This document shows, piece by piece, positions 1-64,000 of a stretch of 64,000 nucleotides of DNA; positions within the stretch are counted from its first letter, which is position 1, and every line of letters starts with the position of its first letter. Position numbers and translations under genes: made by a program. The notes beneath the pieces are model-generated. The model did not search any database. It was not told the DNA's origin and worked only from the letters and a program-made list of their open reading frames with translations. The DNA comes from a virus, in IMG/VR virus record IMGVR_UViG_3300007735_000791, positions 23,102-87,101 of that record; one strand, 5' to 3'.

Positions 1-7
1 TACTGCA

Positions 8-2560
8 ATGGGCAAAGTTAGTGGCAAATCTAGTTCTGGTTACATGGACACATCTAAAGGCATGCCAGCAGTAGCAGACATGCGTGAAATGCAATTACAA
101 AGCGTTGAGCGCATCTTAGGAGCGCTTGGTAAAGGTGGTGGAGGGTTACCTGGCGGCGGAGGTGGCGGAGGTGGAGGAGGAAAGATTCTTGGTGGATTAA
201 AGGCTTTTGGAAACACCTTACAAAATAATCCTTATTTTAAAACTGGTCAACAATTTGCTCAAATTGTTGGCGCTGGCGCAGACATTATTGATAGCCGTGT
301 GGACAGAAACAGAGGTTACGCACTTCCCGCTGACAGACTAAGTGTTCAACTACAACAACAATATGGCATGAGCCAAATGGATGTAATGAACAACCTACGT
401 GGTCCATTACGTGGTCGTCGTTTAGGAATGGGTGGAATTAACGAATTACTTTCAATGCAATCACGAACTGGAATTAATGCGGCTCAACAAGCAGGTTCTG
501 TTGAGAGTATGAGAACATTAATGGGGTACGGTTACAGTGCTGGTGACGCAACTCAATACATTGAAAGCCTTGGTCAAGCAGACACTGTAAACAGAATGTT
601 TATGATGACTGGAACTAGTCTTTATGGTATTGGTGGTCAGCAAAAGTCAGCACAACAAGTAAACCAAGATTTAATTCAAAGGCTTGGATTAAACAACCGA
701 GAAATTATTAATGCTGGTCGTCAATCTGGCTCTATGGTTCGTCAACGTTTGCAAATGTCTGGACTTGATGAAGGCGCTCAAGATTTGTTGTTGCAGTACG
801 CAGAATCAAATGTTAGTTTTACTGAAAAAGGTGGTAAAGGTTTTTACGACCCATCTAAAAAATCAGACCGTGAACGCATGGGAATTGAAGGAAACTATGC
901 TACACAACAAGAAGAAACTACCCGAACAGAAGTAAATCGTGAAGAACAAATGTACAAACGTCAAGCAGATAACTATGCCGATATGGAAAGAAATCTTCAA
1001 CGAGTAAATAAAGTTCTTGGTGAGTTTGAAGATAAGTTGTCGTCAATTATTGGTGCTCGCACATCTACTCGTGGTATGTTTGGTGGACAGGGAATGAAAT
1101 TCCTTGGCGGTGCAGCAATGGTTGCTGGTGGAGTAATGTCATTAATCCCTGGAATGCAAGCATTGGGCATTGGCACTATGGCTGCTGGTGCTGGTATGTT
1201 TTCAAAAGGTGATGCTACTGGTGGAGGAGCAGCAAACCCTGGGCGTATTGCTTCGGAAAACCCTACCAAAAAACCAACAAACACTGCTGGTCTTTCTCAA
1301 TTAAAACCAGTTTTACGTGAACCTCTTGCAAAATTGATGGCAGACCGTCCTGGAATTTCTATTGGTCAGGGTTATCGCAGTCCAGAACAACAAAAGAAAA
1401 TGTTTTTGGAACGCTATTACCGAACAGATGAAAAAACTGATACGTACTATGACGGTTCATATTGGATGAAAAAACCAGGTGTTGCAATGGCAGCACCTCC
1501 TGGATTGTCATATCACGAAATTGGTTTGGCTGCTGACCTTGTATTTGCTACCAATGCTGATGAAGCATGGTTGCAAGCAAATGCCAGCAAATATGGTCTT
1601 GATGAGTTTTCACGACACGGAGAACCGTGGCACGTCCAATCAAAAGCCTACCCAGCAAGCCGTAGACAGTATGAAGACAGTGGGGCAACATATGGAACAG
1701 AAACTGAACCTGAATACAAGTATGTTCCAGACACTACTGGTGTAATCACAGAAACAGGCCCAACTGGACAAAGTGGCATGGACATGAGTTACAGTGCAAC
1801 AATTAAACAACAGTTAACTATGTCTGAATCAATGGCTACTTTTTCAGCACAGGGCGTTGGTGGAACTGTTGGTGGAACTTCTAAACGACGTACACAACAA
1901 AGCGGAAAAGACAGAGGAAGTGCAGGAAAAACAAAAATTGATTCCGCTCCTGGTTCTTTTGACCCATACGAGTTGGCTCGTATGCTTGACCGAAGAAAGT
2001 TTAAAAAAGAAGACATTTGGAAGATGCTTGCTATTTCATGGCGAGAATCTAGGTGGAATCCAAAAGCCTATGTAAGAGACCATGACGATGATTCATATGG
2101 TTTGTTTCAAATTAACATGCTTGGAAACATGGGTCCAAAACGCGCTAAAGATTTTGGAATTTCAGATTACAAACAATTACTTGACCCAACAACAAATATA
2201 AAAGCAGCGCGTATTATGTATGGAGGCGGCAATTTAGACCCTTGGACTAAAAATGGAAGTCCAATAGGTGGGATTCCTGACTCAACAATTAAAGTAAGTA
2301 AAGAAATTGCTGGAAGTCTTGGGTTTCCTACAGGCGACCCTTCAGATAAAGGTTATACTCCGCAAAGACAAAAAAATAGTTCTGCATCTGGTTCTACTAC
2401 TATTAAAACTGGAGAAACTATAAACAATACGTTTAATGTTACTCCTACTATAAACCTTACTAGTACTGGGTCTGTTCCTGTAGACGCTGCCAAATTAGCA
2501 AAAGAAGTAACCAAACTTATTGACCGCGAACTAAAAATGAACATGGTAAGGAGTTCGTAA
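8..2560 (+). CDS. Tape measure protein (probably 5'-truncated) with M15/VanY-like peptidase and lytic transglycosylase domains
   Basis: Frame is open to the window edge. Gly/Gln/Met-rich helical N-part; GYRS..QQ, APPGLSYHEIGLAADL and EPWHVQ (M15 Zn peptidase); WRESRWNP..DDSYGLFQIN (SLT/lysozyme-like); lies upstream of baseplate genes. Confidence 0.85.
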   Translation: MGKVSGKSSSGYMDTSKGMPAVADMREMQLQSVERILGALGKGGGGLPGGGGGGGGGGKILGGLKAFGNTLQNNPYFKTGQQFAQIVGAGADIIDSRVDRNRGYALPADRLSVQLQQQYGMSQMDVMNNLRGPLRGRRLGMGGINELLSMQSRTGINAAQQAGSVESMRTLMGYGYSAGDATQYIESLGQADTVNRMFMMTGTSLYGIGGQQKSAQQVNQDLIQRLGLNNREIINAGRQSGSMVRQRLQMSGLDEGAQDLLLQYAESNVSFTEKGGKGFYDPSKKSDRERMGIEGNYATQQEETTRTEVNREEQMYKRQADNYADMERNLQRVNKVLGEFEDKLSSIIGARTSTRGMFGGQGMKFLGGAAMVAGGVMSLIPGMQALGIGTMAAGAGMFSKGDATGGGAANPGRIASENPTKKPTNTAGLSQLKPVLREPLAKLMADRPGISIGQGYRSPEQQKKMFLERYYRTDEKTDTYYDGSYWMKKPGVAMAAPPGLSYHEIGLAADLVFATNADEAWLQANASKYGLDEFSRHGEPWHVQSKAYPASRRQYEDSGATYGTETEPEYKYVPDTTGVITETGPTGQSGMDMSYSATIKQQLTMSESMATFSAQGVGGTVGGTSKRRTQQSGKDRGSAGKTKIDSAPGSFDPYELARMLDRRKFKKEDIWKMLAISWRESRWNPKAYVRDHDDDSYGLFQINMLGNMGPKRAKDFGISDYKQLLDPTTNIKAARIMYGGGNLDPWTKNGSPIGGIPDSTIKVSKEIAGSLGFPTGDPSDKGYTPQRQKNSSASGSTTIKTGETINNTFNVTPTINLTSTGSVPVDAAKLAKEVTKLIDRELKMNMVRSS

Positions 2561-2561
2561 T

Positions 2562-4355
2562 ATGGCTGATTTTGAAAAACTTGAATGGACTTTAGCAGAA
2601 GCGTTTAACAATGATTTTAATAACTATGCACGGCTAAAGGAACCACGAGATGTAAGTAGGGAAAACAAAGCATTTGCTTTTCCTGGTCCATACTCTAGAA
2701 ATATTGCTGGAACAAATATAGACCAAAAAATGAAACGCGGTTTTATGCGTAGCATTATTATGGACAAAGATATTTCTGAAAAATTTAAAGTAACTAGTCC
2801 TGGCAATCTTCGTCTTAATTTTCAATTTAACCCAGAATATATTGAACGTAATGTGCGCCAAAGTCCTGGTGCTGTAAACCCTTTATTACAAAATCCAGCC
2901 AACTTAACTCAAGCAGTTCCAGGAACTGCTGAATTTAGTTTCACTATGATGTTTAACCGTGAAGCAGAAGTAGCACAACGTCGTAGAGATTTAATATTAG
3001 GTACTCAACGAATTCAAGGAAGTGCTGACAGAATTGAAGCCAATCTTGCAGCCAATATAATAGATGATATAAATACAAGTGACATTACTAATGCATTAAA
3101 AGACCCTGGTAAGGTTGGAGTAATGCATGACCTTTCTATCTTTGACAGCATTATTGGACAAGGTATTACTGAAGAATTAGTAAATGTTATTTCTGCGTAT
3201 ACTCAACAACAAACTGTTGCAATAACCAATGAAGCAGACGAAGACGACGAAATTACAGTTTTTGATAAAACTAAATTTGAAGAATCAGTTACTAAAAACT
3301 TTGGTAACTCTGCTTTCTTAAACCCAATGCCTGTTCGTATTGTGTTTTCAGATTTGTTTATGGTTGAAGGATTAGTAGTTGGTTCAGCAGTGGCTTTTCA
3401 AAAATTTAGTCAAGACATGATTCCAACAATATGTCAAATTAATTGTACCGTATATGCACTGTATGTTGGTTTTGCAAAAAGAAAAGCATTTTTAACAGAC
3501 AATCTTACATCTTGGGCAGTACAAACAGCCAATGCTGTAAAAGAAACACAAGCAGCAACTGCTCAAGCAACTAAACAACTTCAGCAAAGTATACATAAAT
3601 TAAACGTTGGAATAAATGCTGTAGCCCCTGGTAACGCATTAACTGTTCCCGCTACAAACTCTATTGGTATGAAAGTGTTTCAAGCAACAAATACTGGTGT
3701 TTATTTAGAAAATGCTTCTATATATTATGCAGGGAATGGTAGCACTGCTGCGAATAGGTTTGTAACACTTCCTCAATGGTTTAATGCTTTTGCTGCAAGC
3801 AACAATTCTTTAGGAATAATGAAAAACACAGCGGGTTCTTATGTAGGGAACACTGTTTTAAGTAGTTTTGGTAAAACAGCACTTCCAATAACTTTATATG
3901 TAACAACAACAGATGCTTCATTTAACACAGTTTCATCTTCGCTCACATCAAGCATTATAGATACAAACACTAGTCAAAATAAATCAGCAGTAATTACTGG
4001 CGGTGGAACTTGGACTAAAATTACAGATAAAGAAATGGGATTTCTTGCTGAAACCACTGTAAACGGTGTAAAATTTTATGTTTTTAAAAACACTTTTAAT
4101 CTTGACCCAGTAGACATAACTAGTGTTAAACAAACAATTAATCATACGTCTCGTTGCAAATTAATATTAAATATTACATTTCAAAAAACTTTATCAGATG
4201 GGTCCACGGCTAAACACGAAATTAATCAAGATTTGTATTACAACGGAACCGACCCATTTTTTTATGATGTTGTTTCAGGAGTTAACAACAATTTTGATTT
4301 AGTTAAAAAATATGTTTTTAATTTAAAAAAACCAACAGGAAAAGAATTAAAGTAG
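2562..4355 (+). CDS. Tail/baseplate-associated protein (tube-initiator-like N-terminal domain)
   Basis: LNFQFNPEYI motif typical of contractile-tail tube-like proteins; located between tape measure and LysM/hub genes. Confidence 0.55.
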   Translation: MADFEKLEWTLAEAFNNDFNNYARLKEPRDVSRENKAFAFPGPYSRNIAGTNIDQKMKRGFMRSIIMDKDISEKFKVTSPGNLRLNFQFNPEYIERNVRQSPGAVNPLLQNPANLTQAVPGTAEFSFTMMFNREAEVAQRRRDLILGTQRIQGSADRIEANLAANIIDDINTSDITNALKDPGKVGVMHDLSIFDSIIGQGITEELVNVISAYTQQQTVAITNEADEDDEITVFDKTKFEESVTKNFGNSAFLNPMPVRIVFSDLFMVEGLVVGSAVAFQKFSQDMIPTICQINCTVYALYVGFAKRKAFLTDNLTSWAVQTANAVKETQAATAQATKQLQQSIHKLNVGINAVAPGNALTVPATNSIGMKVFQATNTGVYLENASIYYAGNGSTAANRFVTLPQWFNAFAASNNSLGIMKNTAGSYVGNTVLSSFGKTALPITLYVTTTDASFNTVSSSLTSSIIDTNTSQNKSAVITGGGTWTKITDKEMGFLAETTVNGVKFYVFKNTFNLDPVDITSVKQTINHTSRCKLILNITFQKTLSDGSTAKHEINQDLYYNGTDPFFYDVVSGVNNNFDLVKKYVFNLKKPTGKELK

Positions 4356-4363
4356 GTTAACTA

Positions 4364-4627
4364 ATGCTTAACTCTAAATCGTCTCGTTATTTTTCTACAT
4401 ATTATAATGATAATAATACAGAAGCACGAGCCATAGCAAAACGTGTTACTACAAAATCTCAACCATATTTTACTCACGTAACTGAGTCAAATGAATCATT
4501 TGCTTCTCTTGCAGGAAAATATTTGTACAATGAAAAACTATATTGGTACATTGCTGACCAGAATCCACAAATTCGTTTTCCTGATTTAATTCCTGTTGGA
4601 ACACTTGTTCGCATACCGTTAGCATGA
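4364..4627 (+). CDS. LysM/tail-X-like baseplate wedge protein
   Basis: ESFASLAGKYL...YWYIADQNPQI.FPD.IPVGTLVRIP pattern; synteny. Confidence 0.8.
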   Translation: MLNSKSSRYFSTYYNDNNTEARAIAKRVTTKSQPYFTHVTESNESFASLAGKYLYNEKLYWYIADQNPQIRFPDLIPVGTLVRIPLA

Positions 4628-5796
4628 TTACCACTAATCTTTCGCCTCTTGGCATCATTTGGAATATTGCCATAGACGGTGTTCCCTTTAACAAACAAAC
4701 TGTTCAACGTGTTCAAACATCTTTTGTTGAAAACCAACACGATTACCTTTCTGTTGAACTTGTAGGTGTTCCTTCTACGTATGTTTCTTTGTACGTAGAC
4801 CGACCTATAACCATGTCCGTAACAATTAATGGTGGTAAATCGTTTTCTTTTTATGGTTATGTAACTCAAGTTGAAGGAACTTCTTCTACAAATGAAGGAA
4901 CAGTTAATAATAGTCCGTTTCAAATTATTAAACTTATTTGCCTTGGTTCATCACACCTGCTTCGTAGCAACAACACTTTAGTTTGGGAAAACGTTACTTT
5001 AGAAAATATCGTTTCCGATATTGCCAATGATTTTAGATTAGGTTATTCAATGCCCGTAGATAACTACGTGTTTAAACGCCTTGTTCAGTCAGAAGAATCT
5101 TTGTGGAAATTGCTTGTAAAAGCATGCGACCAATTAGGGTACACAATAACACTTACTAATTCTCATATACATATTTGGGATAAAAACAAATCATTAGCGC
5201 GTCAATCGTCATATACCGTGTTGCGCGGAATAAAAATTAAAAGAGAAAACTATAGCCCTCTTCCAGGAGATATTATTAGTTTAGAATCAACTCTTGGAAC
5301 TGCTGACGTTTCTCAACAATCTGGTGACAAGACCGTTTCATACATTGATGAACGTGGTGTATTTGTTACTGTTGACAGTTCTCAACTAAACGGATTAAAC
5401 AGTTTTGGAACTCCTCCAGAAAGTAGGTTTTATAACAAGTTAACAATTAGTGTTGATTCTTTTGAAAAAGCATCTCGTTACATTGAATCTAAAATTAAAA
5501 AAGCGTATCCGTATATGGCAGATGCTTTAGTATACGGAGACCCATCTATTGTTCCAGGTGGTGTAGTAAAAGTTGAAGGCTATGGTGGAGACTTTGATGG
5601 ATATTGGTACGTTAACTCTGTAACACATACATTGTCAACTGATAACTTATTATCATCTTTAAAATTAGAAAAAGATGGAACGTACGACATTCTTCCAAAG
5701 TTCCCAATTGTTCAACGTTACCAACAAGCGCCTTTACCAACATTGATTAAAAACAAATGGGTTATGAAATCAGAGTATGTAAATGTATACAATTAA
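4624..5796 (+). CDS. Baseplate hub protein (gpD/gp27-like)
   Basis: Q.EES.WKLL..ACD.LGY and GDPSI.PG..V.V.G.G.DFDGYWYV..VTH motifs. Confidence 0.8.
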   Translation: MITTNLSPLGIIWNIAIDGVPFNKQTVQRVQTSFVENQHDYLSVELVGVPSTYVSLYVDRPITMSVTINGGKSFSFYGYVTQVEGTSSTNEGTVNNSPFQIIKLICLGSSHLLRSNNTLVWENVTLENIVSDIANDFRLGYSMPVDNYVFKRLVQSEESLWKLLVKACDQLGYTITLTNSHIHIWDKNKSLARQSSYTVLRGIKIKRENYSPLPGDIISLESTLGTADVSQQSGDKTVSYIDERGVFVTVDSSQLNGLNSFGTPPESRFYNKLTISVDSFEKASRYIESKIKKAYPYMADALVYGDPSIVPGGVVKVEGYGGDFDGYWYVNSVTHTLSTDNLLSSLKLEKDGTYDILPKFPIVQRYQQAPLPTLIKNKWVMKSEYVNVYN

Positions 5797-6109
5797 AGGC
5801 ATTCATACTGTCGTGTCTGGAGGACCACACCGAGCAGTAGTAACTTATTCCAACAGTAGTAGTGGGGAAATAAGAGTTCGTATACCTGCTGTGTTAGGCT
5901 CGTCAGAAGTGGCTATTTCATTAATTGGAAGACAACCTGATTTAAACGGTTGGTCTGTTCCTTTTGTTGGAGACCAAATTATTGTTGGTACAGATGATAG
6001 TACTTTTACAAATGTATTTTGGATTCAAAGTGATGGGACGTCTAAACTTAAAGAACGAATTGCCACATTAGAAGCACAAGTGGCATCTATTTTGGAGGCA
6101 TTATCATGA
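5783..6109 (+). CDS. Baseplate spike (gpV/gp5 OB-fold-like)
   Basis: GEIRVRIPAVLG...WSVPFVGDQIIV motif followed by a short coiled coil. Confidence 0.7.
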   Translation: MYTIKGIHTVVSGGPHRAVVTYSNSSSGEIRVRIPAVLGSSEVAISLIGRQPDLNGWSVPFVGDQIIVGTDDSTFTNVFWIQSDGTSKLKERIATLEAQVASILEALS

Positions 6110-6504
6110 GGTCTATTAGAATACCTTTTAGTTTTGAAGAGGGCAGCGTATCTTCTACAACTAACGTAGATACTATCGTTAAACAAGAAATTATTAATTA
6201 TTTTATGACAATTACTGGAGAAAGGGTAATGAACCAACAATATGGCGGTAGTTTACCTCAACTGTCTTTTGAAATTAACGACCCTTTAGTTTTGGCTGAT
6301 TATAAACTAGACGCTATCAGTGACGTTAATTCAAACCTGTCTTTTGGAAAAGTATTAGACATGGCTGTAGTGGACAACGAAAATACTACATTTTATGAGG
6401 AAAACGTGGCTACCGTGCTGGTTCGTTACGCCGTAGCACCTAGAACAATATCTACTGTAAAATTAATAGTAACAAACACATTTAATGAAGAAAGCGATAT
6501 CTAA
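6106..6504 (+). CDS. gp25/GPW-like baseplate wedge protein
   Basis: IPFSF...MTITGERVM...YGG.L..L.FE motif. Confidence 0.85.
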   Translation: MRSIRIPFSFEEGSVSSTTNVDTIVKQEIINYFMTITGERVMNQQYGGSLPQLSFEINDPLVLADYKLDAISDVNSNLSFGKVLDMAVVDNENTTFYEENVATVLVRYAVAPRTISTVKLIVTNTFNEESDI

Positions 6505-7952
6505 TGGCAACTATTGATTATTCTAATCGCGATTATGATTCTATTCGCGCTGACTTGTTGTCTCGTGCGTCAGAGATAGTTCCTGAATGGACTGCAAGAA
6601 ACTCGTCTGATTTTGGAGTTTTGTTTGTTGACCTTTGGTCGTACTTTGCTGACGTACTACACTATTACATTGACCGCGCTGCTGGTGAGGCATTTATCAC
6701 TACGGCAACACAACGAGAGTCGTTGTTGGCTCTTGCCAGTTTGTTTGATTACAACCCACAACTTCAAAAGTCATCAACTGCAACTGTAACTGTTGTTGGT
6801 GCAAACATTCCTGCAGGAGACGTTGTAACAATACCAGTAGGTACTACGTTTGTTGCTCCTGCAACTTCTGAACGACCAATTGTTTATTTTACTTCAACGG
6901 AAAGTGCTTCTGCTTCTGCTTCTGCAAACGCTATTATTTCAGTTGTTGAAGGTTTACAAGTTAATGATGAAACTGTAGGCACTTCAAACGGTGCTGCAAA
7001 TCAACGTTTTTCATTGTTTTATAACGGAGTGATTGGTGACAGTGTAGTGGTGTATGTACAAGAAGGTGTAGTAGTTGACGGTGTTCCTTCTAATGTTGAA
7101 TATCAATTTGTTAACAAACTTCTTGACTCAACCGCAAATGACCGAGTGTTTACGTTATTATCAACAGCATCTAATGAAACTGAAATTGTTTTTGGAAATG
7201 GTATTAACGGTAAGATTCCAAATACTGGACAAAACATAATTGTAAATTATCGCAAAGGTGTTGGTTCTCGTGGCAACCTTTCGGCAAATTCAATCACACA
7301 AATTCAAAACTCTCCAAGTATTTATATTTCTGAAATTTTGTCTAGTGCTGCTGTTGGTGGAGCAAACGTTGAATCAATTGAATCGTTGCGAAATAACATA
7401 CCAAACTCTTTTGCAACACAAGACCGTGCTGTATCTTTAAGTGATTATAAGGCGCTTGTTTTACAAGTTGCTGGTGTTGCTAAAGGCACTGCTTCTTATT
7501 CAAGTGGAACAGTTACTATTTATGCTGCGCCATTTACGGAAGATTACTTAACATACTCGTCTTCAACATTGCCTGTTAACGCTACTTTACAAACCAACAT
7601 TATTGAGTATTACGAACCTCGTCAAATGATTGGGGCAAGCGTAACGGCGGCTAGTGCAATTAACTTAACAGCAGTCAACGTAACTGCCACCGTAAACGTA
7701 TTGCCAGGATATATTGCAAGTAAAGTTGCTGAATCTGTTGAAACGGCCTTGGACACGTTGTTTGAATTTGAAAATGTTTTCTTTAACCAAACTTTGTCAA
7801 AAGGCCAAATATACAGAACAATTCTTGATGTTCCTGGTGTTGATTATGTAACCCTTTCTTTACCAAGCACTGAAACCGTAACGTCTGGTGCATATGGCTT
7901 GTTAAAAAAGGGAACCTACACACTTACAACCGTTGGTGGAGTTACTGGTTAA
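6504..7952 (+). CDS. Baseplate J-like wedge protein
   Basis: DYSNRDYDSIR..L, PEWT..SDFG, FGNG.NGKIP, GGA..ES, RAVS..DY motifs. Confidence 0.9.
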   Translation: MATIDYSNRDYDSIRADLLSRASEIVPEWTARNSSDFGVLFVDLWSYFADVLHYYIDRAAGEAFITTATQRESLLALASLFDYNPQLQKSSTATVTVVGANIPAGDVVTIPVGTTFVAPATSERPIVYFTSTESASASASANAIISVVEGLQVNDETVGTSNGAANQRFSLFYNGVIGDSVVVYVQEGVVVDGVPSNVEYQFVNKLLDSTANDRVFTLLSTASNETEIVFGNGINGKIPNTGQNIIVNYRKGVGSRGNLSANSITQIQNSPSIYISEILSSAAVGGANVESIESLRNNIPNSFATQDRAVSLSDYKALVLQVAGVAKGTASYSSGTVTIYAAPFTEDYLTYSSSTLPVNATLQTNIIEYYEPRQMIGASVTAASAINLTAVNVTATVNVLPGYIASKVAESVETALDTLFEFENVFFNQTLSKGQIYRTILDVPGVDYVTLSLPSTETVTSGAYGLLKKGTYTLTTVGGVTG

Positions 7953-9917
7953 ATGGCTTTAATATCTTTTCGGTTACGCCGAACCGATGATGTTGGTTCA
8001 TATGTTCGCGAAGAAAGCCGACTAGACTCGGCACTTCGTAGTGACTCATATGTAACCCCAACAGATTCATCTGGGTTCTCGTCGTTTAGTGCAACGGTAA
8101 TGAACGTTGAAGAACAAATTGTAATAGATGCAGGACGACCAGGCGGTCAATACACCGTTTATGAATACGACGTGTTAACAGAATGGACATTGACTGAAGC
8201 GTTGGTTTCTTCTCCAGCAACCGTTTCACCAACTGAAATACATTTAATAGTTAATCAATACGGAGAACCTCTTACAGTTGAAGATGGCACAACAATATTT
8301 ACTTGTAATAGTTCATCTTTTGTAAACACTTTTCGTCACGTTAGTGCTTTATACAAACCTGGGACTTGGTTGTACTACGGTTTTTTTATTAAATACTCAG
8401 ATGGCTCAACAGAATGGTTTGAGCGTGCTGCAACAGTAACAGTTCAATTGCCAAAATATTACCAATCAATTGAAGACCTTTGGAAACGAATTCCAGAGTA
8501 CTACAGGGCTGCTGACTACGCCGAAGGAAAAGGTCACCTTAAAAAATACTTGTCGTTGTTTGGTTGGGAACTTGATAAAACACGAAGTTTAATTGACAGT
8601 TTAATAACTATAAATGACCCTGTTACTTCTCCAACTGCAACCCTTGATGCCATTGCCAAACAATTAGGAGTGCCAGTAACTTCATTGGACGTTGGGACAT
8701 CCAGGCTTAGAAGCGTCCTTTTAAATATTTTTAACCTTCGCCAACGCAAAGGAACGATTGGCGGAACAACTTCTTTTATCTCTGCAATGTCTGGTTGTCA
8801 ATCTCGTTTTGATTCAGATACAAATACTTTTTATGTGTATTCGCAACGAGTAAACCTTTTATCAGACCCTAAATTTAGGCAACAAGATATTTCTTTTTAT
8901 TTAGGAAACCCGTCTGTACTTGATAGAACACCTTTTACACTTCGTAGTGAGAGTGGTGGTTCTGCCTTACGTAACCCAGACGCAAATGATGATGCAATCA
9001 GAAACTACAACTCAAACCCTTTGTCTGTAGGAGAGTTAGCAGAATACACAACGACTTTAACAACTGATACTGCGGCTTCTGTGGGTTGGGGTGTTTACAC
9101 GTATGGAAGTGCTTTTTCTGGAAGCGCTTCTGTTCCTGTTATTAACACAGTTATTTATGACGGTGAAGAAACAGCGGGTGCTTCGGTTTCTGTTGTTTAT
9201 GCAAACGGAGATGGTATTAAAATTGAAATTCCAAATGATGCAACTGGTCCTCAAGTAGTTGTTGTATACGGAAGAAAACCTTTTTATTACCGAAATGATG
9301 TTACTTATTACAGTTCTTTTAACTGCAATCTTTCAGGAGCATCTTTTGTTAACCTTCGTTTTATAACTAACGATAACATTAATAGTTTTATAGAAATTGA
9401 CCCACCAGACTCTATTGGTGAAGCATTGTTTTATGATTCATGGAATACTGAAAGCGCCGCAAATCAAGACATATTTTTATATGGAAACACTGCTTATTAC
9501 AACGCCAGTGCGCCTGGTTTGGCAACCGCTGGTCGCTTTAGTTTGCAACATCCAGAATCTCCAGACATTGACAACGTTGAAAAGGCTGTAGTTCCAGCAT
9601 TAGTATTCTTTGCAGACCCAGGTGACTCTATCATTGTCTCTAAATGGTTGGTTGAACCTAATGCCGTAGGACGTTATTTTGATGGAGATGACATCTATGG
9701 TGGTTTTATTCAACAGGCAAACCAACCAAGCATTGTTGGTGTTGCAGACTACCGATGGGGTCCAAACGGCGGTGAAGACAATGAAAACTTTTCGTATTAC
9801 ACTCTTGATTATGCGAGAGTTACAAACGCGGTAGAACGTGTTGTTGAAGACACTTTGATACCTGTTAACATGATTGGCAATTACACTATTGAATGGAACA
9901 CTATCCCAGGAGACTAA
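7953..9917 (+). CDS. Baseplate/tail protein (P2 gpI-like domain)
   Basis: LWKRIPEYYR, L..FGWELD, RQRKGT.GG motifs; follows baseplate J. Confidence 0.65.
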   Translation: MALISFRLRRTDDVGSYVREESRLDSALRSDSYVTPTDSSGFSSFSATVMNVEEQIVIDAGRPGGQYTVYEYDVLTEWTLTEALVSSPATVSPTEIHLIVNQYGEPLTVEDGTTIFTCNSSSFVNTFRHVSALYKPGTWLYYGFFIKYSDGSTEWFERAATVTVQLPKYYQSIEDLWKRIPEYYRAADYAEGKGHLKKYLSLFGWELDKTRSLIDSLITINDPVTSPTATLDAIAKQLGVPVTSLDVGTSRLRSVLLNIFNLRQRKGTIGGTTSFISAMSGCQSRFDSDTNTFYVYSQRVNLLSDPKFRQQDISFYLGNPSVLDRTPFTLRSESGGSALRNPDANDDAIRNYNSNPLSVGELAEYTTTLTTDTAASVGWGVYTYGSAFSGSASVPVINTVIYDGEETAGASVSVVYANGDGIKIEIPNDATGPQVVVVYGRKPFYYRNDVTYYSSFNCNLSGASFVNLRFITNDNINSFIEIDPPDSIGEALFYDSWNTESAANQDIFLYGNTAYYNASAPGLATAGRFSLQHPESPDIDNVEKAVVPALVFFADPGDSIIVSKWLVEPNAVGRYFDGDDIYGGFIQQANQPSIVGVADYRWGPNGGEDNENFSYYTLDYARVTNAVERVVEDTLIPVNMIGNYTIEWNTIPGD

Positions 9918-10171
9918 TGGAACTATTACTTGCAGCACTAGCCGTTTACAAAGTTGTACAAATTTTAGATTTATTTTTGACAAAGGAACCAATGCCTTGG
10001 GTTAAAGTTGTTGCGACATTGGTTATGTCATATGCAGCAGTTCTAATCTTATGGACCGAAATTATTTGGTTGCATGGACTTGTAGTTGCAACAATCGCTG
10101 GTATAGTGCACAGCCTAATTCGCATGATTACACTCATGGGAGATATGGCAAGAACAAAATCGTTACGTTAA
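9917..10171 (+). CDS. Small multi-pass membrane protein, possible holin
   Basis: ATG overlaps the preceding TAA; about 3 hydrophobic segments and a basic C-terminus. Confidence 0.45.
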   Translation: MELLLAALAVYKVVQILDLFLTKEPMPWVKVVATLVMSYAAVLILWTEIIWLHGLVVATIAGIVHSLIRMITLMGDMARTKSLR

Positions 10172-10183
10172 AAGGAGAACAAC

Positions 10184-10861
10184 ATGAATCAGTTTGTAAT
10201 ACTTGGAGTAGGCAACACCTCTGAAAACATCATAGAAGATTGTTTATTTGATTTGCCAAAGGACAGTATGTATCACATTTATACATACCGAACAAATTTG
10301 GAAGGAGTGTGCCGAGTCTACGATTGGTTGTTAGATAACAAAGCATCGTACATTGCGTATCACAATAACACAGCACCAGCAATGTTGACTAACGAAGCAA
10401 CTAAAGCAGTTGAGTCAACTATAGATGAGATGATTGACGTGGCGCGAAATATAAAAGCCACTGTTCTTTACTTATGGAACGACAAAGATGAAGTGGAGTC
10501 CGAGAAAGACGTAACCAAATTAATTGATAGCGGATTACGTGTTCTTGACTTAACACAAGGTCTTACTCCATTCTTAATTGTTGACAACAAAAAAGAAGTA
10601 AACGACACTGTTGATTCTCTTAAACCAGTTACTCGTGAAGAGTATGAAGAAATGCCGTTGGCTTCGCTAAAACAACAAGCAGCAGCACATGGTGTGCCAG
10701 ATAATAAACTTAAATCAAAAGAAGAAATGATTGAAGCATTGATAGAAGAAATGACAGCAACAGTGGTAGTTATTACTGGAAAGTTAGCCCCACTAGAATA
10801 TCCAAAAGTATTTAAAGTTACAGAACAAGTAGCACAACAAATAATCAACGACTTAACGTAA
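10184..10861 (+). CDS. Hypothetical protein with C-terminal Rho-N/HeH-like motif
   Basis: AGGAG RBS; YEEMPLASLKQQAAAHGV...KSKEEMIEAL resembles Rho_N. Confidence 0.5.
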   Translation: MNQFVILGVGNTSENIIEDCLFDLPKDSMYHIYTYRTNLEGVCRVYDWLLDNKASYIAYHNNTAPAMLTNEATKAVESTIDEMIDVARNIKATVLYLWNDKDEVESEKDVTKLIDSGLRVLDLTQGLTPFLIVDNKKEVNDTVDSLKPVTREEYEEMPLASLKQQAAAHGVPDNKLKSKEEMIEALIEEMTATVVVITGKLAPLEYPKVFKVTEQVAQQIINDLT

Positions 10862-10977
10862 TTACGCAGGGGGACTGGAGGCGGAAAGGAGGTAGAAAAA
10901 CCTCCAGCCCACACCCTGCTCAGCGTTCGGACAAGGACGCTGAAATCAGTTTATCAAATAGGACGAGGAATAACACG

Positions 10978-11490
10978 ATGGCAAAAAGTAAGTTTTCAGG
11001 ACCGTTTCTACCCTTCCCACGTTGGGTACTTCAATATCTTGGCAATGACTCAATCAGTAAAGTAGTATTATTAACTGTATTACTTTACATGGATGCTGAT
11101 ACCCAAGAACTAACAACTTCGTATGGACACGTAGCCAAATTGACTGGCTATTCGCGCAGAACCATCATTCGTTCTGTCAACCGCTTGGTTTCTGCTGGTG
11201 TCCTTATTCGTAAAAACCGTTTGGGCAAGCATGGAAACATCAGCAATAAGTACATCGTAAACTTCAACAATCCATCTACCCTAGTGTCTGCACAGACACC
11301 ACCTAGTGTCCTCACTGACACCACTGGTAGTGACACGCCTGACACCACCCCTAGTGTCCCCAGTGACACCCAATCAAGAATAACAATAAACAAGAATAAC
11401 CATAACAAGAATCTCTCTTTCAAGAAGGAGAAAAAAAAGGACGACATTACTAATGGTTACGTTATAGACGAAACGCTATTGCCAAAATGA
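10978..11490 (+). CDS. HTH replication initiator protein
   Basis: HTH_36-like SYGHVAKLTGYSRRTIIRSVNRL..AGVL; contains internal iterons; upstream of a DnaC-like loader. Confidence 0.75.
   Translation: MAKSKFSGPFLPFPRWVLQYLGNDSISKVVLLTVLLYMDADTQELTTSYGHVAKLTGYSRRTIIRSVNRLVSAGVLIRKNRLGKHGNISNKYIVNFNNPSTLVSAQTPPSVLTDTTGSDTPDTTPSVPSDTQSRITINKNNHNKNLSFKKEKKKDDITNGYVIDETLLPK
11281..11370. repeat. Four iterons TAGTG(T/A)C-N6-GACACC: probable replication origin
   Basis: ctagtgtc-tgcaca-gacacc, ctagtgtc-ctcact-gacacc, gtagtgac-acgcct-gacacc, ctagtgtc-cccagt-gacacc at 22-24-bp spacing, followed by an A-rich tract (11371-11440). Confidence 0.8.
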
Positions 11491-11849
11491 ACGACGACTG
11501 GGGAAAGGCTCTAGGCTCAGATGAGGAGAAACCGATGATTACTAAAATGTCCACAAAAACAAAAAACACAACTATGGCTTTGGTTTACCACTTCAACAAA
11601 TCCATAGAGTACCCAATGAACTTTGAAGTAAACGCTTTGGCTTTGTCCAAAACATTTAAGACTTTGCGCGACAGTGGGGTTTCCTACGTTGACATGTACA
11701 ACATGATTGACAGGTTCTTTTATGAAATTAAACAAAAACCATTGCCAAAAGACGTGGCTACATGGGCAGCATTTATTAAACGACGAGACGATTTACTTCA
11801 GTGGGTGACAGCGAACTCTTCCGATTCCGACGTGTCGGAGTGGAAATGA
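11487..11849 (+). CDS. Hypothetical protein (replication module)
   Basis: ATGA overlap coupling to the initiator gene. Confidence 0.6.
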   Translation: MNDDWGKALGSDEEKPMITKMSTKTKNTTMALVYHFNKSIEYPMNFEVNALALSKTFKTLRDSGVSYVDMYNMIDRFFYEIKQKPLPKDVATWAAFIKRRDDLLQWVTANSSDSDVSEWK

Positions 11850-12064
11850 AAAAATGGTGGTTTTTCATAAAAGCATTTAACATTATTTTTAAAGTAAACA
11901 CTGTTAAACAAGAAGAAGAAGAAATTGAAATGTATGTTTGTTCTTTGTGCGGGAGCATATACTTAGACAAACATTCGTACCTTACGCATTATAAAGTTGA
12001 TGCGTGCACAGCACCAATGTATATTTTACCTAGCGACCCACTACACATAAAGGACACACTATGA
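11846..12064 (+). CDS. Small C2H-type zinc-finger-like protein
   Basis: ATGA-coupled at both ends; CSLC...H....H motif. Confidence 0.5.
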   Translation: MKKWWFFIKAFNIIFKVNTVKQEEEEIEMYVCSLCGSIYLDKHSYLTHYKVDACTAPMYILPSDPLHIKDTL

Positions 12065-12699
12065 CAACAGGATGGAAAGGTGCTCGTTACTGGCGTAACA
12101 GGCCGATTGAAGAAAGATTAAGTAACTTACGAGTTCCACGGCGATTTGAATCAATGACATTGGAGTCATACGACAAGTCAACTGGAGACCAAGATGTTTA
12201 CTATGCGGTTATGACTTGGTTAAAAAATGCAGAAGAAAACATCGCCACTGGAACTGGTTTGTATTTGTTTGGTGGCACTGGTGTAGGTAAAACACATCTT
12301 GCCATTGGTTTGTTAAAAGAAGTAGTTGCCAAAGTTCAAATTAGTGGTTACTACATACCAACCACGACATACATGGAAATGATGTATGACGAACTAAACA
12401 ACGAAGGCACTCTTCCAGAAGAGTATGAATCTCCATACACATCAAAATACTTACGAGCAGTTTATGACGTAGTTGTTCTTGACGGACTAGGAGACGAAAA
12501 CGACACAGACTTTACACGCCGTTCAATCACCAATTTATTAAATCAAAGAATTAACAATAATCTTCCAACAATTATTACAAGCCTATACAACCCTAAAAAG
12601 TTATCTTTGCGTTACGGAGAACGCTTTGTTTCTATTTTGCAATCGGCGTGTCGGCTTGTTCCTGTATCGGGAACGGACCAACGCAATGCAGGGAAATGA
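12061..12699 (+). CDS. DnaC/IstB-like helicase loader ATPase
   Basis: GLYLFGGTGVGKTHLA Walker A, VVVLDGLG Walker B, LPTIITS. Confidence 0.9.
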   Translation: MTTGWKGARYWRNRPIEERLSNLRVPRRFESMTLESYDKSTGDQDVYYAVMTWLKNAEENIATGTGLYLFGGTGVGKTHLAIGLLKEVVAKVQISGYYIPTTTYMEMMYDELNNEGTLPEEYESPYTSKYLRAVYDVVVLDGLGDENDTDFTRRSITNLLNQRINNNLPTIITSLYNPKKLSLRYGERFVSILQSACRLVPVSGTDQRNAGK

Positions 12700-13117
12700 C
12701 ATTGGTGAGTACTGGCAAAAAGGACAAGGCGTAGTTTTTGAAGGAGTTCTGACACAACTGTCGGACAGCCTTATTGCTAATTTTCATAAACAACGAGGTA
12801 ATTGGAAAAAGTATTTGTCTTTATCCAAACCATGTGAGTTGCCGTTAAAAGCAATGATAGATAGTTACAGCCGATTGGGTATAGCAACAGATGTTTATAC
12901 TTTTATAGACAACGATGCAGTTGACGCAATTAATGATTGGTTGCTGAGGAAAGGTATCTCGGTGGGTGTAATGTATTACCCCTCGGTGGAAGAACTAGCA
13001 TACGATTTAAAGTTTCAACGTTCAGTTAGGACAATATATGTTGAAACGCAAGAGCAAGCATCTATCATTGGGATACGTTCTCACGTAGTGGACACAAAGA
13101 AAGCGTGGATTAATTAA
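12686..13117 (+). CDS. Hypothetical protein (degenerate HAD-like fold possible)
   Basis: ORF tiles between loader and helicase; MQGNDI start, VVFEG motif. Confidence 0.5.
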   Translation: MQGNDIGEYWQKGQGVVFEGVLTQLSDSLIANFHKQRGNWKKYLSLSKPCELPLKAMIDSYSRLGIATDVYTFIDNDAVDAINDWLLRKGISVGVMYYPSVEELAYDLKFQRSVRTIYVETQEQASIIGIRSHVVDTKKAWIN

Positions 13118-14373
13118 TGTCAAGTTCAGAGCACTTACTAATTAGCAAGGTAATCACTGACAACGAAATCTTGCCCGTAATTGAAGCAGGGGTTAAACCA
13201 CAGCACTTCTCAGCGCATTGGTCAAATGTTTGGGAATGGGTTGTTACCTATTGGCGAGAACACAACGCCGTTCCTTCTGAAAGAGCATTTAGTCAAGAAC
13301 ATGCCAATGTCTCTTTGGTGGACTCTTCCCGTGAGCAATTCTCCAACCTAATTGAGGAAATGCTTGAGTCATACCGTCACCAGAAACTTGTAGAAACGCT
13401 TGCAACAGCGGTCCCTATGCTGAACAACAATTTGACTTCAGAAGCGTTACACGCGCTTACAGAGGGCTTACAGACCGCTTCAGCCGATGTTGCCAGGTTA
13501 CGCGACATCAACCTCATTGAAACTTGGGAGCAGCGAGTACAACGTTACCAATTGATGAAAGATACACCTAACGCCATCCGTGGAATACCAACTGGATTTG
13601 GTGGATTGGACAGGATTACATCTGGGTTACGACCACAGCAGTTGATTACTTTTGTTGGTGAGGCAAAGAAGGGCAAATCTTTGATTACCTTGATTATGGC
13701 AAACGCCGTACACACTCACGGTAAGGTTCCGCTATACATCTCGTTTGAAATGAGTGCAGAAGAACAATCAGCACGATACGACGCTCTTATTGCTGGAATA
13801 TCGCACACAAAAATAATGCGAGGAGACTTAACCAATGCCGAAATTGAACGCATTAGAAAAGCAGTGTCAGTGCGAAAGAACATGCACCCATTTATTTTGT
13901 CTGAAGACATTTCGTCTTTGACCACAGTCAGTGCAATTGCAGGAAAAGTACAGCAACACAAACCTGATTTGTTAGTAGTTGACGGTGTATATTTGATGGA
14001 TGACGAACAAGGTGAGCCAAAAGGTTCTCCACAAGCACTCACCAATATCACTAGGTCGTTAAAGCGCTTGGCTCAACGATTTGATATTCCTATTGTCGGT
14101 ACAACTCAAGTGTTGAGTTGGAAGATTGGAAACCGAAAAAGCAGGCAGATTACTGCTGAAGCCATTGGGTATACATCGTCTTTTGCTCAAGACTCTGACC
14201 TAGTGGTTGGCGTAGAGTCAGACCCTGATATTGAAAACCAAGCAATCTTGAGAGTGGTGCTTGCACGTACAGCACCAAAAGGCGAAGTAAGGATTAATTG
14301 GGATTGGAACAACATGGACTTTTCAGAGGTAGAAGATGACACTAACGATAGCAATGACAACTGGTATTACTAA
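13117..14373 (+). CDS. dnaB: DnaB-like replicative helicase
   Basis: GIPTGF..LD, GEAKKGKS Walker A, SFEMS, VVDG.YLM, QDSDLV. Confidence 0.92.
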   Translation: MSSSEHLLISKVITDNEILPVIEAGVKPQHFSAHWSNVWEWVVTYWREHNAVPSERAFSQEHANVSLVDSSREQFSNLIEEMLESYRHQKLVETLATAVPMLNNNLTSEALHALTEGLQTASADVARLRDINLIETWEQRVQRYQLMKDTPNAIRGIPTGFGGLDRITSGLRPQQLITFVGEAKKGKSLITLIMANAVHTHGKVPLYISFEMSAEEQSARYDALIAGISHTKIMRGDLTNAEIERIRKAVSVRKNMHPFILSEDISSLTTVSAIAGKVQQHKPDLLVVDGVYLMDDEQGEPKGSPQALTNITRSLKRLAQRFDIPIVGTTQVLSWKIGNRKSRQITAEAIGYTSSFAQDSDLVVGVESDPDIENQAILRVVLARTAPKGEVRINWDWNNMDFSEVEDDTNDSNDNWYY

Positions 14374-15265
14374 TTTTCGTGACGTCCTTGACGCAATAGG
14401 CGTTGATGTTCGCCGTGAGTCTGGCAATGAAATCATTGGCTGTTGTCCAGTACATGCAAAACGAACTGGGAAATTAGACAGGTCTCCATCATGGTCAATG
14501 AACGCTTCTACAGGATTGTGGATTTGCCATTCATGTGGGTCTCGTGGAAACTTACCGCAGTTGATTGCCGAAGTTACTGGAAGTTACGAATCCGTATCCA
14601 CAATATACAACTTGTTAATGAACTCTGGAATGGAGCAACTAACACGTCCTAAGTTGGAAAAGGTTAAATCAGATGTGGACTGGGAAATGTATATGTCTTT
14701 TGACAACCCTCCATACGAGAAGTTGTTAGAACGTAATATCAAAGCGGTAGTTGCCGAAAGGTTTGGTATCCGATGGGATACGTCAAAACAAGCGTGGATT
14801 ATTCCAATCATTTCTGCATCAGGAGATTTGATGGGATGGCAAGAGAAGTCACCAAAGGGAGTTCTCAATCAACCTGTAGGTGTTTCTAAATCAGAAACTT
14901 TGTTTGGTATTGACCGTTTTAATATACGAACAGCAATTTTAGTAGAGTCCCCACTAGACGTAGTTAGGGTTGCTTCAGCATATTCAGGAGTACAATGTTT
15001 AGCCAGTTTTGGAGTACAGGTCAGTAAAAAACAAATAGAACTATTAAGCAATGTTTGTGATTATTTAATTGTGGCGTTAGACAATGACGAGGCTGGAATG
15101 ACGGTAGGTAAAAAGTTGTTTAAGCACCTTCCTACTTTTCGTGAAGGTATTAAATGGCTTTACTACGGTCACACTAAAGCAAAAGACTTGGGTGAAATGT
15201 CAGACGAAGAAATTGGTATTGCCATAACAAAAGCAACTGTTCTTCCTTGGTGGGTAAATGTTTAA
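14354..15265 (+). CDS. DNA primase (CHC2 zinc finger + TOPRIM)
   Basis: CPVH...W.CHSC; LVESPLD; ALDNDEAG; KDLGE. Confidence 0.9.
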   Translation: MTTGITNFRDVLDAIGVDVRRESGNEIIGCCPVHAKRTGKLDRSPSWSMNASTGLWICHSCGSRGNLPQLIAEVTGSYESVSTIYNLLMNSGMEQLTRPKLEKVKSDVDWEMYMSFDNPPYEKLLERNIKAVVAERFGIRWDTSKQAWIIPIISASGDLMGWQEKSPKGVLNQPVGVSKSETLFGIDRFNIRTAILVESPLDVVRVASAYSGVQCLASFGVQVSKKQIELLSNVCDYLIVALDNDEAGMTVGKKLFKHLPTFREGIKWLYYGHTKAKDLGEMSDEEIGIAITKATVLPWWVNV

Positions 15266-16802
15266 GGGAACGTTATACCCATTTCAAGAAGAAGCCCGTG
15301 AAAAAATGGTTGACAGGGGCAAGATGCTTTTAGCGGTAGTCATGGGTGGTGGCAAAACTGTAATCACTATCAACTCTCTTGAAACATTGTTTGAACAACA
15401 AGAAATCACAAGGGCAATCATTATTGTTCCCGCATCTTTAAAGTATCAATGGCTGAGAGAAATTACAAAGTTTACAAACTCACGAGCAGTAGTAATTGAT
15501 GGCAATGCAAAAATACGAGAAACATTATGGCGTTCCGCAATACGAGCAAGGTACGTCATAGTCAATCCTGAAACTTTGTTAAACGACCAGCACATGTTTA
15601 ACTCACTGCGGTTTGAAGCAATGGTTATAGATGAAGCAACAATGATTAAATCACCGCGTGCTAAACGTTCAAGGCTTCTTAAAAAACTTGGTAAAAAATG
15701 TCAATATCGTTTTGCCTTAACTGGTCAACCAATTGAAAACAAACCAGAAGAATTGTTTTCTATTATGGAATTTGTAGATGAAACTGTGTTGGGAAGGTTT
15801 GATTGGTTTGATAAAACCTTTATTGTTCGCGACAAGTTTGGCAGACCAACACGTTATAGAAATCTAAACGTACTTAATAAATCAATGGAACTAGCAATGG
15901 TTCGTAAGAATAGAAAAGATATTCAAGACCAATTGCCCGAAGTTATATCAACAGTTATACCAGTTCAGTTTGATGAGTTGGGAGCATTGGCATATAAAAA
16001 TATTGCCAATGATTTGCTTAAACAGATACAACAGGCGCTGAACACTCATGGCAAAGGCTTTGATTTATGGTCTCACTATCATGGAAATCCAGCAGCAAAT
16101 GAAGCGCAGGGTCAAATCATGTCGCGGTTAACTATTCTGCGTATGCTTTGCGACAACCCAGAATTAGTTTTGTTCTCGGCAGAAGAGTTTGTTAGGGCAG
16201 ACGGGGATGTGGGAAGTAAATACGCTAAAGAAGTTATGGACAATGGTTGGGTTAACGGCAATCTTAAAACTCCAAAAATGGATGCCGTTATTGATTATAT
16301 GACGGAGATACTACAAGAAGACCCAAACAATAAAATTGTATTGTTTTCATTTTTTAAAAAAAATCTTAAACTATTGTCTGAGAATACTAAAAGCATTACC
16401 AAATCAGTTTTGTTTACTGGGGATATGAATTCAACTGAAAAAGATGCCGCTAAACAAAAGTTTATTAAAGACCCAAACACACGTTTGTTTTTGTCTTCAG
16501 ATGCAGGTGGTTATGGTGTTGACTTACCCCAAGCCAATTACCTAATATCTTATGACCTTCCGTGGTCTGCTGGTAAATTAGACCAACGAGAGGCAAGAAT
16601 TATACGACTATCTTCACAACACCCTCACGTTACAATTGCATCATTCGTAATGAAAGGGAGTATTGAAGAAAGGCAGTATGAAATGCTTCAACAAAAGAGA
16701 GGAATTAACGAAGCGTTTATTGACAAAGGTTACGATACACAAGGTAGATTTGAGTTGACACTTAATTCATTAACAGAATTCCTACAACACTCGGAGGTGT
16801 GA
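15258..16802 (+). CDS. SNF2-family helicase/ATPase
   Basis: LYPFQ, MGGGKT, IDEA, LTGQPIEN, GGYGVDL, QREARI.R. Confidence 0.9.
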   Translation: MFKGTLYPFQEEAREKMVDRGKMLLAVVMGGGKTVITINSLETLFEQQEITRAIIIVPASLKYQWLREITKFTNSRAVVIDGNAKIRETLWRSAIRARYVIVNPETLLNDQHMFNSLRFEAMVIDEATMIKSPRAKRSRLLKKLGKKCQYRFALTGQPIENKPEELFSIMEFVDETVLGRFDWFDKTFIVRDKFGRPTRYRNLNVLNKSMELAMVRKNRKDIQDQLPEVISTVIPVQFDELGALAYKNIANDLLKQIQQALNTHGKGFDLWSHYHGNPAANEAQGQIMSRLTILRMLCDNPELVLFSAEEFVRADGDVGSKYAKEVMDNGWVNGNLKTPKMDAVIDYMTEILQEDPNNKIVLFSFFKKNLKLLSENTKSITKSVLFTGDMNSTEKDAAKQKFIKDPNTRLFLSSDAGGYGVDLPQANYLISYDLPWSAGKLDQREARIIRLSSQHPHVTIASFVMKGSIEERQYEMLQQKRGINEAFIDKGYDTQGRFELTLNSLTEFLQHSEV

Positions 16803-16803
16803 C

Positions 16804-17199
16804 ATGGAAAAAGAATATGACGAACAATACTTAACAAAACTTGTAGAAGACTTTGTATCACAAAAAAAACTGTTGTCTCAGTTAGAAACAAGGGTTGACA
16901 AGATTAAAAAAGAACTAAGCACCGTTGTTGAACAACATGGAACTCCAGACGACAGCGGTCACATTTGGTTGAACATTGGTGGACACGAATTAAAACGTGA
17001 ACGTCGTGTTAGCAAATCATTCAACGCAACGCAAGCGGAAGAGTGGGCACGTGAGCAAGGATTGTGGGACAACGTAAAAGAAGTTATTGAACGACTTAGC
17101 GAAGACAAACTTTTACAATTAGCATGGGAAGACAAAGCACTTCTCACGACAGTTCAAACTTTCTACACAGAAAAAGAAACTTGGGCATTTAAAGCGTGA
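16804..17199 (+). CDS. Hypothetical protein (coiled coil)
   Basis: GGAGG RBS; tiles in the operon. Confidence 0.6.
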   Translation: MEKEYDEQYLTKLVEDFVSQKKLLSQLETRVDKIKKELSTVVEQHGTPDDSGHIWLNIGGHELKRERRVSKSFNATQAEEWAREQGLWDNVKEVIERLSEDKLLQLAWEDKALLTTVQTFYTEKETWAFKA

Positions 17200-17624
17200 A
17201 AGACCCGTTAGATTTTTTTAATGATTTGCCTGATTACCCTGGTGGTCGCACACCAAAAAACAGGGGTAAAAAGGTAAAAGCAATTGCCGATGATAGATAC
17301 AACGGGGCAAAGCCCAAGAAGTATATAATCAACGGTCAAGAGGTAGTGATGTTTACCATTGGCGACTTAGCCAAAGCAATAGGTAAACGTCCTTCCACGT
17401 TGCGAGTTTGGGAGCATCGTGGTTGGCTTCCCAAAGCCAAGTACCGAACACCAAAACCTGTGAAGCAACAAATTCCAGAGAAAACTTCACAAGGTAGGAG
17501 GCTTTACAGTTTAGAACAGGTAGAGTTTCTTTTTGAAGCAATGGACCGTTTTAAAGTACGTGAGATTAATCACGGAGATTGGAACGGTTTTAGAAAACAT
17601 ATCAAAGATAATTGGCCCCAATAA
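17196..17624 (+). CDS. MerR-like HTH DNA-binding protein
   Basis: FTIGDLAKAIGKRPSTLRVWEHRGWLP...RRLYS..QV. Confidence 0.8.
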   Translation: MKDPLDFFNDLPDYPGGRTPKNRGKKVKAIADDRYNGAKPKKYIINGQEVVMFTIGDLAKAIGKRPSTLRVWEHRGWLPKAKYRTPKPVKQQIPEKTSQGRRLYSLEQVEFLFEAMDRFKVREINHGDWNGFRKHIKDNWPQ

Positions 17625-17644
17625 ACACACAAAGGAAAAATACA

Positions 17645-18307
17645 ATGCCAAGAAATTATGACGTAGTAGAATTAACACCGAATACAGAGCAGGACACACC
17701 TGCTCCAGAAGAATCAACTCGCAAACTACTTCGCGGTGGTTGGCAACAAGTTGATGTTTTGAAAAGCGCAGACTCTCAGTACGCACAGCGTTTGAAAGTT
17801 TCTGAGGACGTTCAAGTAATCAAGTTTTTGGACGACGAACCATTTGCAGCATGGCACCAACACTGGGTAGAGCGTGAAGGTCAGAAATCCTTTATCTGCT
17901 TGCGTGACCTTGAAGAGCGTGGATGCCCACTGTGTGAGACAGGTAATCGTCCGTCACAACGCATTGCGTTTAACGTTGCATTGTTGGCTGTAGGAGCCAA
18001 ACCAGTAGTTCGTTCATTTGAAGTAGGACCACGAGTTGTTGACCAACTTCGCAATTTGAACAAAGCACCTCAAACTGGTCCATTGACCAAACACTATTGG
18101 GCTGTAAGTCGCACAGGTAAGGGCGCTACAACTGCATACAATTTGCAGGCTATTCGTGCTCGCGACCTACAAGAAGAATGGAAGATGGAAGAGATTGACG
18201 AAACTTTCATGTCGTCATTGCGTGAAGACCGTTATGACGCAAGCATCATGAAGGTTCCTACCTACGCAGACCTTCTTTCAGTTGCATCAGAAGATTTAGG
18301 GAAGTAG
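17645..18307 (+). CDS. Single-stranded DNA-binding protein (gp32-like)
   Basis: IKFLDDEP..W.QHW, C..CPLC, SRTGKG..T.Y; directly upstream of PolA. Confidence 0.7.
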   Translation: MPRNYDVVELTPNTEQDTPAPEESTRKLLRGGWQQVDVLKSADSQYAQRLKVSEDVQVIKFLDDEPFAAWHQHWVEREGQKSFICLRDLEERGCPLCETGNRPSQRIAFNVALLAVGAKPVVRSFEVGPRVVDQLRNLNKAPQTGPLTKHYWAVSRTGKGATTAYNLQAIRARDLQEEWKMEEIDETFMSSLREDRYDASIMKVPTYADLLSVASEDLGK

Positions 18308-18310
18308 ATA

Positions 18311-20371
18311 ATGGGGAGCGTAAAACCTCCCATTATCACAACCTTAGAAGAACTTGATGAACTTATTAGCGTTGTTAATGAGGTTGGGGCGTTTGCTTTT
18401 GACGTTGAAACACAGTCAGTGCTTGAGCATCACCCCGACCTATTACAACACTTAGAAAAAGATTTTCAAGAACATGTTAAGGGTTTAAAAAGCAAAAGCC
18501 CTGACATTATTCAAAGAGCACATGATAATTTGGTAGAAGAATACCTTAAAGAGATAGCAGTAAATCCTTTACGCAATGAAGTGTTTTGGATTGGAATTGC
18601 AACTAAAGGTCACTCATGGGCAATACCAATGGGTCACAAAGTTGGTCCGTTGCTAGAAGCAGAAGAGGTGGGAGATGGAAGCACAGTACCACCTGTTGGC
18701 TATCGTAAAAAGTTAAAAAATGGTCAAGAGTCCATGGCAAAGGCTAGATACATAAAGCCCGCTGTTTATGCTGAGCCAATAAAACAATTATCACGAAGCG
18801 TTGTCTTTGAACGTTTAAAGCCTTTGTTTTTTAGCGACCTAATTAAAGTTGGTCAAAACGTTAAGTTTGATGCACGGTCTATTTCAAAGTACTACGGTGC
18901 TATACCACCAGGACCTTATGTTGACACAATGCTTTTACAACATTTGGTTAACGAGAACTTAACCAACTACTCACTTGAAACAATCATTGAAAATAATTAC
19001 AACGGTCATAAAGCATATGAACGTGGTGGAAAACTTGGCAAAAGTATAAGCAAGGTAACTATTGACGACGCCTCATTGTACGTGCATCGTGACGCTCGTT
19101 GGACTTGGATGCTGTATACACGCTTGTTAAAGAAGGTAAACGCCTACGCTGACCTTCGCAAAGCCATGACTTTAGATAGTCAAGTTTTAGAAGTGTTAAT
19201 GGAAATGGAAAATCAAGGCATTCCAGTTGACGTTAACAACTTAACAGTTCTAGAAAAAGACTTAGACCAAGAGTTAAAAGAAGTGCATGACAACATTTTA
19301 AAGTATGCACCAGTTGGTTTTAACCCTGATTCTAATAAACATAAACAAACATTTTTGTTTAATAAAAAATCAGAAGGTGGACTGGGACTTAAACCATATA
19401 AGAAGACTGGAAAAGGAGCACCGTCTGTTGACGAAGAATCTTTAAAGAGTCTTCAACATAAACACGAAGTTGTAGCCCAGTTACTAAAATGGGCAGAACT
19501 ACAGAAGTTAAAATCAACTTACGTAAACGGATTGATACCAAAACTATATAAAAATAAACTTCACCCATCTTTTCATTTACATAGAACCGCTACTGGGCGA
19601 CTATCTTCTTCTAATCCAAACCTTCAAAACATTCCAAGAACATCAAACATTAGAAAGTTGTTTGTTGCCTTAGACCCAAACGTTTTATTAGTTGCTGACT
19701 ACGACCAAATTGAATTGAGAGTTATGGCTATGTTCAGCCAAGACAAACGTTTGTTGCATGTCTTTGCCAATGACGAAGACATTCACACCGCTACTGCATC
19801 GGCTGTCTTTAAGAAAAAACCAGAGAACGTTACTTCTGAAGAACGACAGATAGGCAAAGGTGTTAACTTTCTAACCGCATACGGTGGTGGTTCTATAAAA
19901 CTTGCACGAGTTACTGGCATTCCAAAACATGAAGCAGAAGAGATATTAAATAATTATTATAAAAGTTTTTACGAATTGACTGCTTGGAAACGGCAAGTTA
20001 TTGCAAAAGCCAAAAAAGACGGTTATGTATCTACTTTATATGGACGCAGGAGAAGGCTTCCAGATTTGTCATCAAGCAATGATGAGTTGCGGTCTAGGGC
20101 TGAAAGACAGGCTGTTAACGCGATAGTTCAAGGAACTGCCGCGGACATTTGTAAACAAGCAATGGTTGATGTTCATAAAGCCATGAGCGGAACCAGTGTA
20201 AAATTATTAGTGCAGGTTCATGACGAACTTGTAGCAATGGTAAACGAAACAGATAGGGTTGATATTCTTAATCCTTTTATTAACGCTATGGGAGACGGTA
20301 TGGTTTTAGAGAAAGTGCCAATTAAGGTTTCCCATCAATTTGCCAAGAGTTGGGCAGAGGCAAAAGAATGA
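18311..20371 (+). CDS. polA: Family A DNA polymerase with 3'-5' exonuclease
   Basis: DVET, QNVKFD, TATGRLSSSNPNLQNIP, DYDQIELR, KGVNF..YG, QGTAAD, VHDEL. Confidence 0.97.
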   Translation: MGSVKPPIITTLEELDELISVVNEVGAFAFDVETQSVLEHHPDLLQHLEKDFQEHVKGLKSKSPDIIQRAHDNLVEEYLKEIAVNPLRNEVFWIGIATKGHSWAIPMGHKVGPLLEAEEVGDGSTVPPVGYRKKLKNGQESMAKARYIKPAVYAEPIKQLSRSVVFERLKPLFFSDLIKVGQNVKFDARSISKYYGAIPPGPYVDTMLLQHLVNENLTNYSLETIIENNYNGHKAYERGGKLGKSISKVTIDDASLYVHRDARWTWMLYTRLLKKVNAYADLRKAMTLDSQVLEVLMEMENQGIPVDVNNLTVLEKDLDQELKEVHDNILKYAPVGFNPDSNKHKQTFLFNKKSEGGLGLKPYKKTGKGAPSVDEESLKSLQHKHEVVAQLLKWAELQKLKSTYVNGLIPKLYKNKLHPSFHLHRTATGRLSSSNPNLQNIPRTSNIRKLFVALDPNVLLVADYDQIELRVMAMFSQDKRLLHVFANDEDIHTATASAVFKKKPENVTSEERQIGKGVNFLTAYGGGSIKLARVTGIPKHEAEEILNNYYKSFYELTAWKRQVIAKAKKDGYVSTLYGRRRRLPDLSSSNDELRSRAERQAVNAIVQGTAADICKQAMVDVHKAMSGTSVKLLVQVHDELVAMVNETDRVDILNPFINAMGDGMVLEKVPIKVSHQFAKSWAEAKE

Positions 20372-20748
20372 GCGATATAGAAAGCGTAGTTGATAAACGA
20401 CTGTTCTACTTGATGCTGTCAATAGGTCAAGGGCAAGAGTTTGCTAACTTCATGGGCTTTTCTAATCCGTCTAATGACGTGGAACAAGCAGAAATATACG
20501 ACGTTGCCAGCAGATGGGCATTGTTTGTTAATCAAGGAGTTTTAGAAAGTATTGAAGAATCAGCCAATTGGGTGCTAGACTTTCTTGAGAAAAGTGATAA
20601 ACTTTCAAACCCTAAAGAAGAAGTGCTCCCGTTGTTTGTAGCATACGGAGTTTCTTTATTAAATAAAATGTTAGAAAGTGGAAATCTTTCTATTATCATA
20701 GACGAAGAAGCATTATTAAATTGGCAGGAAGTAGAAGAAGATGAGTGA
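20368..20748 (+). CDS. Hypothetical protein
   Basis: ATGA overlap with the polA stop codon. Confidence 0.6.
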   Translation: MSDIESVVDKRLFYLMLSIGQGQEFANFMGFSNPSNDVEQAEIYDVASRWALFVNQGVLESIEESANWVLDFLEKSDKLSNPKEEVLPLFVAYGVSLLNKMLESGNLSIIIDEEALLNWQEVEEDE

Positions 20749-21103
20749 CTGGTGGGACAAAAAGTTAAAAGGCGAGAAACCAACGCCACAACCGATATAT
20801 CCAAATCCTGTTACGTATAGCAATCGTCCTGTTCAAACGGTAGAAACACAAACAGTTCAACATAATTTGCCTCCAAACACCCAGTTAACCACTGGACAAG
20901 CGATTAGAATGTGGAAAGGAGGAGAAGCGCATCAACGTGAAGGTAGCATGAGGTGTCCAGAATGTGGAAGCCGAAATGTATTTTCACGTGTTGGAAAAGG
21001 TTCTAACAGTATGGTTAATGGAGCAGCACCAGCCCCACGTTGTTTTGAGTGTGGTTGGAACGGTAAATTTTCACAAGCAGACCAATCAAATTGGGCAATA
21101 TAA
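20741..21103 (+). CDS. Zinc-ribbon protein
   Basis: CPECGS...CFECG. Confidence 0.65.
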   Translation: MSDWWDKKLKGEKPTPQPIYPNPVTYSNRPVQTVETQTVQHNLPPNTQLTTGQAIRMWKGGEAHQREGSMRCPECGSRNVFSRVGKGSNSMVNGAAPAPRCFECGWNGKFSQADQSNWAI

Positions 21104-21114
21104 AGGATTATCAC

Positions 21115-22143
21115 ATGACAGATTACGAATCATTGGCATCAATTGTTTCCGCTATTCAAAAAAAGTATGGCGACGATGTTCTGATTAAAGGTTCAGACAT
21201 AAAAGAAGAAGTGCCTCGCATAACTACTGGCATACTTGCTTATGACTTGATGCTTGGTGGAGGATGGCCTTTAAACCAATGGTCAGAGATTATTGGTGAG
21301 GAATCATCTGGAAAGACAGCACTTGCATATAAAACTATTGCTGCTAATCAAGCAATTAATCCAGACTTTGTTGCTATGTGGATTGCTGCTGAGACTTATG
21401 TTCCTCAATACGCACGAGCCATTGGAGTTGACCTAGAACGTTTGTGGGTTGTAGAAACCAACATCATGGAACAAGTTTATGATTTGGTTATTAAAGCATT
21501 GGACAATCGCGCTGTTGACATGATTGTCATTGACTCGTTGCCATCGCTGGTTCCAGGAGACGAATCAGAAAAAATGATGGAAGAGTTTACAGTTGGTTTG
21601 GGTGCTCGTTTAACTGGCAAGTTCTTTCGCAAATCATCAAAGGCTCAACGCCGTTCCCTTATTAACGAAGACCGTCCTTGCACTGGGTTAGTCATAAACC
21701 AATGGCGTGAGAAGATTGGTGTCATGTGGGGAGACAACCGAACCACACCTGGTGGCAAAGCCAAAAACTTTCACTACTTCAGTCGTGTTGAAGTTAAACG
21801 AGACGAATGGATTAAAGAAAAAGAAGAAGCCATTGGTCAGACAATAAAGGCTCGCACAATCAAAAACAAAACTTACCGACCTCAACAAACCGCAGTTGTT
21901 GATTTTTATTTTACAAGCGCTGGTGGGTTTCGTTTAGGAGAGTTTGACGTCATTAAAGACGTCGTAAACATTGGCATTGCTGTTGGTTTAATTACTCGTT
22001 CTGGTCCATATTATTCTTATGGAACTCAAAAATGGCAAGGCAAAGACGCACTGGTATTGGCAATTCGTGAGGATTTAGACCTTCAACAAAAACTTAAGAA
22101 AGAAGCCTTTGACCACTTTAATCTTCGGGTTCCCACTCAATGA
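21115..22143 (+). CDS. recA: RecA-like recombinase
   Basis: LGGGWP, EIIGEESSGKT, VIDS, INQWREKIG, TTPGG.A. Confidence 0.95.
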   Translation: MTDYESLASIVSAIQKKYGDDVLIKGSDIKEEVPRITTGILAYDLMLGGGWPLNQWSEIIGEESSGKTALAYKTIAANQAINPDFVAMWIAAETYVPQYARAIGVDLERLWVVETNIMEQVYDLVIKALDNRAVDMIVIDSLPSLVPGDESEKMMEEFTVGLGARLTGKFFRKSSKAQRRSLINEDRPCTGLVINQWREKIGVMWGDNRTTPGGKAKNFHYFSRVEVKRDEWIKEKEEAIGQTIKARTIKNKTYRPQQTAVVDFYFTSAGGFRLGEFDVIKDVVNIGIAVGLITRSGPYYSYGTQKWQGKDALVLAIREDLDLQQKLKKEAFDHFNLRVPTQ

Positions 22144-22469
22144 TTCTTGGAGGAGATGGAGAACATAAACGAAGATTGAAGAAGTCTCGTAAACAGGAAG
22201 AAAAAACTGCTGCTCGTTATAAGGGCAGTAGGAACGCAGGTTCAGGGTCTGGATGGATGCGAAAGAACGACGTACGAAGCCACGAATTTCTTATTGAGAA
22301 TAAGTTTACGGACAATCTTAAACAGTATTCAGTAAAGATAAAAGACTTGATTGAGTTAGAACAACGGGCTATCTTTGAAGACAGAATTCCATTACTACAA
22401 TTTGAGATACAAAATAGGCGTTACGTGATTTTAACAGAAGATGATTTTACGAGTATGTTAAATGGCTGA
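22140..22469 (+). CDS. PD-(D/E)xK nuclease / resolvase-like protein
   Basis: SRKQE...AGSG....KNDV...LIENK motif. Confidence 0.7.
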   Translation: MILGGDGEHKRRLKKSRKQEEKTAARYKGSRNAGSGSGWMRKNDVRSHEFLIENKFTDNLKQYSVKIKDLIELEQRAIFEDRIPLLQFEIQNRRYVILTEDDFTSMLNG

Positions 22470-23361
22470 GTTAACTAGCGCAGACTTAGAGAGTCTTAAA
22501 AAGAATCTCAGAACAAAAGGTCGGTTGTTACCCATTGTTGCTGCTCAAGTAGAACTTGAAAACAATGAGAACACTCGCGAACGAGATACGGACTACTTGC
22601 ACCCCAGTCAAATTTGCAAACGCGATTGGTGTCCACGTTCATCAATGTACGAAATAAACAAAGAACCAGCAGACAAGGTTAAATCACACTCGTTTCAAAC
22701 CTTAAACATCTTTAGAACTGGTCATGACATTCACGAAAAGTGGCAAGGTTGGTTAGAGCGTTCTGGATTGATGAAACAATCAGAACTAAACATCTTTAAC
22801 GAAGAGTGCCATATAAAAGGAAATGCAGATGGTTTGATTGAAGATGCAATGGGCGAAGCCATACTAGAAATTAAAAGCGTAGGTGTTGGCACCGTTCGCA
22901 TGGAAAACATAGATTTGTACAAAGAGTATGACTCAGGAACTATAAGCATGGACGAGTTGTGGAAAAGGATAAGACAACCGTTTAGCACGCACCTTCGTCA
23001 GATTAATTTGTACATGTATGCAACAGGTGTACATCAAGGCATTATTTTGTACGAATGGAAACCAACTCAAGCAATTAAAGAGTTTGATGTTACTTATCAA
23101 CCAGCGTTGATTGAACATATTCTTGCCGCCGCACAACTTGTCAAACAACACCTAGAACAAGGTACTATTATTGACCGCCCTACTTGGGCAACAGAAGACC
23201 ATAAAACTTGTAAACAATGTCCATACAAAACAACATGTTGGAGGAACGATGCTGATAGACGACAGACTGACAAACAGCCAAGCAATGAAGAACTTTCTGG
23301 AGAAGTTTTCTCTTCCAGACAGGCCGAAAGGAAACTTACCAGAGATTCCAAAACATCTTGA
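22462..23361 (+). CDS. Cas4-like PD-(D/E)xK exonuclease
   Basis: HPS.IC...CPR, G..IH, GNADG, LEIKS, Q..LY, C..CPY...C. Confidence 0.85.
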   Translation: MAELTSADLESLKKNLRTKGRLLPIVAAQVELENNENTRERDTDYLHPSQICKRDWCPRSSMYEINKEPADKVKSHSFQTLNIFRTGHDIHEKWQGWLERSGLMKQSELNIFNEECHIKGNADGLIEDAMGEAILEIKSVGVGTVRMENIDLYKEYDSGTISMDELWKRIRQPFSTHLRQINLYMYATGVHQGIILYEWKPTQAIKEFDVTYQPALIEHILAAAQLVKQHLEQGTIIDRPTWATEDHKTCKQCPYKTTCWRNDADRRQTDKQPSNEELSGEVFSSRQAERKLTRDSKTS

Positions 23362-23740
23362 CGATTTGTCTGATGCTGATTTAATGGAACACTATTCTGA
23401 GTTCATGGCTTGGATTACATATTCTAAAACAGAATTAGTCACTGCTGAAATTACAGAAGAACGTTGTGCTAACGACGTTAAGTTGATAGAAGCAAAAACT
23501 TTGATTTTACAATGGAGCGGGGATAAGAACGATACCGTTACTTTGGCTAAGGCTCGCCGTGATACCGATGACAATGTTGTAAGTCTTCAAGAGTTACACC
23601 TTAATTCACGAGCCTATAGAAAATTAGTAGAGTCAGTCTTTGAGCGGTGTGAACGTGGTGCTCAAATACTGTCACGAGAGTTGAGTCGTCGCATTAGTGT
23701 TGCTCCTCAAGAAAGGCGTTTGGCTAGGTATCAACCGTGA
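23249..23740 (+). CDS. Helical protein, possible UvsY-like recombination mediator
   Basis: GGAGG RBS before the ATG; coiled-coil ending LSRELSRR; context of RecA/exonuclease. Confidence 0.45.
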   Translation: MLIDDRLTNSQAMKNFLEKFSLPDRPKGNLPEIPKHLDDLSDADLMEHYSEFMAWITYSKTELVTAEITEERCANDVKLIEAKTLILQWSGDKNDTVTLAKARRDTDDNVVSLQELHLNSRAYRKLVESVFERCERGAQILSRELSRRISVAPQERRLARYQP

Positions 23741-23907
23741 CAACTATCAGTGTTACGTGTTTAAAATGCAACGAAACTTTATTTCATAATCCACGTCAAA
23801 TAACTGGCTGTGTTTGCGACCCAGATGCTCCAACGTGGGTTTATATTGAACGAGATGGAACTGTAAAAGGGTTTAGTCAAGCAAAGTGGATTGTAAATGG
23901 GCAATAA
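23737..23907 (+). CDS. Small Cys-rich protein (not in the ORF track)
   Basis: Translated by hand: MTTISVTCLKCNETL...GCVCDPDAPTW...; GTGA overlap. Confidence 0.55.
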   Translation: MTTISVTCLKCNETLFHNPRQITGCVCDPDAPTWVYIERDGTVKGFSQAKWIVNGQ

Positions 23908-24262
23908 ACATAAAGCCAAAGGAACGGCGTTTGAAACGCTGATTAAAGATTACTTAATATCCAAAAACTTTACAGAAGCACGTAGAGCAGTATTAGCAGG
24001 AGAAAATGACACTGGTGATATACACGGTATACAGCAAGAAACAACACTTCGTAACGCTTGTTTACAATGTAAGAACCAAAAGAAATGGGATTTAAGTGGT
24101 TGGTTAAACGCAACAATTGAACAGGCACGTCGTTTAAAAAATGCCCTTCCAGTTTTAATTGTAAAACGTCCTGGAAAAGGGTCAAAAGCAGTCGGAGACT
24201 CATATGTTGTGATGAGGTTGGATGACTTTGTAGAACTACTACGAGAGGCTAATTACAAGTAA
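23897..24262 (+). CDS. Holliday junction resolvase (archaeal/actinophage type)
   Basis: KAKGTAFE, DTGDI, QCKN, LIVKR, YVVMRL.DF. Confidence 0.85.
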   Translation: MGNKHKAKGTAFETLIKDYLISKNFTEARRAVLAGENDTGDIHGIQQETTLRNACLQCKNQKKWDLSGWLNATIEQARRLKNALPVLIVKRPGKGSKAVGDSYVVMRLDDFVELLREANYK

Positions 24263-24298
24263 CCTAGTTATGTAACAATTTGATTAACTAGGAGTATT

Positions 24299-24589
24299 AT
24301 GTCTCAAGAACTAAACGCAAACATTGACGATTTTCTAAAAGTCTCTGGAAGTAGCAGTCCACAAAGTGTTGGCTCAATCATTGCTCGTGCTGTCAATGCA
24401 GGGCAGTATCCAAAGATTCGCGCTATTGGTGCTGGCGCTGTAAACCAAGCAGTAAAAGCATGTGCTATTGCTCGTGGTTTTGTTGCACCAAGAGGATTAG
24501 ACCTCGTTTACATCATTGGATTTGATGATATTATTGGAGAGAACGGTGAAAACATCTCAGCAATATCATTTAAACCCGTAGTGAGGTAA
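24299..24589 (+). CDS. spoVS: SpoVS-family protein
   Basis: LKVS..S.P.SV...IA...AIGAGAVNQAVKA.AIARGFVAP.G.DL, the SpoVS signature. Confidence 0.9.
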   Translation: MSQELNANIDDFLKVSGSSSPQSVGSIIARAVNAGQYPKIRAIGAGAVNQAVKACAIARGFVAPRGLDLVYIIGFDDIIGENGENISAISFKPVVR

Positions 24590-24591
24590 GC

Positions 24592-24981
24592 ATGGCAACA
24601 CATGACAGAGCAGGAAATGCATACGGCTCTCCTGCTACAGCAAAAACTAACGCACAACGTGGAAGTCGTGATGTGGCTGGTGGAGGAGTTGTAGCAAGGT
24701 ACTCTGCCGCAACTCGCAATGCACAACCGATAACTCCAGAGCAAGAAAAATCTAGCATTGCTGCTGGTAAAACTCCTCAATCTCAATTAGGAAGTCAAGC
24801 AGAATATAAAGTTACAAATGCTTCCAATGCTCCTAAAGGCGCAACAATGAATCAAGTAAAAAGTGCTTACAAAACCGCTCGTAAAAGTGGCATGAGTCCT
24901 GATGATGCACGTGGACAAGCGCTCAATAGTAATCAAAGACAAATAAAAATGTCTAGTGATGCTTACGGTAATCAAGTTTAA
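24592..24981 (+). CDS. Low-complexity hypothetical protein
   Basis: GAGG RBS; Ala/Ser/Lys-rich. Confidence 0.55.
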   Translation: MATHDRAGNAYGSPATAKTNAQRGSRDVAGGGVVARYSAATRNAQPITPEQEKSSIAAGKTPQSQLGSQAEYKVTNASNAPKGATMNQVKSAYKTARKSGMSPDDARGQALNSNQRQIKMSSDAYGNQV

Positions 24982-24983
24982 AT

Positions 24984-25124
24984 ATGTCTGAAGGTCGTCG
25001 CAAACCAGGGTCTCGTAGCAAGACTCGTTACTACCGAAAGAAAGGACAAGTGCGTCCCGTTTCACCATTTGGTGGTGCCGCAGGTGGTTTTATGGGTGGA
25101 CCTAGTGCAGGTGGAATGTCGTAG
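24984..25124 (+). CDS. 46-aa basic/Gly-rich peptide (not in the ORF track)
   Basis: MSEGRRKPGSRSKTRYYRKKG...GGAAGGFMGG; fills the gap exactly. Confidence 0.45.
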   Translation: MSEGRRKPGSRSKTRYYRKKGQVRPVSPFGGAAGGFMGGPSAGGMS

Positions 25125-25612
25125 TGGCAGCAAATACTTTTACATCTTGGAATAGCCCTGCAGAACCACCTGGAGTAGGTACATCTGTTTCATTTGGAAA
25201 CGCTCCAGTATTCCGCAGCAACAAAGACAAAATGCTTTCTGGTTACAGGAACACTCCAGACGCACAGTATCCAGATGGATACCTAGGAACAATGTCGTCC
25301 AACAGAAGGCAAGACAAAGTTCTTGGAACATTGAGCAGAATGAATGCTCGTCAATACTCTCGTGGTGTGCATAAAGGAGAACGAATTAACGCAGGAGATT
25401 ATCTGTGGCCTGACGAGTTCAACAAATGGACTGCACTACAACTTCAAGAACAGGGTCTTAAGTTTGCACCTCCAGGTGCTGAGCCAGTTCGCTTGATGCG
25501 TGATGGTAACTATGCTCCTCGCGGAATTCCACGTGACCAAGAAAAACCAGAAACTTACAATAACCCAGAACGTCGTGCAAAATTAAAAGTTCTTGCACCA
25601 GCATGGAGGTAA
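25124..25612 (+). CDS. Hypothetical protein
   Basis: YPDGYLGT..SRR.DK and RGVHKGERI motifs; coupled start. Confidence 0.65.
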   Translation: MAANTFTSWNSPAEPPGVGTSVSFGNAPVFRSNKDKMLSGYRNTPDAQYPDGYLGTMSSNRRQDKVLGTLSRMNARQYSRGVHKGERINAGDYLWPDEFNKWTALQLQEQGLKFAPPGAEPVRLMRDGNYAPRGIPRDQEKPETYNNPERRAKLKVLAPAWR

Positions 25613-25614
25613 CT

Positions 25615-25923
25615 ATGCAAGCCAAAATTTATAACCTTGACGAATACCGAGCAAGGAAAACTTCTACAATTAAAAAAGATAAAGGAGTAGATACGTCTAC
25701 TCACCCTTCTCGTAGAGTAGACCGTCAAAGCAGGTTAGATAAAGTAATTAATAAAATTGGGGACTCCGTAGGTTTTCCAAGAACTTCTGTGCTGTTTACA
25801 GATTCGGAAGATGAGATTAGTCAAGACACTGACCCTACACCCCCGCAAGGCATTAAAAGACCTGTAGAAATGTACGACCAAGAAAAAGACGAACCTCAGT
25901 TTTACGACCAAGACAAAGATTAA
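25615..25923 (+). CDS. Hypothetical protein
   Basis: GGAGG RBS; internal DTSTHPSRR motif. Confidence 0.6.
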   Translation: MQAKIYNLDEYRARKTSTIKKDKGVDTSTHPSRRVDRQSRLDKVINKIGDSVGFPRTSVLFTDSEDEISQDTDPTPPQGIKRPVEMYDQEKDEPQFYDQDKD

Positions 25924-25926
25924 GTA

Positions 25927-27237
25927 ATGCCTGGTAGAAACGAACCACCAAGCAATCTTGGGGATATGCGTGGCGCTCAAGCACGCCGTAATACACCAAG
26001 AAGAAGTTCTGAATTTTTAAAAAACATTGATGCTGTGTTAAGAGAAGTAGACGACAGTCAAGCCGTTCGTGAAGCAAAAAAAGCAAAAAACACAGCAGAG
26101 ATAGAAAAGATATTTCCAGGTGTTGAAGAAGATGAAAAAACACTTTCTGGAATGTACGAACCAGCACTTCACAATTATCCTTTTGATGAAGATGTTGTTA
26201 GACCTAGACGACCAGACTTTATTGATTACATTTCTCCAAGCGATGAGTTAACTCTCAACCAAGCGCAAAGAATGTTTCCAGCATCAAAACAACACGTGCA
26301 ACAAGGAACTGGTCCAAGAAGTGCAATGGGTACGTCAGAAAGACGTTATCACCAATTTGAAGAAAGTGACCTTGACCCAGATACGCGCACTGATTTTGGC
26401 ACGGATAGAGACGAGCGAGACTATATAGGTTTTCAACAAGAAGGACCATCTAACTACCCTGTAGATTCACCTGCATATTGGTACCAATTAGATAGTCGCT
26501 CTCATAATCCTGAAGTTAGGCGTGCTGCAGCCACTTTTACTGACCGTGAACAGAGGGCTAGTGCAAGACAATTTTACAACAGAAACGCTTCTAGAGCCGC
26601 CGCTTCTATTTTGGGAACTTCTAGAAGAAGTCGCACCTCTGAAGTAGGTCCAGTTACAAACACACCCACTGCTGCAGAATTAATGGCTCAAGGAAACCCA
26701 GCACGCGCTGGTGGTCGTAGTGGTGGCAGGCACAATTTTGCAGGTATTGCATCACCGCCTTATTCCCTAGGAAGATTGCCAAGCGATTTAAATCCAAGAC
26801 GTCGTAATGTTGAAACTGACTATACTGTTTTTTCATATAGCACACCTATTGCTTGGAGAACAACTCAAGGTCATTGGGAAGTTCCACGAGTTAATTATTC
26901 TAGAACTACTCAAAGACACCAAAGTGCTATTAGAAGAGCATTGAGTAACTCATATCATTCTCCACTTCAAGAAGCAAGTTATAGAGTTTCTGATTTGCGA
27001 CAACAACATTTAGAACAAGGCATACGTCTTCCTTCAAAAAATTATCAACTTAATATAAGTTTTGAAACATTTCATCCCGAACCACCGTCGGAAGATACAA
27101 TTAATAGAATTGTAGAAGACCATGTTCAACAAGTTATAAATCCAGCCATTGAACGATATCGTCGTAGACCAAGTGTTCAAAGGCGGCAAGGTCAAGCAAA
27201 CCAACCTCAACTACCTTTAGAAGGAGGCAATGAATAA
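25927..27237 (+). CDS. Largely disordered protein with one small globular domain
   Basis: 436-aa ORF; YTVFSYSTPIAW...YSRTTQRHQ domain. Confidence 0.65.
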   Translation: MPGRNEPPSNLGDMRGAQARRNTPRRSSEFLKNIDAVLREVDDSQAVREAKKAKNTAEIEKIFPGVEEDEKTLSGMYEPALHNYPFDEDVVRPRRPDFIDYISPSDELTLNQAQRMFPASKQHVQQGTGPRSAMGTSERRYHQFEESDLDPDTRTDFGTDRDERDYIGFQQEGPSNYPVDSPAYWYQLDSRSHNPEVRRAAATFTDREQRASARQFYNRNASRAAASILGTSRRSRTSEVGPVTNTPTAAELMAQGNPARAGGRSGGRHNFAGIASPPYSLGRLPSDLNPRRRNVETDYTVFSYSTPIAWRTTQGHWEVPRVNYSRTTQRHQSAIRRALSNSYHSPLQEASYRVSDLRQQHLEQGIRLPSKNYQLNISFETFHPEPPSEDTINRIVEDHVQQVINPAIERYRRRPSVQRRQGQANQPQLPLEGGNE

Positions 27238-27538
27238 TATGGCATCTAAACCTTGGGCTTCCAGACAAGAAATGTTGGTTGACATCGCTCTGGAATCAGC
27301 AGTTTCAGACCCAGAAACCATTCGCCAGATTAGACCAGTAGTTCCTCAACAACTTATGCCAGAGCGTAACGGGTTTGCTAAACGTGAATCAGGTATAATG
27401 GACGTGTTGTCGTTACAACGTTACAATCCGACGTACCGTTCTTGGGTTTCAGGAGCGCCAGTCATGTTTCGTAATGGTTTTATTGATGACAGTTTTGAAG
27501 GTTCTAGTCGTTATTCAATGCAAAGTCTGTGGGTATAA
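27230..27538 (+). CDS. Hypothetical protein
   Basis: GGAGG RBS; tiles in the operon. Confidence 0.6.
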   Translation: MNNMASKPWASRQEMLVDIALESAVSDPETIRQIRPVVPQQLMPERNGFAKRESGIMDVLSLQRYNPTYRSWVSGAPVMFRNGFIDDSFEGSSRYSMQSLWV

Positions 27539-28558
27539 ATGCCAGTTAATCCATTTCAAACGGTGGCAGAAATGTCATGGGGCGATTACAAAACCAAGAA
27601 GTCTGGCTATGTTCAGTCACCACAAGCACAGTCTAGCCTTGCAGGTCAAGGTCACAGAAGCAAAGGATGGGCGCCAGGAGCACCTGAAGCCACATTAGAA
27701 GCACCGAGAGCAGGAGGCAAAATGCCTATGGGTAATGCAAATATTGGTCGTCCAGATTATGGAAGTCAACAACCACAACAAAGGCAAAGTCGTAGGGCGT
27801 CCTTTGGTGGAATGGGCGCAGGCGCAACTAAAGGCGGCGGCAGTGGAATGACTGCTGGTGGTGACATCAAGTTTGATTTGAGCATTGGTAAAACCGATTA
27901 CCGTGGTGCAGATATGCAAGGTGCTCGTATTGGAGCATCAGGAATGGGTGCTAAAACTTCAGACAGTAACCTTGGAGACATTGACCAATCACAAGGATAC
28001 ACTCCAACTACCACTGGTCCTAAGGCTGGCTCATCACGTGGTGGTGCTGGTGCTGCTGGTAAAGGTGGCTCTGGAGGAGCAAAGGCTGGTGCAGGTTCAG
28101 GACCAGGAGGTGCTGGAGGCGCAGGTCGCGGAGGCGCAGGCGGTAATTCTGCCCGTGGTGGAGATACAGGAGATATGACTACTAGCATGGATGGTCAAAA
28201 AATGGGTAGCCCAGTTTTAAACATTGGTAGAAACCGAATTGACAGCGACAATATTAGTCGTAGAAGTAATACCCGCACCACTAAAACAGACGTTAGTGCA
28301 TCTGGTTCAGCCACAGCAAGCGCTGATACCAAAACTGATGCTCGTAAAACCGTTCCAACGAAGACTAAAAAAGAAAAAACTACTGCGGAACCTACTAATG
28401 CTTCTGCACCAAAAGAAGACCCAAAAGAAGACCCAAAAGCAGAGTCAGTAGGAAAAGAAACAGTTAAAACAAAAGCAAAAAAGGCTGTTTCTAAAGCCAC
28501 AAAAACACCTCCAGTAGCATTAACTAAAAATACTAAAAAGAAAGGTGCTAAAAAATAA
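27539..28558 (+). CDS. Gly/Ala-rich protein with Lys-rich C-terminus
   Basis: Composition of the 339-aa ORF. Confidence 0.65.
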   Translation: MPVNPFQTVAEMSWGDYKTKKSGYVQSPQAQSSLAGQGHRSKGWAPGAPEATLEAPRAGGKMPMGNANIGRPDYGSQQPQQRQSRRASFGGMGAGATKGGGSGMTAGGDIKFDLSIGKTDYRGADMQGARIGASGMGAKTSDSNLGDIDQSQGYTPTTTGPKAGSSRGGAGAAGKGGSGGAKAGAGSGPGGAGGAGRGGAGGNSARGGDTGDMTTSMDGQKMGSPVLNIGRNRIDSDNISRRSNTRTTKTDVSASGSATASADTKTDARKTVPTKTKKEKTTAEPTNASAPKEDPKEDPKAESVGKETVKTKAKKAVSKATKTPPVALTKNTKKKGAKK

Positions 28559-28914
28559 TGGCAACTGACCATCGCGGAAATCCGATTAACGAAAATAATC
28601 GTGCCAAAACTAATAAAGACCGTATGGGGTTATCTGATGAACAGATAGAAAATCCAGACGGAACATTTAGGCAACTTAGTAAGCGCGACCTTGCAGAGGG
28701 CTGGGAAGAAGGTTCAATGACATACCCAGATGGTACAACGGTTTATCCAGAACCTTACGAAGAAATAGACGACGACGAAGACCCTGAACAAATAAGGCGG
28801 GCAGAACAATACGCCCAAGAAATGTACGATTATCATAGAATGATGCAAACTCCAGACAGGGTATATGGCAAAGACGAAATGATTGAACACGATAGAGACG
28901 ACGACAAATACTAA
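28558..28914 (+). CDS. Acidic hypothetical protein
   Basis: TAATG coupling. Confidence 0.6.
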   Translation: MATDHRGNPINENNRAKTNKDRMGLSDEQIENPDGTFRQLSKRDLAEGWEEGSMTYPDGTTVYPEPYEEIDDDEDPEQIRRAEQYAQEMYDYHRMMQTPDRVYGKDEMIEHDRDDDKY

Positions 28915-28951
28915 GATATACTTTAGTAACAACTGATATACAGGAGAAACT

Positions 28952-29161
28952 ATGGCAGTAAACGAATCCCGTTCAATGAACCGAGATTTAGTGCTTGGTG
29001 CTACAGACGGTAAATTTAAAAGCCTTACACCAAGTCGTGGTGGAGAAGTAGACCCAACATCTCCAGCAGTACGAGCACATGAACTTCAACTTCAATACAA
29101 CGTGGTTGACCGTTCTGAAATTGCTGACATGCCTGCAGCCCAATGGGGTCGCCGCAATTAA
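28952..29161 (+). CDS. Hypothetical protein
   Basis: AGGAG RBS; MAVNESRSMN start. Confidence 0.6.
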   Translation: MAVNESRSMNRDLVLGATDGKFKSLTPSRGGEVDPTSPAVRAHELQLQYNVVDRSEIADMPAAQWGRRN

Positions 29162-29163
29162 TA

Positions 29164-29364
29164 ATGGCTGACGGAGAAGATACTAGGTATCATCCAAAAA
29201 GAAGAATTGTTCGTATCATTAGAGACCCGTTTGAAGAGCAAAGACAATATAGCAGTCAATCAAAGTCTTACGGTCCAGTTAGAAGTAGTTCTGAAGAACG
29301 GCGACGAGAAATAGATGCCGCTTACCTATATAATCAATACTTTGATGGAGAAAGTGATAACTAA
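29164..29364 (+). CDS. Hypothetical protein with N-terminal DTRYHPKRR tag
   Basis: Tiles in the operon. Confidence 0.55.
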   Translation: MADGEDTRYHPKRRIVRIIRDPFEEQRQYSSQSKSYGPVRSSSEERRREIDAAYLYNQYFDGESDN

Positions 29365-29549
29365 TGGCTAGAGGAAAACCAGAAGAATTTAATCCAAAGC
29401 GACGTCCTCGTAAACCTACGGACCCCATTCCAGACGATGAACTTATGGATGAGGTAAAAAAAGCATTTCCAGGGTCAACTGAAATTGAAGATGAACCTAA
29501 AACCCCACCACTTGAAGATTGGGGAATGGATTGGAACGAAGATGACTAA
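29364..29549 (+). CDS. Hypothetical protein with N-terminal GKPEEFNPKRRP tag
   Basis: TAATG coupling; N-terminus nearly identical to that of the 55624 ORF. Confidence 0.6.
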   Translation: MARGKPEEFNPKRRPRKPTDPIPDDELMDEVKKAFPGSTEIEDEPKTPPLEDWGMDWNEDD

Positions 29550-29709
29550 GAAAAAAGAAAAAAAAGTTTGGGATAAAAAGAATCCTAAAAAGAAATCAGA
29601 GAAACTTGATTCGTCTGAAAAGGCTGAGGCAAAAGCCCGTGCTAAAAAAGCAGGACGTCCATACCCCAACCTTGTAGACAACATGGCAGTAGCAAAGAAG
29701 AAAGGTTAA
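29542..29709 (+). CDS. Small basic protein
   Basis: AKARAKKAGRPYPNLVDNM motif. Confidence 0.65.
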   Translation: MTKKKEKKVWDKKNPKKKSEKLDSSEKAEAKARAKKAGRPYPNLVDNMAVAKKKG

Positions 29710-29711
29710 TT

Positions 29712-29828
29712 ATGAAAGATAAAAAGAAATTATCGCCAAAACAAAAAAAGATTGCATCAGCATCTGCTCCTCACGACAAGATTACTGGTGAAGACTTTAA
29801 GGCTCTTAAAAAGAAAAAGAAAAAATAG
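29712..29828 (+). CDS. 38-aa Lys-rich peptide (not in the ORF track)
   Basis: MKDKKKLSPKQKKIASASAPHDKITGEDFKALKKKKKK. Confidence 0.55.
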   Translation: MKDKKKLSPKQKKIASASAPHDKITGEDFKALKKKKKK

Positions 29829-29950
29829 TGGTTAAGAAGTTAACTGCTGCTGAAAAATACTCTCAATTAAAAAGTCAAACAGAAGACGCTGGTATGAGTG
29901 TAAAAGAAAAAAACCGTAAAATTGTTGTAACTAAGAAAAAGAAAAAATAA
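29828..29950 (+). CDS. 40-aa Lys-rich peptide (not in the ORF track)
   Basis: GTG start overlaps TAG; its stop overlaps the next ATG. Confidence 0.5.
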   Translation: MVKKLTAAEKYSQLKSQTEDAGMSVKEKNRKIVVTKKKKK

Positions 29951-30219
29951 TGGCTAAATCACCTGCTTGGCAACGCAAAGAAGGAAAGAACCCAGAGGGT
30001 GGATTAAATGCCAAAGGTCGTGCTTCTGCCAAAAAAGAAGGGCACAACCTCAAACCACCAGTGTCTAAAGAACAAGCCAAGAAGTCTCCTAAATCGGCTG
30101 CTCGTCGCAAATCGTTCTGTGCAAGAATGGAAGGTATGAAAAAGAAGAATACCTCTGCCAAGACAGCCCGTGACCCAGACAGTCGTATCAATAAATCATT
30201 GCGTAAATGGGACTGTTGA
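29950..30219 (+). CDS. DUF6321-like basic phage protein
   Basis: PAWQRKEGKNP.GGLNAKGRAS...RRKSFCARM...DPDSRINKSLRKWDC. Confidence 0.75.
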   Translation: MAKSPAWQRKEGKNPEGGLNAKGRASAKKEGHNLKPPVSKEQAKKSPKSAARRKSFCARMEGMKKKNTSAKTARDPDSRINKSLRKWDC

Positions 30220-30240
30220 TTTCTACATTTACACATAGTC

Positions 30241-30609
30241 ATGCCTAAACCTAATGGACCACAGTTTCAACCAATCATATTAAAAAATCAGTTTGGTAGA
30301 GAGCGTACTTTTAAAGCGCTATACCATGGCACTGTTAATCCTATTCCAGAAAACGAAAACATTATTCCAGCATCTCACCGCCATCCTGAAGGCATAGGGC
30401 GTAAAACCGCCGTTGCTACGCCATCATTATCAGTAGCAAAAAGGTTTGCAGGACATCCCGAAGGTTATGTATATAGAGTTGAACCTTTGGATAGAGATGA
30501 TATGAACTCAACTTGGTATCAACCAATTCGCTATTGGCGAAAAGGGGCTATTGAAGTTCCATCAAATAAAGGTTTTCGGATTATTGAGCAAATTCATCCT
30601 AAATCTTGA
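30241..30609 (+). CDS. Arr-like ADP-ribosyltransferase-fold protein
   Basis: LYHGT, ATPSLSVAKRFA, GYVYRVEP, S.KGFRII. Confidence 0.65.
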   Translation: MPKPNGPQFQPIILKNQFGRERTFKALYHGTVNPIPENENIIPASHRHPEGIGRKTAVATPSLSVAKRFAGHPEGYVYRVEPLDRDDMNSTWYQPIRYWRKGAIEVPSNKGFRIIEQIHPKS

Positions 30610-30676
30610 AATACTATAACGTATTATTCATAACAAACATGGGACTGTTAAAATAGTATAAAATATACTAAACACT

Positions 30677-30970
30677 ATGGCTAATGACGATACTTCTAAA
30701 GACAGCAGAAGGAGACCTCAACGACCTCGTGTCGGTGGAGTATACGAATGGAATCCAACTGGACTAGATGCTTTTGATTCTAAAATTAAACGTGAAAAAG
30801 GGTCATTAGTTCGTGTAGCAAAAGGCAGTAAAGCAGGCGTAAAGGGAAGGTTGCCTCATCCTTTTACATATTTAGAAGACCCTAATACTGGAGAGTTTCT
30901 GGGCATGGCTTTAGACGACAGCCTACAATTACGTAAATATATGCAAACAGAGGAAACTCCAACAGAATAA
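30677..30970 (+). CDS. Hypothetical protein (DTSKDSRRRP N-tag)
   Basis: Leaderless TATACT -10 upstream. Confidence 0.6.
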   Translation: MANDDTSKDSRRRPQRPRVGGVYEWNPTGLDAFDSKIKREKGSLVRVAKGSKAGVKGRLPHPFTYLEDPNTGEFLGMALDDSLQLRKYMQTEETPTE

Positions 30971-31003
30971 CGTATACTGACAGCGTAACGTTTGGAGCAC
31001 AAT

Positions 31004-31486
31004 ATGTCAGAACCCATGAATCGTTTGTTAGTTTGTTGGCGCCTTGTTAATGGTAGAAAAACAGATGGGGTCATGTACAAAATGACACCATACGATGGTC
31101 CTCCAGAATACGACATGGAACTTTTGGATATCTTGGAACGCCATAAGGCTCGTCATCAAGACTACGAAAATTGGCGTGCTTTAATTTTTAGAACAGACAA
31201 AGACACGGCAAGCAAACTTGACGCTGAGACAGCCATCAAGAATGAGTTGAAGGCTCACGATATCTTTATCAAAGATTTTCGTGATGAATTGAAAGTTGAT
31301 GCTTTAAAGTGCTTTAACAAACACAACAGACCAAGCAAAGGCTGTCCTGATTGGTGTGATGAGTCTAAGACAATAGGAAGAAAAGTTGGTGTCCCTGTTG
31401 ATAAACGACAGTATCTTTGTATGTATTGCCCAGCAGCCGAATACCCAACATACAAAGAACGGTTAAAACTGGGACTATACAAATAA
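31004..31486 (+). CDS. Cys-containing hypothetical protein
   Basis: C...HNRP..GC.DW and YLCMYCP motifs. Confidence 0.6.
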   Translation: MSEPMNRLLVCWRLVNGRKTDGVMYKMTPYDGPPEYDMELLDILERHKARHQDYENWRALIFRTDKDTASKLDAETAIKNELKAHDIFIKDFRDELKVDALKCFNKHNRPSKGCPDWCDESKTIGRKVGVPVDKRQYLCMYCPAAEYPTYKERLKLGLYK

Positions 31487-31963
31487 ATGATTATTGTAAC
31501 GTTTGACGTTATTGCAAACAGGGCTAAAGAAGTCGGCTCAAGTCAACCAAACAACTATGGTAGAAGACTGTGGTCAATGCTTTTTGGGACTTACAATGGT
31601 CGTATTTGTTTGATTGTTGACGGTGTAGAAACCCATCAACATCAGTTGATTATAGAGTGGTTAAAAAAAGAAAATTACAAACCAGGTTCTATTGATTTTC
31701 ATTGGGAAAGCGGTCCTGACAATCGCCTTGAAAGGGTTCGCGCTTTGCACGCCGTACACAGCAAGATTGATTGGTATGTAGATACTGACCCCACTACCGT
31801 ATCCAAAGTAATTGCAGAAGGTATTCCAACACTGTTAGTCACTGTTCCATTTATTGTTCGTCCTGAATGGGAAGAACAACGTACTATAGTAGGATGGAAC
31901 GAATTAACGGATAAGATTGAAGCACAAGCACTTAAAAAAGCAGAAAGGACATGGAAAGAATAA
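31487..31963 (+). CDS. HAD-like fold hypothetical protein
   Basis: N-terminal strand IIVTFD; WYVDTDP...GIPTLL. Confidence 0.45.
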   Translation: MIIVTFDVIANRAKEVGSSQPNNYGRRLWSMLFGTYNGRICLIVDGVETHQHQLIIEWLKKENYKPGSIDFHWESGPDNRLERVRALHAVHSKIDWYVDTDPTTVSKVIAEGIPTLLVTVPFIVRPEWEEQRTIVGWNELTDKIEAQALKKAERTWKE

Positions 31964-32232
31964 TGACAACTACACTGCGAGATGAGATATCAAACGGTTT
32001 TGAAGGAATGGGTGAAACCGTTCTATTGATGGACGGGTTTGAAGAAGCCTTTATTGGATACTGCCAACGCATCAACGAACCAGTATTGGCTGTTTACTCT
32101 TGGGAAAAAATGGTAGAAGTTTGCATGACACGAGATGGTATGACAGACATAGAAGCAATGGAGTACATTGATTACAATTGTCTTGGCGCGTGGGTTGGAG
32201 AACAAACTCCAATTATTGTGATGCCATTGTGA
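31963..32232 (+). CDS. Conserved phage hypothetical protein
   Basis: DGFEEAFIG...AVY...EAMEYIDYN.LGAWVGE.TP. Confidence 0.65.
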   Translation: MTTTLRDEISNGFEGMGETVLLMDGFEEAFIGYCQRINEPVLAVYSWEKMVEVCMTRDGMTDIEAMEYIDYNCLGAWVGEQTPIIVMPL

Positions 32233-33662
32233 AAATATACTTTGGTGGAGCAGAGAAAGGCATGTATGCCTCAATGTTGCTGTCTGCCAACGTGTCACGA
32301 TTGGGTATTAACTTAACCCATTTTGCTATTCCTAAAAAGAAGGTTTTAAACCTTTCAGAAAAGTTTAACGGTTCTGAATTGTTAATATATACATCTGAAA
32401 ATGACGAAGATTTAAATCGTTACGATTCATTTTTAAGAACCTACGCTGATGACCTAACAACAGTGATTGGCAGACCAGATTACGATGGAACATGGCTAAA
32501 CGAAAAATACGTGCCCATTTGGAATGATGGAGACGATTTAGAACGTCTTAATTGGATTTGTCAAAGACACGGACGAGTTGCTATTAGTGATAAGGCATTG
32601 GCTAAGCACCCACATAACAGGATTAACTCCATTGCTACTAGATGGAATACTGCAATGGTTGGAATTACTTCCAAACCAGAACATATTGAAAACATTAGTT
32701 GGGATTCTGTATTAGTGAACTCATGGACAAGTGCAATACGTTATGGAGAAACACAAGTCTGGACTGGTCATAGTTTACGTCGTTACCCTGCACAGCAAAA
32801 AGAAAGTGCTCGCAAACGACATAGAAATGATATTGAACGTTTGAATGTTTCCTATGAACAAGTAATGGCTGACGAAGTAGATGCTGTTGGAGCACTTGCC
32901 ATACGTTCTTGGAAGAGTTATGAAGAACGTGTTTTTGGGGGCTATGACCCCTCTACAACGTCTCAAAGTACAGGTGACGACGAAGTTGAAAATGGTGACA
33001 TAATTATTGCCTCACACCAAACACGTACCCCCCAAAATGTGGAAAACGTAGGTACAGGTATTGTTATCCCACCTCCAGAAAAGCGGCACGAAAGCGAACG
33101 CATATTATTACCTGTGATGGGGGTAGAAACAATAACCACCATGGGGTCTCAAACCATTGATTCTAATGGAGAATCTATAGAAATTGCCCCAGAACAAACG
33201 AATGTAATTAGGTATTCTGGAGCACTTTTAAGACAGTGCGATAATTGTTATCTCGCTTCAAAATGTCCTGCATTTAAGGAACATACAGAATGTGCTTTCA
33301 AGTTGCCTATTGAAATTCGTACCAAAGACCAACTTCAGTCCGCACTGAGAGCCATGATTGAAATGCAAGTTAGTCGTGTTATGTTTGCCCGATTTGCCGA
33401 AGAGTTGGAAGGGCAAGGATTAGATAGTAACCTTTCATCTGAAATGGATAGAGCATTTGAAATGGTTGAAAAGTTTAAAGAGATAAACGATACTCGTGAC
33501 ATGCTTAGGTTTCAAGTTGAGGCTCGTGGGTCAAGCGGTGTATTATCTAGATTGTTTGGGCAACGAGCAGCAGAGACTGCAAACCCACTATCATATGGAG
33601 GGTTGGGACCAGCAGAAACAGACGCATTCTACGATAACGTTTTAGATATAGAGGAGAGTTAG
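32229..33662 (+). CDS. Degenerate TGT/DpdA-like barrel fused to a Cys4 domain
   Basis: KIYFGGAE start, YVPIW, SW.SAIRYGETQVW; C-terminal CDNC....C.......C. Confidence 0.45.
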   Translation: MKIYFGGAEKGMYASMLLSANVSRLGINLTHFAIPKKKVLNLSEKFNGSELLIYTSENDEDLNRYDSFLRTYADDLTTVIGRPDYDGTWLNEKYVPIWNDGDDLERLNWICQRHGRVAISDKALAKHPHNRINSIATRWNTAMVGITSKPEHIENISWDSVLVNSWTSAIRYGETQVWTGHSLRRYPAQQKESARKRHRNDIERLNVSYEQVMADEVDAVGALAIRSWKSYEERVFGGYDPSTTSQSTGDDEVENGDIIIASHQTRTPQNVENVGTGIVIPPPEKRHESERILLPVMGVETITTMGSQTIDSNGESIEIAPEQTNVIRYSGALLRQCDNCYLASKCPAFKEHTECAFKLPIEIRTKDQLQSALRAMIEMQVSRVMFARFAEELEGQGLDSNLSSEMDRAFEMVEKFKEINDTRDMLRFQVEARGSSGVLSRLFGQRAAETANPLSYGGLGPAETDAFYDNVLDIEES

Positions 33663-33820
33663 TGAGAGGGTTACCGTATACCTACCAATGTCCAAAATGT
33701 GGGAACAAGATATCTGTAATTAGTAATAAATATCCACCAGTTTGTGCAAATAAAGAAGTCCACTCAAGCGAATCAATAAAGATGGAGTTACAAAATGTAC
33801 AAACAAAAGTTGATAACTGA
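33662..33820 (+). CDS. Small zinc-ribbon protein (not in the ORF track)
   Basis: YQCPKCG...PPVC...H. Confidence 0.5.
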   Translation: MRGLPYTYQCPKCGNKISVISNKYPPVCANKEVHSSESIKMELQNVQTKVDN

Positions 33821-34421
33821 TGTAGGAATTGACATGGACGGGGTTGTTTACCCGTTCATGAGTGCTTTTAAAAAGTACTGCATTGATGTATTAAAAGAAA
33901 CAACTTTTCCAGAGCCAGTGAAATGGGAGTTTTACGAGGATTGGGGAATTAGTAAACAAACTTTTGATGCTATGATGCAAACTGCACCAATATCACACCG
34001 TCTGTTTGCTTCTGAATCTCCAATGGAGAATGTGGCATTGGGTTGGACATTGTTACGTGAGTTGGGAGTAAAGATACATGTCATCACAGCAAGACCAAAT
34101 ACGGCATGGGCACAGACAGCAGATTGGTTGCATGACCACGAGTTAGTGCCAGACCACCTTCACTTTACTCATAACAAAACTGTTCTTGCATACACCTCTG
34201 AAGGACAGTCAGCGTCCATTGACGATAACTACAACTATCAACAAGAAATGCAAAAAGTTGGGATACTTTCAGTGTTACATGACCATCCGTGGAATAGACA
34301 CTATGATGTGGATTTTCGTGTCAATTCGCTGCTAGACTTTGCTAGACTCGTTAAAGATGTAAACAACAGGGAGATACCGTGGCAGAATACGAACGTGAAC
34401 AGGTACTACGCGAAGCAATGA
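33795..34421 (+). CDS. 5'(3')-deoxyribonucleotidase, HAD/NT5C family
   Basis: GIDMDGV, ITARP, IDD, PWN. Confidence 0.85.
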   Translation: MYKQKLITDVGIDMDGVVYPFMSAFKKYCIDVLKETTFPEPVKWEFYEDWGISKQTFDAMMQTAPISHRLFASESPMENVALGWTLLRELGVKIHVITARPNTAWAQTADWLHDHELVPDHLHFTHNKTVLAYTSEGQSASIDDNYNYQQEMQKVGILSVLHDHPWNRHYDVDFRVNSLLDFARLVKDVNNREIPWQNTNVNRYYAKQ

Positions 34422-34720
34422 CTTTAATCGTAGGAGACCGTAATGTAGATTACGGAGACCCTTACGAAGATTTTAGTCTCACTGCCAGCCTTTGGCAGAG
34501 TTACATAACACGCATTGCTGAACGACGTGATGGTTTGGTTATTGAACCCCATGACGTTGCCATCATGATGGCGTTGCTCAAAGTAAGTCGTTTGTCATGG
34601 ACTCCAAATAAAAAAGACCACTGGGTAGACATTGCTGGATATATCGGCTGTGGGTGGGACTGCGTTACAAGGGACAATCCTTCAACAACAAGGTCTACCG
34701 ATGAACGACTACACACATAA
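34379..34720 (+). CDS. DUF6378-like protein
   Basis: GDRN.DYGDP..F..A.LW...DVA.MM.LLKVSR...D.WVDIAGY. Confidence 0.8.
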   Translation: MAEYEREQVLREAMTLIVGDRNVDYGDPYEDFSLTASLWQSYITRIAERRDGLVIEPHDVAIMMALLKVSRLSWTPNKKDHWVDIAGYIGCGWDCVTRDNPSTTRSTDERLHT

Positions 34721-35063
34721 TTTTGACAAGTTTCCTTCGTCTGTTCCAAAGCACGTACTTGCTCCAGAAGTAAAGCGTCTTAACGACGCATTAAATGCGT
34801 TGCCTGTTCTTCTACAAAAACAAGACGTAACGTTAGAAACTATTTCTGAAATCTGTGATTTGTCATTGACTGAATTACGATATGGTAATTGGGAAAGTCT
34901 CTACAACTATATTCGTTCTATTGAAAAAGAGTTAGTTAACGCACAAAATAAATTAACAACTCAAGATGAAAAAATGAGAGACTTGGTTATCTTTGTTGAA
35001 AAGACTTCACAAAACATAGTTAAATTGTATAGAGAGTTTTCTATTAGAAACTCAGACGAGTAA
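34701..35063 (+). CDS. Hypothetical coiled-coil protein
   Basis: Tiles in the operon. Confidence 0.5.
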   Translation: MNDYTHNFDKFPSSVPKHVLAPEVKRLNDALNALPVLLQKQDVTLETISEICDLSLTELRYGNWESLYNYIRSIEKELVNAQNKLTTQDEKMRDLVIFVEKTSQNIVKLYREFSIRNSDE

Positions 35064-35066
35064 CTC

Positions 35067-35465
35067 ATGGATTGGCGTGAGCATGCTTTGTGTAAAGGAA
35101 AACTTGTAGATATCTGGTATCCGCCACTAGAAGCAGATAATCAAGAACAATATCACGCAGTCGCTCGTGAAGTTTGTAACATTTGTCCTGTATGGAAAGA
35201 ATGTCTTAAAGATGGTATTGATGAAAGTTGGGGAATGTGGGGAGGTTTAACTACTCTTGAAAGGAGTGTGTTTAAAAGTAAACCAAAGAAAACCGCACTA
35301 AGACCGCATAGCACACCAACAAGATATAGACAAGGCTGTCGTTGTGTTGAATGCGTTACAGTTCATACAAACGTTATGAAACAAAATAAAAATATTAACG
35401 TTGTACCAAATTGTGGAGATAAAGATTTTGATTTGTTTACAATTTTATACCAACTTCTCCAATAA
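35067..35465 (+). CDS. whiB: WhiB-family transcription factor with C-terminal Cys extension
   Basis: W...A.C, C..CPV...C, GMWGG...ER; additional H....Y..GCRC..C. Confidence 0.9.
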   Translation: MDWREHALCKGKLVDIWYPPLEADNQEQYHAVAREVCNICPVWKECLKDGIDESWGMWGGLTTLERSVFKSKPKKTALRPHSTPTRYRQGCRCVECVTVHTNVMKQNKNINVVPNCGDKDFDLFTILYQLLQ

Positions 35466-35556
35466 TCTTTGCTATGCTTTAAGGTGAAGCCGTAACCAAA
35501 GATGCTCGTCATCCGAACGTTACGGCTTCAGTTTTATCCGCCGACAAAAGGAGAGT

Positions 35557-36105
35557 TTGTTGATACGACAATCAATATTTTCATTTATCCTATTCATCGC
35601 AACAACTACAACATCAGCAATTGGACAGCAAGAATTAAATAACGGACTTGTTAAGGAAAGCAAGGAAAGCAAGGTAACTGAAGTACGTGAGTATGCGTAC
35701 GAACACCGATTGGACGAGGCAAAAACTACGACCACATCAATATTGGTTAAAAAAGCCAATGTTACAAATGATGAAAACAGTTGCCCTCAATTTGAAGAAC
35801 TGTTCAAACAATATGGTCTGAAGCCAGCAAAGACTTTTTCATACATTGCTTGGCGAGAATCTAGGTGCCGACCCAATGCGGTAAACGCCAAATGGGACGA
35901 CAAAGGCAATGTGACCTGGACTTTAAACAAAAACGGTTCAATTGACCGCGGATTGTTACAAATTAACTCATCATGGAAAACAGTGGTATCTAAAATTTGT
36001 AAATCCGACTTTGACGACATGGACGTTTTATATGATTTGGACTGCAACCTAAGGGTTGCCAAATATCTTTTTGACAATGGTGGATTAGGTCATTGGGGCA
36101 TGTAA
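35557..36105 (+). CDS. Signal-peptide-bearing lytic transglycosylase (SLT-like)
   Basis: Hydrophobic N-terminus; IAWRESRC, DRGLLQIN, N...A..L...GG..HW. Confidence 0.8.
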   Translation: MLIRQSIFSFILFIATTTTSAIGQQELNNGLVKESKESKVTEVREYAYEHRLDEAKTTTTSILVKKANVTNDENSCPQFEELFKQYGLKPAKTFSYIAWRESRCRPNAVNAKWDDKGNVTWTLNKNGSIDRGLLQINSSWKTVVSKICKSDFDDMDVLYDLDCNLRVAKYLFDNGGLGHWGM

Positions 36106-36147
36106 CATTGTAGTCAAGTTAACAAAACGACCACATAGGAGAATAAA

Positions 36148-36372
36148 ATGGTTAATCAAATCGTAGACGTAGATAATCTTTGCGGTACAGCAGAGGCTGC
36201 CGCTGTCCTTGGAGTGTTGAAACAGCGTATTCACACGTTGCGAAAACGACCAGACTTCCCACAACCGATTGTTGTTCTTGCCGCAACACCTCTTTGGGAC
36301 AAAACTGCCCTTCTTGAGTTTAAGAATGGTTGGAAAAAGACGACCACACAAGAAGTAACAATTACAGAGTAA
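36148..36372 (+). CDS. AlpA/Xis-like HTH DNA-binding protein
   Basis: GTAEAA.VLGV.KQRI..LR.RPDFPQP...LA..P.W. Confidence 0.75.
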   Translation: MVNQIVDVDNLCGTAEAAAVLGVLKQRIHTLRKRPDFPQPIVVLAATPLWDKTALLEFKNGWKKTTTQEVTITE

Positions 36373-37445
36373 TGCGTATAGGGATTGTTTCGGGAGACCG
36401 AATACATCCTGCAAAATCACCTGATGGACAAGCGCATTGGGGAGGTGCTGGTTGGGTTCGTCTTGGTCAATATTTGCCCCACTTTGGCAACGACGTAGTT
36501 CTTGGAACTTTAGTTTGGTATTACAAAAAGTTTAAAGTTATTGATGACGCTCGCGAAATGCACGATGTAGACGTCATTATCTTGCAACGTTTGATGCACG
36601 ATGGTTTAACAGAACACATTAAACTGGCTAAACAGGCTGGACAGGTAATAATCAACGACGTAGACGATTGGTACTGGGGTCTTGACCCTAGCAACAATGC
36701 TTGGAAAGCATCTCACCCAAAACACAATAAAAAAGAAAACACTTACTTTTACAGGTCAATCATTTCCGCAAGTTCTCTCGTAACAACTTCTACGCCGTTT
36801 TTATATGAAAAGATGAAAGAATGGAATAAAAACGTATTGTTGTTACCAAACACTGTAGATACTAAAGCGTTCAAAAAACACGACCACACAAAGAACAAGG
36901 ATGTAGTTATTGGTTGGGCTGGGTCTACTGCTCATAGAAGTAAAGACCTACAAGTTCTTAGTGGGGTTTTACCCTCGTTTAATGATACGACCACGCAGGT
37001 TTCGTACTTACACGCTGGTCATCATGATAGTTCTCCACATTTCGCAGATGAAATAGGATTGTCAAAAGAAAAAGTTAGAACTTTGCCTATTTGCGACCCA
37101 GACAAGTACCCAGAAATGTTTCAAATGGACATTGGCATTGCGCCGTTGCGGGACTTTCCGTTTAATCACGCAAAGTCTGAAATAAAACTGTTGGAATACT
37201 CAGCCAGTGGCATTCCGTGGATTGCTTCGGCGTTGCCTTCGTACACGTCTCTTGTCAAAGAGTTTGGTATGGGTCGTACAGCCAAACGTCCTCACGATTG
37301 GATTAGAAACCTAAAACAACTCGTTGGTTCTCGCTTGTTGAGACAAGAGGAAGGAGAACGTCTACACGAGTTGGTCAAGAAACGTGACGTGACCATAGGT
37401 GGCGCAAGGTGGCGCGAGGTTTTGGAGAACCTTCAATCCAAATAA
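36372..37445 (+). CDS. GT-B (GT4-like) glycosyltransferase
   Basis: DVDD, VTTST, PN.VD, IGWAGS..H, DIGIAPL...FN.AKS.IK.LEY.A.G.P.IAS. Confidence 0.88.
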   Translation: MRIGIVSGDRIHPAKSPDGQAHWGGAGWVRLGQYLPHFGNDVVLGTLVWYYKKFKVIDDAREMHDVDVIILQRLMHDGLTEHIKLAKQAGQVIINDVDDWYWGLDPSNNAWKASHPKHNKKENTYFYRSIISASSLVTTSTPFLYEKMKEWNKNVLLLPNTVDTKAFKKHDHTKNKDVVIGWAGSTAHRSKDLQVLSGVLPSFNDTTTQVSYLHAGHHDSSPHFADEIGLSKEKVRTLPICDPDKYPEMFQMDIGIAPLRDFPFNHAKSEIKLLEYSASGIPWIASALPSYTSLVKEFGMGRTAKRPHDWIRNLKQLVGSRLLRQEEGERLHELVKKRDVTIGGARWREVLENLQSK

Positions 37446-37451
37446 TACACT

Positions 37452-37467
37452 TGTGACCAACGTCACT
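37452..37467. promoter_or_regulatory. CRP/GlxR-like site overlapping the first early promoter
   Basis: TGTGA-ccaacg-TCACT versus consensus TGTGA-N6-TCACA. Confidence 0.6.
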
Positions 37468-37496
37468 TGGTGACAGAGGGTTGGTATTGTTACTGT
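37464..37496 (+). promoter_or_regulatory. Early promoter copy 1
   Basis: CACTTGGTGACA-N15-TACTGT with TG extension. Confidence 0.8.
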
Positions 37497-37525
37497 GGAG
37501 TTAGGACACAGAAAGGGGTTACGCC

Positions 37526-39433
37526 ATGTCTAATCTTGCGATACTTACAAAACAGCAAGTTCAAATCAAAGAAGCACTTAAACTTCGTAGTGCGCCTTTA
37601 GGTCTACTGGAGACGGACGTAGATGATTGGATTAAAGCCAACTCCCTAGACGAACTTACTTACAATAGTGCCACTGACTTGTTGGACTATTTGGAAGTCT
37701 TGCCAGTTACTCGTCTTGCCTCGCAAGCACACTTGCCAATGAAGGCAAGTCGTATTCTTGTAAACAAACGTAAAGACAACTGTACCCTTTGCGGAGAGCC
37801 AGTGTTGTCAGGCTTGGGATTACACGTGTTTCATGACGCCAGTTGGCATACGTACCACAACAGCCAAGATTGCCCTGCTGTCACTGAATTGCCTGAATTA
37901 AAATGGGATAGCGCGTCTTTGATGACAGACCTAGAAATGTTTGTCTTTGGCTTAGAGCGTATGCCAAGCGTAGTTTCAATGTCGTCTGAATTGGTAGAAC
38001 TATCAAAAGCACAGGACGCAAACTTATCTTTTGACCTAGAACTTCCACTACTTCCATTTCAACGCGCTGGAGTGAAGTACGCGCTGGAAACGAGGCGTGT
38101 GTTACTCGCAGACAGCATGGGATTGGGCAAAACTTGTCAAGGTATTGCCCTTGCCCTTGATACCAAAATGCGTAATGGTAAAACTATTGTCGTAGTACCT
38201 CCGCACCTCCGCCTCCAATGGATAAAGGAGTGTCGCCGTTTTGCGCCAAAGTTAATGGTGGCGACAGTTACTGGACGTAAACCATATTCTTTGCCAAAAC
38301 ATGACGTACTGGTCATTGGTGACAGCGTAGTCAATGCTTGGGCAAACAAGTTGGCAGGAAAGTTTGACACTTTAATTGTGGACGAAGCGCACAGCATTAA
38401 AAACGAAAAGGCTGGACGCACCAAAGGAGTTCGTTACCTTGCCAATAGTATTCCTGCTAATGGGATTATTGCCCTCATGTCGGGCACTTTGACGCCTAAT
38501 CGTCCAAGTGAGTTGCTCAGTCCATTAAAGATTATTGGACGTTTGGACAACGTGTTTGGCTCGCGTAAAGAGTTCTTGGTCAAGTATTGTGACTATCAGT
38601 TGTTGCCTAATGGTTTTCCAAATCGCAATGGCGCGAGCAACACAACAGAACTCAACACTATCTTGCGCGGTACTTGTATGGTACGCAGGCGCAAAGAGGA
38701 CGTTCTTAAAGACCTTCCGTTGAAACGCCGAGCGCAAATTGACGTAGAACTACAAGAAGCAGAGATGTCTGTGTATCGCACTGCTGAACGTGACTTCTTG
38801 AAGTGGGTCTTGGAAACTTACGGTAAAGACGCACACGAACGCGCTGGTAAGGCTGAAGTCATTACGCGCATGAACAAGTTGCGCGAAATCTTGGGTATCG
38901 CAAAAGTACGCACAGTTGTTGAGCATATTAACTCACTGTTGAGCGAGGGAGAGCAAGTAGTGGTGTTTGGATATCACCGCAAAGTGTTAGACGCTCTCAA
39001 AGAAAAGTTGAACGAGCATGGTGTTGTAATGGTTGCTGGAGGTTCTACGCCTGAAGCCAAGCAACGCTACGTGGAGATGTTTAATAACAAACAAGTAAAA
39101 GTGTTCATTGGACAGTACGAGAGTGCTGGCAGTGGATTAAACCTAACTTCAGCCTCGCACGTGGTACTCGCAGAAATGCCGTACAGTCCTTCAACTGGAC
39201 AACAAGCAGAGGATAGGTGTCACAGGATTGGTCAAGTCAATCCAGTGGTCTCGTGGTGGATTACCGCAGTTGATAACGATAACCACACTATTGACATGAG
39301 GCTATGGGACTTGCTGAACAACAAGGCTGAAGTCACGTCAGCAATCATGGACGGTTGGGCAGAGAACCTTAACGCAGACGCAGGCACTGTGACAGCACAA
39401 CTGTTGAAAGACATGCTCAAGGACTTCAGGTAA
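37526..39433 (+). CDS. Second SNF2-family (HARP/SMARCAL1-like) helicase
   Basis: LLPFQ..GV, LADSMGLGKT, VDEAH, SGT..PNRP, GSGLNLT.A, QAEDRCHRIGQ. Confidence 0.92.
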   Translation: MSNLAILTKQQVQIKEALKLRSAPLGLLETDVDDWIKANSLDELTYNSATDLLDYLEVLPVTRLASQAHLPMKASRILVNKRKDNCTLCGEPVLSGLGLHVFHDASWHTYHNSQDCPAVTELPELKWDSASLMTDLEMFVFGLERMPSVVSMSSELVELSKAQDANLSFDLELPLLPFQRAGVKYALETRRVLLADSMGLGKTCQGIALALDTKMRNGKTIVVVPPHLRLQWIKECRRFAPKLMVATVTGRKPYSLPKHDVLVIGDSVVNAWANKLAGKFDTLIVDEAHSIKNEKAGRTKGVRYLANSIPANGIIALMSGTLTPNRPSELLSPLKIIGRLDNVFGSRKEFLVKYCDYQLLPNGFPNRNGASNTTELNTILRGTCMVRRRKEDVLKDLPLKRRAQIDVELQEAEMSVYRTAERDFLKWVLETYGKDAHERAGKAEVITRMNKLREILGIAKVRTVVEHINSLLSEGEQVVVFGYHRKVLDALKEKLNEHGVVMVAGGSTPEAKQRYVEMFNNKQVKVFIGQYESAGSGLNLTSASHVVLAEMPYSPSTGQQAEDRCHRIGQVNPVVSWWITAVDNDNHTIDMRLWDLLNNKAEVTSAIMDGWAENLNADAGTVTAQLLKDMLKDFR

Positions 39434-39448
39434 GCCTTAAATCTAAGG

Positions 39449-39481
39449 CACTTGATGACGACAATAACATTATGTTAGTGT
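39449..39481 (+). promoter_or_regulatory. Early promoter copy 2
   Basis: CACTTGATGACG-N15-TAGTGT. Confidence 0.8.
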
Positions 39482-39509
39482 TACTAATAACAACCAAAGG
39501 AGAAACAAA

Positions 39510-40517
39510 ATGAGTAAAGAAACTTACGAATGGTTAAACAAGTATTGCCTTATCGGTTATACAGGACAACGTGGTAATGCTTGGCACTACCGCAAAGACG
39601 TACAGAGTGACGAACCTAATCACTACGAAAGCGCAATTCCAGTTGAGGACGTAATCAGGCGTCTGTTTTCGTGGGAGGCTCAAGAAGCACCAGTGTTTGT
39701 CAAATGGAACGACAACTACCGCTTGGAGACTGACCGCAAAGCCATTGTTCGCTCTGACAACGGAGATGTTCTTGGCATGTTCAAGGACAGTTACGCTATT
39801 CACCAATACAAAGAATGGCTCATTGAAAGCGTGTCGCACTTGTTAGATGATGACCTGAACATTGGAAGCGCAGGCATTTTGAAAAACGGTGCTATTAGTT
39901 TTGTCAGTGTTGAAATGCCTGAGACTATCAAAGTTCTTGATGGTTTCTCAGTACGACCTATGTTGCTCGCAACTACAAGCCACAACGGTTCTATCAGCAC
40001 AACCTTCAAACAAGTCAGCACTCGTGTTGAGTGTGACAACTTGTTGGCTCGTGCGCTGAGCGAAAAGACTGAGGAGTTTCGCGCTCGCCACAGCAAGAAC
40101 AGCAACTTCCGTCTCCAAAGCGTACGTGATGCTCTTGGTTTCGTACACCAAATGACAGACGACATAGTTGCTGAGGTAACTAAATATGTCAATATCAAAG
40201 TGTCTGACCGCGAGTGGCAAGCAATCGTTGAAAAACTCATGCCAGTAAACACTGACGCAAATGTAGCAAAGCAAGCAATCTCACGTGTTGAGAACAAACA
40301 AGAGCGCATTAAAGAGTTGTATCGCAATGACCCACGTGTCGCCCCGTTTCAAGGAACAGCACTTGGTGTAATCCAAGCCTTCAACACTTTCAATCAACAC
40401 TTGGTTGGCAAAGATGAGAACCGCGTTGAGCGTAACATGATGAACGCGCTCACAGGAAAAGTCACAGTACAAGACCGTTCGGTCATGGAAGCGATTGACA
40501 AGTTGGTCTTACTGTGA
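39510..40517 (+). CDS. DUF932 family protein
   Basis: AWH, SAG.LKNG, TSHNGS, RVECDN.L, RHSKN. Confidence 0.85.
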   Translation: MSKETYEWLNKYCLIGYTGQRGNAWHYRKDVQSDEPNHYESAIPVEDVIRRLFSWEAQEAPVFVKWNDNYRLETDRKAIVRSDNGDVLGMFKDSYAIHQYKEWLIESVSHLLDDDLNIGSAGILKNGAISFVSVEMPETIKVLDGFSVRPMLLATTSHNGSISTTFKQVSTRVECDNLLARALSEKTEEFRARHSKNSNFRLQSVRDALGFVHQMTDDIVAEVTKYVNIKVSDREWQAIVEKLMPVNTDANVAKQAISRVENKQERIKELYRNDPRVAPFQGTALGVIQAFNTFNQHLVGKDENRVERNMMNALTGKVTVQDRSVMEAIDKLVLL

Positions 40518-40825
40518 CCGATATGAGCCAAGTTACTTGGCAAATTGAAGCGAAGTGCGCTGGGAAACCAACCACTTTGTTTTTTTTTGAAGTAGGTGCT
40601 GGAGGACAACACCAGTATTCCAAAATGTACAAAGAGGCTCGCAGTATCTGTATGGGTTGTGTAGTGGCAAAGAAGTGTTACGACTTTGCTGTAGACCACA
40701 ACGAGGAGTACGGAGTGTGGGGAGGAGTGAACTTTGCTCAACGCCACAAATACGGTAAGAAGTATCGCGCAAGCATGTTAAACAAACAGCACGAGGACTT
40801 CATGAAAGAATACACAAACCAATAA
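40514..40825 (+). CDS. whiB: Second WhiB-family transcription factor
   Basis: W...AKC...FF, C..C.V...C..FA....E.YGVWGG. Confidence 0.88.
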   Translation: MTDMSQVTWQIEAKCAGKPTTLFFFEVGAGGQHQYSKMYKEARSICMGCVVAKKCYDFAVDHNEEYGVWGGVNFAQRHKYGKKYRASMLNKQHEDFMKEYTNQ

Positions 40826-40831
40826 GTTACG

Positions 40832-40864
40832 CATTTGGAGACAAGAGCCTTCAAATGTTAAAGT
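40832..40864 (+). promoter_or_regulatory. Early promoter copy 3
   Basis: CATTTGGAGACA-N15-TAAAGT. Confidence 0.75.
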
Positions 40865-40892
40865 TACATTAAAGACACCATAGGAGGTAGTC

Positions 40893-41141
40893 ATGAGTAA
40901 TTACACACTAGACAAAAACAATGTAGTTTTCGCAGAAAAGTACATGGGAGACGGTAAGTATGCCAAAACATACAGCCGTTATCGCATTATCAAAACGTGG
41001 AAAAAAAGCACCTTACTTACTAAGGTAAACATAGCAACACGCAATGGTTGGATTGTCACACACTGGACAACACATGCTGGCTTTTTTCCTTCGGCACTTC
41101 TCGTCAAAACGTACCTATGCGACACAGATGAGGCAATGTGA
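40893..41141 (+). CDS. Early hypothetical protein
   Basis: AGGAGG RBS. Confidence 0.6.
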   Translation: MSNYTLDKNNVVFAEKYMGDGKYAKTYSRYRIIKTWKKSTLLTKVNIATRNGWIVTHWTTHAGFFPSALLVKTYLCDTDEAM

Positions 41142-41389
41142 TTGAGAACAGCGAGTATTTTGCTAACTTAAAACGTTGGGACGTTTTGGACTGGTTTAAT
41201 ACGTTGCTAATTCGTGTGTCTATGACATACAACGAAAAAGAACGTTTGATGTTGTTTTCAGAGATTGGAAGTCTTACTGACTTCTATCCTGAGTTTCGTC
41301 CTTACGCTCGCAAGGCAGGAGTGCCTCGCATTTTGCCCGACAATTATCCAAGCACTTTAGGAGATACTTATGAAATTATCACGCAATAA
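41138..41389 (+). CDS. Early hypothetical protein
   Basis: GTGA coupling, GAGG RBS. Confidence 0.55.
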   Translation: MIENSEYFANLKRWDVLDWFNTLLIRVSMTYNEKERLMLFSEIGSLTDFYPEFRPYARKAGVPRILPDNYPSTLGDTYEIITQ

Positions 41390-41702
41390 ACCAACTCCAA
41401 AAAACCACTTTCGTTGGACTGTCAAATGGGTCAATGCTTACACTGAGGACACCGTTAAAACAGCAGAGGAAGCAGTTGTGGAGGCTCTAGGAGACTTAGA
41501 GGACGCAATTAAAAACGTTGGCTTTGGCACTAATCAGTTTGTTGTTACAGACAACGACACTGGTGACGTGATAGTTATTGGTTCTGACGTTGCGTTGGAC
41601 AGGGTTAATCAAATTAACACCATTATTAACGTAGACCAAAGCGTAACTTATGCGCCAACTACAACTGTCTACGTTCAAGATAGTAAAAGGAAAAAGAAAT
41701 GA
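41370..41702 (+). CDS. Early hypothetical protein
   Basis: AGGAG RBS. Confidence 0.6.
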   Translation: MKLSRNKPTPKNHFRWTVKWVNAYTEDTVKTAEEAVVEALGDLEDAIKNVGFGTNQFVVTDNDTGDVIVIGSDVALDRVNQINTIINVDQSVTYAPTTTVYVQDSKRKKK

Positions 41703-41977
41703 TTACTCGTTATGTACTACACCTGACGTGTAGTAAAGATAATACAGACGGTACTCCACGAAGGCTACAAGTTGTGTACTTGTCGGCAGGTGGAAGTAAT
41801 GTCATTGCTGACAACAAACAACCAACGCACAAAATTACAACTGTGTTGGAAGGGAAGTCGTGTCCATTGGAAGCACCAAAGGACGCACATGCTTTCATTG
41901 TCACTCCAACTTCGTACAACGAGTGGTTGGAGAAAATAGAAAGTCAATATCCACGAAACAAATGGAACAACATATAA
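41699..41977 (+). CDS. Early hypothetical protein
   Basis: ATGA coupling; D.DGTPRR motif. Confidence 0.6.
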   Translation: MITRYVLHLTCSKDNTDGTPRRLQVVYLSAGGSNVIADNKQPTHKITTVLEGKSCPLEAPKDAHAFIVTPTSYNEWLEKIESQYPRNKWNNI

Positions 41978-41991
41978 CAAAGGAGAATAAC

Positions 41992-42636
41992 ATGCCAAAC
42001 CATTGCTCAAACAACCTAACAATCAAAGGTAGCGAAACAGAAGTAAAACGTTTTCGTGAAGCCATTGTGAAACCAATAGAAGGACGCAATCACAGTGAGT
42101 TTGCGATACTACACAATTTGTATCCATGCCCTCTTGAATTGGAGAACATACCAACCATTATTGCCATAGATGATGATGAGAAAGCGCAAGAACAACAGAA
42201 ACTGTATGAAGCAAACATACAGAAGTTTGGTTCTCCGCACGCTTACGATTGGAAGTGTGAAAAGTGGGGAACTAAGTGGGGAGACTATGACGGTTTCATT
42301 ACTTGTGATGTAGAGCCACTAGACAATGGCATGGCTTATATGACGTTATCTTTTTCGTCAGCATGGTCTCCGCCAACCGCAGGGATTGTTCAAGTTTCAA
42401 CATTGTTTCCAACTTTGGAGTTTGTGCTTACCTTTGAGGAAGGTGGCATGGCTTTTATTGGTGGTGTCTCAATTAAGAATGGCGAGACAATAGCAGAACG
42501 TTGGGCAGAGTATCCTCCGTTTCAATCACGAGGTGACATGACTGATGACCAATATGACGATATGTACGAACAACACAATGACAGTCTTTTGAGGCTCATG
42601 GACGAAATTACTGAGGAATTGGCGGTTAGTTTCTAA
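41992..42636 (+). CDS. YubB/Api92-like (DUF1281) ferredoxin-fold protein
   Basis: MPNHC.N.L.I.G, YDW...WGTKW, F.SAWSPP, FP.L.F.L.FEE.G..F.G. Confidence 0.8.
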   Translation: MPNHCSNNLTIKGSETEVKRFREAIVKPIEGRNHSEFAILHNLYPCPLELENIPTIIAIDDDEKAQEQQKLYEANIQKFGSPHAYDWKCEKWGTKWGDYDGFITCDVEPLDNGMAYMTLSFSSAWSPPTAGIVQVSTLFPTLEFVLTFEEGGMAFIGGVSIKNGETIAERWAEYPPFQSRGDMTDDQYDDMYEQHNDSLLRLMDEITEELAVSF

Positions 42637-43223
42637 TGTCAAACACAACAATTACAAAACAAGAATTAAATGACCTTCGTAAATGGTCACGAGGATACGT
42701 TCAAGCCTTGTTGAGCCACGACAAGATATACGAGGGATATGACGAGTTTTATAGTTATGGAACTTACTGGGACGTCAATATACACGCCGTTGGTGAGCCA
42801 AACACAATTCACGTAGTTGCCTATGCTCAAATAATGCGCGAGGACGGTTTCCTAGAAACAAACACGTCTTGTTGGATTGAGGTACAACGCTACAACTTTG
42901 CTGGAGAAGCATTAACAATGAATGAACACAAAACTTCAAACGTTGATATGGTGCTGGTAGATGTACCGCGATTGTACGCATGGAGTGGACGCCAAACATA
43001 TCCAACAACAATGACTTTGTTCTTGGACATTATTGGTTGGAATGATGAATATCTTGGTGGCAAATCAACAGAGCCAATGCCCGACTTGGGATACTTGGAG
43101 GCTGACTTACTGGGGTTGGCTCTTGTGGAATACTCAAACAATACAGAAAAAGTTTACGAGTACCTATCTAACAACTTGTTGAAAGACCAACTGACAATAC
43201 CATTTGATGACAAGAACTCATAA
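42636..43223 (+). CDS. Early hypothetical protein
   Basis: TAATG coupling; LFLDIIG...LGYLE.D.L..AL.EY motif. Confidence 0.6.
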   Translation: MSNTTITKQELNDLRKWSRGYVQALLSHDKIYEGYDEFYSYGTYWDVNIHAVGEPNTIHVVAYAQIMREDGFLETNTSCWIEVQRYNFAGEALTMNEHKTSNVDMVLVDVPRLYAWSGRQTYPTTMTLFLDIIGWNDEYLGGKSTEPMPDLGYLEADLLGLALVEYSNNTEKVYEYLSNNLLKDQLTIPFDDKNS

Positions 43224-43233
43224 GTGTTAATGT
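43201..43233 (+). promoter_or_regulatory. Early promoter copy 4 (leaderless to 43240)
   Basis: CATTTGATGACA-N15-TAATGT, ATG 6 nt downstream. Confidence 0.8.
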
Positions 43234-43239
43234 AAAAAC

Positions 43240-43446
43240 ATGGACGAATTAAAACTTATTCACGAAACGTTAATTCAACTGGTTGGTGAAATGTGTGAAA
43301 TACACACAGACAGCACTATCTACGAGGACTGCTATGTTCTTGAAGTAACGCCTGACACTGTGTTAGTTGAAGCATACAGCGAAGTAAAAAGCGGTTTGCG
43401 GGAGTTTCTAATACCTTTAGAAACAATACGAGGATTAGACCACTAA
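43240..43446 (+). CDS. Early hypothetical protein
   Basis: Leaderless start. Confidence 0.55.
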   Translation: MDELKLIHETLIQLVGEMCEIHTDSTIYEDCYVLEVTPDTVLVEAYSEVKSGLREFLIPLETIRGLDH

Positions 43447-43460
43447 TTAAAAAAGGGGCA

Positions 43461-43658
43461 ATGATGAAAAACTACACAGACAGCAGACCGCCATTTGTGA
43501 AAGGGGCAGGAAAGCATATTCCAAATCCGCCAAAGAAACGCGAAATACCAATTTTTGAGGACAACATTACGTACGAGGAATGGTGCGAAGCATTAAACCT
43601 TGACCCCAATGATGACGAAAACTCAATCTCATGGTCGGAAATGAGGAACAACCAATGA
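43461..43658 (+). CDS. Early hypothetical protein
   Basis: Purine-rich RBS; tiles in the operon. Confidence 0.5.
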   Translation: MMKNYTDSRPPFVKGAGKHIPNPPKKREIPIFEDNITYEEWCEALNLDPNDDENSISWSEMRNNQ

Positions 43659-43912
43659 GGATTAAAGACGCGATAGACATGCTCAAAAATAACTACAGAA
43701 CAAATGACGCTGACGAACATTTGTCAGAGGAAGTAGTTATTGCTTGGTGGGACAAAGACTGGTTTGAACTAATGCTGGACACAAAGTTATCAGATGACGA
43801 GTGGTTGGACATTTTAAGCACTTCTGAATTGGTGATTGAAAACTGTGACATTGGTCAGTATTTGATGAACGAAGCATTAGAGACATTACAACAATCAAGG
43901 AAAGGTAAATAA
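43655..43912 (+). CDS. Acidic early hypothetical protein
   Basis: ATGA coupling, GAGG RBS. Confidence 0.55.
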   Translation: MRIKDAIDMLKNNYRTNDADEHLSEEVVIAWWDKDWFELMLDTKLSDDEWLDILSTSELVIENCDIGQYLMNEALETLQQSRKGK

Positions 43913-43913
43913 C

Positions 43914-44282
43914 ATGGGCGCGGACTTCATGTTTTCAATTAACGAAATGAAACTTACCAAAGAGGAGGCGTACGCAAAGGCTAGGAAGTACGCCGACAAT
44001 TCTTTGGAAGCGACTGTGACAATGCTGGTAGAACAGTGTGGTTGTTATGAGTTTGACAACATGTATCTTGAGGGATACGACATTACTTCAGACCAACTTT
44101 ATGAGTTCTTGACCGAGTGTATAAACACCGTTTACAATTACCAATCACTTCGTGATTGTAGTTATTTTACTATTGACTATACACGAACGTTTGCCATAAC
44201 TGGAGGAATGTCTTGGGGAGATGAGCCAAGTAATTCTTACAAGAGTTTCAACGTGTGTGAAGTTTTGGGATTAACTGATTAA
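43914..44282 (+). CDS. Early hypothetical protein
   Basis: MGADF...TGGMSWGD.P motif. Confidence 0.65.
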   Translation: MGADFMFSINEMKLTKEEAYAKARKYADNSLEATVTMLVEQCGCYEFDNMYLEGYDITSDQLYEFLTECINTVYNYQSLRDCSYFTIDYTRTFAITGGMSWGDEPSNSYKSFNVCEVLGLTD

Positions 44283-44283
44283 G

Positions 44284-44316
44284 CACTTGGTGACAAGGAC
44301 AGCCAAGTGCTAAAGT
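44284..44316 (+). promoter_or_regulatory. Early promoter copy 5
   Basis: CACTTGGTGACA-N15-TAAAGT; hairpin TATAGAC/GTCTATA at +1. Confidence 0.85.
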
Positions 44317-44361
44317 TTTAATATAGACAATCGTCTATACACAATAAACAAGGAGGACAAC

Positions 44362-44823
44362 ATGGGATTAGACCAATACTTGTACGCAGAGAAATACTAT
44401 TCTCCGTACAACAAAACTGACAAGCGTTACGAGGACTTCAACAAAATAGTTGAACTTGTTGAAGCAACTGACATCATTGAGCCTGACTATCCAAGCGCAC
44501 TTGTTCGCGTCAAAGTAGCACAGTGGCGCAAAGCCAATCAAATCCACAAATGGTTTGTGGACGCTTGTCAAGGAGGAGAGGACGATTGTAGGGACGCTTA
44601 TGTGGAATTAAGTAGTCTCCAATCTCTAAAAAAAGTGTGTAAACAAGTTGTGGAAAATCCTTCAATCGCTGAGGACTATTTGCCTACACAAAGTGGTTTT
44701 TTCTTTGGAGGCGAGGAATATGACGAATACTACTTGGAACAATTACAAGACACAATTAGTGTCATTGAAAAACTTGAGGCAATGGGAAACGAGTGGTCAT
44801 TTGTATACTCGTCCTCGTGGTGA
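44362..44823 (+). CDS. Conserved phage hypothetical protein
   Basis: MGLD.YL...WRKANQIH.WF...LPT.SGFFFG..YDEYY...Y.SSW; AGGAGG RBS. Confidence 0.8.
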   Translation: MGLDQYLYAEKYYSPYNKTDKRYEDFNKIVELVEATDIIEPDYPSALVRVKVAQWRKANQIHKWFVDACQGGEDDCRDAYVELSSLQSLKKVCKQVVENPSIAEDYLPTQSGFFFGGEEYDEYYLEQLQDTISVIEKLEAMGNEWSFVYSSSW

Positions 44824-44824
44824 C

Positions 44825-45016
44825 ATGAAAACAAAAACATACAACGTTACGTTTGTTGGAGAGTACATGTGTTTGACAACTACCATTGAGGCTACAAACG
44901 AGGACACAGCAATTCAAGAAGCAATGGCACATATTAACGAACAATATGGTTGGGACTTGGAGGAAATAGAAATCATTGACACTACGTGTGAACGTTTGAA
45001 AGGGGTATATTTGTGA
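44825..45016 (+). CDS. Early hypothetical protein
   Basis: Y.VTF...IEA.NED.AI.EA pattern. Confidence 0.55.
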   Translation: MKTKTYNVTFVGEYMCLTTTIEATNEDTAIQEAMAHINEQYGWDLEEIEIIDTTCERLKGVYL

Positions 45017-45303
45017 CAACCATTTGTGACGCCGTAGAAGTATGGGAGAACTGGTACAAACCACTTACCAACAAGTTCATATCAGATGACGAAACAAAGT
45101 TGTTTGAAACGTATGGTGAGGAATACGACTTTGTATCTAACTCACCTGAGAAAAAAGTGTGGACATGGGTGGACGGTTCTGACGGTACGTACATTGTTTC
45201 AGGCTTACACTTTGTCAATCGCATTGGGTATTTTGTGACTGAGGAGGAGTGGCAATCACCTATGGTAGTGCCATATGAGAAATATGAAACGGTAGGTGTA
45301 TAA
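45013..45303 (+). CDS. Conserved phage hypothetical protein
   Basis: FETYGEE..FV...VWTWVDG...I.SG.HFVNRIGYFVT. Confidence 0.7.
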   Translation: MTTICDAVEVWENWYKPLTNKFISDDETKLFETYGEEYDFVSNSPEKKVWTWVDGSDGTYIVSGLHFVNRIGYFVTEEEWQSPMVVPYEKYETVGV

Positions 45304-45519
45304 ATGAAAGTATCAGATTACCTAAACGCAGGCGTAGAGGTAGAGTTACTTTACGAGTTGTGCGAAGTTGCTAGAAATACTTTTGGTGAAACCGCAGTAG
45401 AAGCACTTGTTGGTGCGTTGTCTACAGTAGTAACACTAAAACAATTACAAACATTGGTTACAAACTGGAAAGAATTAGAACTTAAAAAACAATCGGAGTA
45501 CATAACAAATCATGATTAA
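45304..45519 (+). CDS. Early hypothetical protein
   Basis: Tiles in the operon. Confidence 0.55.
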   Translation: MKVSDYLNAGVEVELLYELCEVARNTFGETAVEALVGALSTVVTLKQLQTLVTNWKELELKKQSEYITNHD

Positions 45520-45676
45520 GTTTGACAAAATAGTATATTCGGTATGGGTAGGTGGAGGAGAAGTAAACGACCACTACATTACCGACCACAGGACGGCGCA
45601 AGAACTTGCTGACGAGTATTTGTCAGAAGGATATGATGACGTAGAGATAACGTTTCAGTGGCAACCACATGACTGA
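45512..45676 (+). CDS. 54-aa early protein (not in the ORF track)
   Basis: GGAG RBS; YSVWVGGGEVND.Y...A..LA.EY..EGYDDV. Confidence 0.6.
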   Translation: MIKFDKIVYSVWVGGGEVNDHYITDHRTAQELADEYLSEGYDDVEITFQWQPHD

Positions 45677-45821
45677 CGACCACAGCATATGCCCTTCGTG
45701 TGGCGACCACATGACAAACAACCACTCCAATTACGTACCTACGTGGAGTGACGACCACGACAATATCGTGTGTTGGTGGTGTGCTAAACACGACCACGAC
45801 CACTTGGTGACAAAGAACTAG
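45669..45821 (+). CDS. 50-aa His/Cys-rich protein (not in the ORF track)
   Basis: MTDDHSICPSCGDH...VCWWCAKHDHDH. Confidence 0.5.
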   Translation: MTDDHSICPSCGDHMTNNHSNYVPTWSDDHDNIVCWWCAKHDHDHLVTKN

Positions 45822-45833
45822 GAGTGCTACAGT
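45801..45833 (+). promoter_or_regulatory. Early promoter copy 6
   Basis: CACTTGGTGACA-N15-TACAGT. Confidence 0.85.
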
Positions 45834-45851
45834 TTCGTTAGGAGGTAATTT

Positions 45852-46103
45852 ATGACAACAAATACAACCACAAAAAACTACAAAACGTTCATTACAGAAG
45901 TTCTTGACGTCACAAGTAACTGTGAAGGCTCAGGATTAGTTTCTGAGATTAACCTGATTGCCACTGAGTACGAGGAATACCTATTTACTACTCCATTGCC
46001 AAACACTGTCGCAACGTGGATAAATGAACTATTCATGCTCATTGACAACTGCGAAGGCTCAGAACTACAGCGCGAGTTAATCTCGCTTAAATCGCCAATC
46101 TAA
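45852..46103 (+). CDS. Early protein with internal duplication
   Basis: AGGAGG RBS; NCEGS.L..E occurs twice. Confidence 0.6.
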   Translation: MTTNTTTKNYKTFITEVLDVTSNCEGSGLVSEINLIATEYEEYLFTTPLPNTVATWINELFMLIDNCEGSELQRELISLKSPI

Positions 46104-46114
46104 CGGGAGGCACA

Positions 46115-46351
46115 GTGATATACATTGACAAGAACAATGGCTCATGGGGCAGTTGTACCTTTAAGTCCATTGCCTTCATTGACGACAGTGCGTGGACGAT
46201 TGACGACTTCAACGAGATGTCAAACTGGAACGACACAATGATTGTTGAGTATGCCGAGTTATATGACCAATATGGATACGTGCCTAATTACGTACCTCCT
46301 TCTCCTACTGAGTGGGCAACTTCAAACTATCAGACGAGTATCCTCCTTTGA
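46115..46351 (+). CDS. Early hypothetical protein
   Basis: GGAGG RBS before GTG. Confidence 0.6.
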   Translation: MIYIDKNNGSWGSCTFKSIAFIDDSAWTIDDFNEMSNWNDTMIVEYAELYDQYGYVPNYVPPSPTEWATSNYQTSILL

Positions 46352-46361
46352 CAAGTCGCGC

Positions 46362-46394
46362 TATTTGGTGACAGTCACAGCCTTGTGTTACAGT
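46362..46394 (+). promoter_or_regulatory. Early promoter copy 7
   Basis: TATTTGGTGACA-N15-TACAGT. Confidence 0.8.
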
Positions 46395-46460
46395 GTGTTT
46401 AAGGCAAGGGTACGCAATGATACCCGTGTAAGACTACCGTAGTCGGTAGCACCCTTGCCG

Positions 46461-46497
46461 ACACACAACACAACACAACACAACGAAGGACAACACA
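46461..46497 (+). repeat. (CAACA)n tract in a 5' leader
   Basis: acacacaacacaacacaacacaacgaaggacaacaca immediately before the ATG at 46498. Confidence 0.8.
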
Positions 46498-47220
46498 ATG
46501 GACACAATCACTAATGGCAAAGAGATTACTCGCACGAAGGTAGCGTATACCTTTGACGAGTTATCGGACAAGGCGAAGGACGTAGTAATTGAGCGTGAAC
46601 GCGAGATTGCGTACGAGACAGTACACTTGTTTGGCGACATTGAGTGCGACATGAAAGAGCATGTCATCAAAGAACTCACAGGCGAGGAATTGTCGTACTG
46701 GGGTAAACAATTCACTGACCTCAAAATTGAATACTCCTTGTCTCATTGTCAGGGAGACGGAGTTGCGTTCTACGGTAATCTCTACCGCAATGAAGCACCT
46801 CAACTCAACTGGGCAGACCCCATTGAGCGCGTGGTACTCAAACGCAATTATTGGGGCAATCACTACACTCACAAGAACTGCTTTAACTTAGAGTTCTACA
46901 ACGAGGACGGAGACATGATTGGCACTGACGGAGGCTCGCGCAATGACATTGTGCTGTACCTGACTGAGGCTATGAAGCCCACACTCTTTGGCACGTCAGA
47001 TAAAGACAATATGACAGCCGACCAACTGGCAGTTCACCAATCCATGACCGATATCATGAACGACTTAAAGAACTTGTGCGTGACAGCCGAGCGCGTGGGT
47101 TATGCGACCATTGACAACCTCACAAGTAAAGAGACGATACTAGAGCGTATTCAGTTTGACGACATGCCACGCAAATATGACGTGGACGGACAACTACTAG
47201 AACCTCTTTGGTGGGAGTGA
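46498..47220 (+). CDS. Acidic early protein of a mobile-element-associated family
   Basis: YTFDELSD.AK, YSLS.CQGDGV.F, GY......S.E.I.E pattern. Confidence 0.65.
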   Translation: MDTITNGKEITRTKVAYTFDELSDKAKDVVIEREREIAYETVHLFGDIECDMKEHVIKELTGEELSYWGKQFTDLKIEYSLSHCQGDGVAFYGNLYRNEAPQLNWADPIERVVLKRNYWGNHYTHKNCFNLEFYNEDGDMIGTDGGSRNDIVLYLTEAMKPTLFGTSDKDNMTADQLAVHQSMTDIMNDLKNLCVTAERVGYATIDNLTSKETILERIQFDDMPRKYDVDGQLLEPLWWE

Positions 47221-47232
47221 CGTAGGTCATAA

Positions 47233-47265
47233 CACTTGGTGACAACAATACTACTGTAGTAGTGT
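47233..47265 (+). promoter_or_regulatory. Early promoter copy 8 (CRP-like AGTGA-N6-TCATA at 47216-47231 upstream)
   Basis: CACTTGGTGACA-N15-TAGTGT. Confidence 0.85.
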
Positions 47266-47289
47266 GTTATTAGAAGGAGATAAACAACA

Positions 47290-47514
47290 ATGACTAAGAA
47301 GGACTACGAAGCAGTCGCAAAGGTAATGCGACTTCAAATAAGTGGGGCACACAAGGTGGACATTACAGACTGGTCTAATCTTTGTCACGACCTCGCACGC
47401 AAGTTCTACGCAGACAATGAGAGGTTCTCGCACGAGAGGTTCTACACTGCTTGTGGCTTTGACATAGCGTTTCCGACCACAGACTGGCGCAACACGTTGA
47501 GGTTATCAGCATGA
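47290..47514 (+). CDS. Conserved small phage protein
   Basis: MTKKDYE..A...LA..F..DN.RF...RF..ACG. Confidence 0.7.
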   Translation: MTKKDYEAVAKVMRLQISGAHKVDITDWSNLCHDLARKFYADNERFSHERFYTACGFDIAFPTTDWRNTLRLSA

Positions 47515-47687
47515 CGACCACTACTCCCGTTGAGTATCAGTACGTGTGCTACGCGACAATCTGCTTACAGTTTGACAGCGAGCGCGAGTTATCTGACGCA
47601 GAAGTTGAGGCGCGAGCCAAAGAACTATTCTTTAAGGCGTCACCACGCCGTGACGAAGTTGCGATTGAGTGGGAGTTTGACGCATGA
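47511..47687 (+). CDS. 58-aa early protein (not in the ORF track)
   Basis: ATGA-coupled at both ends; MTTTTPVEYQYVCY... Confidence 0.6.
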   Translation: MTTTTPVEYQYVCYATICLQFDSERELSDAEVEARAKELFFKASPRRDEVAIEWEFDA

Positions 47688-48208
47688 ACTCCGCAGAAGT
47701 CGCCAAAGTTCTGACCGCCAATCCACAGACCGTCTTTATGCTCAAATTAGGAGGCAGGCGCAATCGCAGTGACTGTGGACGTATCCTGAAAGTACACGAG
47801 GAGACTGTGAGCATGGACAGGTATGGATACCGTCTTGGCAGGACACGCCGAGTGACAACTTACACTGTAGAGATTATCTCGCAGGTAAGTAACTTTGAAC
47901 TCACAGAGCCGACCTACCAAATTAAGACACACTACTCCAAAGTTCGTCCGAGCGAAGTGCTGTATGCCCTGACATGGGACAAGACACTAGAGCAGTTGTG
48001 CGAGGAGAGGACGAAGGCAGAGCGCGAGTATAAAGAGCGCATGGACACTAACGAGGCACGCAAACAAGCACTGGTCACGCAGTTGGTACTTGTCGCGGAC
48101 GTACAGGCGCATGAGTTACAGTCACTCAAACTACCCACACTGGAGGCACTTGTGAGGGCACTTGGTGACAACGATACTACTACGCTAGTCTCTAATCAGG
48201 AGGGATAA
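47684..48208 (+). CDS. Early hypothetical protein
   Basis: ATGA coupling. Confidence 0.6.
   Translation: MNSAEVAKVLTANPQTVFMLKLGGRRNRSDCGRILKVHEETVSMDRYGYRLGRTRRVTTYTVEIISQVSNFELTEPTYQIKTHYSKVRPSEVLYALTWDKTLEQLCEERTKAEREYKERMDTNEARKQALVTQLVLVADVQAHELQSLKLPTLEALVRALGDNDTTTLVSNQEG
48159..48191 (+). promoter_or_regulatory. Early promoter copy 9 (inside the end of an ORF)
   Basis: CACTTGGTGACA-N15-TAGTCT. Confidence 0.8.
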
Positions 48209-48214
48209 ACAACA

Positions 48215-48625
48215 ATGACAACAACAACGACAGGCAAAACACTTAGGTCTCACGCTTGCGACATCATCAGTGGCGCATACGAGACTGGCGTATATTACTG
48301 GGCAGTGGGTCTAGGTGACTACACTTGGTCAGACGAGGACGAGACAGCGAGCGTCACTATTTTTGAGATGGGCGACAGCACAGACTACGAGGAGGCGTAT
48401 AAAGGCAAGCCACTTCACCTCAACGAGACAATCGTTGCCGACTGGCTCAAACTTATGGGCACAACGTCAGAGGGCGTACAGACCCTCAGGGCACAACTCA
48501 ATGACAGGCTGGTCAAAGATATCATCATGCTCAACGTGGCGAACGACTACGACCTAGACTGGGACGCCTTTGACTATGACGCCGTAGTTCAGTTAATCAC
48601 ACTGGGAGAAGTGCGCTATGGCTGA
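48215..48625 (+). CDS. Conserved acidic phage protein
   Basis: AGGAGG RBS; G..YWA...DA..D.VVQ....GEV.YG. Confidence 0.7.
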   Translation: MTTTTTGKTLRSHACDIISGAYETGVYYWAVGLGDYTWSDEDETASVTIFEMGDSTDYEEAYKGKPLHLNETIVADWLKLMGTTSEGVQTLRAQLNDRLVKDIIMLNVANDYDLDWDAFDYDAVVQLITLGEVRYG

Positions 48626-48959
48626 GACACTGGAGAAGTTCGTGCGCGAGTGGGGCTTCTGCCCTCACGTGGACGAAGGCTTGTGCGAGACATGTCAGAG
48701 CGACCCGTCTCAAAGGTCATACAGCACAGGAGACATGCTTACACTCAATCATGAGAGGCAGGTCGCAATCTTTGGCTGGTGTCATTGTGAGGCGCATGAA
48801 GGCTCGCCTGAGGACATGCCCTATAGCGATTGCCCACGAGTAAAGTGCGCCGATTGTGGCGAAACACTGGACTTGGACGAGTACGGAGAAGGCGGACATA
48901 TATACCCTGACGGTAGCGTATTGTGCGCGACATGCGAGGCAATACGATATGTTGAGTGA
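48618..48959 (+). CDS. Cys-rich zinc-binding protein
   Basis: Several CxxC pairs. Confidence 0.6.
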   Translation: MAETLEKFVREWGFCPHVDEGLCETCQSDPSQRSYSTGDMLTLNHERQVAIFGWCHCEAHEGSPEDMPYSDCPRVKCADCGETLDLDEYGEGGHIYPDGSVLCATCEAIRYVE

Positions 48960-48976
48960 CGGACGACACACGCAAA

Positions 48977-49010
48977 CACTTGGTGACAATACTACTGTCA
49001 ATGCTAACGT
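48977..49010 (+). promoter_or_regulatory. Early promoter copy 10
   Basis: CACTTGGTGACA-N16-TAACGT. Confidence 0.8.
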
Positions 49011-49029
49011 GGGGTATATGGAGGACAAG

Positions 49030-49338
49030 ATGACAACGACACAATCATTACCAACACTTACGTTATTTGAGTGGGGCAAGAAGTATATTACTGACTTACC
49101 GCCCTCACAATTCCGCAAGCGCGACTTAGTTTACGGTACTAAGCCTCGCTTATTGTGGAAGGACGAGAACGAGGCAGAGGCACAACGCAACGCACTTGTG
49201 CTGGAAGGTCTCAGGTACGTGACGGAGGCAGGCTTGGCAGAGTACCTGACTGACCTTTACGGGACGCCAATCACAGACCATTACCGCCTCAAAGCAGTTC
49301 AACAACTCATGGAGAAGTGGCAAGAGAGGTTGCCCTAG
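49030..49338 (+). CDS. Early hypothetical protein
   Basis: GGAGGA RBS before ATG 49030. Confidence 0.6.
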   Translation: MTTTQSLPTLTLFEWGKKYITDLPPSQFRKRDLVYGTKPRLLWKDENEAEAQRNALVLEGLRYVTEAGLAEYLTDLYGTPITDHYRLKAVQQLMEKWQERLP

Positions 49339-49793
49339 TGACCACTGACACCTTTGGCGGACGCTACGCAGGCAGGTCGCCTGAGCAGAGTGGCAAGTTC
49401 TACGGACAGGCGCATGCTTGGCTGGACTTCATCACTGAGACAGTAGACGAGGACATGGCGAGGCAATGGCTGGAGGCATACGACCACTCGGCAGAGCATT
49501 GGGAGTACGACATGCCCAACCCACTGGACGTATGGGAGGAGTTCTATATGCCGACCACACGACCACAGGAGACCACACACGACCACACGCACGACCACAC
49601 GCATACACGCGACCACACACGCGCAGACGACCACACACGCACGCGTACAGGCGCGTACGCATGGGCACGCGCATACGCGAGCGCGTACAGGGACGCAACT
49701 GCCAAACTCATGAGGGAAGTCATTGAGAAGGGGTATATAGAAGGACAAGATACACGGGATAACAATAGTACGACAGGTGAGTATGGCGCGTAG
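49338..49793 (+). CDS. Early protein with internal GACCAC-repeat insertion
   Basis: GAGG RBS, GTG start; His/Thr/Asp-rich insert. Confidence 0.55.
   Translation: MTTDTFGGRYAGRSPEQSGKFYGQAHAWLDFITETVDEDMARQWLEAYDHSAEHWEYDMPNPLDVWEEFYMPTTRPQETTHDHTHDHTHTRDHTRADDHTRTRTGAYAWARAYASAYRDATAKLMREVIEKGYIEGQDTRDNNSTTGEYGA
49552..49640 (+). repeat. Seven GACCAC copies in an A/C-rich tract
   Basis: cgaccacac gaccacagga gaccacacac gaccacacgc acgaccacac ... gaccacacac ... gaccacac. Confidence 0.8.
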
Positions 49794-49894
49794 CCTACCC
49801 TTGTGCGCGAGTGAAGGTGTCGCGCAAACGCATAGCCCTAATATAGGCGTATGCGAACGTACGTACGCATGCGTGGATACGCGCAGTACACACG

Positions 49895-49903
49895 TTATCC
49901 ACA
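49895..49903 (+). promoter_or_regulatory. Perfect DnaA box
   Basis: TTATCCACA in a ~420-bp intergenic region; degenerate inverted copy CGTGGATAC at 49872-49880. Confidence 0.5.
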
Positions 49904-50009
49904 AGAACGCACTGCTGGGGCTGAAGGTATCCCTTCTATCTGTCAGCCTCAGCAGTCGCCTATCGCGAAGTGACCTATCAGTAGTACCTGCCTCAACGCC
50001 TGATACCGC

Positions 50010-50123
50010 AGTGACGTGGGTCACAGTGTGTGACGGACGTCACTTGATGACGGGAGGGGTCGTTTGGTAGGCTGGGGTTACGTACCCATGCGTTACTGGG
50101 CAAATGGTGTGACGGAGGTCACA
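50010..50123. promoter_or_regulatory. Three CRP/GlxR-like sites
   Basis: AGTGA-cgtggg-TCACA (50010), TGTGA-cggacg-TCACT (50029), TGTGA-cggagg-TCACA (50108). Confidence 0.7.
50041..50073 (+). promoter_or_regulatory. Early promoter copy 11
   Basis: CACTTGATGACG-N15-TAGGCT. Confidence 0.75.
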
Positions 50124-50130
50124 GGCGTAG

Positions 50131-50163
50131 GACTTGGTGACGAGGTGGGTCGTGTGTGAGACT
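50131..50163 (+). promoter_or_regulatory. Early promoter copy 12 (weak -10)
   Basis: GACTTGGTGACG-N15-GAGACT. Confidence 0.55.
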
Positions 50164-50214
50164 GGTGACAGAGGCAAGCGAAGGGCAAGCCTCACGACAT
50201 GAAGGGACAAGGAC

Positions 50215-50553
50215 ATGACAGTAGAGTTCACAGCACGCTTTGACGACAGTCTCAGCGACTACGTGAAGGAGATAGTGAGCGAGGAAGTAGGTGACATTGA
50301 CGACAAGGTCAATGACAAGGTCACTGAAGTCTTTGACGGATACGCCGACCCAACCGAGTTTTTTGACATGGGGTCGTACGTCACTGAGGACGACGCTCTG
50401 ACAGACAGCGCAGTGGAGGAACTGATTGCCGAGAGCGACCTCGCCAAGACAGTGACCACGCTGGCGACCACGCTACAGGCAATCACGGACGCACTGGTGG
50501 CTGGTGGCTTCGTGCCGACTGGCTGGCAGGCAATTCCAAAGGAGGTGGCGTAA
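50215..50553 (+). CDS. Highly acidic small protein (DNA-mimic candidate)
   Basis: About 26 D/E versus 6 K/R in 112 aa (hand count). Confidence 0.6.
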   Translation: MTVEFTARFDDSLSDYVKEIVSEEVGDIDDKVNDKVTEVFDGYADPTEFFDMGSYVTEDDALTDSAVEELIAESDLAKTVTTLATTLQAITDALVAGGFVPTGWQAIPKEVA

Positions 50554-50720
50554 TGCCGAGCCTCGCCAAAGAGAACGCTCGTGTGCTCATGTACGCCGAC
50601 CTAGCGGGACTGGCGGACTGGCTGGAGGACGCTGGGTACGACATGGACGAGAACGCGCAGGCGTGGCTGGAGAGGTGTCTTACGTGGCTGGAGGCGGAGG
50701 TGGAGAAGTTGCGCCGATAG
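50553..50720 (+). CDS. 55-aa acidic protein (not in the ORF track)
   Basis: AGGAGG RBS, TAATG coupling; MPSLAKENARVLMYADL... Confidence 0.6.
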   Translation: MPSLAKENARVLMYADLAGLADWLEDAGYDMDENAQAWLERCLTWLEAEVEKLRR

Positions 50721-50763
50721 GTCGTCCCCGACTGGGAGGCAGGGAGGATAGTAAACTCTCTGC

Positions 50764-50796
50764 CTCTTGGTGACGAGCATGGCGACATGCTAGTAT
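50764..50796 (+). promoter_or_regulatory. Early promoter copy 13
   Basis: CTCTTGGTGACG-N15-TAGTAT. Confidence 0.7.
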
Positions 50797-50838
50797 GAGG
50801 GTAGGGGGGAGGGTAGGCAAGCCCCCCCCACCCTTAAA

Positions 50839-50852
50839 CGAACGTGCGTTCG
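50839..50852. promoter_or_regulatory. Gram-positive LexA (SOS) box
   Basis: CGAAC-gtgc-GTTCG. Confidence 0.55.
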
Positions 50853-50953
50853 GGGTTAGGGGGTAGGGAACATGCCTCGCTTACACCCATTACCTTCAAT
50901 AGCCCTATTCCAGGTTACAGCGTAAACGGGCAAATAGCCCTATACTATTCTAA

Positions 50954-51661
50954 ATGTCTGATTTATTTACTAATTTTCAACAAATTTTAAGAGACGTTAA
51001 AAACAAATACGACATAAACATGTCCCACCCAAACGGGTCAATTATTTATGAAAAACCGTATCCAGCCATAAACAAGTCTGTCTGGATGGAAATCAATCAT
51101 ACAAAAACCCCTTCAACTACTTCTTTTAATTTTCAGTTTGATATTCCGCTTGAAAATGGGCATCGTGTGTCTGTTTTAAAAAATAATAGGATTCCTGGGC
51201 CTGTTCAATCAGTCATACATGTACCTACTAAATACATGGTTAGACAACCAAATGGTACAAATACAACAAGTTATGTTCACAGGTCAATGAGAGGTGGCGT
51301 TGACCTTGATTACATCAATGTTCCTAAACACCTTGAAGAATATACAGAAAACATTAAGCCTTATCACGAACTTAAAAATAACGACATGTTTCACGATTAT
51401 GTTAAATCTGTGTCTCGTCTTCCAAGATTTGGCACAGCCCAACAACACGTTAGGGATAAAAATCCAACTTTTGAAAGTCAACGAGCAATGACTGATGATG
51501 AATTAAATGAACATTTTCAAAACACTCATGGAAACTTAAGGCAAGAAGAATATCCGCATAACATACATTTATACGTTAATGACGTCAATTCAGACAGAAT
51601 TCTTCAGTACGATTACGACATTAAAACTGAAAAACTAACAACTGATGAAGAATGGGACTAG
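50954..51661 (+). CDS. Paralog family A protein 1
   Basis: HPNG..YPA.NK, F.IPLENGH and YDIKTE.L shared with the 53831 and 54615 ORFs. Confidence 0.7.
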   Translation: MSDLFTNFQQILRDVKNKYDINMSHPNGSIIYEKPYPAINKSVWMEINHTKTPSTTSFNFQFDIPLENGHRVSVLKNNRIPGPVQSVIHVPTKYMVRQPNGTNTTSYVHRSMRGGVDLDYINVPKHLEEYTENIKPYHELKNNDMFHDYVKSVSRLPRFGTAQQHVRDKNPTFESQRAMTDDELNEHFQNTHGNLRQEEYPHNIHLYVNDVNSDRILQYDYDIKTEKLTTDEEWD

Positions 51662-51686
51662 CACAGTAATAGTATATACTTAATAA

Positions 51687-52064
51687 ATGTCTCTAAATCC
51701 CGAACAATTTGGTGATGCCATGAAATATAGAGACACAGAATTAGTTCCAATCTCAATTTTAGACACAATGCAAGGCAATAAATTGCGTTATGACGTATCT
51801 GAACTGTCTGAAGACCTTAAAAAACGTGGATTTAACATTCCAGGCATCATTGATTACTACCAACACGACAGAAGAGCCGTTTTAGGTGAGGGAAATCACC
51901 GTTTGGAAGCCGCAAAACGGGCAGGATTTACCCATATGCCAGTAACTGTGTACCGTATTGAGGGTTCTGGGAAGAAAAGAGGCGTTCCTGTCAAAGGGTT
52001 TGAACCAGACAGGCATAATTACGTTCCAGGGAGGCTCCGTCCTTCAGATATTATGGATATATAA
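51687..52064 (+). CDS. ParB/Srx-like domain protein
   Basis: L.EDL.KRG...P...LGEGNHRL.AA..AG...MPV. Confidence 0.75.
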   Translation: MSLNPEQFGDAMKYRDTELVPISILDTMQGNKLRYDVSELSEDLKKRGFNIPGIIDYYQHDRRAVLGEGNHRLEAAKRAGFTHMPVTVYRIEGSGKKRGVPVKGFEPDRHNYVPGRLRPSDIMDI

Positions 52065-52555
52065 TGGCCCGTTCAAAGCGTGAAAAGATAATTGTCTATC
52101 ACGGAACGTGGAGTAGTGCTCCTCCGCATGAAAAGATTATGCCAAAGTCGGTATTTCATGCTGGAACGTTAAACGCAGCACATACCCGAATTGGTGACAC
52201 CATGCCTAGATACAGGAATAACCCAACTGGTGAGACTATACACGTTTATGAAATACAGCCACATGCTCCTATGGGCATGATGACATACACTGACCCTGAT
52301 AGAAATAAAGTATCTGCTAAGTATTTTGATGATTCTGTTTATAAAACTGCTGATAACTACGCATCTGACCAATTAGATGTGTCTAAAGGAGACAACACAA
52401 AGCGTATTAGAAAATACGTAAACTTAATTGAAGACCCAGGAAATATGTCTTATGTAATTCCCAAACATTTTGTAGAGTCTGGTTATGTTCGTTATTTGGG
52501 ACCACAGTTTGTAGATTGGAAACAAGTTACCCATAGTGCGGTTAAAGATGCTTAA
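52064..52555 (+). CDS. ART-PolyVal-like ADP-ribosyltransferase
   Basis: VYHGT, FHAGT..AA..R, Y.N..EDPG..SYVI. Confidence 0.65.
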   Translation: MARSKREKIIVYHGTWSSAPPHEKIMPKSVFHAGTLNAAHTRIGDTMPRYRNNPTGETIHVYEIQPHAPMGMMTYTDPDRNKVSAKYFDDSVYKTADNYASDQLDVSKGDNTKRIRKYVNLIEDPGNMSYVIPKHFVESGYVRYLGPQFVDWKQVTHSAVKDA

Positions 52556-52594
52556 TTTTTTAAAATCTTTTTCGTCGTTGAGCCGTGCACAATA

Positions 52595-53098
52595 ATGCCT
52601 GCACACGAACACCTCAACAAAATATTGTTTCATGCTTCTACAAGCATTAAACCACCACATAAAAAAAGTAAAAAAAGCCCAAACACTTTTCACGTTGGAA
52701 CCATTGGTTCTGCTATTGACCGAGTAAGTCTTAATTCTTTTACTGACGACGCATTATCAGAGTACGACGATGAGAGCATTCCACAAGTAGATGGTTTTAT
52801 GCATGTGTACGACGTTCAAGTGCCTAAAAATATGCACACTTATGACGACCCACATGCTTCGGGATACGACGAATACTCCCAAGATGATTGGGACTCAGAA
52901 AACGCTATAGATGAATCATCGGTAAAAGATATTGCGGCATATTTAAACCGTCACGAAGACCCAGGTTCTACTTCTTACATAATAAATAAAAACATGTTAA
53001 AAAATAAAAAAATAAAATATGTTGGAACTATGCCTTTTACAGCCCGTGCAGAAGCGGGAGATGAAAAACGTATTATGAAAGAACTTGGATATGAGTGA
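52595..53098 (+). CDS. ART-PolyVal-like ADP-ribosyltransferase (paralog)
   Basis: LFHAS, FHVGT..SA..R, YLN..EDPGSTSYII. Confidence 0.65.
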   Translation: MPAHEHLNKILFHASTSIKPPHKKSKKSPNTFHVGTIGSAIDRVSLNSFTDDALSEYDDESIPQVDGFMHVYDVQVPKNMHTYDDPHASGYDEYSQDDWDSENAIDESSVKDIAAYLNRHEDPGSTSYIINKNMLKNKKIKYVGTMPFTARAEAGDEKRIMKELGYE

Positions 53099-53615
53099 AT
53101 ATCTTAGCAATGAAGGTTTAGAAACATTTGACGAACGCAGTAGGTTTGAAGAAGGTCTTAGGACGGGTAAACCAAGAAAAGAACAGTTGTGGAATGAAGA
53201 ACATTCAAGAATGGTTTATGTTAAATCATTGGGACATATTAATCCACAACAATTTAAAGAACAGTTTGAACCTATAAATACCTATTGGGAAAACGTAGAA
53301 AAAGATACGTTCCTTCACAAAAATGTTGATTACAAAATGAATGACCTAGTTGAATCTGTCAAACAACGTGGAATAGTACGTCCCGTTATTGTTGGTAATC
53401 CAATTAAATTTCCAGGAAGTAGTAATGTACACAAACCAGAGGTATTAGATGGCCTTCATAGGGTTATTGCTGCTTCTAGGGCTGGGATAGACATCCCAGT
53501 AAATGTTTTAGATGAGCGCCATCAACAACCTATGCGTGGTGCTACTTACAACTTGTCCACAGAACACGAATATAACCCTGCTTTTGCAAAATCACCAAGC
53601 CGAAGAAAACGTTAA
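53091..53615 (+). CDS. ParB/Srx-like domain protein
   Basis: LVESVKQRGI.RPVIV...LDGLHRV.AA..AG..IPV. Confidence 0.75.
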   Translation: MSEYLSNEGLETFDERSRFEEGLRTGKPRKEQLWNEEHSRMVYVKSLGHINPQQFKEQFEPINTYWENVEKDTFLHKNVDYKMNDLVESVKQRGIVRPVIVGNPIKFPGSSNVHKPEVLDGLHRVIAASRAGIDIPVNVLDERHQQPMRGATYNLSTEHEYNPAFAKSPSRRKR

Positions 53616-53827
53616 TGGCTAAATACGAACAATTACAACTATTTGAATGGCCTAAAGACAAAGACGCCAATCAAAGGTTGGGTAGATACAATAAAGATGG
53701 TTTTGCATCTCCAAAACACCGATTGTTGTTTGCTAGAGCACAATGGGAAAAACACTTCCTTCAATGGGCAGATGAGTACGAAAAATCGCGTGAATTACGG
53801 TTATTTAACAAAGACGACTATAATTAA
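53615..53827 (+). CDS. Hypothetical protein
   Basis: TAATG coupling; EQLQLF start. Confidence 0.5.
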   Translation: MAKYEQLQLFEWPKDKDANQRLGRYNKDGFASPKHRLLFARAQWEKHFLQWADEYEKSRELRLFNKDDYN

Positions 53828-53830
53828 TAA

Positions 53831-54610
53831 ATGAGTGAACCATTTCAACGTCTTCAAGACCATTTTCGTCATTTAAATGAAAAACATGGCGTTGATTTAA
53901 CCGTTCCACACGGGGTAAGAATTGACGGAAAGATTTATCCAGCAACAAATAAACTTATTACCATAGGTCATAAACATAACAAGGGTACTGAGGTTGAATC
54001 TCGTTTTTATATTCCTCTTGAAAATGGTTTAAAAGTTCATACAGCAACTTATTTAGGAAACGGAGACGTGTACATGCAAATGCATGTACCTGAAATTGCC
54101 ATACATAATGATGGTAGTAAAAGATATGGGTATGGAATTGCTGTTCATCAACATGAAGATTCTTACCGTGCAAGTTTTGGTAAAAATCCAAACAATTTTG
54201 ACGAATATTACAAACAACGTCCTAATCCTTATTTTGAAGAACGAATGTCTTTACACGACACCAGAGGTCCACTTTCTACTGTTCATGAAGTTTTAAGTAT
54301 GTGGGGAAAAGAACCTTATCAAGGAACATACGATTTTGTAGATAAAGAAGGTTACCAACACTTTAAAAACCTTAGACCTAACGTTGACTTTGATGAAGAA
54401 CCTTACCGACCTCATCTTGAACTAACTGAAAATGAATTAAACGAACATCGTCAAAACGTTAAATTTCACCCATCAGAGGCTCCGCATAACGTGACAGTTT
54501 ACGGTGTTGATACAGACCGCGCTTTTTACAACTATAATACTAAAACAGAACAATTACGTCCATGGCACGATGTTTTTGGATTTGGAAGTATTCTCAACAA
54601 AGAGGAATAG
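53831..54610 (+). CDS. Paralog family A protein 2
   Basis: PHGV.I.GKIYPA.NK, IPLENG, YNTKTEQL. Confidence 0.7.
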   Translation: MSEPFQRLQDHFRHLNEKHGVDLTVPHGVRIDGKIYPATNKLITIGHKHNKGTEVESRFYIPLENGLKVHTATYLGNGDVYMQMHVPEIAIHNDGSKRYGYGIAVHQHEDSYRASFGKNPNNFDEYYKQRPNPYFEERMSLHDTRGPLSTVHEVLSMWGKEPYQGTYDFVDKEGYQHFKNLRPNVDFDEEPYRPHLELTENELNEHRQNVKFHPSEAPHNVTVYGVDTDRAFYNYNTKTEQLRPWHDVFGFGSILNKEE

Positions 54611-54614
54611 TTAA

Positions 54615-55343
54615 ATGCCTAGAAACGAACCATCTAATTTTGAACGTCTTCACGGGCACATGCGTAACGTTAAACAAGAGTTGGGCATTGACATGCTTCA
54701 TCCACACGGTGTTTCAATCCACGGCAAAATGTATCCTGCCCATAATAAACACATAGCATTTTCAAAAATAAATTCTCCTGACACTGGTAATGCAGGTTTT
54801 AATATTCCACTTGAAAACGGGCACAGATTGTATGCGTGGGTAAGTGGTTTGCATCATCCTGAAGGGGTATTAAAAGCAAACTTTGAAGTAACCTATCCAC
54901 ATAAATGGACAGACCTAGACCCTACACCTAAAAGCGAAGGACGTACAGAAGGCTATTCTTACTACCCAAAGATGACCAACCCTTTTAGAAATACCCCAGA
55001 CGATGAAGAAGTGTTTGAAACAGATAATTTAAATCCAAAAAGTCCTGAAGAGTTTTTAGATTTTATGAAGCAAGTAAGTTCTAAACCTACAACAGGCTAT
55101 AAACGAAGTTGGAAACTTTCTACAAATTCTGAATTAATGCGTAACAATCCAGATGAAATGATGGACGAAGATGATTTTGCTGAATTTCACAAATACAAAC
55201 ATGTGGGTGAGGGTCTTGGAAGTAAAGACGCTGACCCATCACACATTATAAGAACAACTGTTTTTTCTACACCTATGATTAACAACGAAGAACACACTTA
55301 CGACATCAAAACAGAACAATTGAGAAAGGTAGAAGATTATTAA
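54615..55343 (+). CDS. Paralog family A protein 3
   Basis: HPHGV.I.GKMYPA.NK, IPLENGH, YDIKTEQL. Confidence 0.7.
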   Translation: MPRNEPSNFERLHGHMRNVKQELGIDMLHPHGVSIHGKMYPAHNKHIAFSKINSPDTGNAGFNIPLENGHRLYAWVSGLHHPEGVLKANFEVTYPHKWTDLDPTPKSEGRTEGYSYYPKMTNPFRNTPDDEEVFETDNLNPKSPEEFLDFMKQVSSKPTTGYKRSWKLSTNSELMRNNPDEMMDEDDFAEFHKYKHVGEGLGSKDADPSHIIRTTVFSTPMINNEEHTYDIKTEQLRKVEDY

Positions 55344-55360
55344 ACAATGAGTAAGGATAA

Positions 55361-55606
55361 ATGAAAGTTTGGATTGACCAAGATTTATGCACGGGAGATG
55401 GGTTATGCGCCGAGATAGCACCAGATGTATTCATAATGCTGGAGGATGGATTGGCGTACGTGCAGGAGAATGGGAAAATATATTCCAAACTGCGAGGCAA
55501 CCCAGAAGGCGCAAGCGGTTTAGCCTCTTTCGCAGAAGACCGCCTTGGTGATGTAATAGAAGCCGCAGAAGACTGCCCTGGCGAATGTATTTTCATAGAA
55601 CCATAA
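55361..55606 (+). CDS. fdx: Single-cluster ferredoxin
   Basis: MKVWIDQDLCTGDGLCAEIAPDVF...AAEDCPGECI (C-x2-D-x2-C...CP). Confidence 0.92.
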   Translation: MKVWIDQDLCTGDGLCAEIAPDVFIMLEDGLAYVQENGKIYSKLRGNPEGASGLASFAEDRLGDVIEAAEDCPGECIFIEP

Positions 55607-55623
55607 AGATGTATAATTAGACT

Positions 55624-55899
55624 ATGGCTAAAGGAAAACCTGAAGAGAACAACCCTAAACGAAGGCCCAAAAGACCACGACCACCAGGATTGTCTGTTCC
55701 ATTAAATTCTTCAATTAGAAAAAAAGAAAAAGAAATGCGTGGCGGAGTGGACATATCAAAAATTAAATCCAGTGTTACTGAAGAAGATATGGATAGCCAT
55801 CCGTACCTGACCGACGAACAAGTACTTAATCCTCTTCTAGATGAAGAAGGCGAATGGGTAATTGATGAAGAAGCCACAGAAACTATTAGAAATTACTAA
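55624..55899 (+). CDS. Hypothetical protein with GKPEENNPKRRP N-tag
   Basis: Leaderless TATAAT -10. Confidence 0.6.
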   Translation: MAKGKPEENNPKRRPKRPRPPGLSVPLNSSIRKKEKEMRGGVDISKIKSSVTEEDMDSHPYLTDEQVLNPLLDEEGEWVIDEEATETIRNY

Positions 55900-56261
55900 T
55901 GGCTATTTATCGTAAGGGAGAAAATCAGTTTGAATTGCACCAAAGTGCGCGTCTTGGGCAAAACAAACGAGAAATGAACAGAAAAGCGGCAACGGAAGCC
56001 TTTGGCAATATGCAAGAAAACCCAATGGCAGCAATTCAATCAACAGATTTTTTGGCAGAAGACGTTTCTCGTCAAATATCTTATGAAGCAGGATTAGAAG
56101 ATACAACAGTTGAATCGCACAAAACACAAAACAGATTTATGAACGCAGTAGCAGAATCCGCTGGTTTAAAAACAGACATGTCCATTCCAATCTCTGGTGA
56201 TGACTTGGCTAGAGGAGCCGCAGGTAAAAAAGCGTTAGAGGCTTTAAAAGACCTTAAGTAA
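55899..56261 (+). CDS. Hypothetical protein
   Basis: TAATG coupling. Confidence 0.6.
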   Translation: MAIYRKGENQFELHQSARLGQNKREMNRKAATEAFGNMQENPMAAIQSTDFLAEDVSRQISYEAGLEDTTVESHKTQNRFMNAVAESAGLKTDMSIPISGDDLARGAAGKKALEALKDLK

Positions 56262-56264
56262 TTA

Positions 56265-56726
56265 TCAATCTTCTTCCATTTGACTGGTCCACTGAAACAT
56301 GTTGATGTGGTGATTAATCTTTTCCGCATCTTTAGCCATCGCTTGTGTTACTGGATGGTCTTTTCCTAAATTATAGTGAACTACTTGGTGCATGCTATTA
56401 AGGTTATTTCTAACTATTTCTAAGTGGTCTCTTGTTTCAGCATGCTTTCCATTACCGCCCCTATTACGAACATAACTCTCGTTTGCTAAAAAATCATGCA
56501 TATCTAAAGCGTTTACGTATTTATCTAAATAATGGGTAGTAATAGGCCACGAACGGTGTGGGTTTTGGTTACCATTATGGTGTAATCTAATTTTCATATA
56601 GTGTAAATCGTGGCTAATTGCAATTATAGGACCAAGCCTATCAAACAGTTCTTTACGCTCTTGTTCTTGACCCTCATAGTCATGGGGATGTAAGTTTTCG
56701 TAGTCTTCGCCACTGTTATCGCTCAT
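56265..56726 (-). CDS. His-rich hypothetical protein (isolated minus-strand gene)
   Basis: Only long ORF in the interval; TG-A-GATAAT-N7-ATG leaderless-type start. Confidence 0.6.
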   Translation of the reverse strand: MSDNSGEDYENLHPHDYEGQEQERKELFDRLGPIIAISHDLHYMKIRLHHNGNQNPHRSWPITTHYLDKYVNALDMHDFLANESYVRNRGGNGKHAETRDHLEIVRNNLNSMHQVVHYNLGKDHPVTQAMAKDAEKINHHINMFQWTSQMEED

Positions 56727-56762
56727 ATTATCCATTATCTCATATTGTTGTATCCTTGTAGT

Positions 56763-57404
56763 ATGTCTGCTTCTAACCATGTAAACAAATACTTATTTGG
56801 TGAATTGTTTGAGCAAATGCATGGAATAACCATAGATGACGCCTTGTCGGGCAATAAAGTTAAAATGGTTGGAATACACAACGAACGAGACCCAGGTTCT
56901 CAATGGTTTACACCAGAAGAACACGATGAGGTAATGGGAAAACCCTGGTCAGAAATACACTCAAAACTTACCGCGCCTACTGACCCAGAAGCAACAGTTC
57001 GTAAATATCAACTAGTTAACCCAGTTCAACATTTTATTGCAGGTGGAAGTCTTTATGAAAACGCCGCGCAATTACGAGACCTGACTCCTTTTTTACGCAA
57101 TGCTTCTCGTGCCAATGAAGTTCCTTTGTATCGCGGCGCTAATCGCCCTCCAGCAGTTGATTCTGGTAGAGATAGACCTCTTGGGTTTACTCCAGACAGG
57201 TATGCTGCTGTTAGTTATACAAAAGACAGGTGGGATGGTCGTGGTCGTGGACAAATCTTTAAAGCAAGCGCTGGAACAGTTAAAGGTGTGCCTTTGCGAG
57301 AAGTAGGCGGTAATCAAATGTATGTCAATAAAAAAACAAAAAGAAGAGACTACGAATGGTTAGTGTTACCAGAGACTATCCCTCAAGAATGGCCTGATAA
57401 ATAA
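56763..57404 (+). CDS. Putative R-S-E-type ADP-ribosyltransferase
   Basis: LYRG, GFTPDR..AVSY, QIFK, DYEWLV. Confidence 0.55.
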   Translation: MSASNHVNKYLFGELFEQMHGITIDDALSGNKVKMVGIHNERDPGSQWFTPEEHDEVMGKPWSEIHSKLTAPTDPEATVRKYQLVNPVQHFIAGGSLYENAAQLRDLTPFLRNASRANEVPLYRGANRPPAVDSGRDRPLGFTPDRYAAVSYTKDRWDGRGRGQIFKASAGTVKGVPLREVGGNQMYVNKKTKRRDYEWLVLPETIPQEWPDK

Positions 57405-57817
57405 TGGCTGCTCATGAACATTTAAATGAAGAACTTTTTCATGGGTCATCAGACAGGTTTGGTATCCTTAAAAAAGGACAAATAATAATTCCTGGAAATA
57501 GTGTTCGCGGATTAATCAATCAACATCATCAAGATTCTGAATACCCAGAAGCCTTAGACTATGCACACGCAACATTTAGCCGAGAACGTGCAGAAATATA
57601 TGCTGATTGGGCAGCAAACGGTTATTTAAATGAAGTAGGGAAGCCAGTGGGACATGAAAATATTGAAAAACATGGAATCGCTAAACCAATTGTTTATTCA
57701 GTAAAACCTGCAGCGGACCAAGAAGATGACCCGCAAGATTGGCAGTCTGTTCGTTCTAAACAGGGATTTGAAGTAATTGGTCGCCGTCGTATGAGAAAGT
57801 TAAAGTTTTTAAAATAA
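57404..57817 (+). CDS. Arr-like ADP-ribosyltransferase-fold protein
   Basis: LFHGS, LKKG.II.PG, AHAT...A..YA, VYSVKP, VRSK.GFEVI. Confidence 0.7.
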   Translation: MAAHEHLNEELFHGSSDRFGILKKGQIIIPGNSVRGLINQHHQDSEYPEALDYAHATFSRERAEIYADWAANGYLNEVGKPVGHENIEKHGIAKPIVYSVKPAADQEDDPQDWQSVRSKQGFEVIGRRRMRKLKFLK

Positions 57818-58191
57818 TGGCTGCTCACGAACATTTAAATAAAAATCAACTACGCATGTTTATGCGACCACATGAAATATATAACCTTGTTGTTGACTCC
57901 ATTGACAGAGCAGATGGAGAAACTTTAGAAGATACATGGGTAAACAAAAAGTCTGAATTATCTCACGGGTACCGCTCTTTAGCAGACAGCGTTTTAAAAG
58001 AAGGAGTTAAACGCCCTATAACAATAATGTTAAATCATGGTCATTACAAAGATTTTACAATGGGCCAAGGTCACCATCGTGTAAAATCAGCCGAAGTTGC
58101 AGAATTTAAAACAGGAAAAGAATACTATGTACCAATTGTATATGATTGGGATTGGGACGAAACAGATAACAAACGATATGACCCTATGTGA
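57817..58191 (+). CDS. ParB/Srx-like domain protein
   Basis: LADSV.KEGV.RPI...GQGHHRV.SA...VPI.Y. Confidence 0.7.
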   Translation: MAAHEHLNKNQLRMFMRPHEIYNLVVDSIDRADGETLEDTWVNKKSELSHGYRSLADSVLKEGVKRPITIMLNHGHYKDFTMGQGHHRVKSAEVAEFKTGKEYYVPIVYDWDWDETDNKRYDPM

Positions 58192-58203
58192 GATAATGGA
58201 CCT

Positions 58204-58359
58204 ATGGCAGATTTAAACGCAGAACAATTCCTTGTAGAAAGCCCAACTGCTGCCGCAAAATATGCAGAAAACGCTTTAATTACAATGAATGTAAAAATAC
58301 CAAAAGTAGACCATAAAGACAAATACATTGACTATTTGTTTGATGAATGGAACGATTGA
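58204..58359 (+). CDS. 51-aa protein with LNAEQF N-tag (not in the ORF track)
   Basis: MADLNAEQFLVESP...; stop overlaps the next ATG. Confidence 0.55.
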   Translation: MADLNAEQFLVESPTAAAKYAENALITMNVKIPKVDHKDKYIDYLFDEWND

Positions 58360-58859
58360 TGAATTTATTTGTTAAAAGTCATGTAGAAGAAGACCCACTA
58401 GACGAACACTTTGAAGGTGACACTAAGCATATATTTAACAAATATATATCTCATATAAATGATGTACAGCAAGAATTGGTTGCTAGAAACCCACGAGGTT
58501 GGCAAGACGAATTTGAAAGTAGATTAGAACATTTTGCTACCGAGGCTGGTAGGCGACACGGGACGCATGTACGGGTAACACAAGAAGATGATAAACATAT
58601 TATTAATGTTTATTCTCCACGTGCTGCAAGAAGTATGGGATTAATGGACATGCGACAACGAACACCAAAAGAAGAACAATTAAAAAAATTACAAGAACAA
58701 CAATTTCGCGACCAACTTGATGAGGTTGCATTTAACCGTTTGGCACGTTCCAGTAAAAGAATGTACGACGCAGCCATACACCATGACCTTTTAAGTGAAG
58801 GAAGTTTTACGCTTGACCCAGATGCTGAAGACCCAAAGGACATTTACAGGCCCTCTTAA
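58359..58859 (+). CDS. Hypothetical protein
   Basis: TGATG coupling. Confidence 0.6.
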   Translation: MNLFVKSHVEEDPLDEHFEGDTKHIFNKYISHINDVQQELVARNPRGWQDEFESRLEHFATEAGRRHGTHVRVTQEDDKHIINVYSPRAARSMGLMDMRQRTPKEEQLKKLQEQQFRDQLDEVAFNRLARSSKRMYDAAIHHDLLSEGSFTLDPDAEDPKDIYRPS

Positions 58860-59473
58860 TGTCACACCACATTACGAGTATTCCTCGTCCAATGTATGCG
58901 TATGTTAAAAATGAATTTTTATATGACATGCAAGAAGGTTATGGAGAAGTAACCCCAGCATTGTTATACGGTATATCAGCGTTGCCAAATAGGGCATGGG
59001 GTATATCAGCACTATTATCAAATGGCGCACTTGTTCAACATTTGCCCGTTCATGCTTTTCTTAAAGACGGTAAAAGTGACCATAATCACCAGTTAGGTGA
59101 ACTACAAGTTTGGTCATGTTACGGGCAAGACTTTGGCGTTGAAGAATACAGCGCCTTATCTGAACTATCTGTCCGCGCTTACCTAAAAGGTTCGTGGGAA
59201 AAAGGACATTATTGGTTTACCGCCGCGCCATATGATGATGTGTACTCGCGCACGCCAGACCAACACAAACATTTTAATTTTGTTTGGTTAGAGTGCGGAC
59301 ATTTGGCAACTCTTCCTGGTAACAGGTTACTTGTACACGACCCTTCTTTCACTGTTGACATGCCTGAGTGGGGTAACAGACCAAAGTACAAAGTCAATAC
59401 TCAATATTGGTATCCAGAAGATTTTGACCAAAAACCGCAGTTTGACTTGACAATAGACGATACTACTGCATAA
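58859..59473 (+). CDS. Conserved phage hypothetical protein
   Basis: YV..EFLYD..G.G, GA....LP.HA, W.C, P.QHK, G....PGNR. Confidence 0.7.
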   Translation: MSHHITSIPRPMYAYVKNEFLYDMQEGYGEVTPALLYGISALPNRAWGISALLSNGALVQHLPVHAFLKDGKSDHNHQLGELQVWSCYGQDFGVEEYSALSELSVRAYLKGSWEKGHYWFTAAPYDDVYSRTPDQHKHFNFVWLECGHLATLPGNRLLVHDPSFTVDMPEWGNRPKYKVNTQYWYPEDFDQKPQFDLTIDDTTA

Positions 59474-59488
59474 TGTATACTTGATTGT

Positions 59489-59908
59489 ATGCCGAAGAAC
59501 GAAGACGCCTCTGAATTTGAACTGCAAAACGAGGCTAACACTGGAACAATGCGAGGAATTGGCAGTGGTGGAGTTGTAGACGAATCCAGCCGAGTTAGGC
59601 AAGACGCAACAAACTTCCATCGTGGCATGTTTGCGCTAATGGCTTCTTACGATTGGGATAGAGGTCAGTTTAGTGAACACCCACAAGATGTTGATTTGAG
59701 GAATGAGGCTTTTGAACTGCTTAATTTGCCACCTCACCTGTCTCCTCAATTCAACAAAGCCAAAGCAGATGAATTGTTGCAAAGTTTGGGAAACATTAGA
59801 AACAAAGACGAAAGCGGACAGATACCAGACGAAACAAGGTCTGGTGATTACGTACGTAATTTGATTAAATTGTCACAAGCCCGTTTTGGTAATAGACAAA
59901 TTAAATAA
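59489..59908 (+). CDS. Hypothetical protein (internal HLSPQF)
   Basis: Leaderless TATACT -10. Confidence 0.55.
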   Translation: MPKNEDASEFELQNEANTGTMRGIGSGGVVDESSRVRQDATNFHRGMFALMASYDWDRGQFSEHPQDVDLRNEAFELLNLPPHLSPQFNKAKADELLQSLGNIRNKDESGQIPDETRSGDYVRNLIKLSQARFGNRQIK

Positions 59909-60767
59909 AACTAGCAAGTGCAAGTTTAATACCTTGTTCAATAGTTATTTTTGGTTTGTAAAATTCAAACATTTTTGATGGGTCACAAACGCGATACTGA
60001 ACTCCTTCTGGAGCACCAATAATTCTTTCAAATTTAGGTTTATATCCAGCAATTTTTGAAACCATTTCTGCTAATTCATTAAACGAAACTGCAATCCCCG
60101 TTCCAAGGTTTACTGGTCCTTTAATATCTTGCTTGACCGCCTCAAGTGTTGCTGCAACAACATCGCTTATGTGAATAAAATCTCTTGTTTGGTTTCCAGT
60201 GCCCCATATTTTAAATGGGTCTTCCTGCCTAGCACCACGTGCAATAAATGAAGGAAATGGATAATCAAGTGCTTGGTCTTCTCCATAGCCAGAAAATGGA
60301 CGAAATACATGAACCCTCAATCCTTCATTTTCTGCATATTTGGCAAGCATCTCTCCAGTAAGTTTTGCCCAACCATATGTAAGGTCTGGGGATTGAATAT
60401 CATCTAGGTCAATGTCGCTTTCTTTTAATTTATGTGTTGAACCATAACTTTGTAACTTAATTGGATAAGCAGCAGATGATGAATAATAAATAATCCTCTC
60501 TGGCTTAGTCCTTATCGCCCATTGAAATAATTCAGAATCAATAGCAAGGTCTACGGCAACAGATAAAGGCGCACCTTCTATGGTCGCCCTTCCTCCAACT
60601 ATCGCTGCTAAATGAACTACTAAGTCAAAGTGTGTTTCATCTGTTGCAAAAAACTTACGGGCATCTATTCCGTTTTTTATATCTATACCCGTGATGTCAT
60701 GGCCATCAAGTGCTTTGCGAAAATATCCACCTACGAAACCTGCGTCACCAGTGATGAGAATTTTCAT
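59901..60767 (-). CDS. NAD-dependent nucleotide-sugar epimerase/dehydratase
   Basis: ILITGDAGFVG, HLAA, SSSAAY, YGWAK, RPFSGYG, RDFIHI.D. Confidence 0.92.
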   Translation of the reverse strand: MKILITGDAGFVGGYFRKALDGHDITGIDIKNGIDARKFFATDETHFDLVVHLAAIVGGRATIEGAPLSVAVDLAIDSELFQWAIRTKPERIIYYSSSAAYPIKLQSYGSTHKLKESDIDLDDIQSPDLTYGWAKLTGEMLAKYAENEGLRVHVFRPFSGYGEDQALDYPFPSFIARGARQEDPFKIWGTGNQTRDFIHISDVVAATLEAVKQDIKGPVNLGTGIAVSFNELAEMVSKIAGYKPKFERIIGAPEGVQYRVCDPSKMFEFYKPKITIEQGIKLALASFI

Positions 60768-61324
60768 TTACATCCCCACATTCCATATATGTATGGTTCG
60801 CTAAATACTGTCGTATCAAGCATAATAAAAATATCTGGGCTCCATCCAGCATTCTTTAAAAGAGCCTCAACGTCTTGTCTACCCCAAGCCCAGTAATGCT
60901 CCTCGTTTGTATCATGCCAGGCATCAATTGGAGTTGTGAGAACTAGTGTTTTAGATTTTTGTCTTATCAAATTCAAGACTGAACTTGGGTTCTCAACGTG
61001 TTCAATACTTTCTGAACAAATATACAAATCTACATTTTCAATATTTTTTAAATTGACTTCTAGCGGTCCAGAGTATTCATAACCCTGTGCATAATCACCC
61101 AGTGTTGTCTTTTCAATATTTAGCGCTTTAGCGATTACGCCATTACCACAACTCAAGTCCGCAACCGATTTTGCTTTTACCTGATAAGCCATATCTTGAG
61201 CAAGATGTATTGTCATATTCACACGAATGCCATGTCCGCGTCCATACATCGCATGGTCATGTGGCTGGGGATAAATTTTTACTAGTTCTTCAGGTGTATA
61301 AAATTCTCGCAGTTTTTTTATCAC
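60764..61324 (-). CDS. SAM-dependent methyltransferase-like protein
   Basis: VADLSCGNG motif I, CSESIEHV..P, LVLTTP. Confidence 0.75.
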   Translation of the reverse strand: MIKKLREFYTPEELVKIYPQPHDHAMYGRGHGIRVNMTIHLAQDMAYQVKAKSVADLSCGNGVIAKALNIEKTTLGDYAQGYEYSGPLEVNLKNIENVDLYICSESIEHVENPSSVLNLIRQKSKTLVLTTPIDAWHDTNEEHYWAWGRQDVEALLKNAGWSPDIFIMLDTTVFSEPYIYGMWGCK

Positions 61325-62031
61325 CTGTGTACCTTCATATCGTGTCCACGGGTTTCAATAGCCCCAACTGATATTGGGAAATGTTGAGCCTGACAATCCT
61401 CTCGCACGTAAGTTGGAATTTTTAAATAGTGCAAAGCATCATGATGGAAACATGGGTCATCAGACATGTTTTTATCCATATCCCATCTCCACCGAATACC
61501 AGAAAACACCTCACGAGCAATAAAAATTGCGGCAGCAGAAGCCATTGCGTTCATTACAGGAAATGAATACTTGTCAACTCTTGGTCCACGCAATCCGTAA
61601 GTGGTGATATATGGAGCACATAAAGGATGATTCATTTCTAACATTTTAGGCAAAATGTCGTTTGGTGGCATTGTGTCTGCAGCCAAAAACAACATGTGCG
61701 TACATGACGGTATTGACATTGCATAATCATTTACAAGATTTTGACCAACAGTAATGTGGCGAATTCTGTTTTTGGTGGTTACTTCTGTACGACCATCGTC
61801 AAGCGAGTACGTCCAAAACTCTCCTCCAATTTCTTCAAGCCTTTTAAGAAATGGACCAAACGGCTCTAAACCACGAGAGTCAATTTGAATTGCAGCAAAG
61901 TATTTTACATCAGTCCAATTTCCAAAATGCTGGTATTCTTCTTTTACTTTTTCTGCATTTCTCATCCATGAACCCCAATGGTCTATATTGTCCATAACAT
62001 AAGCATGCAATGTTGTTCCAACTACTATCAT
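61321..62031 (-). CDS. GT-A (GT2-like) glycosyltransferase
   Basis: THMLFLAAD...P, SDDPCF..DA..L, co-located with the epimerase. Confidence 0.55.
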   Translation of the reverse strand: MIVVGTTLHAYVMDNIDHWGSWMRNAEKVKEEYQHFGNWTDVKYFAAIQIDSRGLEPFGPFLKRLEEIGGEFWTYSLDDGRTEVTTKNRIRHITVGQNLVNDYAMSIPSCTHMLFLAADTMPPNDILPKMLEMNHPLCAPYITTYGLRGPRVDKYSFPVMNAMASAAAIFIAREVFSGIRWRWDMDKNMSDDPCFHHDALHYLKIPTYVREDCQAQHFPISVGAIETRGHDMKVHR

Positions 62032-62073
62032 AAGTTCTCCTGTTTCTGTACTAATGGTGTAAACTTAAGTATA

Positions 62074-62232
62074 ATGGTTGTCAAGTTCCCTATTTACACC
62101 CAATCTATGGCAGATGCTATTTCTATGGCAAAAGCGCAAGCCGCTGCACAAGGGTACAAGAACGTTTATCTTGTAAAAGTTGACAAAGTAGGAAATGGTG
62201 CTTGGGAAATAACTATGAGGTTGAGCGCATAA
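62074..62232 (+). CDS. Small hypothetical protein
   Basis: TAAACT -10 upstream; TAATG coupling to the next ORF. Confidence 0.5.
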   Translation: MVVKFPIYTQSMADAISMAKAQAAAQGYKNVYLVKVDKVGNGAWEITMRLSA

Positions 62233-62393
62233 TGAACATTAATGTTGAAAAACCAGAACTTTGCTGCTCTATTAAAGTTCCAGACACATCTACACAATGT
62301 ATTCGTTGCGGTTCTGAAATGACCCCAGAACATGCCCATTATCGTTGCTACAACTGTGGTGAACGGGATTCTTGTTGCGAAGGCGTTTATTAA
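62232..62393 (+). CDS. Small zinc-finger protein
   Basis: C.RCG...PEHAHYRC..CG.RDSCC.G. Confidence 0.65.
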   Translation: MNINVEKPELCCSIKVPDTSTQCIRCGSEMTPEHAHYRCYNCGERDSCCEGVY

Positions 62394-62761
62394 TGGTTTC
62401 AGCAAACAGCCTTAACTGGGAACAACATATTATGAGAGAAGGTCATGTTAGGTCTTTAAAAACTGATAAAGACAGAAAAGATGTACTGATACGTGCTATA
62501 GGTAGCGGGCATCCAATGATTGCAGAACAACGAAGAAACGGTCATATTGTAGTGCATGTTAAAGATGACGGGTCAATAACTACGGCAAGTAGTGGTGGAG
62601 GTGGACGTGGTGTTGAAAATTTTGAATCTCAATTACGTCGTGCTCACAAATCTGTTGGTTCTGATTTTCCAAGAAAAAATGAAAGTGATAAACAGTTTCA
62701 AAGACGTATGACTAAAACCCAAAAACCAAATGAAGAAACTCCTGAATCTGGAATTGCATAA
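62393..62761 (+). CDS. HicA-like fold protein with LNWEQ N-tag
   Basis: EQRRNGHIVV....G.IT.ASS....R..ENF.SQLRR. Confidence 0.45.
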   Translation: MVSANSLNWEQHIMREGHVRSLKTDKDRKDVLIRAIGSGHPMIAEQRRNGHIVVHVKDDGSITTASSGGGGRGVENFESQLRRAHKSVGSDFPRKNESDKQFQRRMTKTQKPNEETPESGIA

Positions 62762-63252
62762 TGGGACGTAACGAACATTTTGATGCTGGGCATAACAACG
62801 AACGCATCGCTAACGAACGAATTAAACGCGCCGCAGCGCAAGAAAAAGGAGAAGCGATTGCTGAAAGTTTATTAAATTCTTTTGCTGAGTTGTCAGGTTT
62901 TCACGACGCTGAACATATGTTTTTAACAGAACGAAATATAAAAGAAGAAGCATTTGCACAAAAATACAAAGAAGGTCCTGGAAAATTAGCCATTGACCCA
63001 GAAATGGGGGAGGGTTTTCATTACCGAGTATCGCACCCATCTGGTTATTACGGTATTCACCGAGGCGCCAACATGGATATATTTCATCCTAAACACGGTG
63101 CAGTTGATTTAATATCCTATGTTGACTATGAAAAACATGGGATATTTAGCCCAATGCAACCTGAAGAATGGCCTTCTCCACAACAGGTACATCAAGATTT
63201 ACATGAATGGGTAATAGAAAACGGGGAACAATATGACAAACATTACGCATGA
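62761..63252 (+). CDS. Hypothetical protein (MGRNE N-tag)
   Basis: TAATG coupling. Confidence 0.6.
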   Translation: MGRNEHFDAGHNNERIANERIKRAAAQEKGEAIAESLLNSFAELSGFHDAEHMFLTERNIKEEAFAQKYKEGPGKLAIDPEMGEGFHYRVSHPSGYYGIHRGANMDIFHPKHGAVDLISYVDYEKHGIFSPMQPEEWPSPQQVHQDLHEWVIENGEQYDKHYA

Positions 63253-63333
63253 TGTTTGTTATGTTATACTGTAACTTGAGTGTTCTCACCGAACGGGTGA
63301 CCTGCGGGTCGCCCGTTCATGGTCTGTAGCCAT

Positions 63334-64000
63334 ATGCGCCGCCACAAAGGTGCCTGGATGTTTTGGGTTGTTGCCATGTTTGCATGGTTTGCACCTGGCA
63401 CTGTTAAAGCAACTCCAGAACCTGGTTTAAATGTAACTGTCTACAACAACTTTGGTTACAATGCAAGTCCTCCTCTTCCAAATGTTACAAACAGACCTGT
63501 ACAGTGCACTACTACCTACCCAAACATAAATCAGACTTTTAACACTGTCTGTAATCTTTATGATGATTTTATTGTTAAGTATGAAGGTTTTATAACTTCA
63601 CCAACTGATGCAACAATCATTTTTCATCCAACTGCCGATGACGGAACAAAACTATATATTGATGGCACATTAATTGACAACAACTGGTATGACAAAGGCG
63701 GTGGCGGAAACTACAGCACTGCAGTTGAATTTACTGCTGGAGTTCCTAAACCAATAACATTTTGGTATTACGAAAACGGTGGCGGTGCTTGGGTAAATTT
63801 AGCATGGAATCTTAACGGAACCTATGTAACTGTTCCTGCTGAGGCTTTTACAAAAACTTCTGAATCTGCGTACACAACGACAACCACAACAACAGAACCA
63901 CCGACAACAACGACCTCATCTATAGAACCATCCACCACAACAACCACAAGCACCACAACAACATCGTCGTCCACGACAACAACATCCACAACCCTGCCAG
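63334..64000 (+). CDS. Secreted PA14-domain protein with Thr-rich linker (3'-truncated; not in the ORF track)
   Basis: Signal peptide MRRHKGAWMFWVVAMFAWFAPGTVKA; GL.V.VYN, F.V.YEGFIT.P, ADDG..LYIDG, WYYENGGGA.V.L.W; poly-Thr. Confidence 0.85.
   Translation, partial: MRRHKGAWMFWVVAMFAWFAPGTVKATPEPGLNVTVYNNFGYNASPPLPNVTNRPVQCTTTYPNINQTFNTVCNLYDDFIVKYEGFITSPTDATIIFHPTADDGTKLYIDGTLIDNNWYDKGGGGNYSTAVEFTAGVPKPITFWYYENGGGAWVNLAWNLNGTYVTVPAEAFTKTSESAYTTTTTTTEPPTTTTSSIEPSTTTTTSTTTTSSSTTTTSTTLP

Follow-up and report, generated by a model that had tools for sequence, protein, structure and literature searches.

Polyvalent proteins, whose catalytic domains include ART, RimI-like GNAT and ParB/Srx, were predicted by Iyer, Burroughs, Anand, de Souza and Aravind in 2017 to be packaged and delivered with the DNA; in the account given there, T4 Alt and P1 DdrB, a protein with a ParB domain, are packaged into the head, and polyvalent proteins are typically encoded near late genes (PMC5512222). 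In encapsulins, short cargo-loading peptides occur on diverse cargo enzymes, and their reader is the inside of a shell of the viral HK97 fold (PMC8346489). A further short peptide, the Prp motif MLxx(D/N)LQ(F/L)F'A(S/H)KK, resides in the N-terminal extension of ribosomal protein L27 and is common to the coat and scaffold proteins of phage 80alpha; the phyla listed in this literature as having a long L27 do not include Actinobacteria (PMC9405229, PMC5744158).

The window analysed here, 64,000 nucleotides long, is part of the 87-kb genome of a WhiB-encoding phage. Many of its small proteins carry a peptide whose usual form, found at the N-terminus, is M-A-A-H-E-H-L-N-x-x-Q-F, and whose core is [HY]-h-[NSG]-x(1-2)-Q-F, h being hydrophobic (Table 1). 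As in the capsid-targeting sequence of T4 IPI-III, a peptide of about 10 residues starts unrelated, fast-evolving small proteins, and here the tag DNA is the recombination junction between cassettes. The two systems differ in that the motif can also lie inside the protein or towards its C-terminus, neither a T4-type prohead protease nor a cleavage motif was found, and the putative cargo would consist of enzymes (ART, ParB, GNAT) and not of small inhibitors; the T4 sequence presumably has no similarity to this tag. The catalytic set ART, RimI-like GNAT and ParB/Srx, near which zincin-like peptidases are encoded, is that described for polyvalent proteins, but the domains are made here from separate genes, as products of 51-219 aa, and a common peptide takes the place of a common chain. 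Encapsulins are similar in the short peptide found on diverse enzymes; their cargo loading needs no protease, and the cargo peptide can sit at either cargo end. In contrast, what would bind the peptide here is a phage head filled with DNA rather than a compartment, and there is no sequence likeness.

Table 1. Motif copies and the small-gene array in the window
Feature	Position	Strand	Gene and context	Tag-profile result
Variant start MPKPNGPQF	30241..30267	+	Arr-like gene 30241-30609; weakest member	
Small-gene array	50954..59908	+	no Shine-Dalgarno sites; stop and start codons overlap	
Half-tag MSLNPEQF	51687..51710	+	ParB-like gene 51687-52064	not significant
C-proximal copy YLGPQF	52493..52510	+	ART-like gene 52064-52555, without N-terminal tag	
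Tag MPAHEHLNKILF	52595..52630	+	start of ART-like gene 52595-53098	E 2.0e-7
Internal copy HINPQQF	53235..53255	+	ParB-like gene 53091-53615, behind 48-residue N-terminal extension	
Degenerate tag MSASNHVNKYLF	56763..56798	+	gene 56763-57404	E 1.1e-5
Tag MAAHEHLNEELF	57404..57439	+	start of Arr-like ADP-ribosyltransferase gene 57404-57817	E 1.2e-7
Tag MAAHEHLNKNQL	57817..57852	+	start of ParB/Srx-like gene 57817-58191	E 1.3e-7
Half-tag MADLNAEQF	58204..58230	+	51-aa gene 58204-58359	not significant
Internal copy HLSPQF	59735..59752	+	gene 59489-59908	
Degenerate tag MVSANSLNWEQH	62393..62428	+	gene 62393-62761, directly upstream of tail-fibre genes	

All 11 peptide strings reported by the initial annotation translate as written where they were placed; for the three inner and C-proximal copies the strings were right, but the places were the starts of the reading frames and not the motifs themselves. 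The observation is thus confirmed, and is stronger than first described. A 14-residue tag profile, built from other loci only (A3, 35 rows) and searched against the whole 87-kb genome, matches four copies (57404, 57817, 52595 and 56763) with E values from 1.2e-7 to 1.1e-5, all at the starts of ORFs. HINPQQF scores E 0.056, and the remaining six copies were not reported at E <= 10 in this genome. These seven copies are individually below profile significance, and support for them comes mostly from orthologue conservation, for MSLNPEQF, in the first gene behind a TATACT-N6-ATG start, solely from the analogue MALNPDQF on another family in L001. MADLNAEQF is conserved at three loci (its family, FAM28, is kept in L009 and L022), orthologues of 62393 start MGTEEHLNWDQH and MAGENNLNWEQH, and in those of 56763 the tag reads MAAHEHLNNYLF or MPAQEHLNNYLF. 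In the start of 30241 the hydrophobic-N portion of the motif is missing; its L025 orthologue reads MPKPNGQQF, and an unrelated family, FAM32, starts MPxPSGDQF.

The motif is enriched over shuffled controls, as measured with patterns picked or refined after the data had been seen: [HYW][LIVM][NSGH]x1-2Q[FL] finds four matches in 26,893 residues, all within 52-60 kb, against 0.70 in shuffles, of which one in 300 reaches four. The QF dipeptide occurs 14 times in the 3,187 aa of the motif region and 32 times in the remaining 23,706 aa (Fisher p 6e-4), Q and F being equally frequent in both. An independent replicate, the relative G001, gives 12 matches against 3.56 expected, a number reached by none of 200 shuffles; in its island of tagged genes all eight carry one copy when read by eye, four by the loose regular expression.

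The tag precedes three unrelated folds. Profiles of the tagged families match rifampin ADP-ribosyltransferase (Arr, E 3.3e-4) and ParB (E 8.7e-5 for the family of 57817; 51687 is PHROG ParB-like at 8e-7), in agreement with the labels first assigned, and a GNAT fold is indicated by 25 PDB matches at E <= 1, mostly to acetyltransferases. The ART label of 56763 is based solely on visual recognition of the motifs LYRG, SFT and ExEW, and no PDB match was obtained; that of 62393 as HicA-like is unsupported. The peptide is a genuine and portable element, and the idea that it is merely the first strand of each fold, the resemblance being convergent or trivial, is very improbable. It is true that the final two residues (Q/L-F) blend into the first hydrophobic element of each domain and align with an aromatic residue kept by untagged paralogues too (A5 has invariant Y10 and F12, and A4 an F/Y column), that Q at tag position 11 is common to 17 of 17 ParB-like sequences, and that in small ParB proteins the C-proximal copy shares residues with an I-N-P-N stretch typical of the family. 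However, nothing corresponding to residues 1-9 exists in untagged paralogues, which begin straight at the first hydrophobic element, or in the alignment to the solved Arr structure, which begins at profile position 11, past the tag. The same nine residues lie ahead of three different folds, and N8 and F12 are equally far apart in all of them. The motif is optional for the folds.

Family members devoid of the N-terminal tag carry the core motif elsewhere in the protein. In the family of YLGPQF (A7), [RK/T][HY]L[GS]xQF is present in five of five untagged members, and three N-tagged paralogues have VGTMPF at that place. The position of HINPQQF is conserved in full-length relatives as HVNPEQF, WLHPDQF and PLSAEQF (L016, L023 and L025, respectively), and the L022 orthologue of 59489 reads EHLSAQF at the site corresponding to HLSPQF. 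Some inner copies lie within presumably folded parts, such as a GNAT helix. Of 60 unique proteins from four families, 30 have the N-terminal tag only, 15 the inner motif only, 15 neither (mostly variant or GTG-start tags) and none has both, a count which amounts to about 4-5 independent placements and not to 60 independent proteins. One copy per protein, at any position, is the rule, and N-terminal placement is not required. Such a rule fits a docking motif having one partner as its reader.

The motif is under purifying selection at the protein level. In diverged pairs from six families, tag residues 2-8 are identical in 264 of 420 cases (63%) and bodies in 2717 of 6899 (39%), while codons of identical residues differ to a similar extent (142/264 in tags, 1470/2602 in bodies). 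Ala3 is encoded by GCT (19), GCA (16), GCC (3) or GCG (3), and Leu7 by five Leu codons. The synonymous difference first noted between 52595 and 57404 is correct, and amounts to five synonymous codon changes plus one A/P change in eight codons. Cassette shuffling also has its breakpoint in the coding DNA of the tag: recombination of gene cassettes takes place exactly there, a deletion in L010 fuses the tag repeats of 57404 and 57817 with loss of the Arr gene, and the whole 52595 cassette resides at a different place in L008 and L009. Precise recombination of this kind could suggest that the tag is a functionless hitch-hiker, a resident gene keeping its first eight codons each time recombination brings in a new body, or a translation-start or recombination signal read at the nucleotide level, as could the lack of Shine-Dalgarno sites in tagged genes overlapping the preceding stop codon, and the near-identity in DNA of the adjacent 57404 and 57817 tags (one difference in the first 24 nt). 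This explanation is disfavoured and very unlikely. Synonymous sites vary freely and have diverged as those of the bodies, the peptide being more conserved; tags are not homogenised within a genome, their synonymous-site likeness being 47% both within one locus and between loci; and inner or C-terminal copies appear exactly in untagged subfamilies, as no start-site or hitch-hiking model predicts.

The tag belongs to a group of uncultivated freshwater phages. It starts 54 of 801 ORFs in this genome and 19 related loci, and these fall into 12 BLAST-level groups, including the Arr-like, ParB/Srx and GNAT folds. A degenerate DNA pattern of the tag finds six stretches in viral contigs, all in low-GC phage contigs, as are 15 of 18 stretches in metagenomes; no match was found in cultured phages. 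In 596 Gb of cellular genomes it finds three unrelated stretches, against about nine expected by our own arithmetic. The exact tag is thus at chance level in cells, and the motif is lineage-specific.

The reader might be a host hub, the motif docking the enzymes on the replication, transcription, translation or chaperone/protease machinery for takeover, so as to concentrate several modifying enzymes on one target, with no part to play in the virion. Position-independent motifs occurring once per protein are typical of hub-binding peptides. In the array, TATA[AC]T-N6-7-ATG starts are found at 50954, 51687, 53831, 55624 and 59489, two of the array starts having a -35-like hexamer as well; the operon promoters are host-type and leaderless, and -10 boxes directly before ATG suggest early rather than late expression, as for genes transcribed by the host polymerase. 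The motif is near-invariant among phages that share only 27-49% identity in the enzyme bodies, which would be expected with a conserved host protein as reader; yet head genes are about equally conserved (the head module is kept in relatives together with the tag, and the portal is 78% identical), so that conservation cannot tell readers apart. Right after the tag, Q-L-x-M-F is found in 10 of 10 aligned members of the ParB subfamily of 57817, a peptide which we take to resemble a sliding-clamp-binding one, but it is limited to that subfamily. No host protein was identified as reader, and the absence of the exact tag from cellular genomes beyond chance implies that it is not a copy of a host N-terminus. 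On balance a host hub appears somewhat unlikely.

Quite unlikely is a phage-encoded partner other than the capsid, be it an inhibitor, a chaperone, a scaffold or a protease, which would silence toxic enzymes, build one complex, or activate or remove enzymes on schedule. Candidates are at hand in the relatives: both complete ones have, next to the portal, a conserved HslV-family peptidase (67% identity), and the island adjoins an operon running into tail-fibre-like genes, which in G001 also holds the 62393 orthologue, and whose first genes encode two HExxH zincin-like proteins, themselves LGxQF-tagged. However, no HExxH protein was found among the 138 ORFs called in the genome of the window. 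The multi-copy family FAM2 (235-259 aa) always accompanies tagged genes, but no function could be assigned to it. A precedent is provided by Prp, which, as described for L27 and phage proteins, cuts a short N-terminal motif common to non-homologous proteins (PMC5744158, PMC9405229), and both systems have a 9-14-residue N-terminal peptide with N, Q and F. Here, in contrast, the spacing is N-x-x-Q-F and not N-L-Q-F-F, no A-[SH]-K-K follows the tag, and no Prp gene was found in this phage genome. Cleavage at inner copies would, moreover, destroy the enzymes.

The motif is probably a docking signal recognised by some common reader: a portable short linear motif, attached once to each small accessory enzyme of this phage lineage, through which a single partner would bind all of them. 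The likeliest partner may be the inner side of the head during its assembly (scaffold, portal or coat). Because the domain set matches that of virion-delivered polyvalent proteins, loading into the capsid is, tentatively, the leading guess. No head, scaffold, portal or other structural protein carrying the tag was found, a loose pattern giving a lone MGESQF in the portal, nor was a canonical prohead protease, a MuF domain or a conserved cleavage site after the tag. As the tag abuts the first strand, a cut after F would damage the domain, and a capsid receptor might not reach the inner copies that lie inside presumably folded parts. The early type of promoter and the lack of an HExxH protein among the ORFs called for the window's genome also count against this step. 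The earlier picture of a disassembled polyvalent protein nevertheless gains support, ART, RimI-like GNAT and ParB/Srx being polyvalent catalytic domains, and HExxH proteins residing by the island in relatives. In favour of the capsid are also the place of the island, adjacent to the operon leading into the tail-fibre-like genes, and the retention of the head module in relatives together with the tag. Virions may take up the tagged enzymes and deliver them along with the DNA, so that the work of polyvalent proteins would be done by separate tagged pieces. The tag resembles an address, or a docking label, on many unrelated small phage enzymes.

Different proteins encoded in the window had been described in the initial annotation as sharing a short peptide, regarded as a common tag on unrelated effector-like domains and a candidate capsid-loading or targeting system. 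All the peptide strings reported there are found as stated, and the observation can be extended. In a relative recovered with the 57404 protein (36% identity; genes are named here by their start in the window), a cluster of different proteins starts with MAAHESINDKQF, MAKEHLYGEQLQMF, MALNPDQF, MAAHEHLNPDQL and MAAQEHLSGQLSMF; such mixed starts indicate that the two variants originally distinguished belong to one consensus, M-A-A-H-E-H-L-N-x-x-Q-F (the tag), whose core is [HY]-hydrophobic-[NSG]-x(1-2)-Q-F. A DNA pattern encoding the first eight tag residues at the peptide level was scanned in viral contigs, metagenomes and cellular genomes. The 6 stretches identified in viral contigs all reside on phage contigs of low GC, where the tag begins an ORF, and 15 of the 18 stretches from metagenomes are of the same low-GC phage type, again with the tag at the ORF start, the other three being located inside a bacterial protein (two) or on a contig of 59% G+C. 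Cellular genomes (596 Gb) yielded 3 unrelated stretches, versus ~9 expected by chance according to our arithmetic. A profile built from 35 tags of other loci detects 4 copies in the window genome, every one at the start of an ORF (E 1e-7 to 1e-5), scores the string HINPQQF at E 0.056, and leaves the other six strings of the initial annotation unreported; in each of four related records it gives 3-5 matches (E <= 10), of which 3-4 are below 1e-4. By a score matrix, 54 ORFs start with the tag, out of 801 with a length of 40 aa or more in the window genome and 19 loci, some of which are one phage sampled in two collections. The tagged ORFs make up 12 groups, unjoined by BLAST outside the tag. Family counts rest on ORFs called by a simple in-house gene caller, and omit L002, L004 and L018 (the contig of L001) and the unrelated L011, L015, L021 and L026-L028; motif patterns were tuned on the same data.

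A word-indexed protein search with the 57404 protein returned only 5 and 3 relatives. A profile covering the N-terminal 30 residues of 13 families, run against 1.84 billion representatives, gave 4 matches, three to known family members and one to a 954-aa repeat protein. The latter (P0006), encoded by a 3,997-bp metagenome contig, is rich in Lys, Asn and Glu, and contains ~19 tandem repeats F-D-F-H-x-N-H-E-x-L-N-x-K-Q-F-H-P, the core of which is identical to the tag core. P0006 matches no Pfam family, is absent from viral contigs, and has one relative (P0028); its likeness to the tag may be a coincidence. The tag strings were not found in the literature searched, which did not extend to subscription journals. 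A second common start, MA[KR]GKPEE[FN]NPKRRP, is found on small basic proteins, is kept in 4 loci, and may mark a further class of tag in this phage.

Tag codons vary freely among 41 distinct instances. Ala3 is encoded by GCT (19), GCA (16), GCC (3) and GCG (3), His6 by CAT (22) and CAC (13), Asn8 by AAC and AAT (16 each), and five Leu codons are in use at Leu7. Because these instances had been picked by peptide likeness, a second test was carried out on six families defined by their bodies, using tagged members with DNA only and pairs with body identity <= 60%, which are not independent of each other. In these diverged pairs identity is 63% (264/420) at tag residues 2-8 versus 39% (2717/6899) in the bodies, and the codon differs at 54% (142/264) of the identical residues in tags versus 56% (1470/2602) in bodies. 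The tag peptide is thus more conserved, while codons are equally diverged, which implies that tags are as old as the bodies and have been kept by selection on the peptide. Conservation at the peptide level, originally proposed on the basis of two copies, is therefore borne out. Synonymous-site likeness of tags is 47% both within a locus and between loci, which argues against homogenisation by gene conversion; this result, together with the freedom of codons and the higher conservation of the peptide over the body, led us to reject both a signal at the nucleotide level and recent gene conversion as the source of the similarity.

Three unrelated folds, Arr-like, ParB/Srx and acetyltransferase, have been confirmed under the tag. 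The Arr label of 57404 is sustained by the match of the family profile to rifampin ADP-ribosyltransferase (2HW2/9IAF, E 3.3e-4), in which profile positions 11-104 align to residues 17-101, beginning at the L-F-H-G strand, past the tag, and including the H-G-[ST] strand; 57404, which has no match in Pfam alone, is a supported prediction of an Arr-type ADP-ribosyltransferase. The ParB label of the 57817, 53091 and 51687 families also holds, the best match being 6T1F (E 8.7e-5), followed by other ParB, Noc, KorB and sulfiredoxin chains. In the alignment these families carry the G-x-x-R box as D-G-H-H-R, with the preceding helix, and the Pfam ParB_N match of 53085 falls under the family cut-off. 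The third tagged family matches 25 chains at E <= 1, mainly acetyltransferases (best RimI, E 0.0019). The 56763 family, putatively ART, shows L-Y-R-G, S-F-T and E-x-E-W motifs recognized by eye and has no database match, and the label "HicA-like" for 62393 is unsupported in Pfam and PHROG searches, in which tagged proteins have almost no matches. A multi-copy family (FAM2) accompanies tagged genes in 7 sources (window genome and 6 loci), with three paralogues in the window and five copies in one locus (L005); it has no family, structure or usable Atlas match (Atlas query, the 53831 protein).

The motif could be a mere part of the fold. This is true for its terminal Q/L-F only. Untagged paralogues in three families start directly at the first hydrophobic element, as checked by upstream stop codons: acetyltransferases start with MPEYTFQY and MPKPIKYQY, a member of the 56763 family with MTTRRPYFFESAF, and one of the 52064 family with M(ARSKREK)IIVYHGT. 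By the same check, the true start of two seemingly untagged ParB genes is a GTG, with a tag. Judging from these sequences, residues 1-9, missing from untagged paralogues, are an add-on, and the Q/L-F pair blends into each domain's own start.

Untagged subfamilies hold the core motif at other places in the protein. In the ART-like family, [RK/T]-[HY]-L-[GS]-x-Q-F is found near the C-terminus of 5/5 untagged members (52064 type), and V-G-T-M-P-F at the matching place in 3/3 N-tagged paralogues. Two untagged acetyltransferases carry H-I-S-T-Q-F and Y-I-S-E-Q-F within a helix, where five tagged ones have nothing similar, and a third carries E-K-L-S-Q-V-Q-F at residues 16-23. Tagless small ParB proteins end with H-M-N-P-x-Q-F, the motif of the 53091 type stands behind a conserved ~45-residue extension, and both members of the 59489 family have H-L-S-x-Q-F. 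Among 60 unique proteins from four families, those shorter than 90 aa being dropped, 30 have the N-terminal tag and no inner motif, 15 have the core beyond residue 20 and no tag, 15 have neither, and none has both. Mutual exclusion has a Fisher p of 6e-6, an overstatement because only ~4-5 placements are independent. Proteins with neither mostly have variant or GTG-start tags, and a copy is clearly lacking only in two untagged 56763-type paralogues. For the strict motif pattern, 0.2-0.7 occurrences are expected in an entire proteome. In G001, a complete relative genome unseen in the initial annotation, 8/8 island genes have one copy by eye, 4 of which are found by a loose regular expression; the loose pattern is enriched over shuffles (12 versus 3.56 expected; 0/200 shuffles), and 8 of its 12 matches fall within 7% of the genome. 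The tail of the DNA polymerase of the window genome is a further loose match.

In close relatives, 95-98% identical in common DNA, the order of cassettes differs, and all cassette-order breakpoints are at a tag. In locus L010 the 56763 end is joined straight to the ParB body via a single tag, so that the Arr gene is missing; in L008 a 52595 cassette and an acetyltransferase cassette are inserted between 56763, Arr and ParB; in L009 the 52595 cassette is fused directly to ParB. L010 has also undergone a 596-nt deletion within gene 56763, from 14 nt past the ATG to 31 nt before the stop, which left a 12-codon remnant and has its breakpoint away from the tag. Three minus-strand genes break the array at the spot which in relatives holds genes for HExxH proteins.

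Positions of the features (window coordinates unless a locus or the genome is named)
Feature	Position	Strand	Detail
WhiB gene	35067		E 2.5e-13
WhiB gene	40514		E 1.5e-16
TATA[AC]T boxes	30677, 50954, 51687, 53831, 55624, 59489		6-7 nt 5' of ATG; without Shine-Dalgarno
FAM2 paralogues	50954-51661, 53831-54610, 54615-55343		235-259 aa
Small basic proteins with second common start	55624-55899, 29364-29549
Opposite-strand gene trio	59901-62031	-	one NAD-dependent epimerase/dehydratase (E 2e-30)
DNA polymerase	18311-20371		C-terminus ...K-V-S-H-Q-F-A-K-S-W-A
Q-L-x-M-F after the tag	57847-57861		57817-type ParB
Deletion in gene 56763	L010:950-1060 versus 56763-57404
HExxH proteins	L001:6743-9790	-	also in L003, L013, L024
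HslV/proteasome-family peptidase	genome 11357-11986 (L029:11357-11983)		before the window
Portal	genome 12331-14013
Probable scaffold	genome 14064-14858
Coat protein	genome 14916-16010

The window forms the right-hand 64 kb of one 87,101-bp virus record, and sequencing runs of 10 studies, viral-fraction samples among them, contain this stretch. The window genome is ~40% G+C and has genes almost all on a single strand; these include genes for a terminase, a portal of the SPP1 type and a major head protein, and one that is sheath-like. No cultured relative was found among 50,697 phage records, by DNA or by two proteins. WhiB, present in two copies, is an established marker by which freshwater phages are linked to Actinobacteria, and phages of this sort have been described as carrying ADP-ribosyltransferase genes (PMC6802176). 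Phage isolates have been reported for the order Nanopelagicales (PMC10202952). TATA[AC]T boxes directly preceding the ATG, along with the lack of Shine-Dalgarno sites, suggest leaderless transcripts. Such transcripts are frequent in Actinobacteria. Sigma-70 sites are not enriched (27 versus 36 expected from shuffles), and genes downstream in the array have overlapping stop and start codons (TAATG).

In T4, diverse proteins have only a targeting sequence in common (PMC3012670). The tag resembles this capsid targeting sequence, being a short N-terminal peptide common to unrelated proteins (54 ORFs, 12 groups, three folds). In contrast to T4, no S78, U35 or T4 gp21-type protease is found among the eight head-region proteins scanned (which include the terminase, an endolysin, a phosphoesterase, an HslV-family peptidase, the SPP1-type portal and the coat protein), no residue is conserved after the tag, and in 15/60 family members the core is not N-terminal but located past residue 20. 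The tag also differs from the cleavable Prp/L27-type extension, MLxx(D/N)LQ(F/L)F'A(S/H)KK (PMC9405229). Prp-type cleavage is rejected because the N-to-Q distance is three positions rather than two in 38 unique tags, no A-[SH]-K-K follows, and a search of the phage genome for the Prp cysteine protease (PF04327) gave no match at E <= 1, the control being positive in 6/14 genomes. The repertoire (ART, GNAT, ParB/Srx and zincin peptidase, the HExxH proteins, recognized by their motif and a weak lead from Atlas, occurring in relatives only) is that of polyvalent proteins. Unlike polyvalent proteins, which join at least two effector domains per polypeptide, every gene here stands alone, with a stop and a start codon of its own.

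The view of the peptide as a common functional tag is supported. That it constitutes, in these 87-98-kb freshwater actinophages, a protease-free cargo-loading system for the DNA-filled head is a tentative proposal, to which we assign a rather low probability, raised modestly by the polyvalent-type set of domains and the one-copy rule. According to this proposal, a 7-12-residue peptide, present once per protein at any accessible place, would suffice for loading into virions, the cargo loaded for injection would consist of ADP-ribosyltransferases, ParB-like enzymes, acetyltransferases and peptidases, and the system would be a modular, recombination-ready substitute for covalent polyvalent proteins. 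The domain set equals that of polyvalent proteins and known head-packaged enzymes (PMC5512222), and in G001 the tagged island is back to back with an operon which opens with two HExxH proteins (starts MPLGPQF and MPTLGSQF), contains the 62393 orthologue, and runs into tail-fibre-like genes. Against a role in the head, no head protein carries the motif, the head-region proteins scanned include neither a canonical prohead protease nor a MuF domain, promoters resemble host-type leaderless starts, some inner motif copies may be buried, and HExxH proteins are absent from the window genome.

This absence led us to reject HExxH proteins as the obligatory reader of the motif. They are two paralogues of 429-546 aa with HE[LMW]GH and a downstream E-G-x-A-D, start with MPLGPQF, MPTLGSQF or MPNLGEQF, and are encoded between the tagged island and tail-fibre-like genes; they match neither Pfam nor PHROG families, and Atlas gives a weak lead only. 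An HslV-family peptidase is encoded directly upstream of the portal, and both complete relatives have it at the matching position (67% identity); since no usual prohead protease was found, it may, at a guess, be the head maturation protease. X-X-His is a known N-terminal metal-site pattern, which A-A-H would fit after removal of Met; K, Q and S variants, as well as inner copies, argue against a metal site, which is rejected. Sliding-clamp-binding peptides have the form Q-L-[SD]-L-F, in which Q comes first and positions 2, 4 and 5 are hydrophobic. Q-L-x-M-F, directly following the tag in the 57817-type ParB subfamily only (10/10 aligned), resembles them; clamp binding as a general reading is rejected, as in most tags Q-F is followed by polar residues.

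Should the tag be an address label, it would account for the ability of small phages to transport a variable set of host-modifying enzymes: a newcomer would enter the set by gaining a few residues, and cassettes would be swapped by recombination at the label. Foreign proteins could also be loaded into phage heads with this short natural tag, and effectors among the uncultivated-phage "dark matter" would become recognisable by the tag alone. Alternatively, were the reader a host protein, the motif would point to a hub in abundant freshwater Actinobacteria targeted by several phage enzymes. Either way, the one-copy rule and selection at the protein level are concrete, testable statements on proteins without family assignment.

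Follow-up and report, generated by a model that had tools for sequence, protein, structure and literature searches.

A 14.3-kb block purged of restriction-type words, predicted to be the right-terminal arm of an uncultured lake phage genome

A contiguous block of about 14.3 kb (36,600-50,863) in the genome of an uncultured lake phage has been purged of restriction-type words, and the purge is confined to that block. We put at about 60% the probability that the block forms the right-terminal arm of the genome, enters first, is transcribed by the host and was purged by host restriction acting before the phage neutralises it. Block coordinates are those of the window, i.e., the whole 64,000-nt stretch analysed, which belongs to an 87,101-bp genome (G0). 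To judge from its sequence, this is probably a tailed phage of actinobacteria whose linear genome has fixed ends and a short terminal repeat.

RESULTS

Restriction-type words are missing from the block. An earlier note had described the absence of TGCA between about 36.6 and 51.7 kb, together with that of GANTC, GAAGA, CCWGG, GGNCC and GCNGC from the block. Counting bore this out: no TGCA occurs between 36,595 and 51,769, and 36,600-50,863 holds zero copies of TGCA, GAAGA, GANTC, CCWGG, GGNCC/GGCC, GCNGC, GCTCC and CATCG. Raw counts between 36,700 and 50,900 were all zero, versus 209 (TGCA), 121 (GANTC), 210 (GAAGA/TCTTC), 57 (CCWGG), 47 (GGNCC) and 100 (GCNGC) in the whole window. Site-free spans reached from 35,794 to 51,335 for GAAGA, 35,857 to 51,190 for GAATC, 35,915 to 50,910 for CCAGG and 36,196 to 52,175 for GCAGC; the return of motifs just right of the block is likewise as described (CCAGG at 50,910 and 51,194, GAATC at 51,190, GAAGA at 51,335). 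The fully absent words presumably match the recognition words of classical type II/IIS enzymes and, as we would class them, comprise short palindromes, interrupted palindromes (GANTC, CCWGG, GGNCC, GCNGC) and asymmetric 5-mers missing in both orientations.

A (k-2)-order Markov model built from the block itself predicts 57.9 copies of TGCA, 33.3 of GGCC, 29.7 of GAAGA, 21.4 of GGACC, 19.9 of GCTCC, 17.5 of GACTC, 16.1 of GCAGC, 14.4 of CCAGG and 11.7 of GAATC. In 300 synonymous-codon shuffles of 27 block genes, purged motifs averaged 6.3-34.9 copies, with a minimum that never fell to 0 for 12 motifs; by the same shuffles, the control palindromes GTAC, CATG, ACGT, GCGC, CGCG and CTAG are at or above expectation in the block. 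Outside it, observed and Markov-expected counts were 292/262 for GAAGA, 122/120 for GAATC, 111/118 for GCAGC, 71/72 for GCTCC and 69/70 for CATCG; TGCA (322/425) and GGACC (65/84) were mildly low, and only GGCC was strongly depleted (36/116). Sliding counts of the kind that the earlier note had proposed were run on 146 segments of 14.3 kb across the 87,101 bp, scoring absent 4/5-mers with an expectation of at least 8. The block has 11 absent words versus a median of 0 and a 95th percentile of 1 for all segments, and no second segment of the genome resembles it. Three further words (GATC, CCGG and AGCT) are absent genome-wide, from block and rest alike, and TCGA occurs once.

The systematic rerouting of codon pairs noticed earlier is also real. 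Glutamate before a GAx codon is encoded by GAG 39 times and never by GAA in the block, versus 6 GAG and 62 GAA in 20 outside genes. Asp-Ser pairs use AGY serine codons in 14 of 14 cases (11 of 35 outside), and ATG-CA, which encodes Met before His or Gln, is found 12 times outside and not once within.

The block carries an early-type gene set. Its left edge falls within a glycosyltransferase gene (36,372-37,445, plus strand; Pfam Glyco_trans_1_4, 1.7e-6; phrog_7162, 1.7e-44). On the same strand follow an SNF2-family helicase (37,526-39,433; SNF2-rel_dom 2.5e-26, Helicase_C 4.2e-15, phrog_62 1.2e-99), which is the second such gene beside a copy in the replication module (15,258-16,802); a DUF932 protein (39,510-40,517; PF06067, 4.9e-33), a conserved block marker in relatives with 13 related loci in IMG/VR; a WhiB-like transcription factor (40,514-40,825; PF02467, 1.5e-16), which is an actinobacterial marker; and an acidic protein of pI 4.8 (41,860-42,636). 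The DUF932 assignment of the earlier note thus stands, and what it called YubB-like is corrected to a DUF1281_C (Api92-like) match (PF18406, 3.3e-8). The next-to-last ORF before the end (50,215-50,553, plus strand) encodes a strongly acidic, conserved 112-aa protein (26 D+E, 6 K+R) with 46 homologous clusters at 55-100% identity and no lead from PDB or Atlas. As had been claimed, small acidic ORFs abound, about 20 of the 33 block ORFs having a pI of 4.1-4.8. Of 20 small ORFs scanned, 19 had no PHROG match; family searches found no recognisable anti-restriction family, ArdA included, in the block ORFs and no ArdA in any of the five records searched, and none of the block ORFs scanned matched a family bearing the name A1, A2 or dmp.

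Twelve promoter-like sites lie on the plus strand within 37,467-50,796 (starts at 37,467, 39,452, 40,835, 43,204, 44,287, 45,804, 46,365, 47,236, 48,162, 48,980, 50,044 and 50,767), one fewer than the 13 strong promoters of the earlier note. They follow the pattern TTGnnGAC[A/G], 13-16 nt, TAnnnT, and in most of them TG precedes the -10 element. This pattern is of the actinobacterial housekeeping type. Of its 14 plus-strand matches in the 87-kb genome, the block accounts for 12; the minus strand has 0. Plus-strand matches to TTGAC...TGnTAnnnT likewise fall inside the corresponding blocks of three related records (10 of 12 in G001, 10 of 10 in G002, 4 of 4 in G005). A generic sigma-70 scan gave no promoter excess (20 versus 26.0 +/- 5.4 in shuffles). 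The sequence thus supports the earlier proposal of an early block, in the form of an early-type gene set likely transcribed by the host polymerase.

The right boundary bears a motif homologous to genuine phage ends. A conserved non-coding element (50,801-50,950, plus strand), seen in an alignment of 16 sequences with hypervariable flanks, holds G-run/C-run stems, a CGAACGTGCGTTCG hairpin and two copies of ATAGCCCTAT (50,899 and 50,934). Within it lies a once-per-genome motif (C-run, ACC, CTTAA; 50,822-50,837, plus strand), a candidate terminase recognition site homologous to the end motif of relatives. The C-run/ACC/YTTAA motif is single copy in G0, G001 and G002, at the right block edge and on the terminase strand. 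In the cultured Streptomyces phage BRock it is confined to the terminal-repeat copies, and in LuckySocke and GiJojo, for which the end regions alone were considered, it sits in the terminal repeats. All three genomes, whose repeats measure 221, 344 and 197 bp, end exactly 26 nt past TTAA; a physical end is therefore predicted near 50,863, which lends independent support to the suggestion of a genome end at about 50.9 kb. BRock, LuckySocke and GiJojo (Borockvirus and relatives) are the closest cultured relatives, with 44.7-46.1% identity in the terminase and 58.2-58.8% in the capsid.

The GC content of the block is 0.46 versus 0.40 outside, and the described climb followed by an abrupt fall is evident (0.558 at 50-51 kb, 0.369 at 51-52 kb). 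An inner zone near the end (45,400-50,863, GC 0.47 to 0.56) shows an additional, graded loss of A/T-rich words, with AAAA missing from 48,361 to 50,359.

At the other limit, 228 bp into the glycosyltransferase gene, TGCA occurs at 36,410, 36,559, 36,583 and 36,595 and no further into the block. This edge is slightly graded, with CCAGA, CATCC and GATGC present up to 37,110 and one GATGC at 40,128. A cluster of five plus-strand ACGACCAC words spans it (35,728-36,994), in a layout common to G001, G002 and G005; further ACGACCAC clusters lie at 45.5-45.8 and 49.5-49.6 kb. No sequence common to the left and right edges was found. The lengths of site-free runs, counted from the predicted end, have a bimodal distribution: restriction-like words run for 13.7-17 kb, and the interval between 7 and 13 kb is almost empty (one word in G0, three containing AATT in G001, one of 7.7 kb in G002), so one discrete step fits better than a gradient. 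Independent contigs cross the left (L010, 98.9% over 13.9 kb) and right edges (L099, 97.5-99.7%), and among 24 listed runs (10 studies), 20 contain at least half of the words spanning the right edge; an assembly chimera was rejected on these grounds.

Related phages are purged of different words in the same place. The corresponding block is purged in four related records (G001, G002, G004 and G005), and the motif sets differ. Relative to the density outside the block, observed/expected counts of TGCA were 0/63 in G0, 0/55 in G001 and 51/66 in G002; CATG and GTAC stood at 0/24 and 1/23 in G004 versus 79/48 and 76/35 in G0. TTCAA, ACTGG and CACTG are missing from G001 and G005 and occur 53, 48 and 49 times in G0; AATT belongs to the purged set of a related record (TTCAA/AATT/ACTGG); and CATCG, absent from G0 and G002, reaches 56/22 in G001. 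The sets vary although the DUF932 proteins of these phages are 85-95% identical. A more distant relative (G003, 105 kb, GC 0.67) showed no 4/5-mer purge. The three records in which both edges are present have blocks of 13.6-14.6 kb. Purging of differing motif sets in the same block points to selection exerted in situ by host restriction systems that differ, and restriction avoidance is our best reading of the purge.

DISCUSSION

Of known systems, the block most recalls the first-step DNA of T5/BF23 (Tequintavirus), which is likewise terminal, makes up about 8-16% of the genome, relies on the host polymerase for transcription and is rich in small uncharacterised genes, some pre-early genes also pointing to the entering end (record annotation). 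T5-like phages are reported to be subject to restriction only through sites in first-step-transfer DNA (PMC10644984). The lineages are unrelated, however: the present phage is an actinophage with baseplate-type tail genes and a BRock-group-like capsid and terminase, and its repeat is probably short, not 10 kb as in T5. A dozen 4-5-base words are fully purged here, whereas T5 first-step DNA has three absent words, like other T5 windows, so the known model is without this signature at the 4-5-mer level. Staged entry, a feature of T5, is here proposed from sequence. In T7, transcription running inward draws the early region into the cell; such pull-in would be impossible here because the block genes read outward, towards the predicted end. 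Focused restriction selection on a first-injected, hypervariable early region is shared with Murciavirus and T7-like phages, and murciaviruses are reported to be restricted only when the motif sits in that region (PMC12455610); their case involves one type I motif over a few kb, ours a large number of type II-like words spread across 14 kb with outward transcription.

The Streptomyces relatives share the terminal motif and the end 26 nt downstream, and in LuckySocke and BRock an arm of small genes, 10-12 kb long, adjoins the motif-bearing end. That arm is on the opposite strand and reads inward, with no detectable proteins in common with the block; in the BRock arm, no homologue of any block protein was found, so arm synteny is one of position and gene size only. 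The BRock arm lacks 12-14 hexamers, most containing GAAG, a pattern suggestive of low lysine content and not of restriction avoidance. DUF932 and YubB-like families are common in the leading regions of conjugative plasmids, which also enter first and carry early "establishment" genes. The likeness comes down to two uncharacterised domain families, the block being part of a virion-packaged genome with no transfer genes, and a literature search with DUF932 as the sole term for it returned titles and abstracts in which DUF932 was absent.

Other explanations for the purge can be weighed against these data. Base modification or a bound protein might shield the bulk of the virion DNA and leave the arm bare, which would explain chance-frequency motifs outside the block; the genome does encode a glycosyltransferase and a DpdA-like protein (phrog_887, queuine tRNA-ribosyltransferase family, 1.7e-30). 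The latter has no Pfam match, nor has any neighbouring ORF, so no 7-deazaguanine synthesis genes were found beside it; methyltransferases of the two families searched were found in none of the five records, and the genome-wide avoidance of four 4-mers argues that bulk DNA is cleavable. We know of no modification pathway that spares one contiguous 14 kb, and consider such shielding unlikely. Slightly less likely still is a T5-type long repeat, with the block at both ends and collapsed in assembly. Sharp edges, the left one intragenic, would be natural at a repeat boundary; in T5, by the record annotation, the first-step DNA is the 10.2-kb repeat itself, bordered on the inside by a non-coding stop region; and the G001 assembly is circular, its ends overlapping by 127 bp, as a collapsed repeat would also give. 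Yet the terminal motif marks one block edge only, the two edges share no sequence, and the three cultured relatives, with terminases 45-46% identical, have repeats of only 197-344 bp, which makes the suggested 14-kb repeat with twofold coverage unlikely.

The graded loss of A/T-rich words with rising GC over the last 4-6 kb of G0, G001 and G002 is unlike the loss of discrete recognition sites and may have a non-restriction cause, such as avoidance of AT-rich binding by a nucleoid protein. Extending such a cause to the whole purge, whether through one of the phage's own nucleases or DNA-binding factors or through signals that would disturb early transcription or silencing, seems more doubtful again: the fully absent words are, we take it, those of classical type II/IIS enzymes, and sets that differ among close phages are what shifting host repertoires would produce and do not fit an invariant factor of the phage. 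Least credible is import of the block from phages that avoid these words genome-wide. Its higher GC and the hypervariability, between relatives, of its right part and the DNA after it would suit such an origin, but the purge extends to the conserved SNF2 and DUF932 genes, where nucleotide identity to relatives is 73-82%, begins within a conserved gene, keeps its limits in records with differing word sets, and halts no more than 50 nt from the predicted end, with equally variable DNA beyond.

We therefore favour a first-entering terminal arm, against which counts an inner edge that is intragenic, graded across about 500 bp and placed some 700 bp further right in G001. The arm would be the DNA open to host restriction endonucleases before the phage neutralises them, the likeliest reason being that it is first into the cell, in a discrete step followed by a pause, and unmodified host RNA polymerase would transcribe its genes first. 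Any recognition site within it would be lethal. The remaining 73 kb would arrive or become accessible only once arm products, some presumably with anti-restriction activity, have acted, which would leave these words free to drift at chance frequency in that larger part. Four other targets, GATC, CCGG, AGCT and TCGA, may form a second class that escapes neutralisation and is hence avoided across the genome. Selection would thereby strip from the arm the sites of whichever restriction systems circulate in the host population of each lineage, through the choice of synonymous codons and codon pairs, to the point of avoiding some dipeptides.

A terminal block purged of short words

The block between window positions 36,600 and 50,863 (~14.3 kb) is free of short restriction-type words that outside it stay close to expectation, with GGCC as the exception (36 vs 116 expected). 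An earlier note had described this purge by eye, and a recount bore out all of its motif counts. The Markov-corrected counting that it proposed returned 0 occurrences against 12-58 expected for each purged word; under a Markov model trained on the block alone, expectations are 58 for TGCA, 33 for GGCC, 30 for GAAGA, 21 for GGACC, 20 for GCTCC, 17 for GACTC, 16 for GCAGC, 14 for CCAGG, and 12 for GAATC. The spans free of TGCA (15,174 bp) and GAAGA (15,541 bp) reach about 50 times the mean spacing of these words, which have 209 and 210 sites in the window, respectively. Across 146 sliding 14.3-kb windows over the whole genome, the number of absent 4/5-mers has a median of 0 and a 95th percentile of 1; the block lacks 11. 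Some of the words avoided in the block or genome-wide presumably correspond to enzymes such as MboII, HinfI, and AluI.

The purge is written into codon choice. When synonymous codons were shuffled 300 times, gene by gene, in 27 block genes with proteins and codon usage preserved, the purged words had mean counts of 6-35 and never reached zero; six control palindromes occur at or above shuffle expectation. Glu preceding a GAx codon is encoded in the block by GAG 39 times and by GAA never; outside, GAA is used 62 times and GAG 6 times. Asp-Ser is spelled GAY-AGY without exception, and the dipeptides Met-His and Met-Gln, unwritable without TGCA, are missing from the block.

The right edge is sharp and the left one slightly graded. 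Pooled mapping of 16 purged words, whose density outside the block is one site per 41 bp, placed the last sites on the left at 36,595 and 36,599, followed by a few stragglers (CCAGA, CATCC, and GATGC) up to 37,110 and a single GATGC at 40,128. This left edge lies 228 bp inside a glycosyltransferase gene starting at 36,372. On the right, the first purged word to return is CCAGG at 50,910, and the edge falls in a noncoding stretch where GC content drops from 0.56 to 0.37. The literature on restriction-site avoidance, first-injected DNA, freshwater actinophages, and DUF932, as searched here, yielded no account of several motifs being purged together from one delimited block.

A second class of words is avoided throughout. 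All 87 kb of the genome are devoid of GATC, CCGG, and AGCT and contain TCGA once, against Markov expectations outside the block of 153, 61, 204, and 130, respectively. There are also two shorter local gaps: 3.1 kb without CATG over baseplate and tail genes (window 6360-9439; 12.8 times the mean spacing) and 6.5 kb without CGTTA/TAACG (window 56233-62769; 13.4 times).

A freshwater phage of Actinobacteria

The parent of the window, whose bases 23,102-87,101 it comprises, is a single 87,101-bp virus contig (here G0 or G000), 92% complete according to CheckV and classed as linear in IMG/VR. The contig ends (genome bases 1-100 and 87002-87101) are repetitive Thr-rich coding sequence without mutual overlap; the assembly therefore probably broke in the repeat of a fiber-like gene and not at a true terminus. 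G0 is a tailed phage with large terminase, portal, major capsid protein, tape measure, and baseplate wedge genes, and with DnaB, primase, SNF2 helicase, family-A polymerase, UvsX-like recombinase, and Cas4-type exonuclease for replication and recombination; the + strand carries almost every gene. Pfam recognizes two WhiB-type regulators (40,514-40,825 and 35,067-35,465). Since WhiB is confined to Actinobacteria and serves as an actinophage marker, according to one report (PMC10202952), these two genes mark G0 as a phage of this phylum.

A search of GTDB genomes with the WhiB protein gave a single weak and irrelevant match, and none of 50,697 phage records matched the block by megablast. The closest cultured relatives are the BRock-group Streptomyces phages, with capsid identities of 58.2-58.8% in 6 records (27 records had a match) and terminase identities of 44.6-46.1% in 6 of 10. 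A 10-kb stretch over the right edge of the block is represented by at least half of its words in 20 of the 24 public runs listed; these come from 10 studies, with labels of viral, freshwater, or lake metagenome. An independent metagenome contig 97.5-99.7% identical to G0 is devoid of three short cassettes (window 48966-49354, 52065-52543, and 53637-54613), which indicates gene-cassette turnover on either side of the boundary. Left of the block, a 494-aa protein (window 32178-33662) matches a PHROG family annotated as queuine tRNA-ribosyltransferase (1.7e-30) and has no Pfam match; among the ten genes around this DpdA-like gene, Pfam found only WhiB and a lysozyme domain, and no 7-deazaguanine synthesis genes were recognized.

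The right edge as a probable genome end

The suggestion of the earlier note that a physical end may lie near ~50.9 kb gained support from a motif shared with the genome ends of relatives. A boundary element of ~130 bp at the right edge is conserved across 16 sequences from several lineages, and the DNA flanking it on either side is unrelated between sequences. Its core consists of 5-8 consecutive C, then ACC and YTTAA. G0 (50,822-50,837) and two IMG/VR relatives (G001 and G002) have a single copy each, on the terminase strand at the right edge of the block. Three cultured Streptomyces phages have this core within short direct terminal repeats, which measure 221 bp in BRock, 344 bp in LuckySocke, and 197 bp in GiJojo, and its orientation with respect to the terminase gene is unchanged there. 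Each of these three genomes stops exactly 26 nt past TTAA, and the whole BRock genome has no core outside its terminal repeats. By homology to this terminal motif, the right end of G0 is predicted at ~50,863, 47 nt ahead of the first returning purged word. A physical end of the genome at this edge is very probable.

A search of IMG/VR with the boundary element matched only two records, both already in our comparison. A metagenome 16-mer scan recovered at least 118 stretches, 13 of which carry a real boundary element. Four of these 13 contigs end within it, at differing bases; breaks in the assembly graph explain this equally well, and we do not count these contig ends as evidence for a physical end. 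Just past the predicted end, the 10-mer ATAGCCCTAT occurs in two copies 35 bp apart (window 50899-50908 and 50934-50943); in G001, duplicated copies have a gene inserted between them. A related copy with one mismatch lies ~1.1 kb upstream (window 49832-49841), and the genome has two other one-mismatch matches. A role as a general middle promoter was ruled out, the 10-mer being confined to the boundary plus this one upstream copy.

Same place, different words in relatives

Searching IMG/VR with the DUF932 protein yielded 13 loci, and five whole records were compared: G001 (92,155 bp, complete, with a 127-bp end overlap), G002 (44 kb), G003 (105 kb), G004 (45 kb), and G005 (37 kb). The DUF932-bearing block is purged in four of them, each with a differing word set; G003 (GC content, 0.67) showed no purge. 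TTCAA, TGCA, and AATT fall to 0, 0, and 1 in the G001 block (65, 55, and 69 expected), where ACTGG, CACTG, and ATAT are also absent. The G002 block retains TGCA (51 vs 66 expected) and GACTC and has no GAAGA, GAATC, GCAGC, or CATCG, and CCGC once vs 33 expected. The G004 block lacks CATG (0; 24 expected) and nearly lacks GTAC (1; 23 expected), both enriched in the G0 block, and that of G005 is free of AATT, ATAT, TATA, TTCAA, and GAAGA. The genome-wide losses vary too: GATC, CCGG, AGCT, and TCGA are all missing in G001 and G005, along with CGCG, and of the four only GATC and AGCT are missing in G004.

The position of the purge is constant. Its left edge adjoins the glycosyltransferase gene in G001, G002, and G005, as in G0, the block is 13.6-14.6 kb long in records having both edges, and the purge extends over the hypervariable right part as well as over the conserved SNF2 and DUF932 genes, whose nucleotide identity is 73-82%. 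This combination of same place, different words, and chance frequency elsewhere is expected if restriction repertoires change and select on the block where it stands. Import of a block of foreign composition does not predict it.

Run lengths and the inner edge

Site-free runs measured leftward from the predicted end fall into two groups. Restriction-like words, which account for 14 of 48 long-run words in G0 (G001, 21 of 51; G002, 6 of 38), have runs of 13.7-17 kb, and A/T-rich words have runs of 0.5-6.8 kb. The interval of 7-13 kb is almost empty: G0 contributes a single word there, G001 three that contain AATT, and G002 one, at 7.7 kb. The restriction-like group argues for all-or-none exposure of the whole arm. 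Over window 45400-50863, A/T-rich words and A-tracts are lost progressively and GC content climbs toward the predicted end, as also in G001 and G002; in G0, 2 kb (48,361-50,359) are free of AAAA. Possible causes of this gradient are that the outermost DNA stays exposed for longer or that it avoids silencers that bind AT.

A polar cluster of ACGACCAC spans the inner edge in G0, G001, G002, and G005, although other parts of the block have clusters of it too. The word ACGACCAC(A) occurs 21 times on the + strand and 3 times on the - strand, in different reading frames, with clusters at the inner edge (window 35728-36994) and in the right third of the block (45567-45803 and 49480-49634), a layout common to G001, G002, and G005.

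Promoters and proteins of the block

A promoter pattern devised for G0 from an intergenic repeat family, TTGnnGAC[A/G]-13 to 16 nt-TAnnnT, has 14 matches genome-wide on the + strand and none on the - strand. Twelve of the 14 are inside the block, each directly upstream of a gene and all oriented toward the predicted end. The G0 pattern is scattered in G001 (2 plus 2) and G002 (1), with zero matches in their blocks; these relatives use the form TTGAC...TGnTAnnnT, for which the in-block share of + strand matches is 10/12 in G001, 10/10 in G002, and 4/4 in G005. We take these patterns, which point to an early class of transcription, to resemble housekeeping promoters with an extended -10. A generic sigma-70 and terminator scan showed no excess (20 promoters vs 26.0 ± 5.4; 16 terminators vs 14.7).

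Scans of block open reading frames (ORFs) (30 by Pfam and 30 by PHROGs) named glycosyltransferase, SNF2, Helicase_C, DEAD, ResIII, DUF932, WhiB, and DUF1281_C, plus weak sub-threshold Pfam matches, and no known anti-restriction family. Methyltransferases of the two families searched were not found, nor was ArdA in any of five records (G000-G002, G004, and G005). LuckySocke has an annotated ArdA-like antirestriction protein (5871-6542) just inside its terminal small-gene arm. A conserved acidic protein of 112 aa adjoining the end (50,215-50,553) has 46 homologous clusters. Profile searching of the PDB with this protein returned a single match, at chance level, to glucose-6-phosphate isomerase (E = 0.0059), and Atlas gave nothing above 0.83, with TM below 0.5.

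Discussion

In tailed phages, the last-packaged end exits the capsid first. By this rule, the motif-bearing right end of G0 would enter the cell first. Some 14 kb would thereby become accessible, and the host polymerase would express the arm, whose products would then neutralize most host restriction or permit entry of the remaining genome. Transcription could not itself pull the DNA in, since it is directed toward the end. We give a probability of roughly one in three to the full reading, in which DNA delivery by a freshwater actinophage lineage unrelated to T5 takes place in two steps: a right-end installment of fixed size (~14 kb), expressed from a dozen host-type promoters, licenses the remaining 85%.

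That restriction acts on entering DNA in this way is already established by experiment in T5-like and T7-like phages. In T5 and BF23, it acts only via sites in the first-step DNA (PMC10644984), and restriction of a comparable first-injected region is reported for Murciavirus (PMC12455610); the mechanism proposed for G0 matches these experimental results. Counter-selection of sites within one segment, as expected of T5-type first-step DNA, is seen in G0 at the level of sequence signature, as a complete block-limited purge. The two-step entry of T5 includes a pause, at which only the bimodal run lengths hint in G0. T5 has a cis-acting injection stop region with repeats at its inner border; in G0, the ACGACCAC cluster at the inner edge is no more than a candidate for such a signal, its word being found elsewhere in the block too. 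Unlike in T5, the block ORFs (30 by Pfam, 30 by PHROGs) gave no match to a family bearing the names A1, A2, or dmp. By the absent-word measure, T5's own first-step DNA, run as a positive control over T5 bases 1-64,000 only, has 3 absent words, as many as the T5 windows located at 12-15 kb, and thus no signature comparable with that of the G0 block.

The first-step-transfer DNA of T5 is a direct terminal repeat of ~10 kb. SPO1 has its host-takeover module in a terminal redundancy of 13 kb, where strong early promoters are clustered and small genes serve host shutoff; clustered promoters and small genes are present in the block. Since the repeats of the BRock-group relatives measure only 197-344 bp, a 14-kb terminal repeat is unlikely in G0. 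T7-type early regions, which combine a DNA mimic of the Ocr/ArdA type with inward host transcription that draws in the DNA, are also a poor match, as all five records are without a recognizable ArdA and the promoters face outward, not inward.

The predicted layout of G0 is that of the BRock group, which has fixed ends and a short direct repeat, with the terminal motif on the terminase strand at the block edge. In BRock and LuckySocke, a small-gene arm of 10-12 kb adjoins the same motif-bearing end, as the block does; unlike the block, this arm lies on the opposite strand and has no detectable homologues. The only block-protein homologues in BRock, the SNF2 helicase (its replication helicase) and WhiB (gp68), are outside the arm. 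The BRock arm (bases 1-16000) has lost 12-14 hexamers that are common elsewhere, other windows having lost 0-2. We rejected restriction avoidance as the explanation; most of these hexamers contain GAAG (a G-ending codon followed by AAG), and low lysine content is the likely cause.

In the unrelated group of G0, the signature is far stronger and sharper, and its word sets shift between close relatives. What G0 contributes is the complete purge of a dozen 4-5-base words together with a discrete 14-kb limit, as well as the apparent anchoring of the block to a genome end via a terminal motif common to cultured phages. BRock, LuckySocke, and GiJojo are cultured relatives in which entry order could be tested. 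The purge signature also points to ~30 small early proteins, unannotated and for the most part acidic, that may have new anti-restriction functions. If the two-step reading is true, the purged word set would directly report, at strain resolution, which restriction systems uncultured hosts possess, and words avoided only in the block versus genome-wide would distinguish the host enzymes that the phage can disarm from those that it cannot. Sequence alone would then reveal, in never-cultured phages, the end that leads entry, the amount of DNA that enters ahead of self-protection, and the restriction specificities of their hosts.
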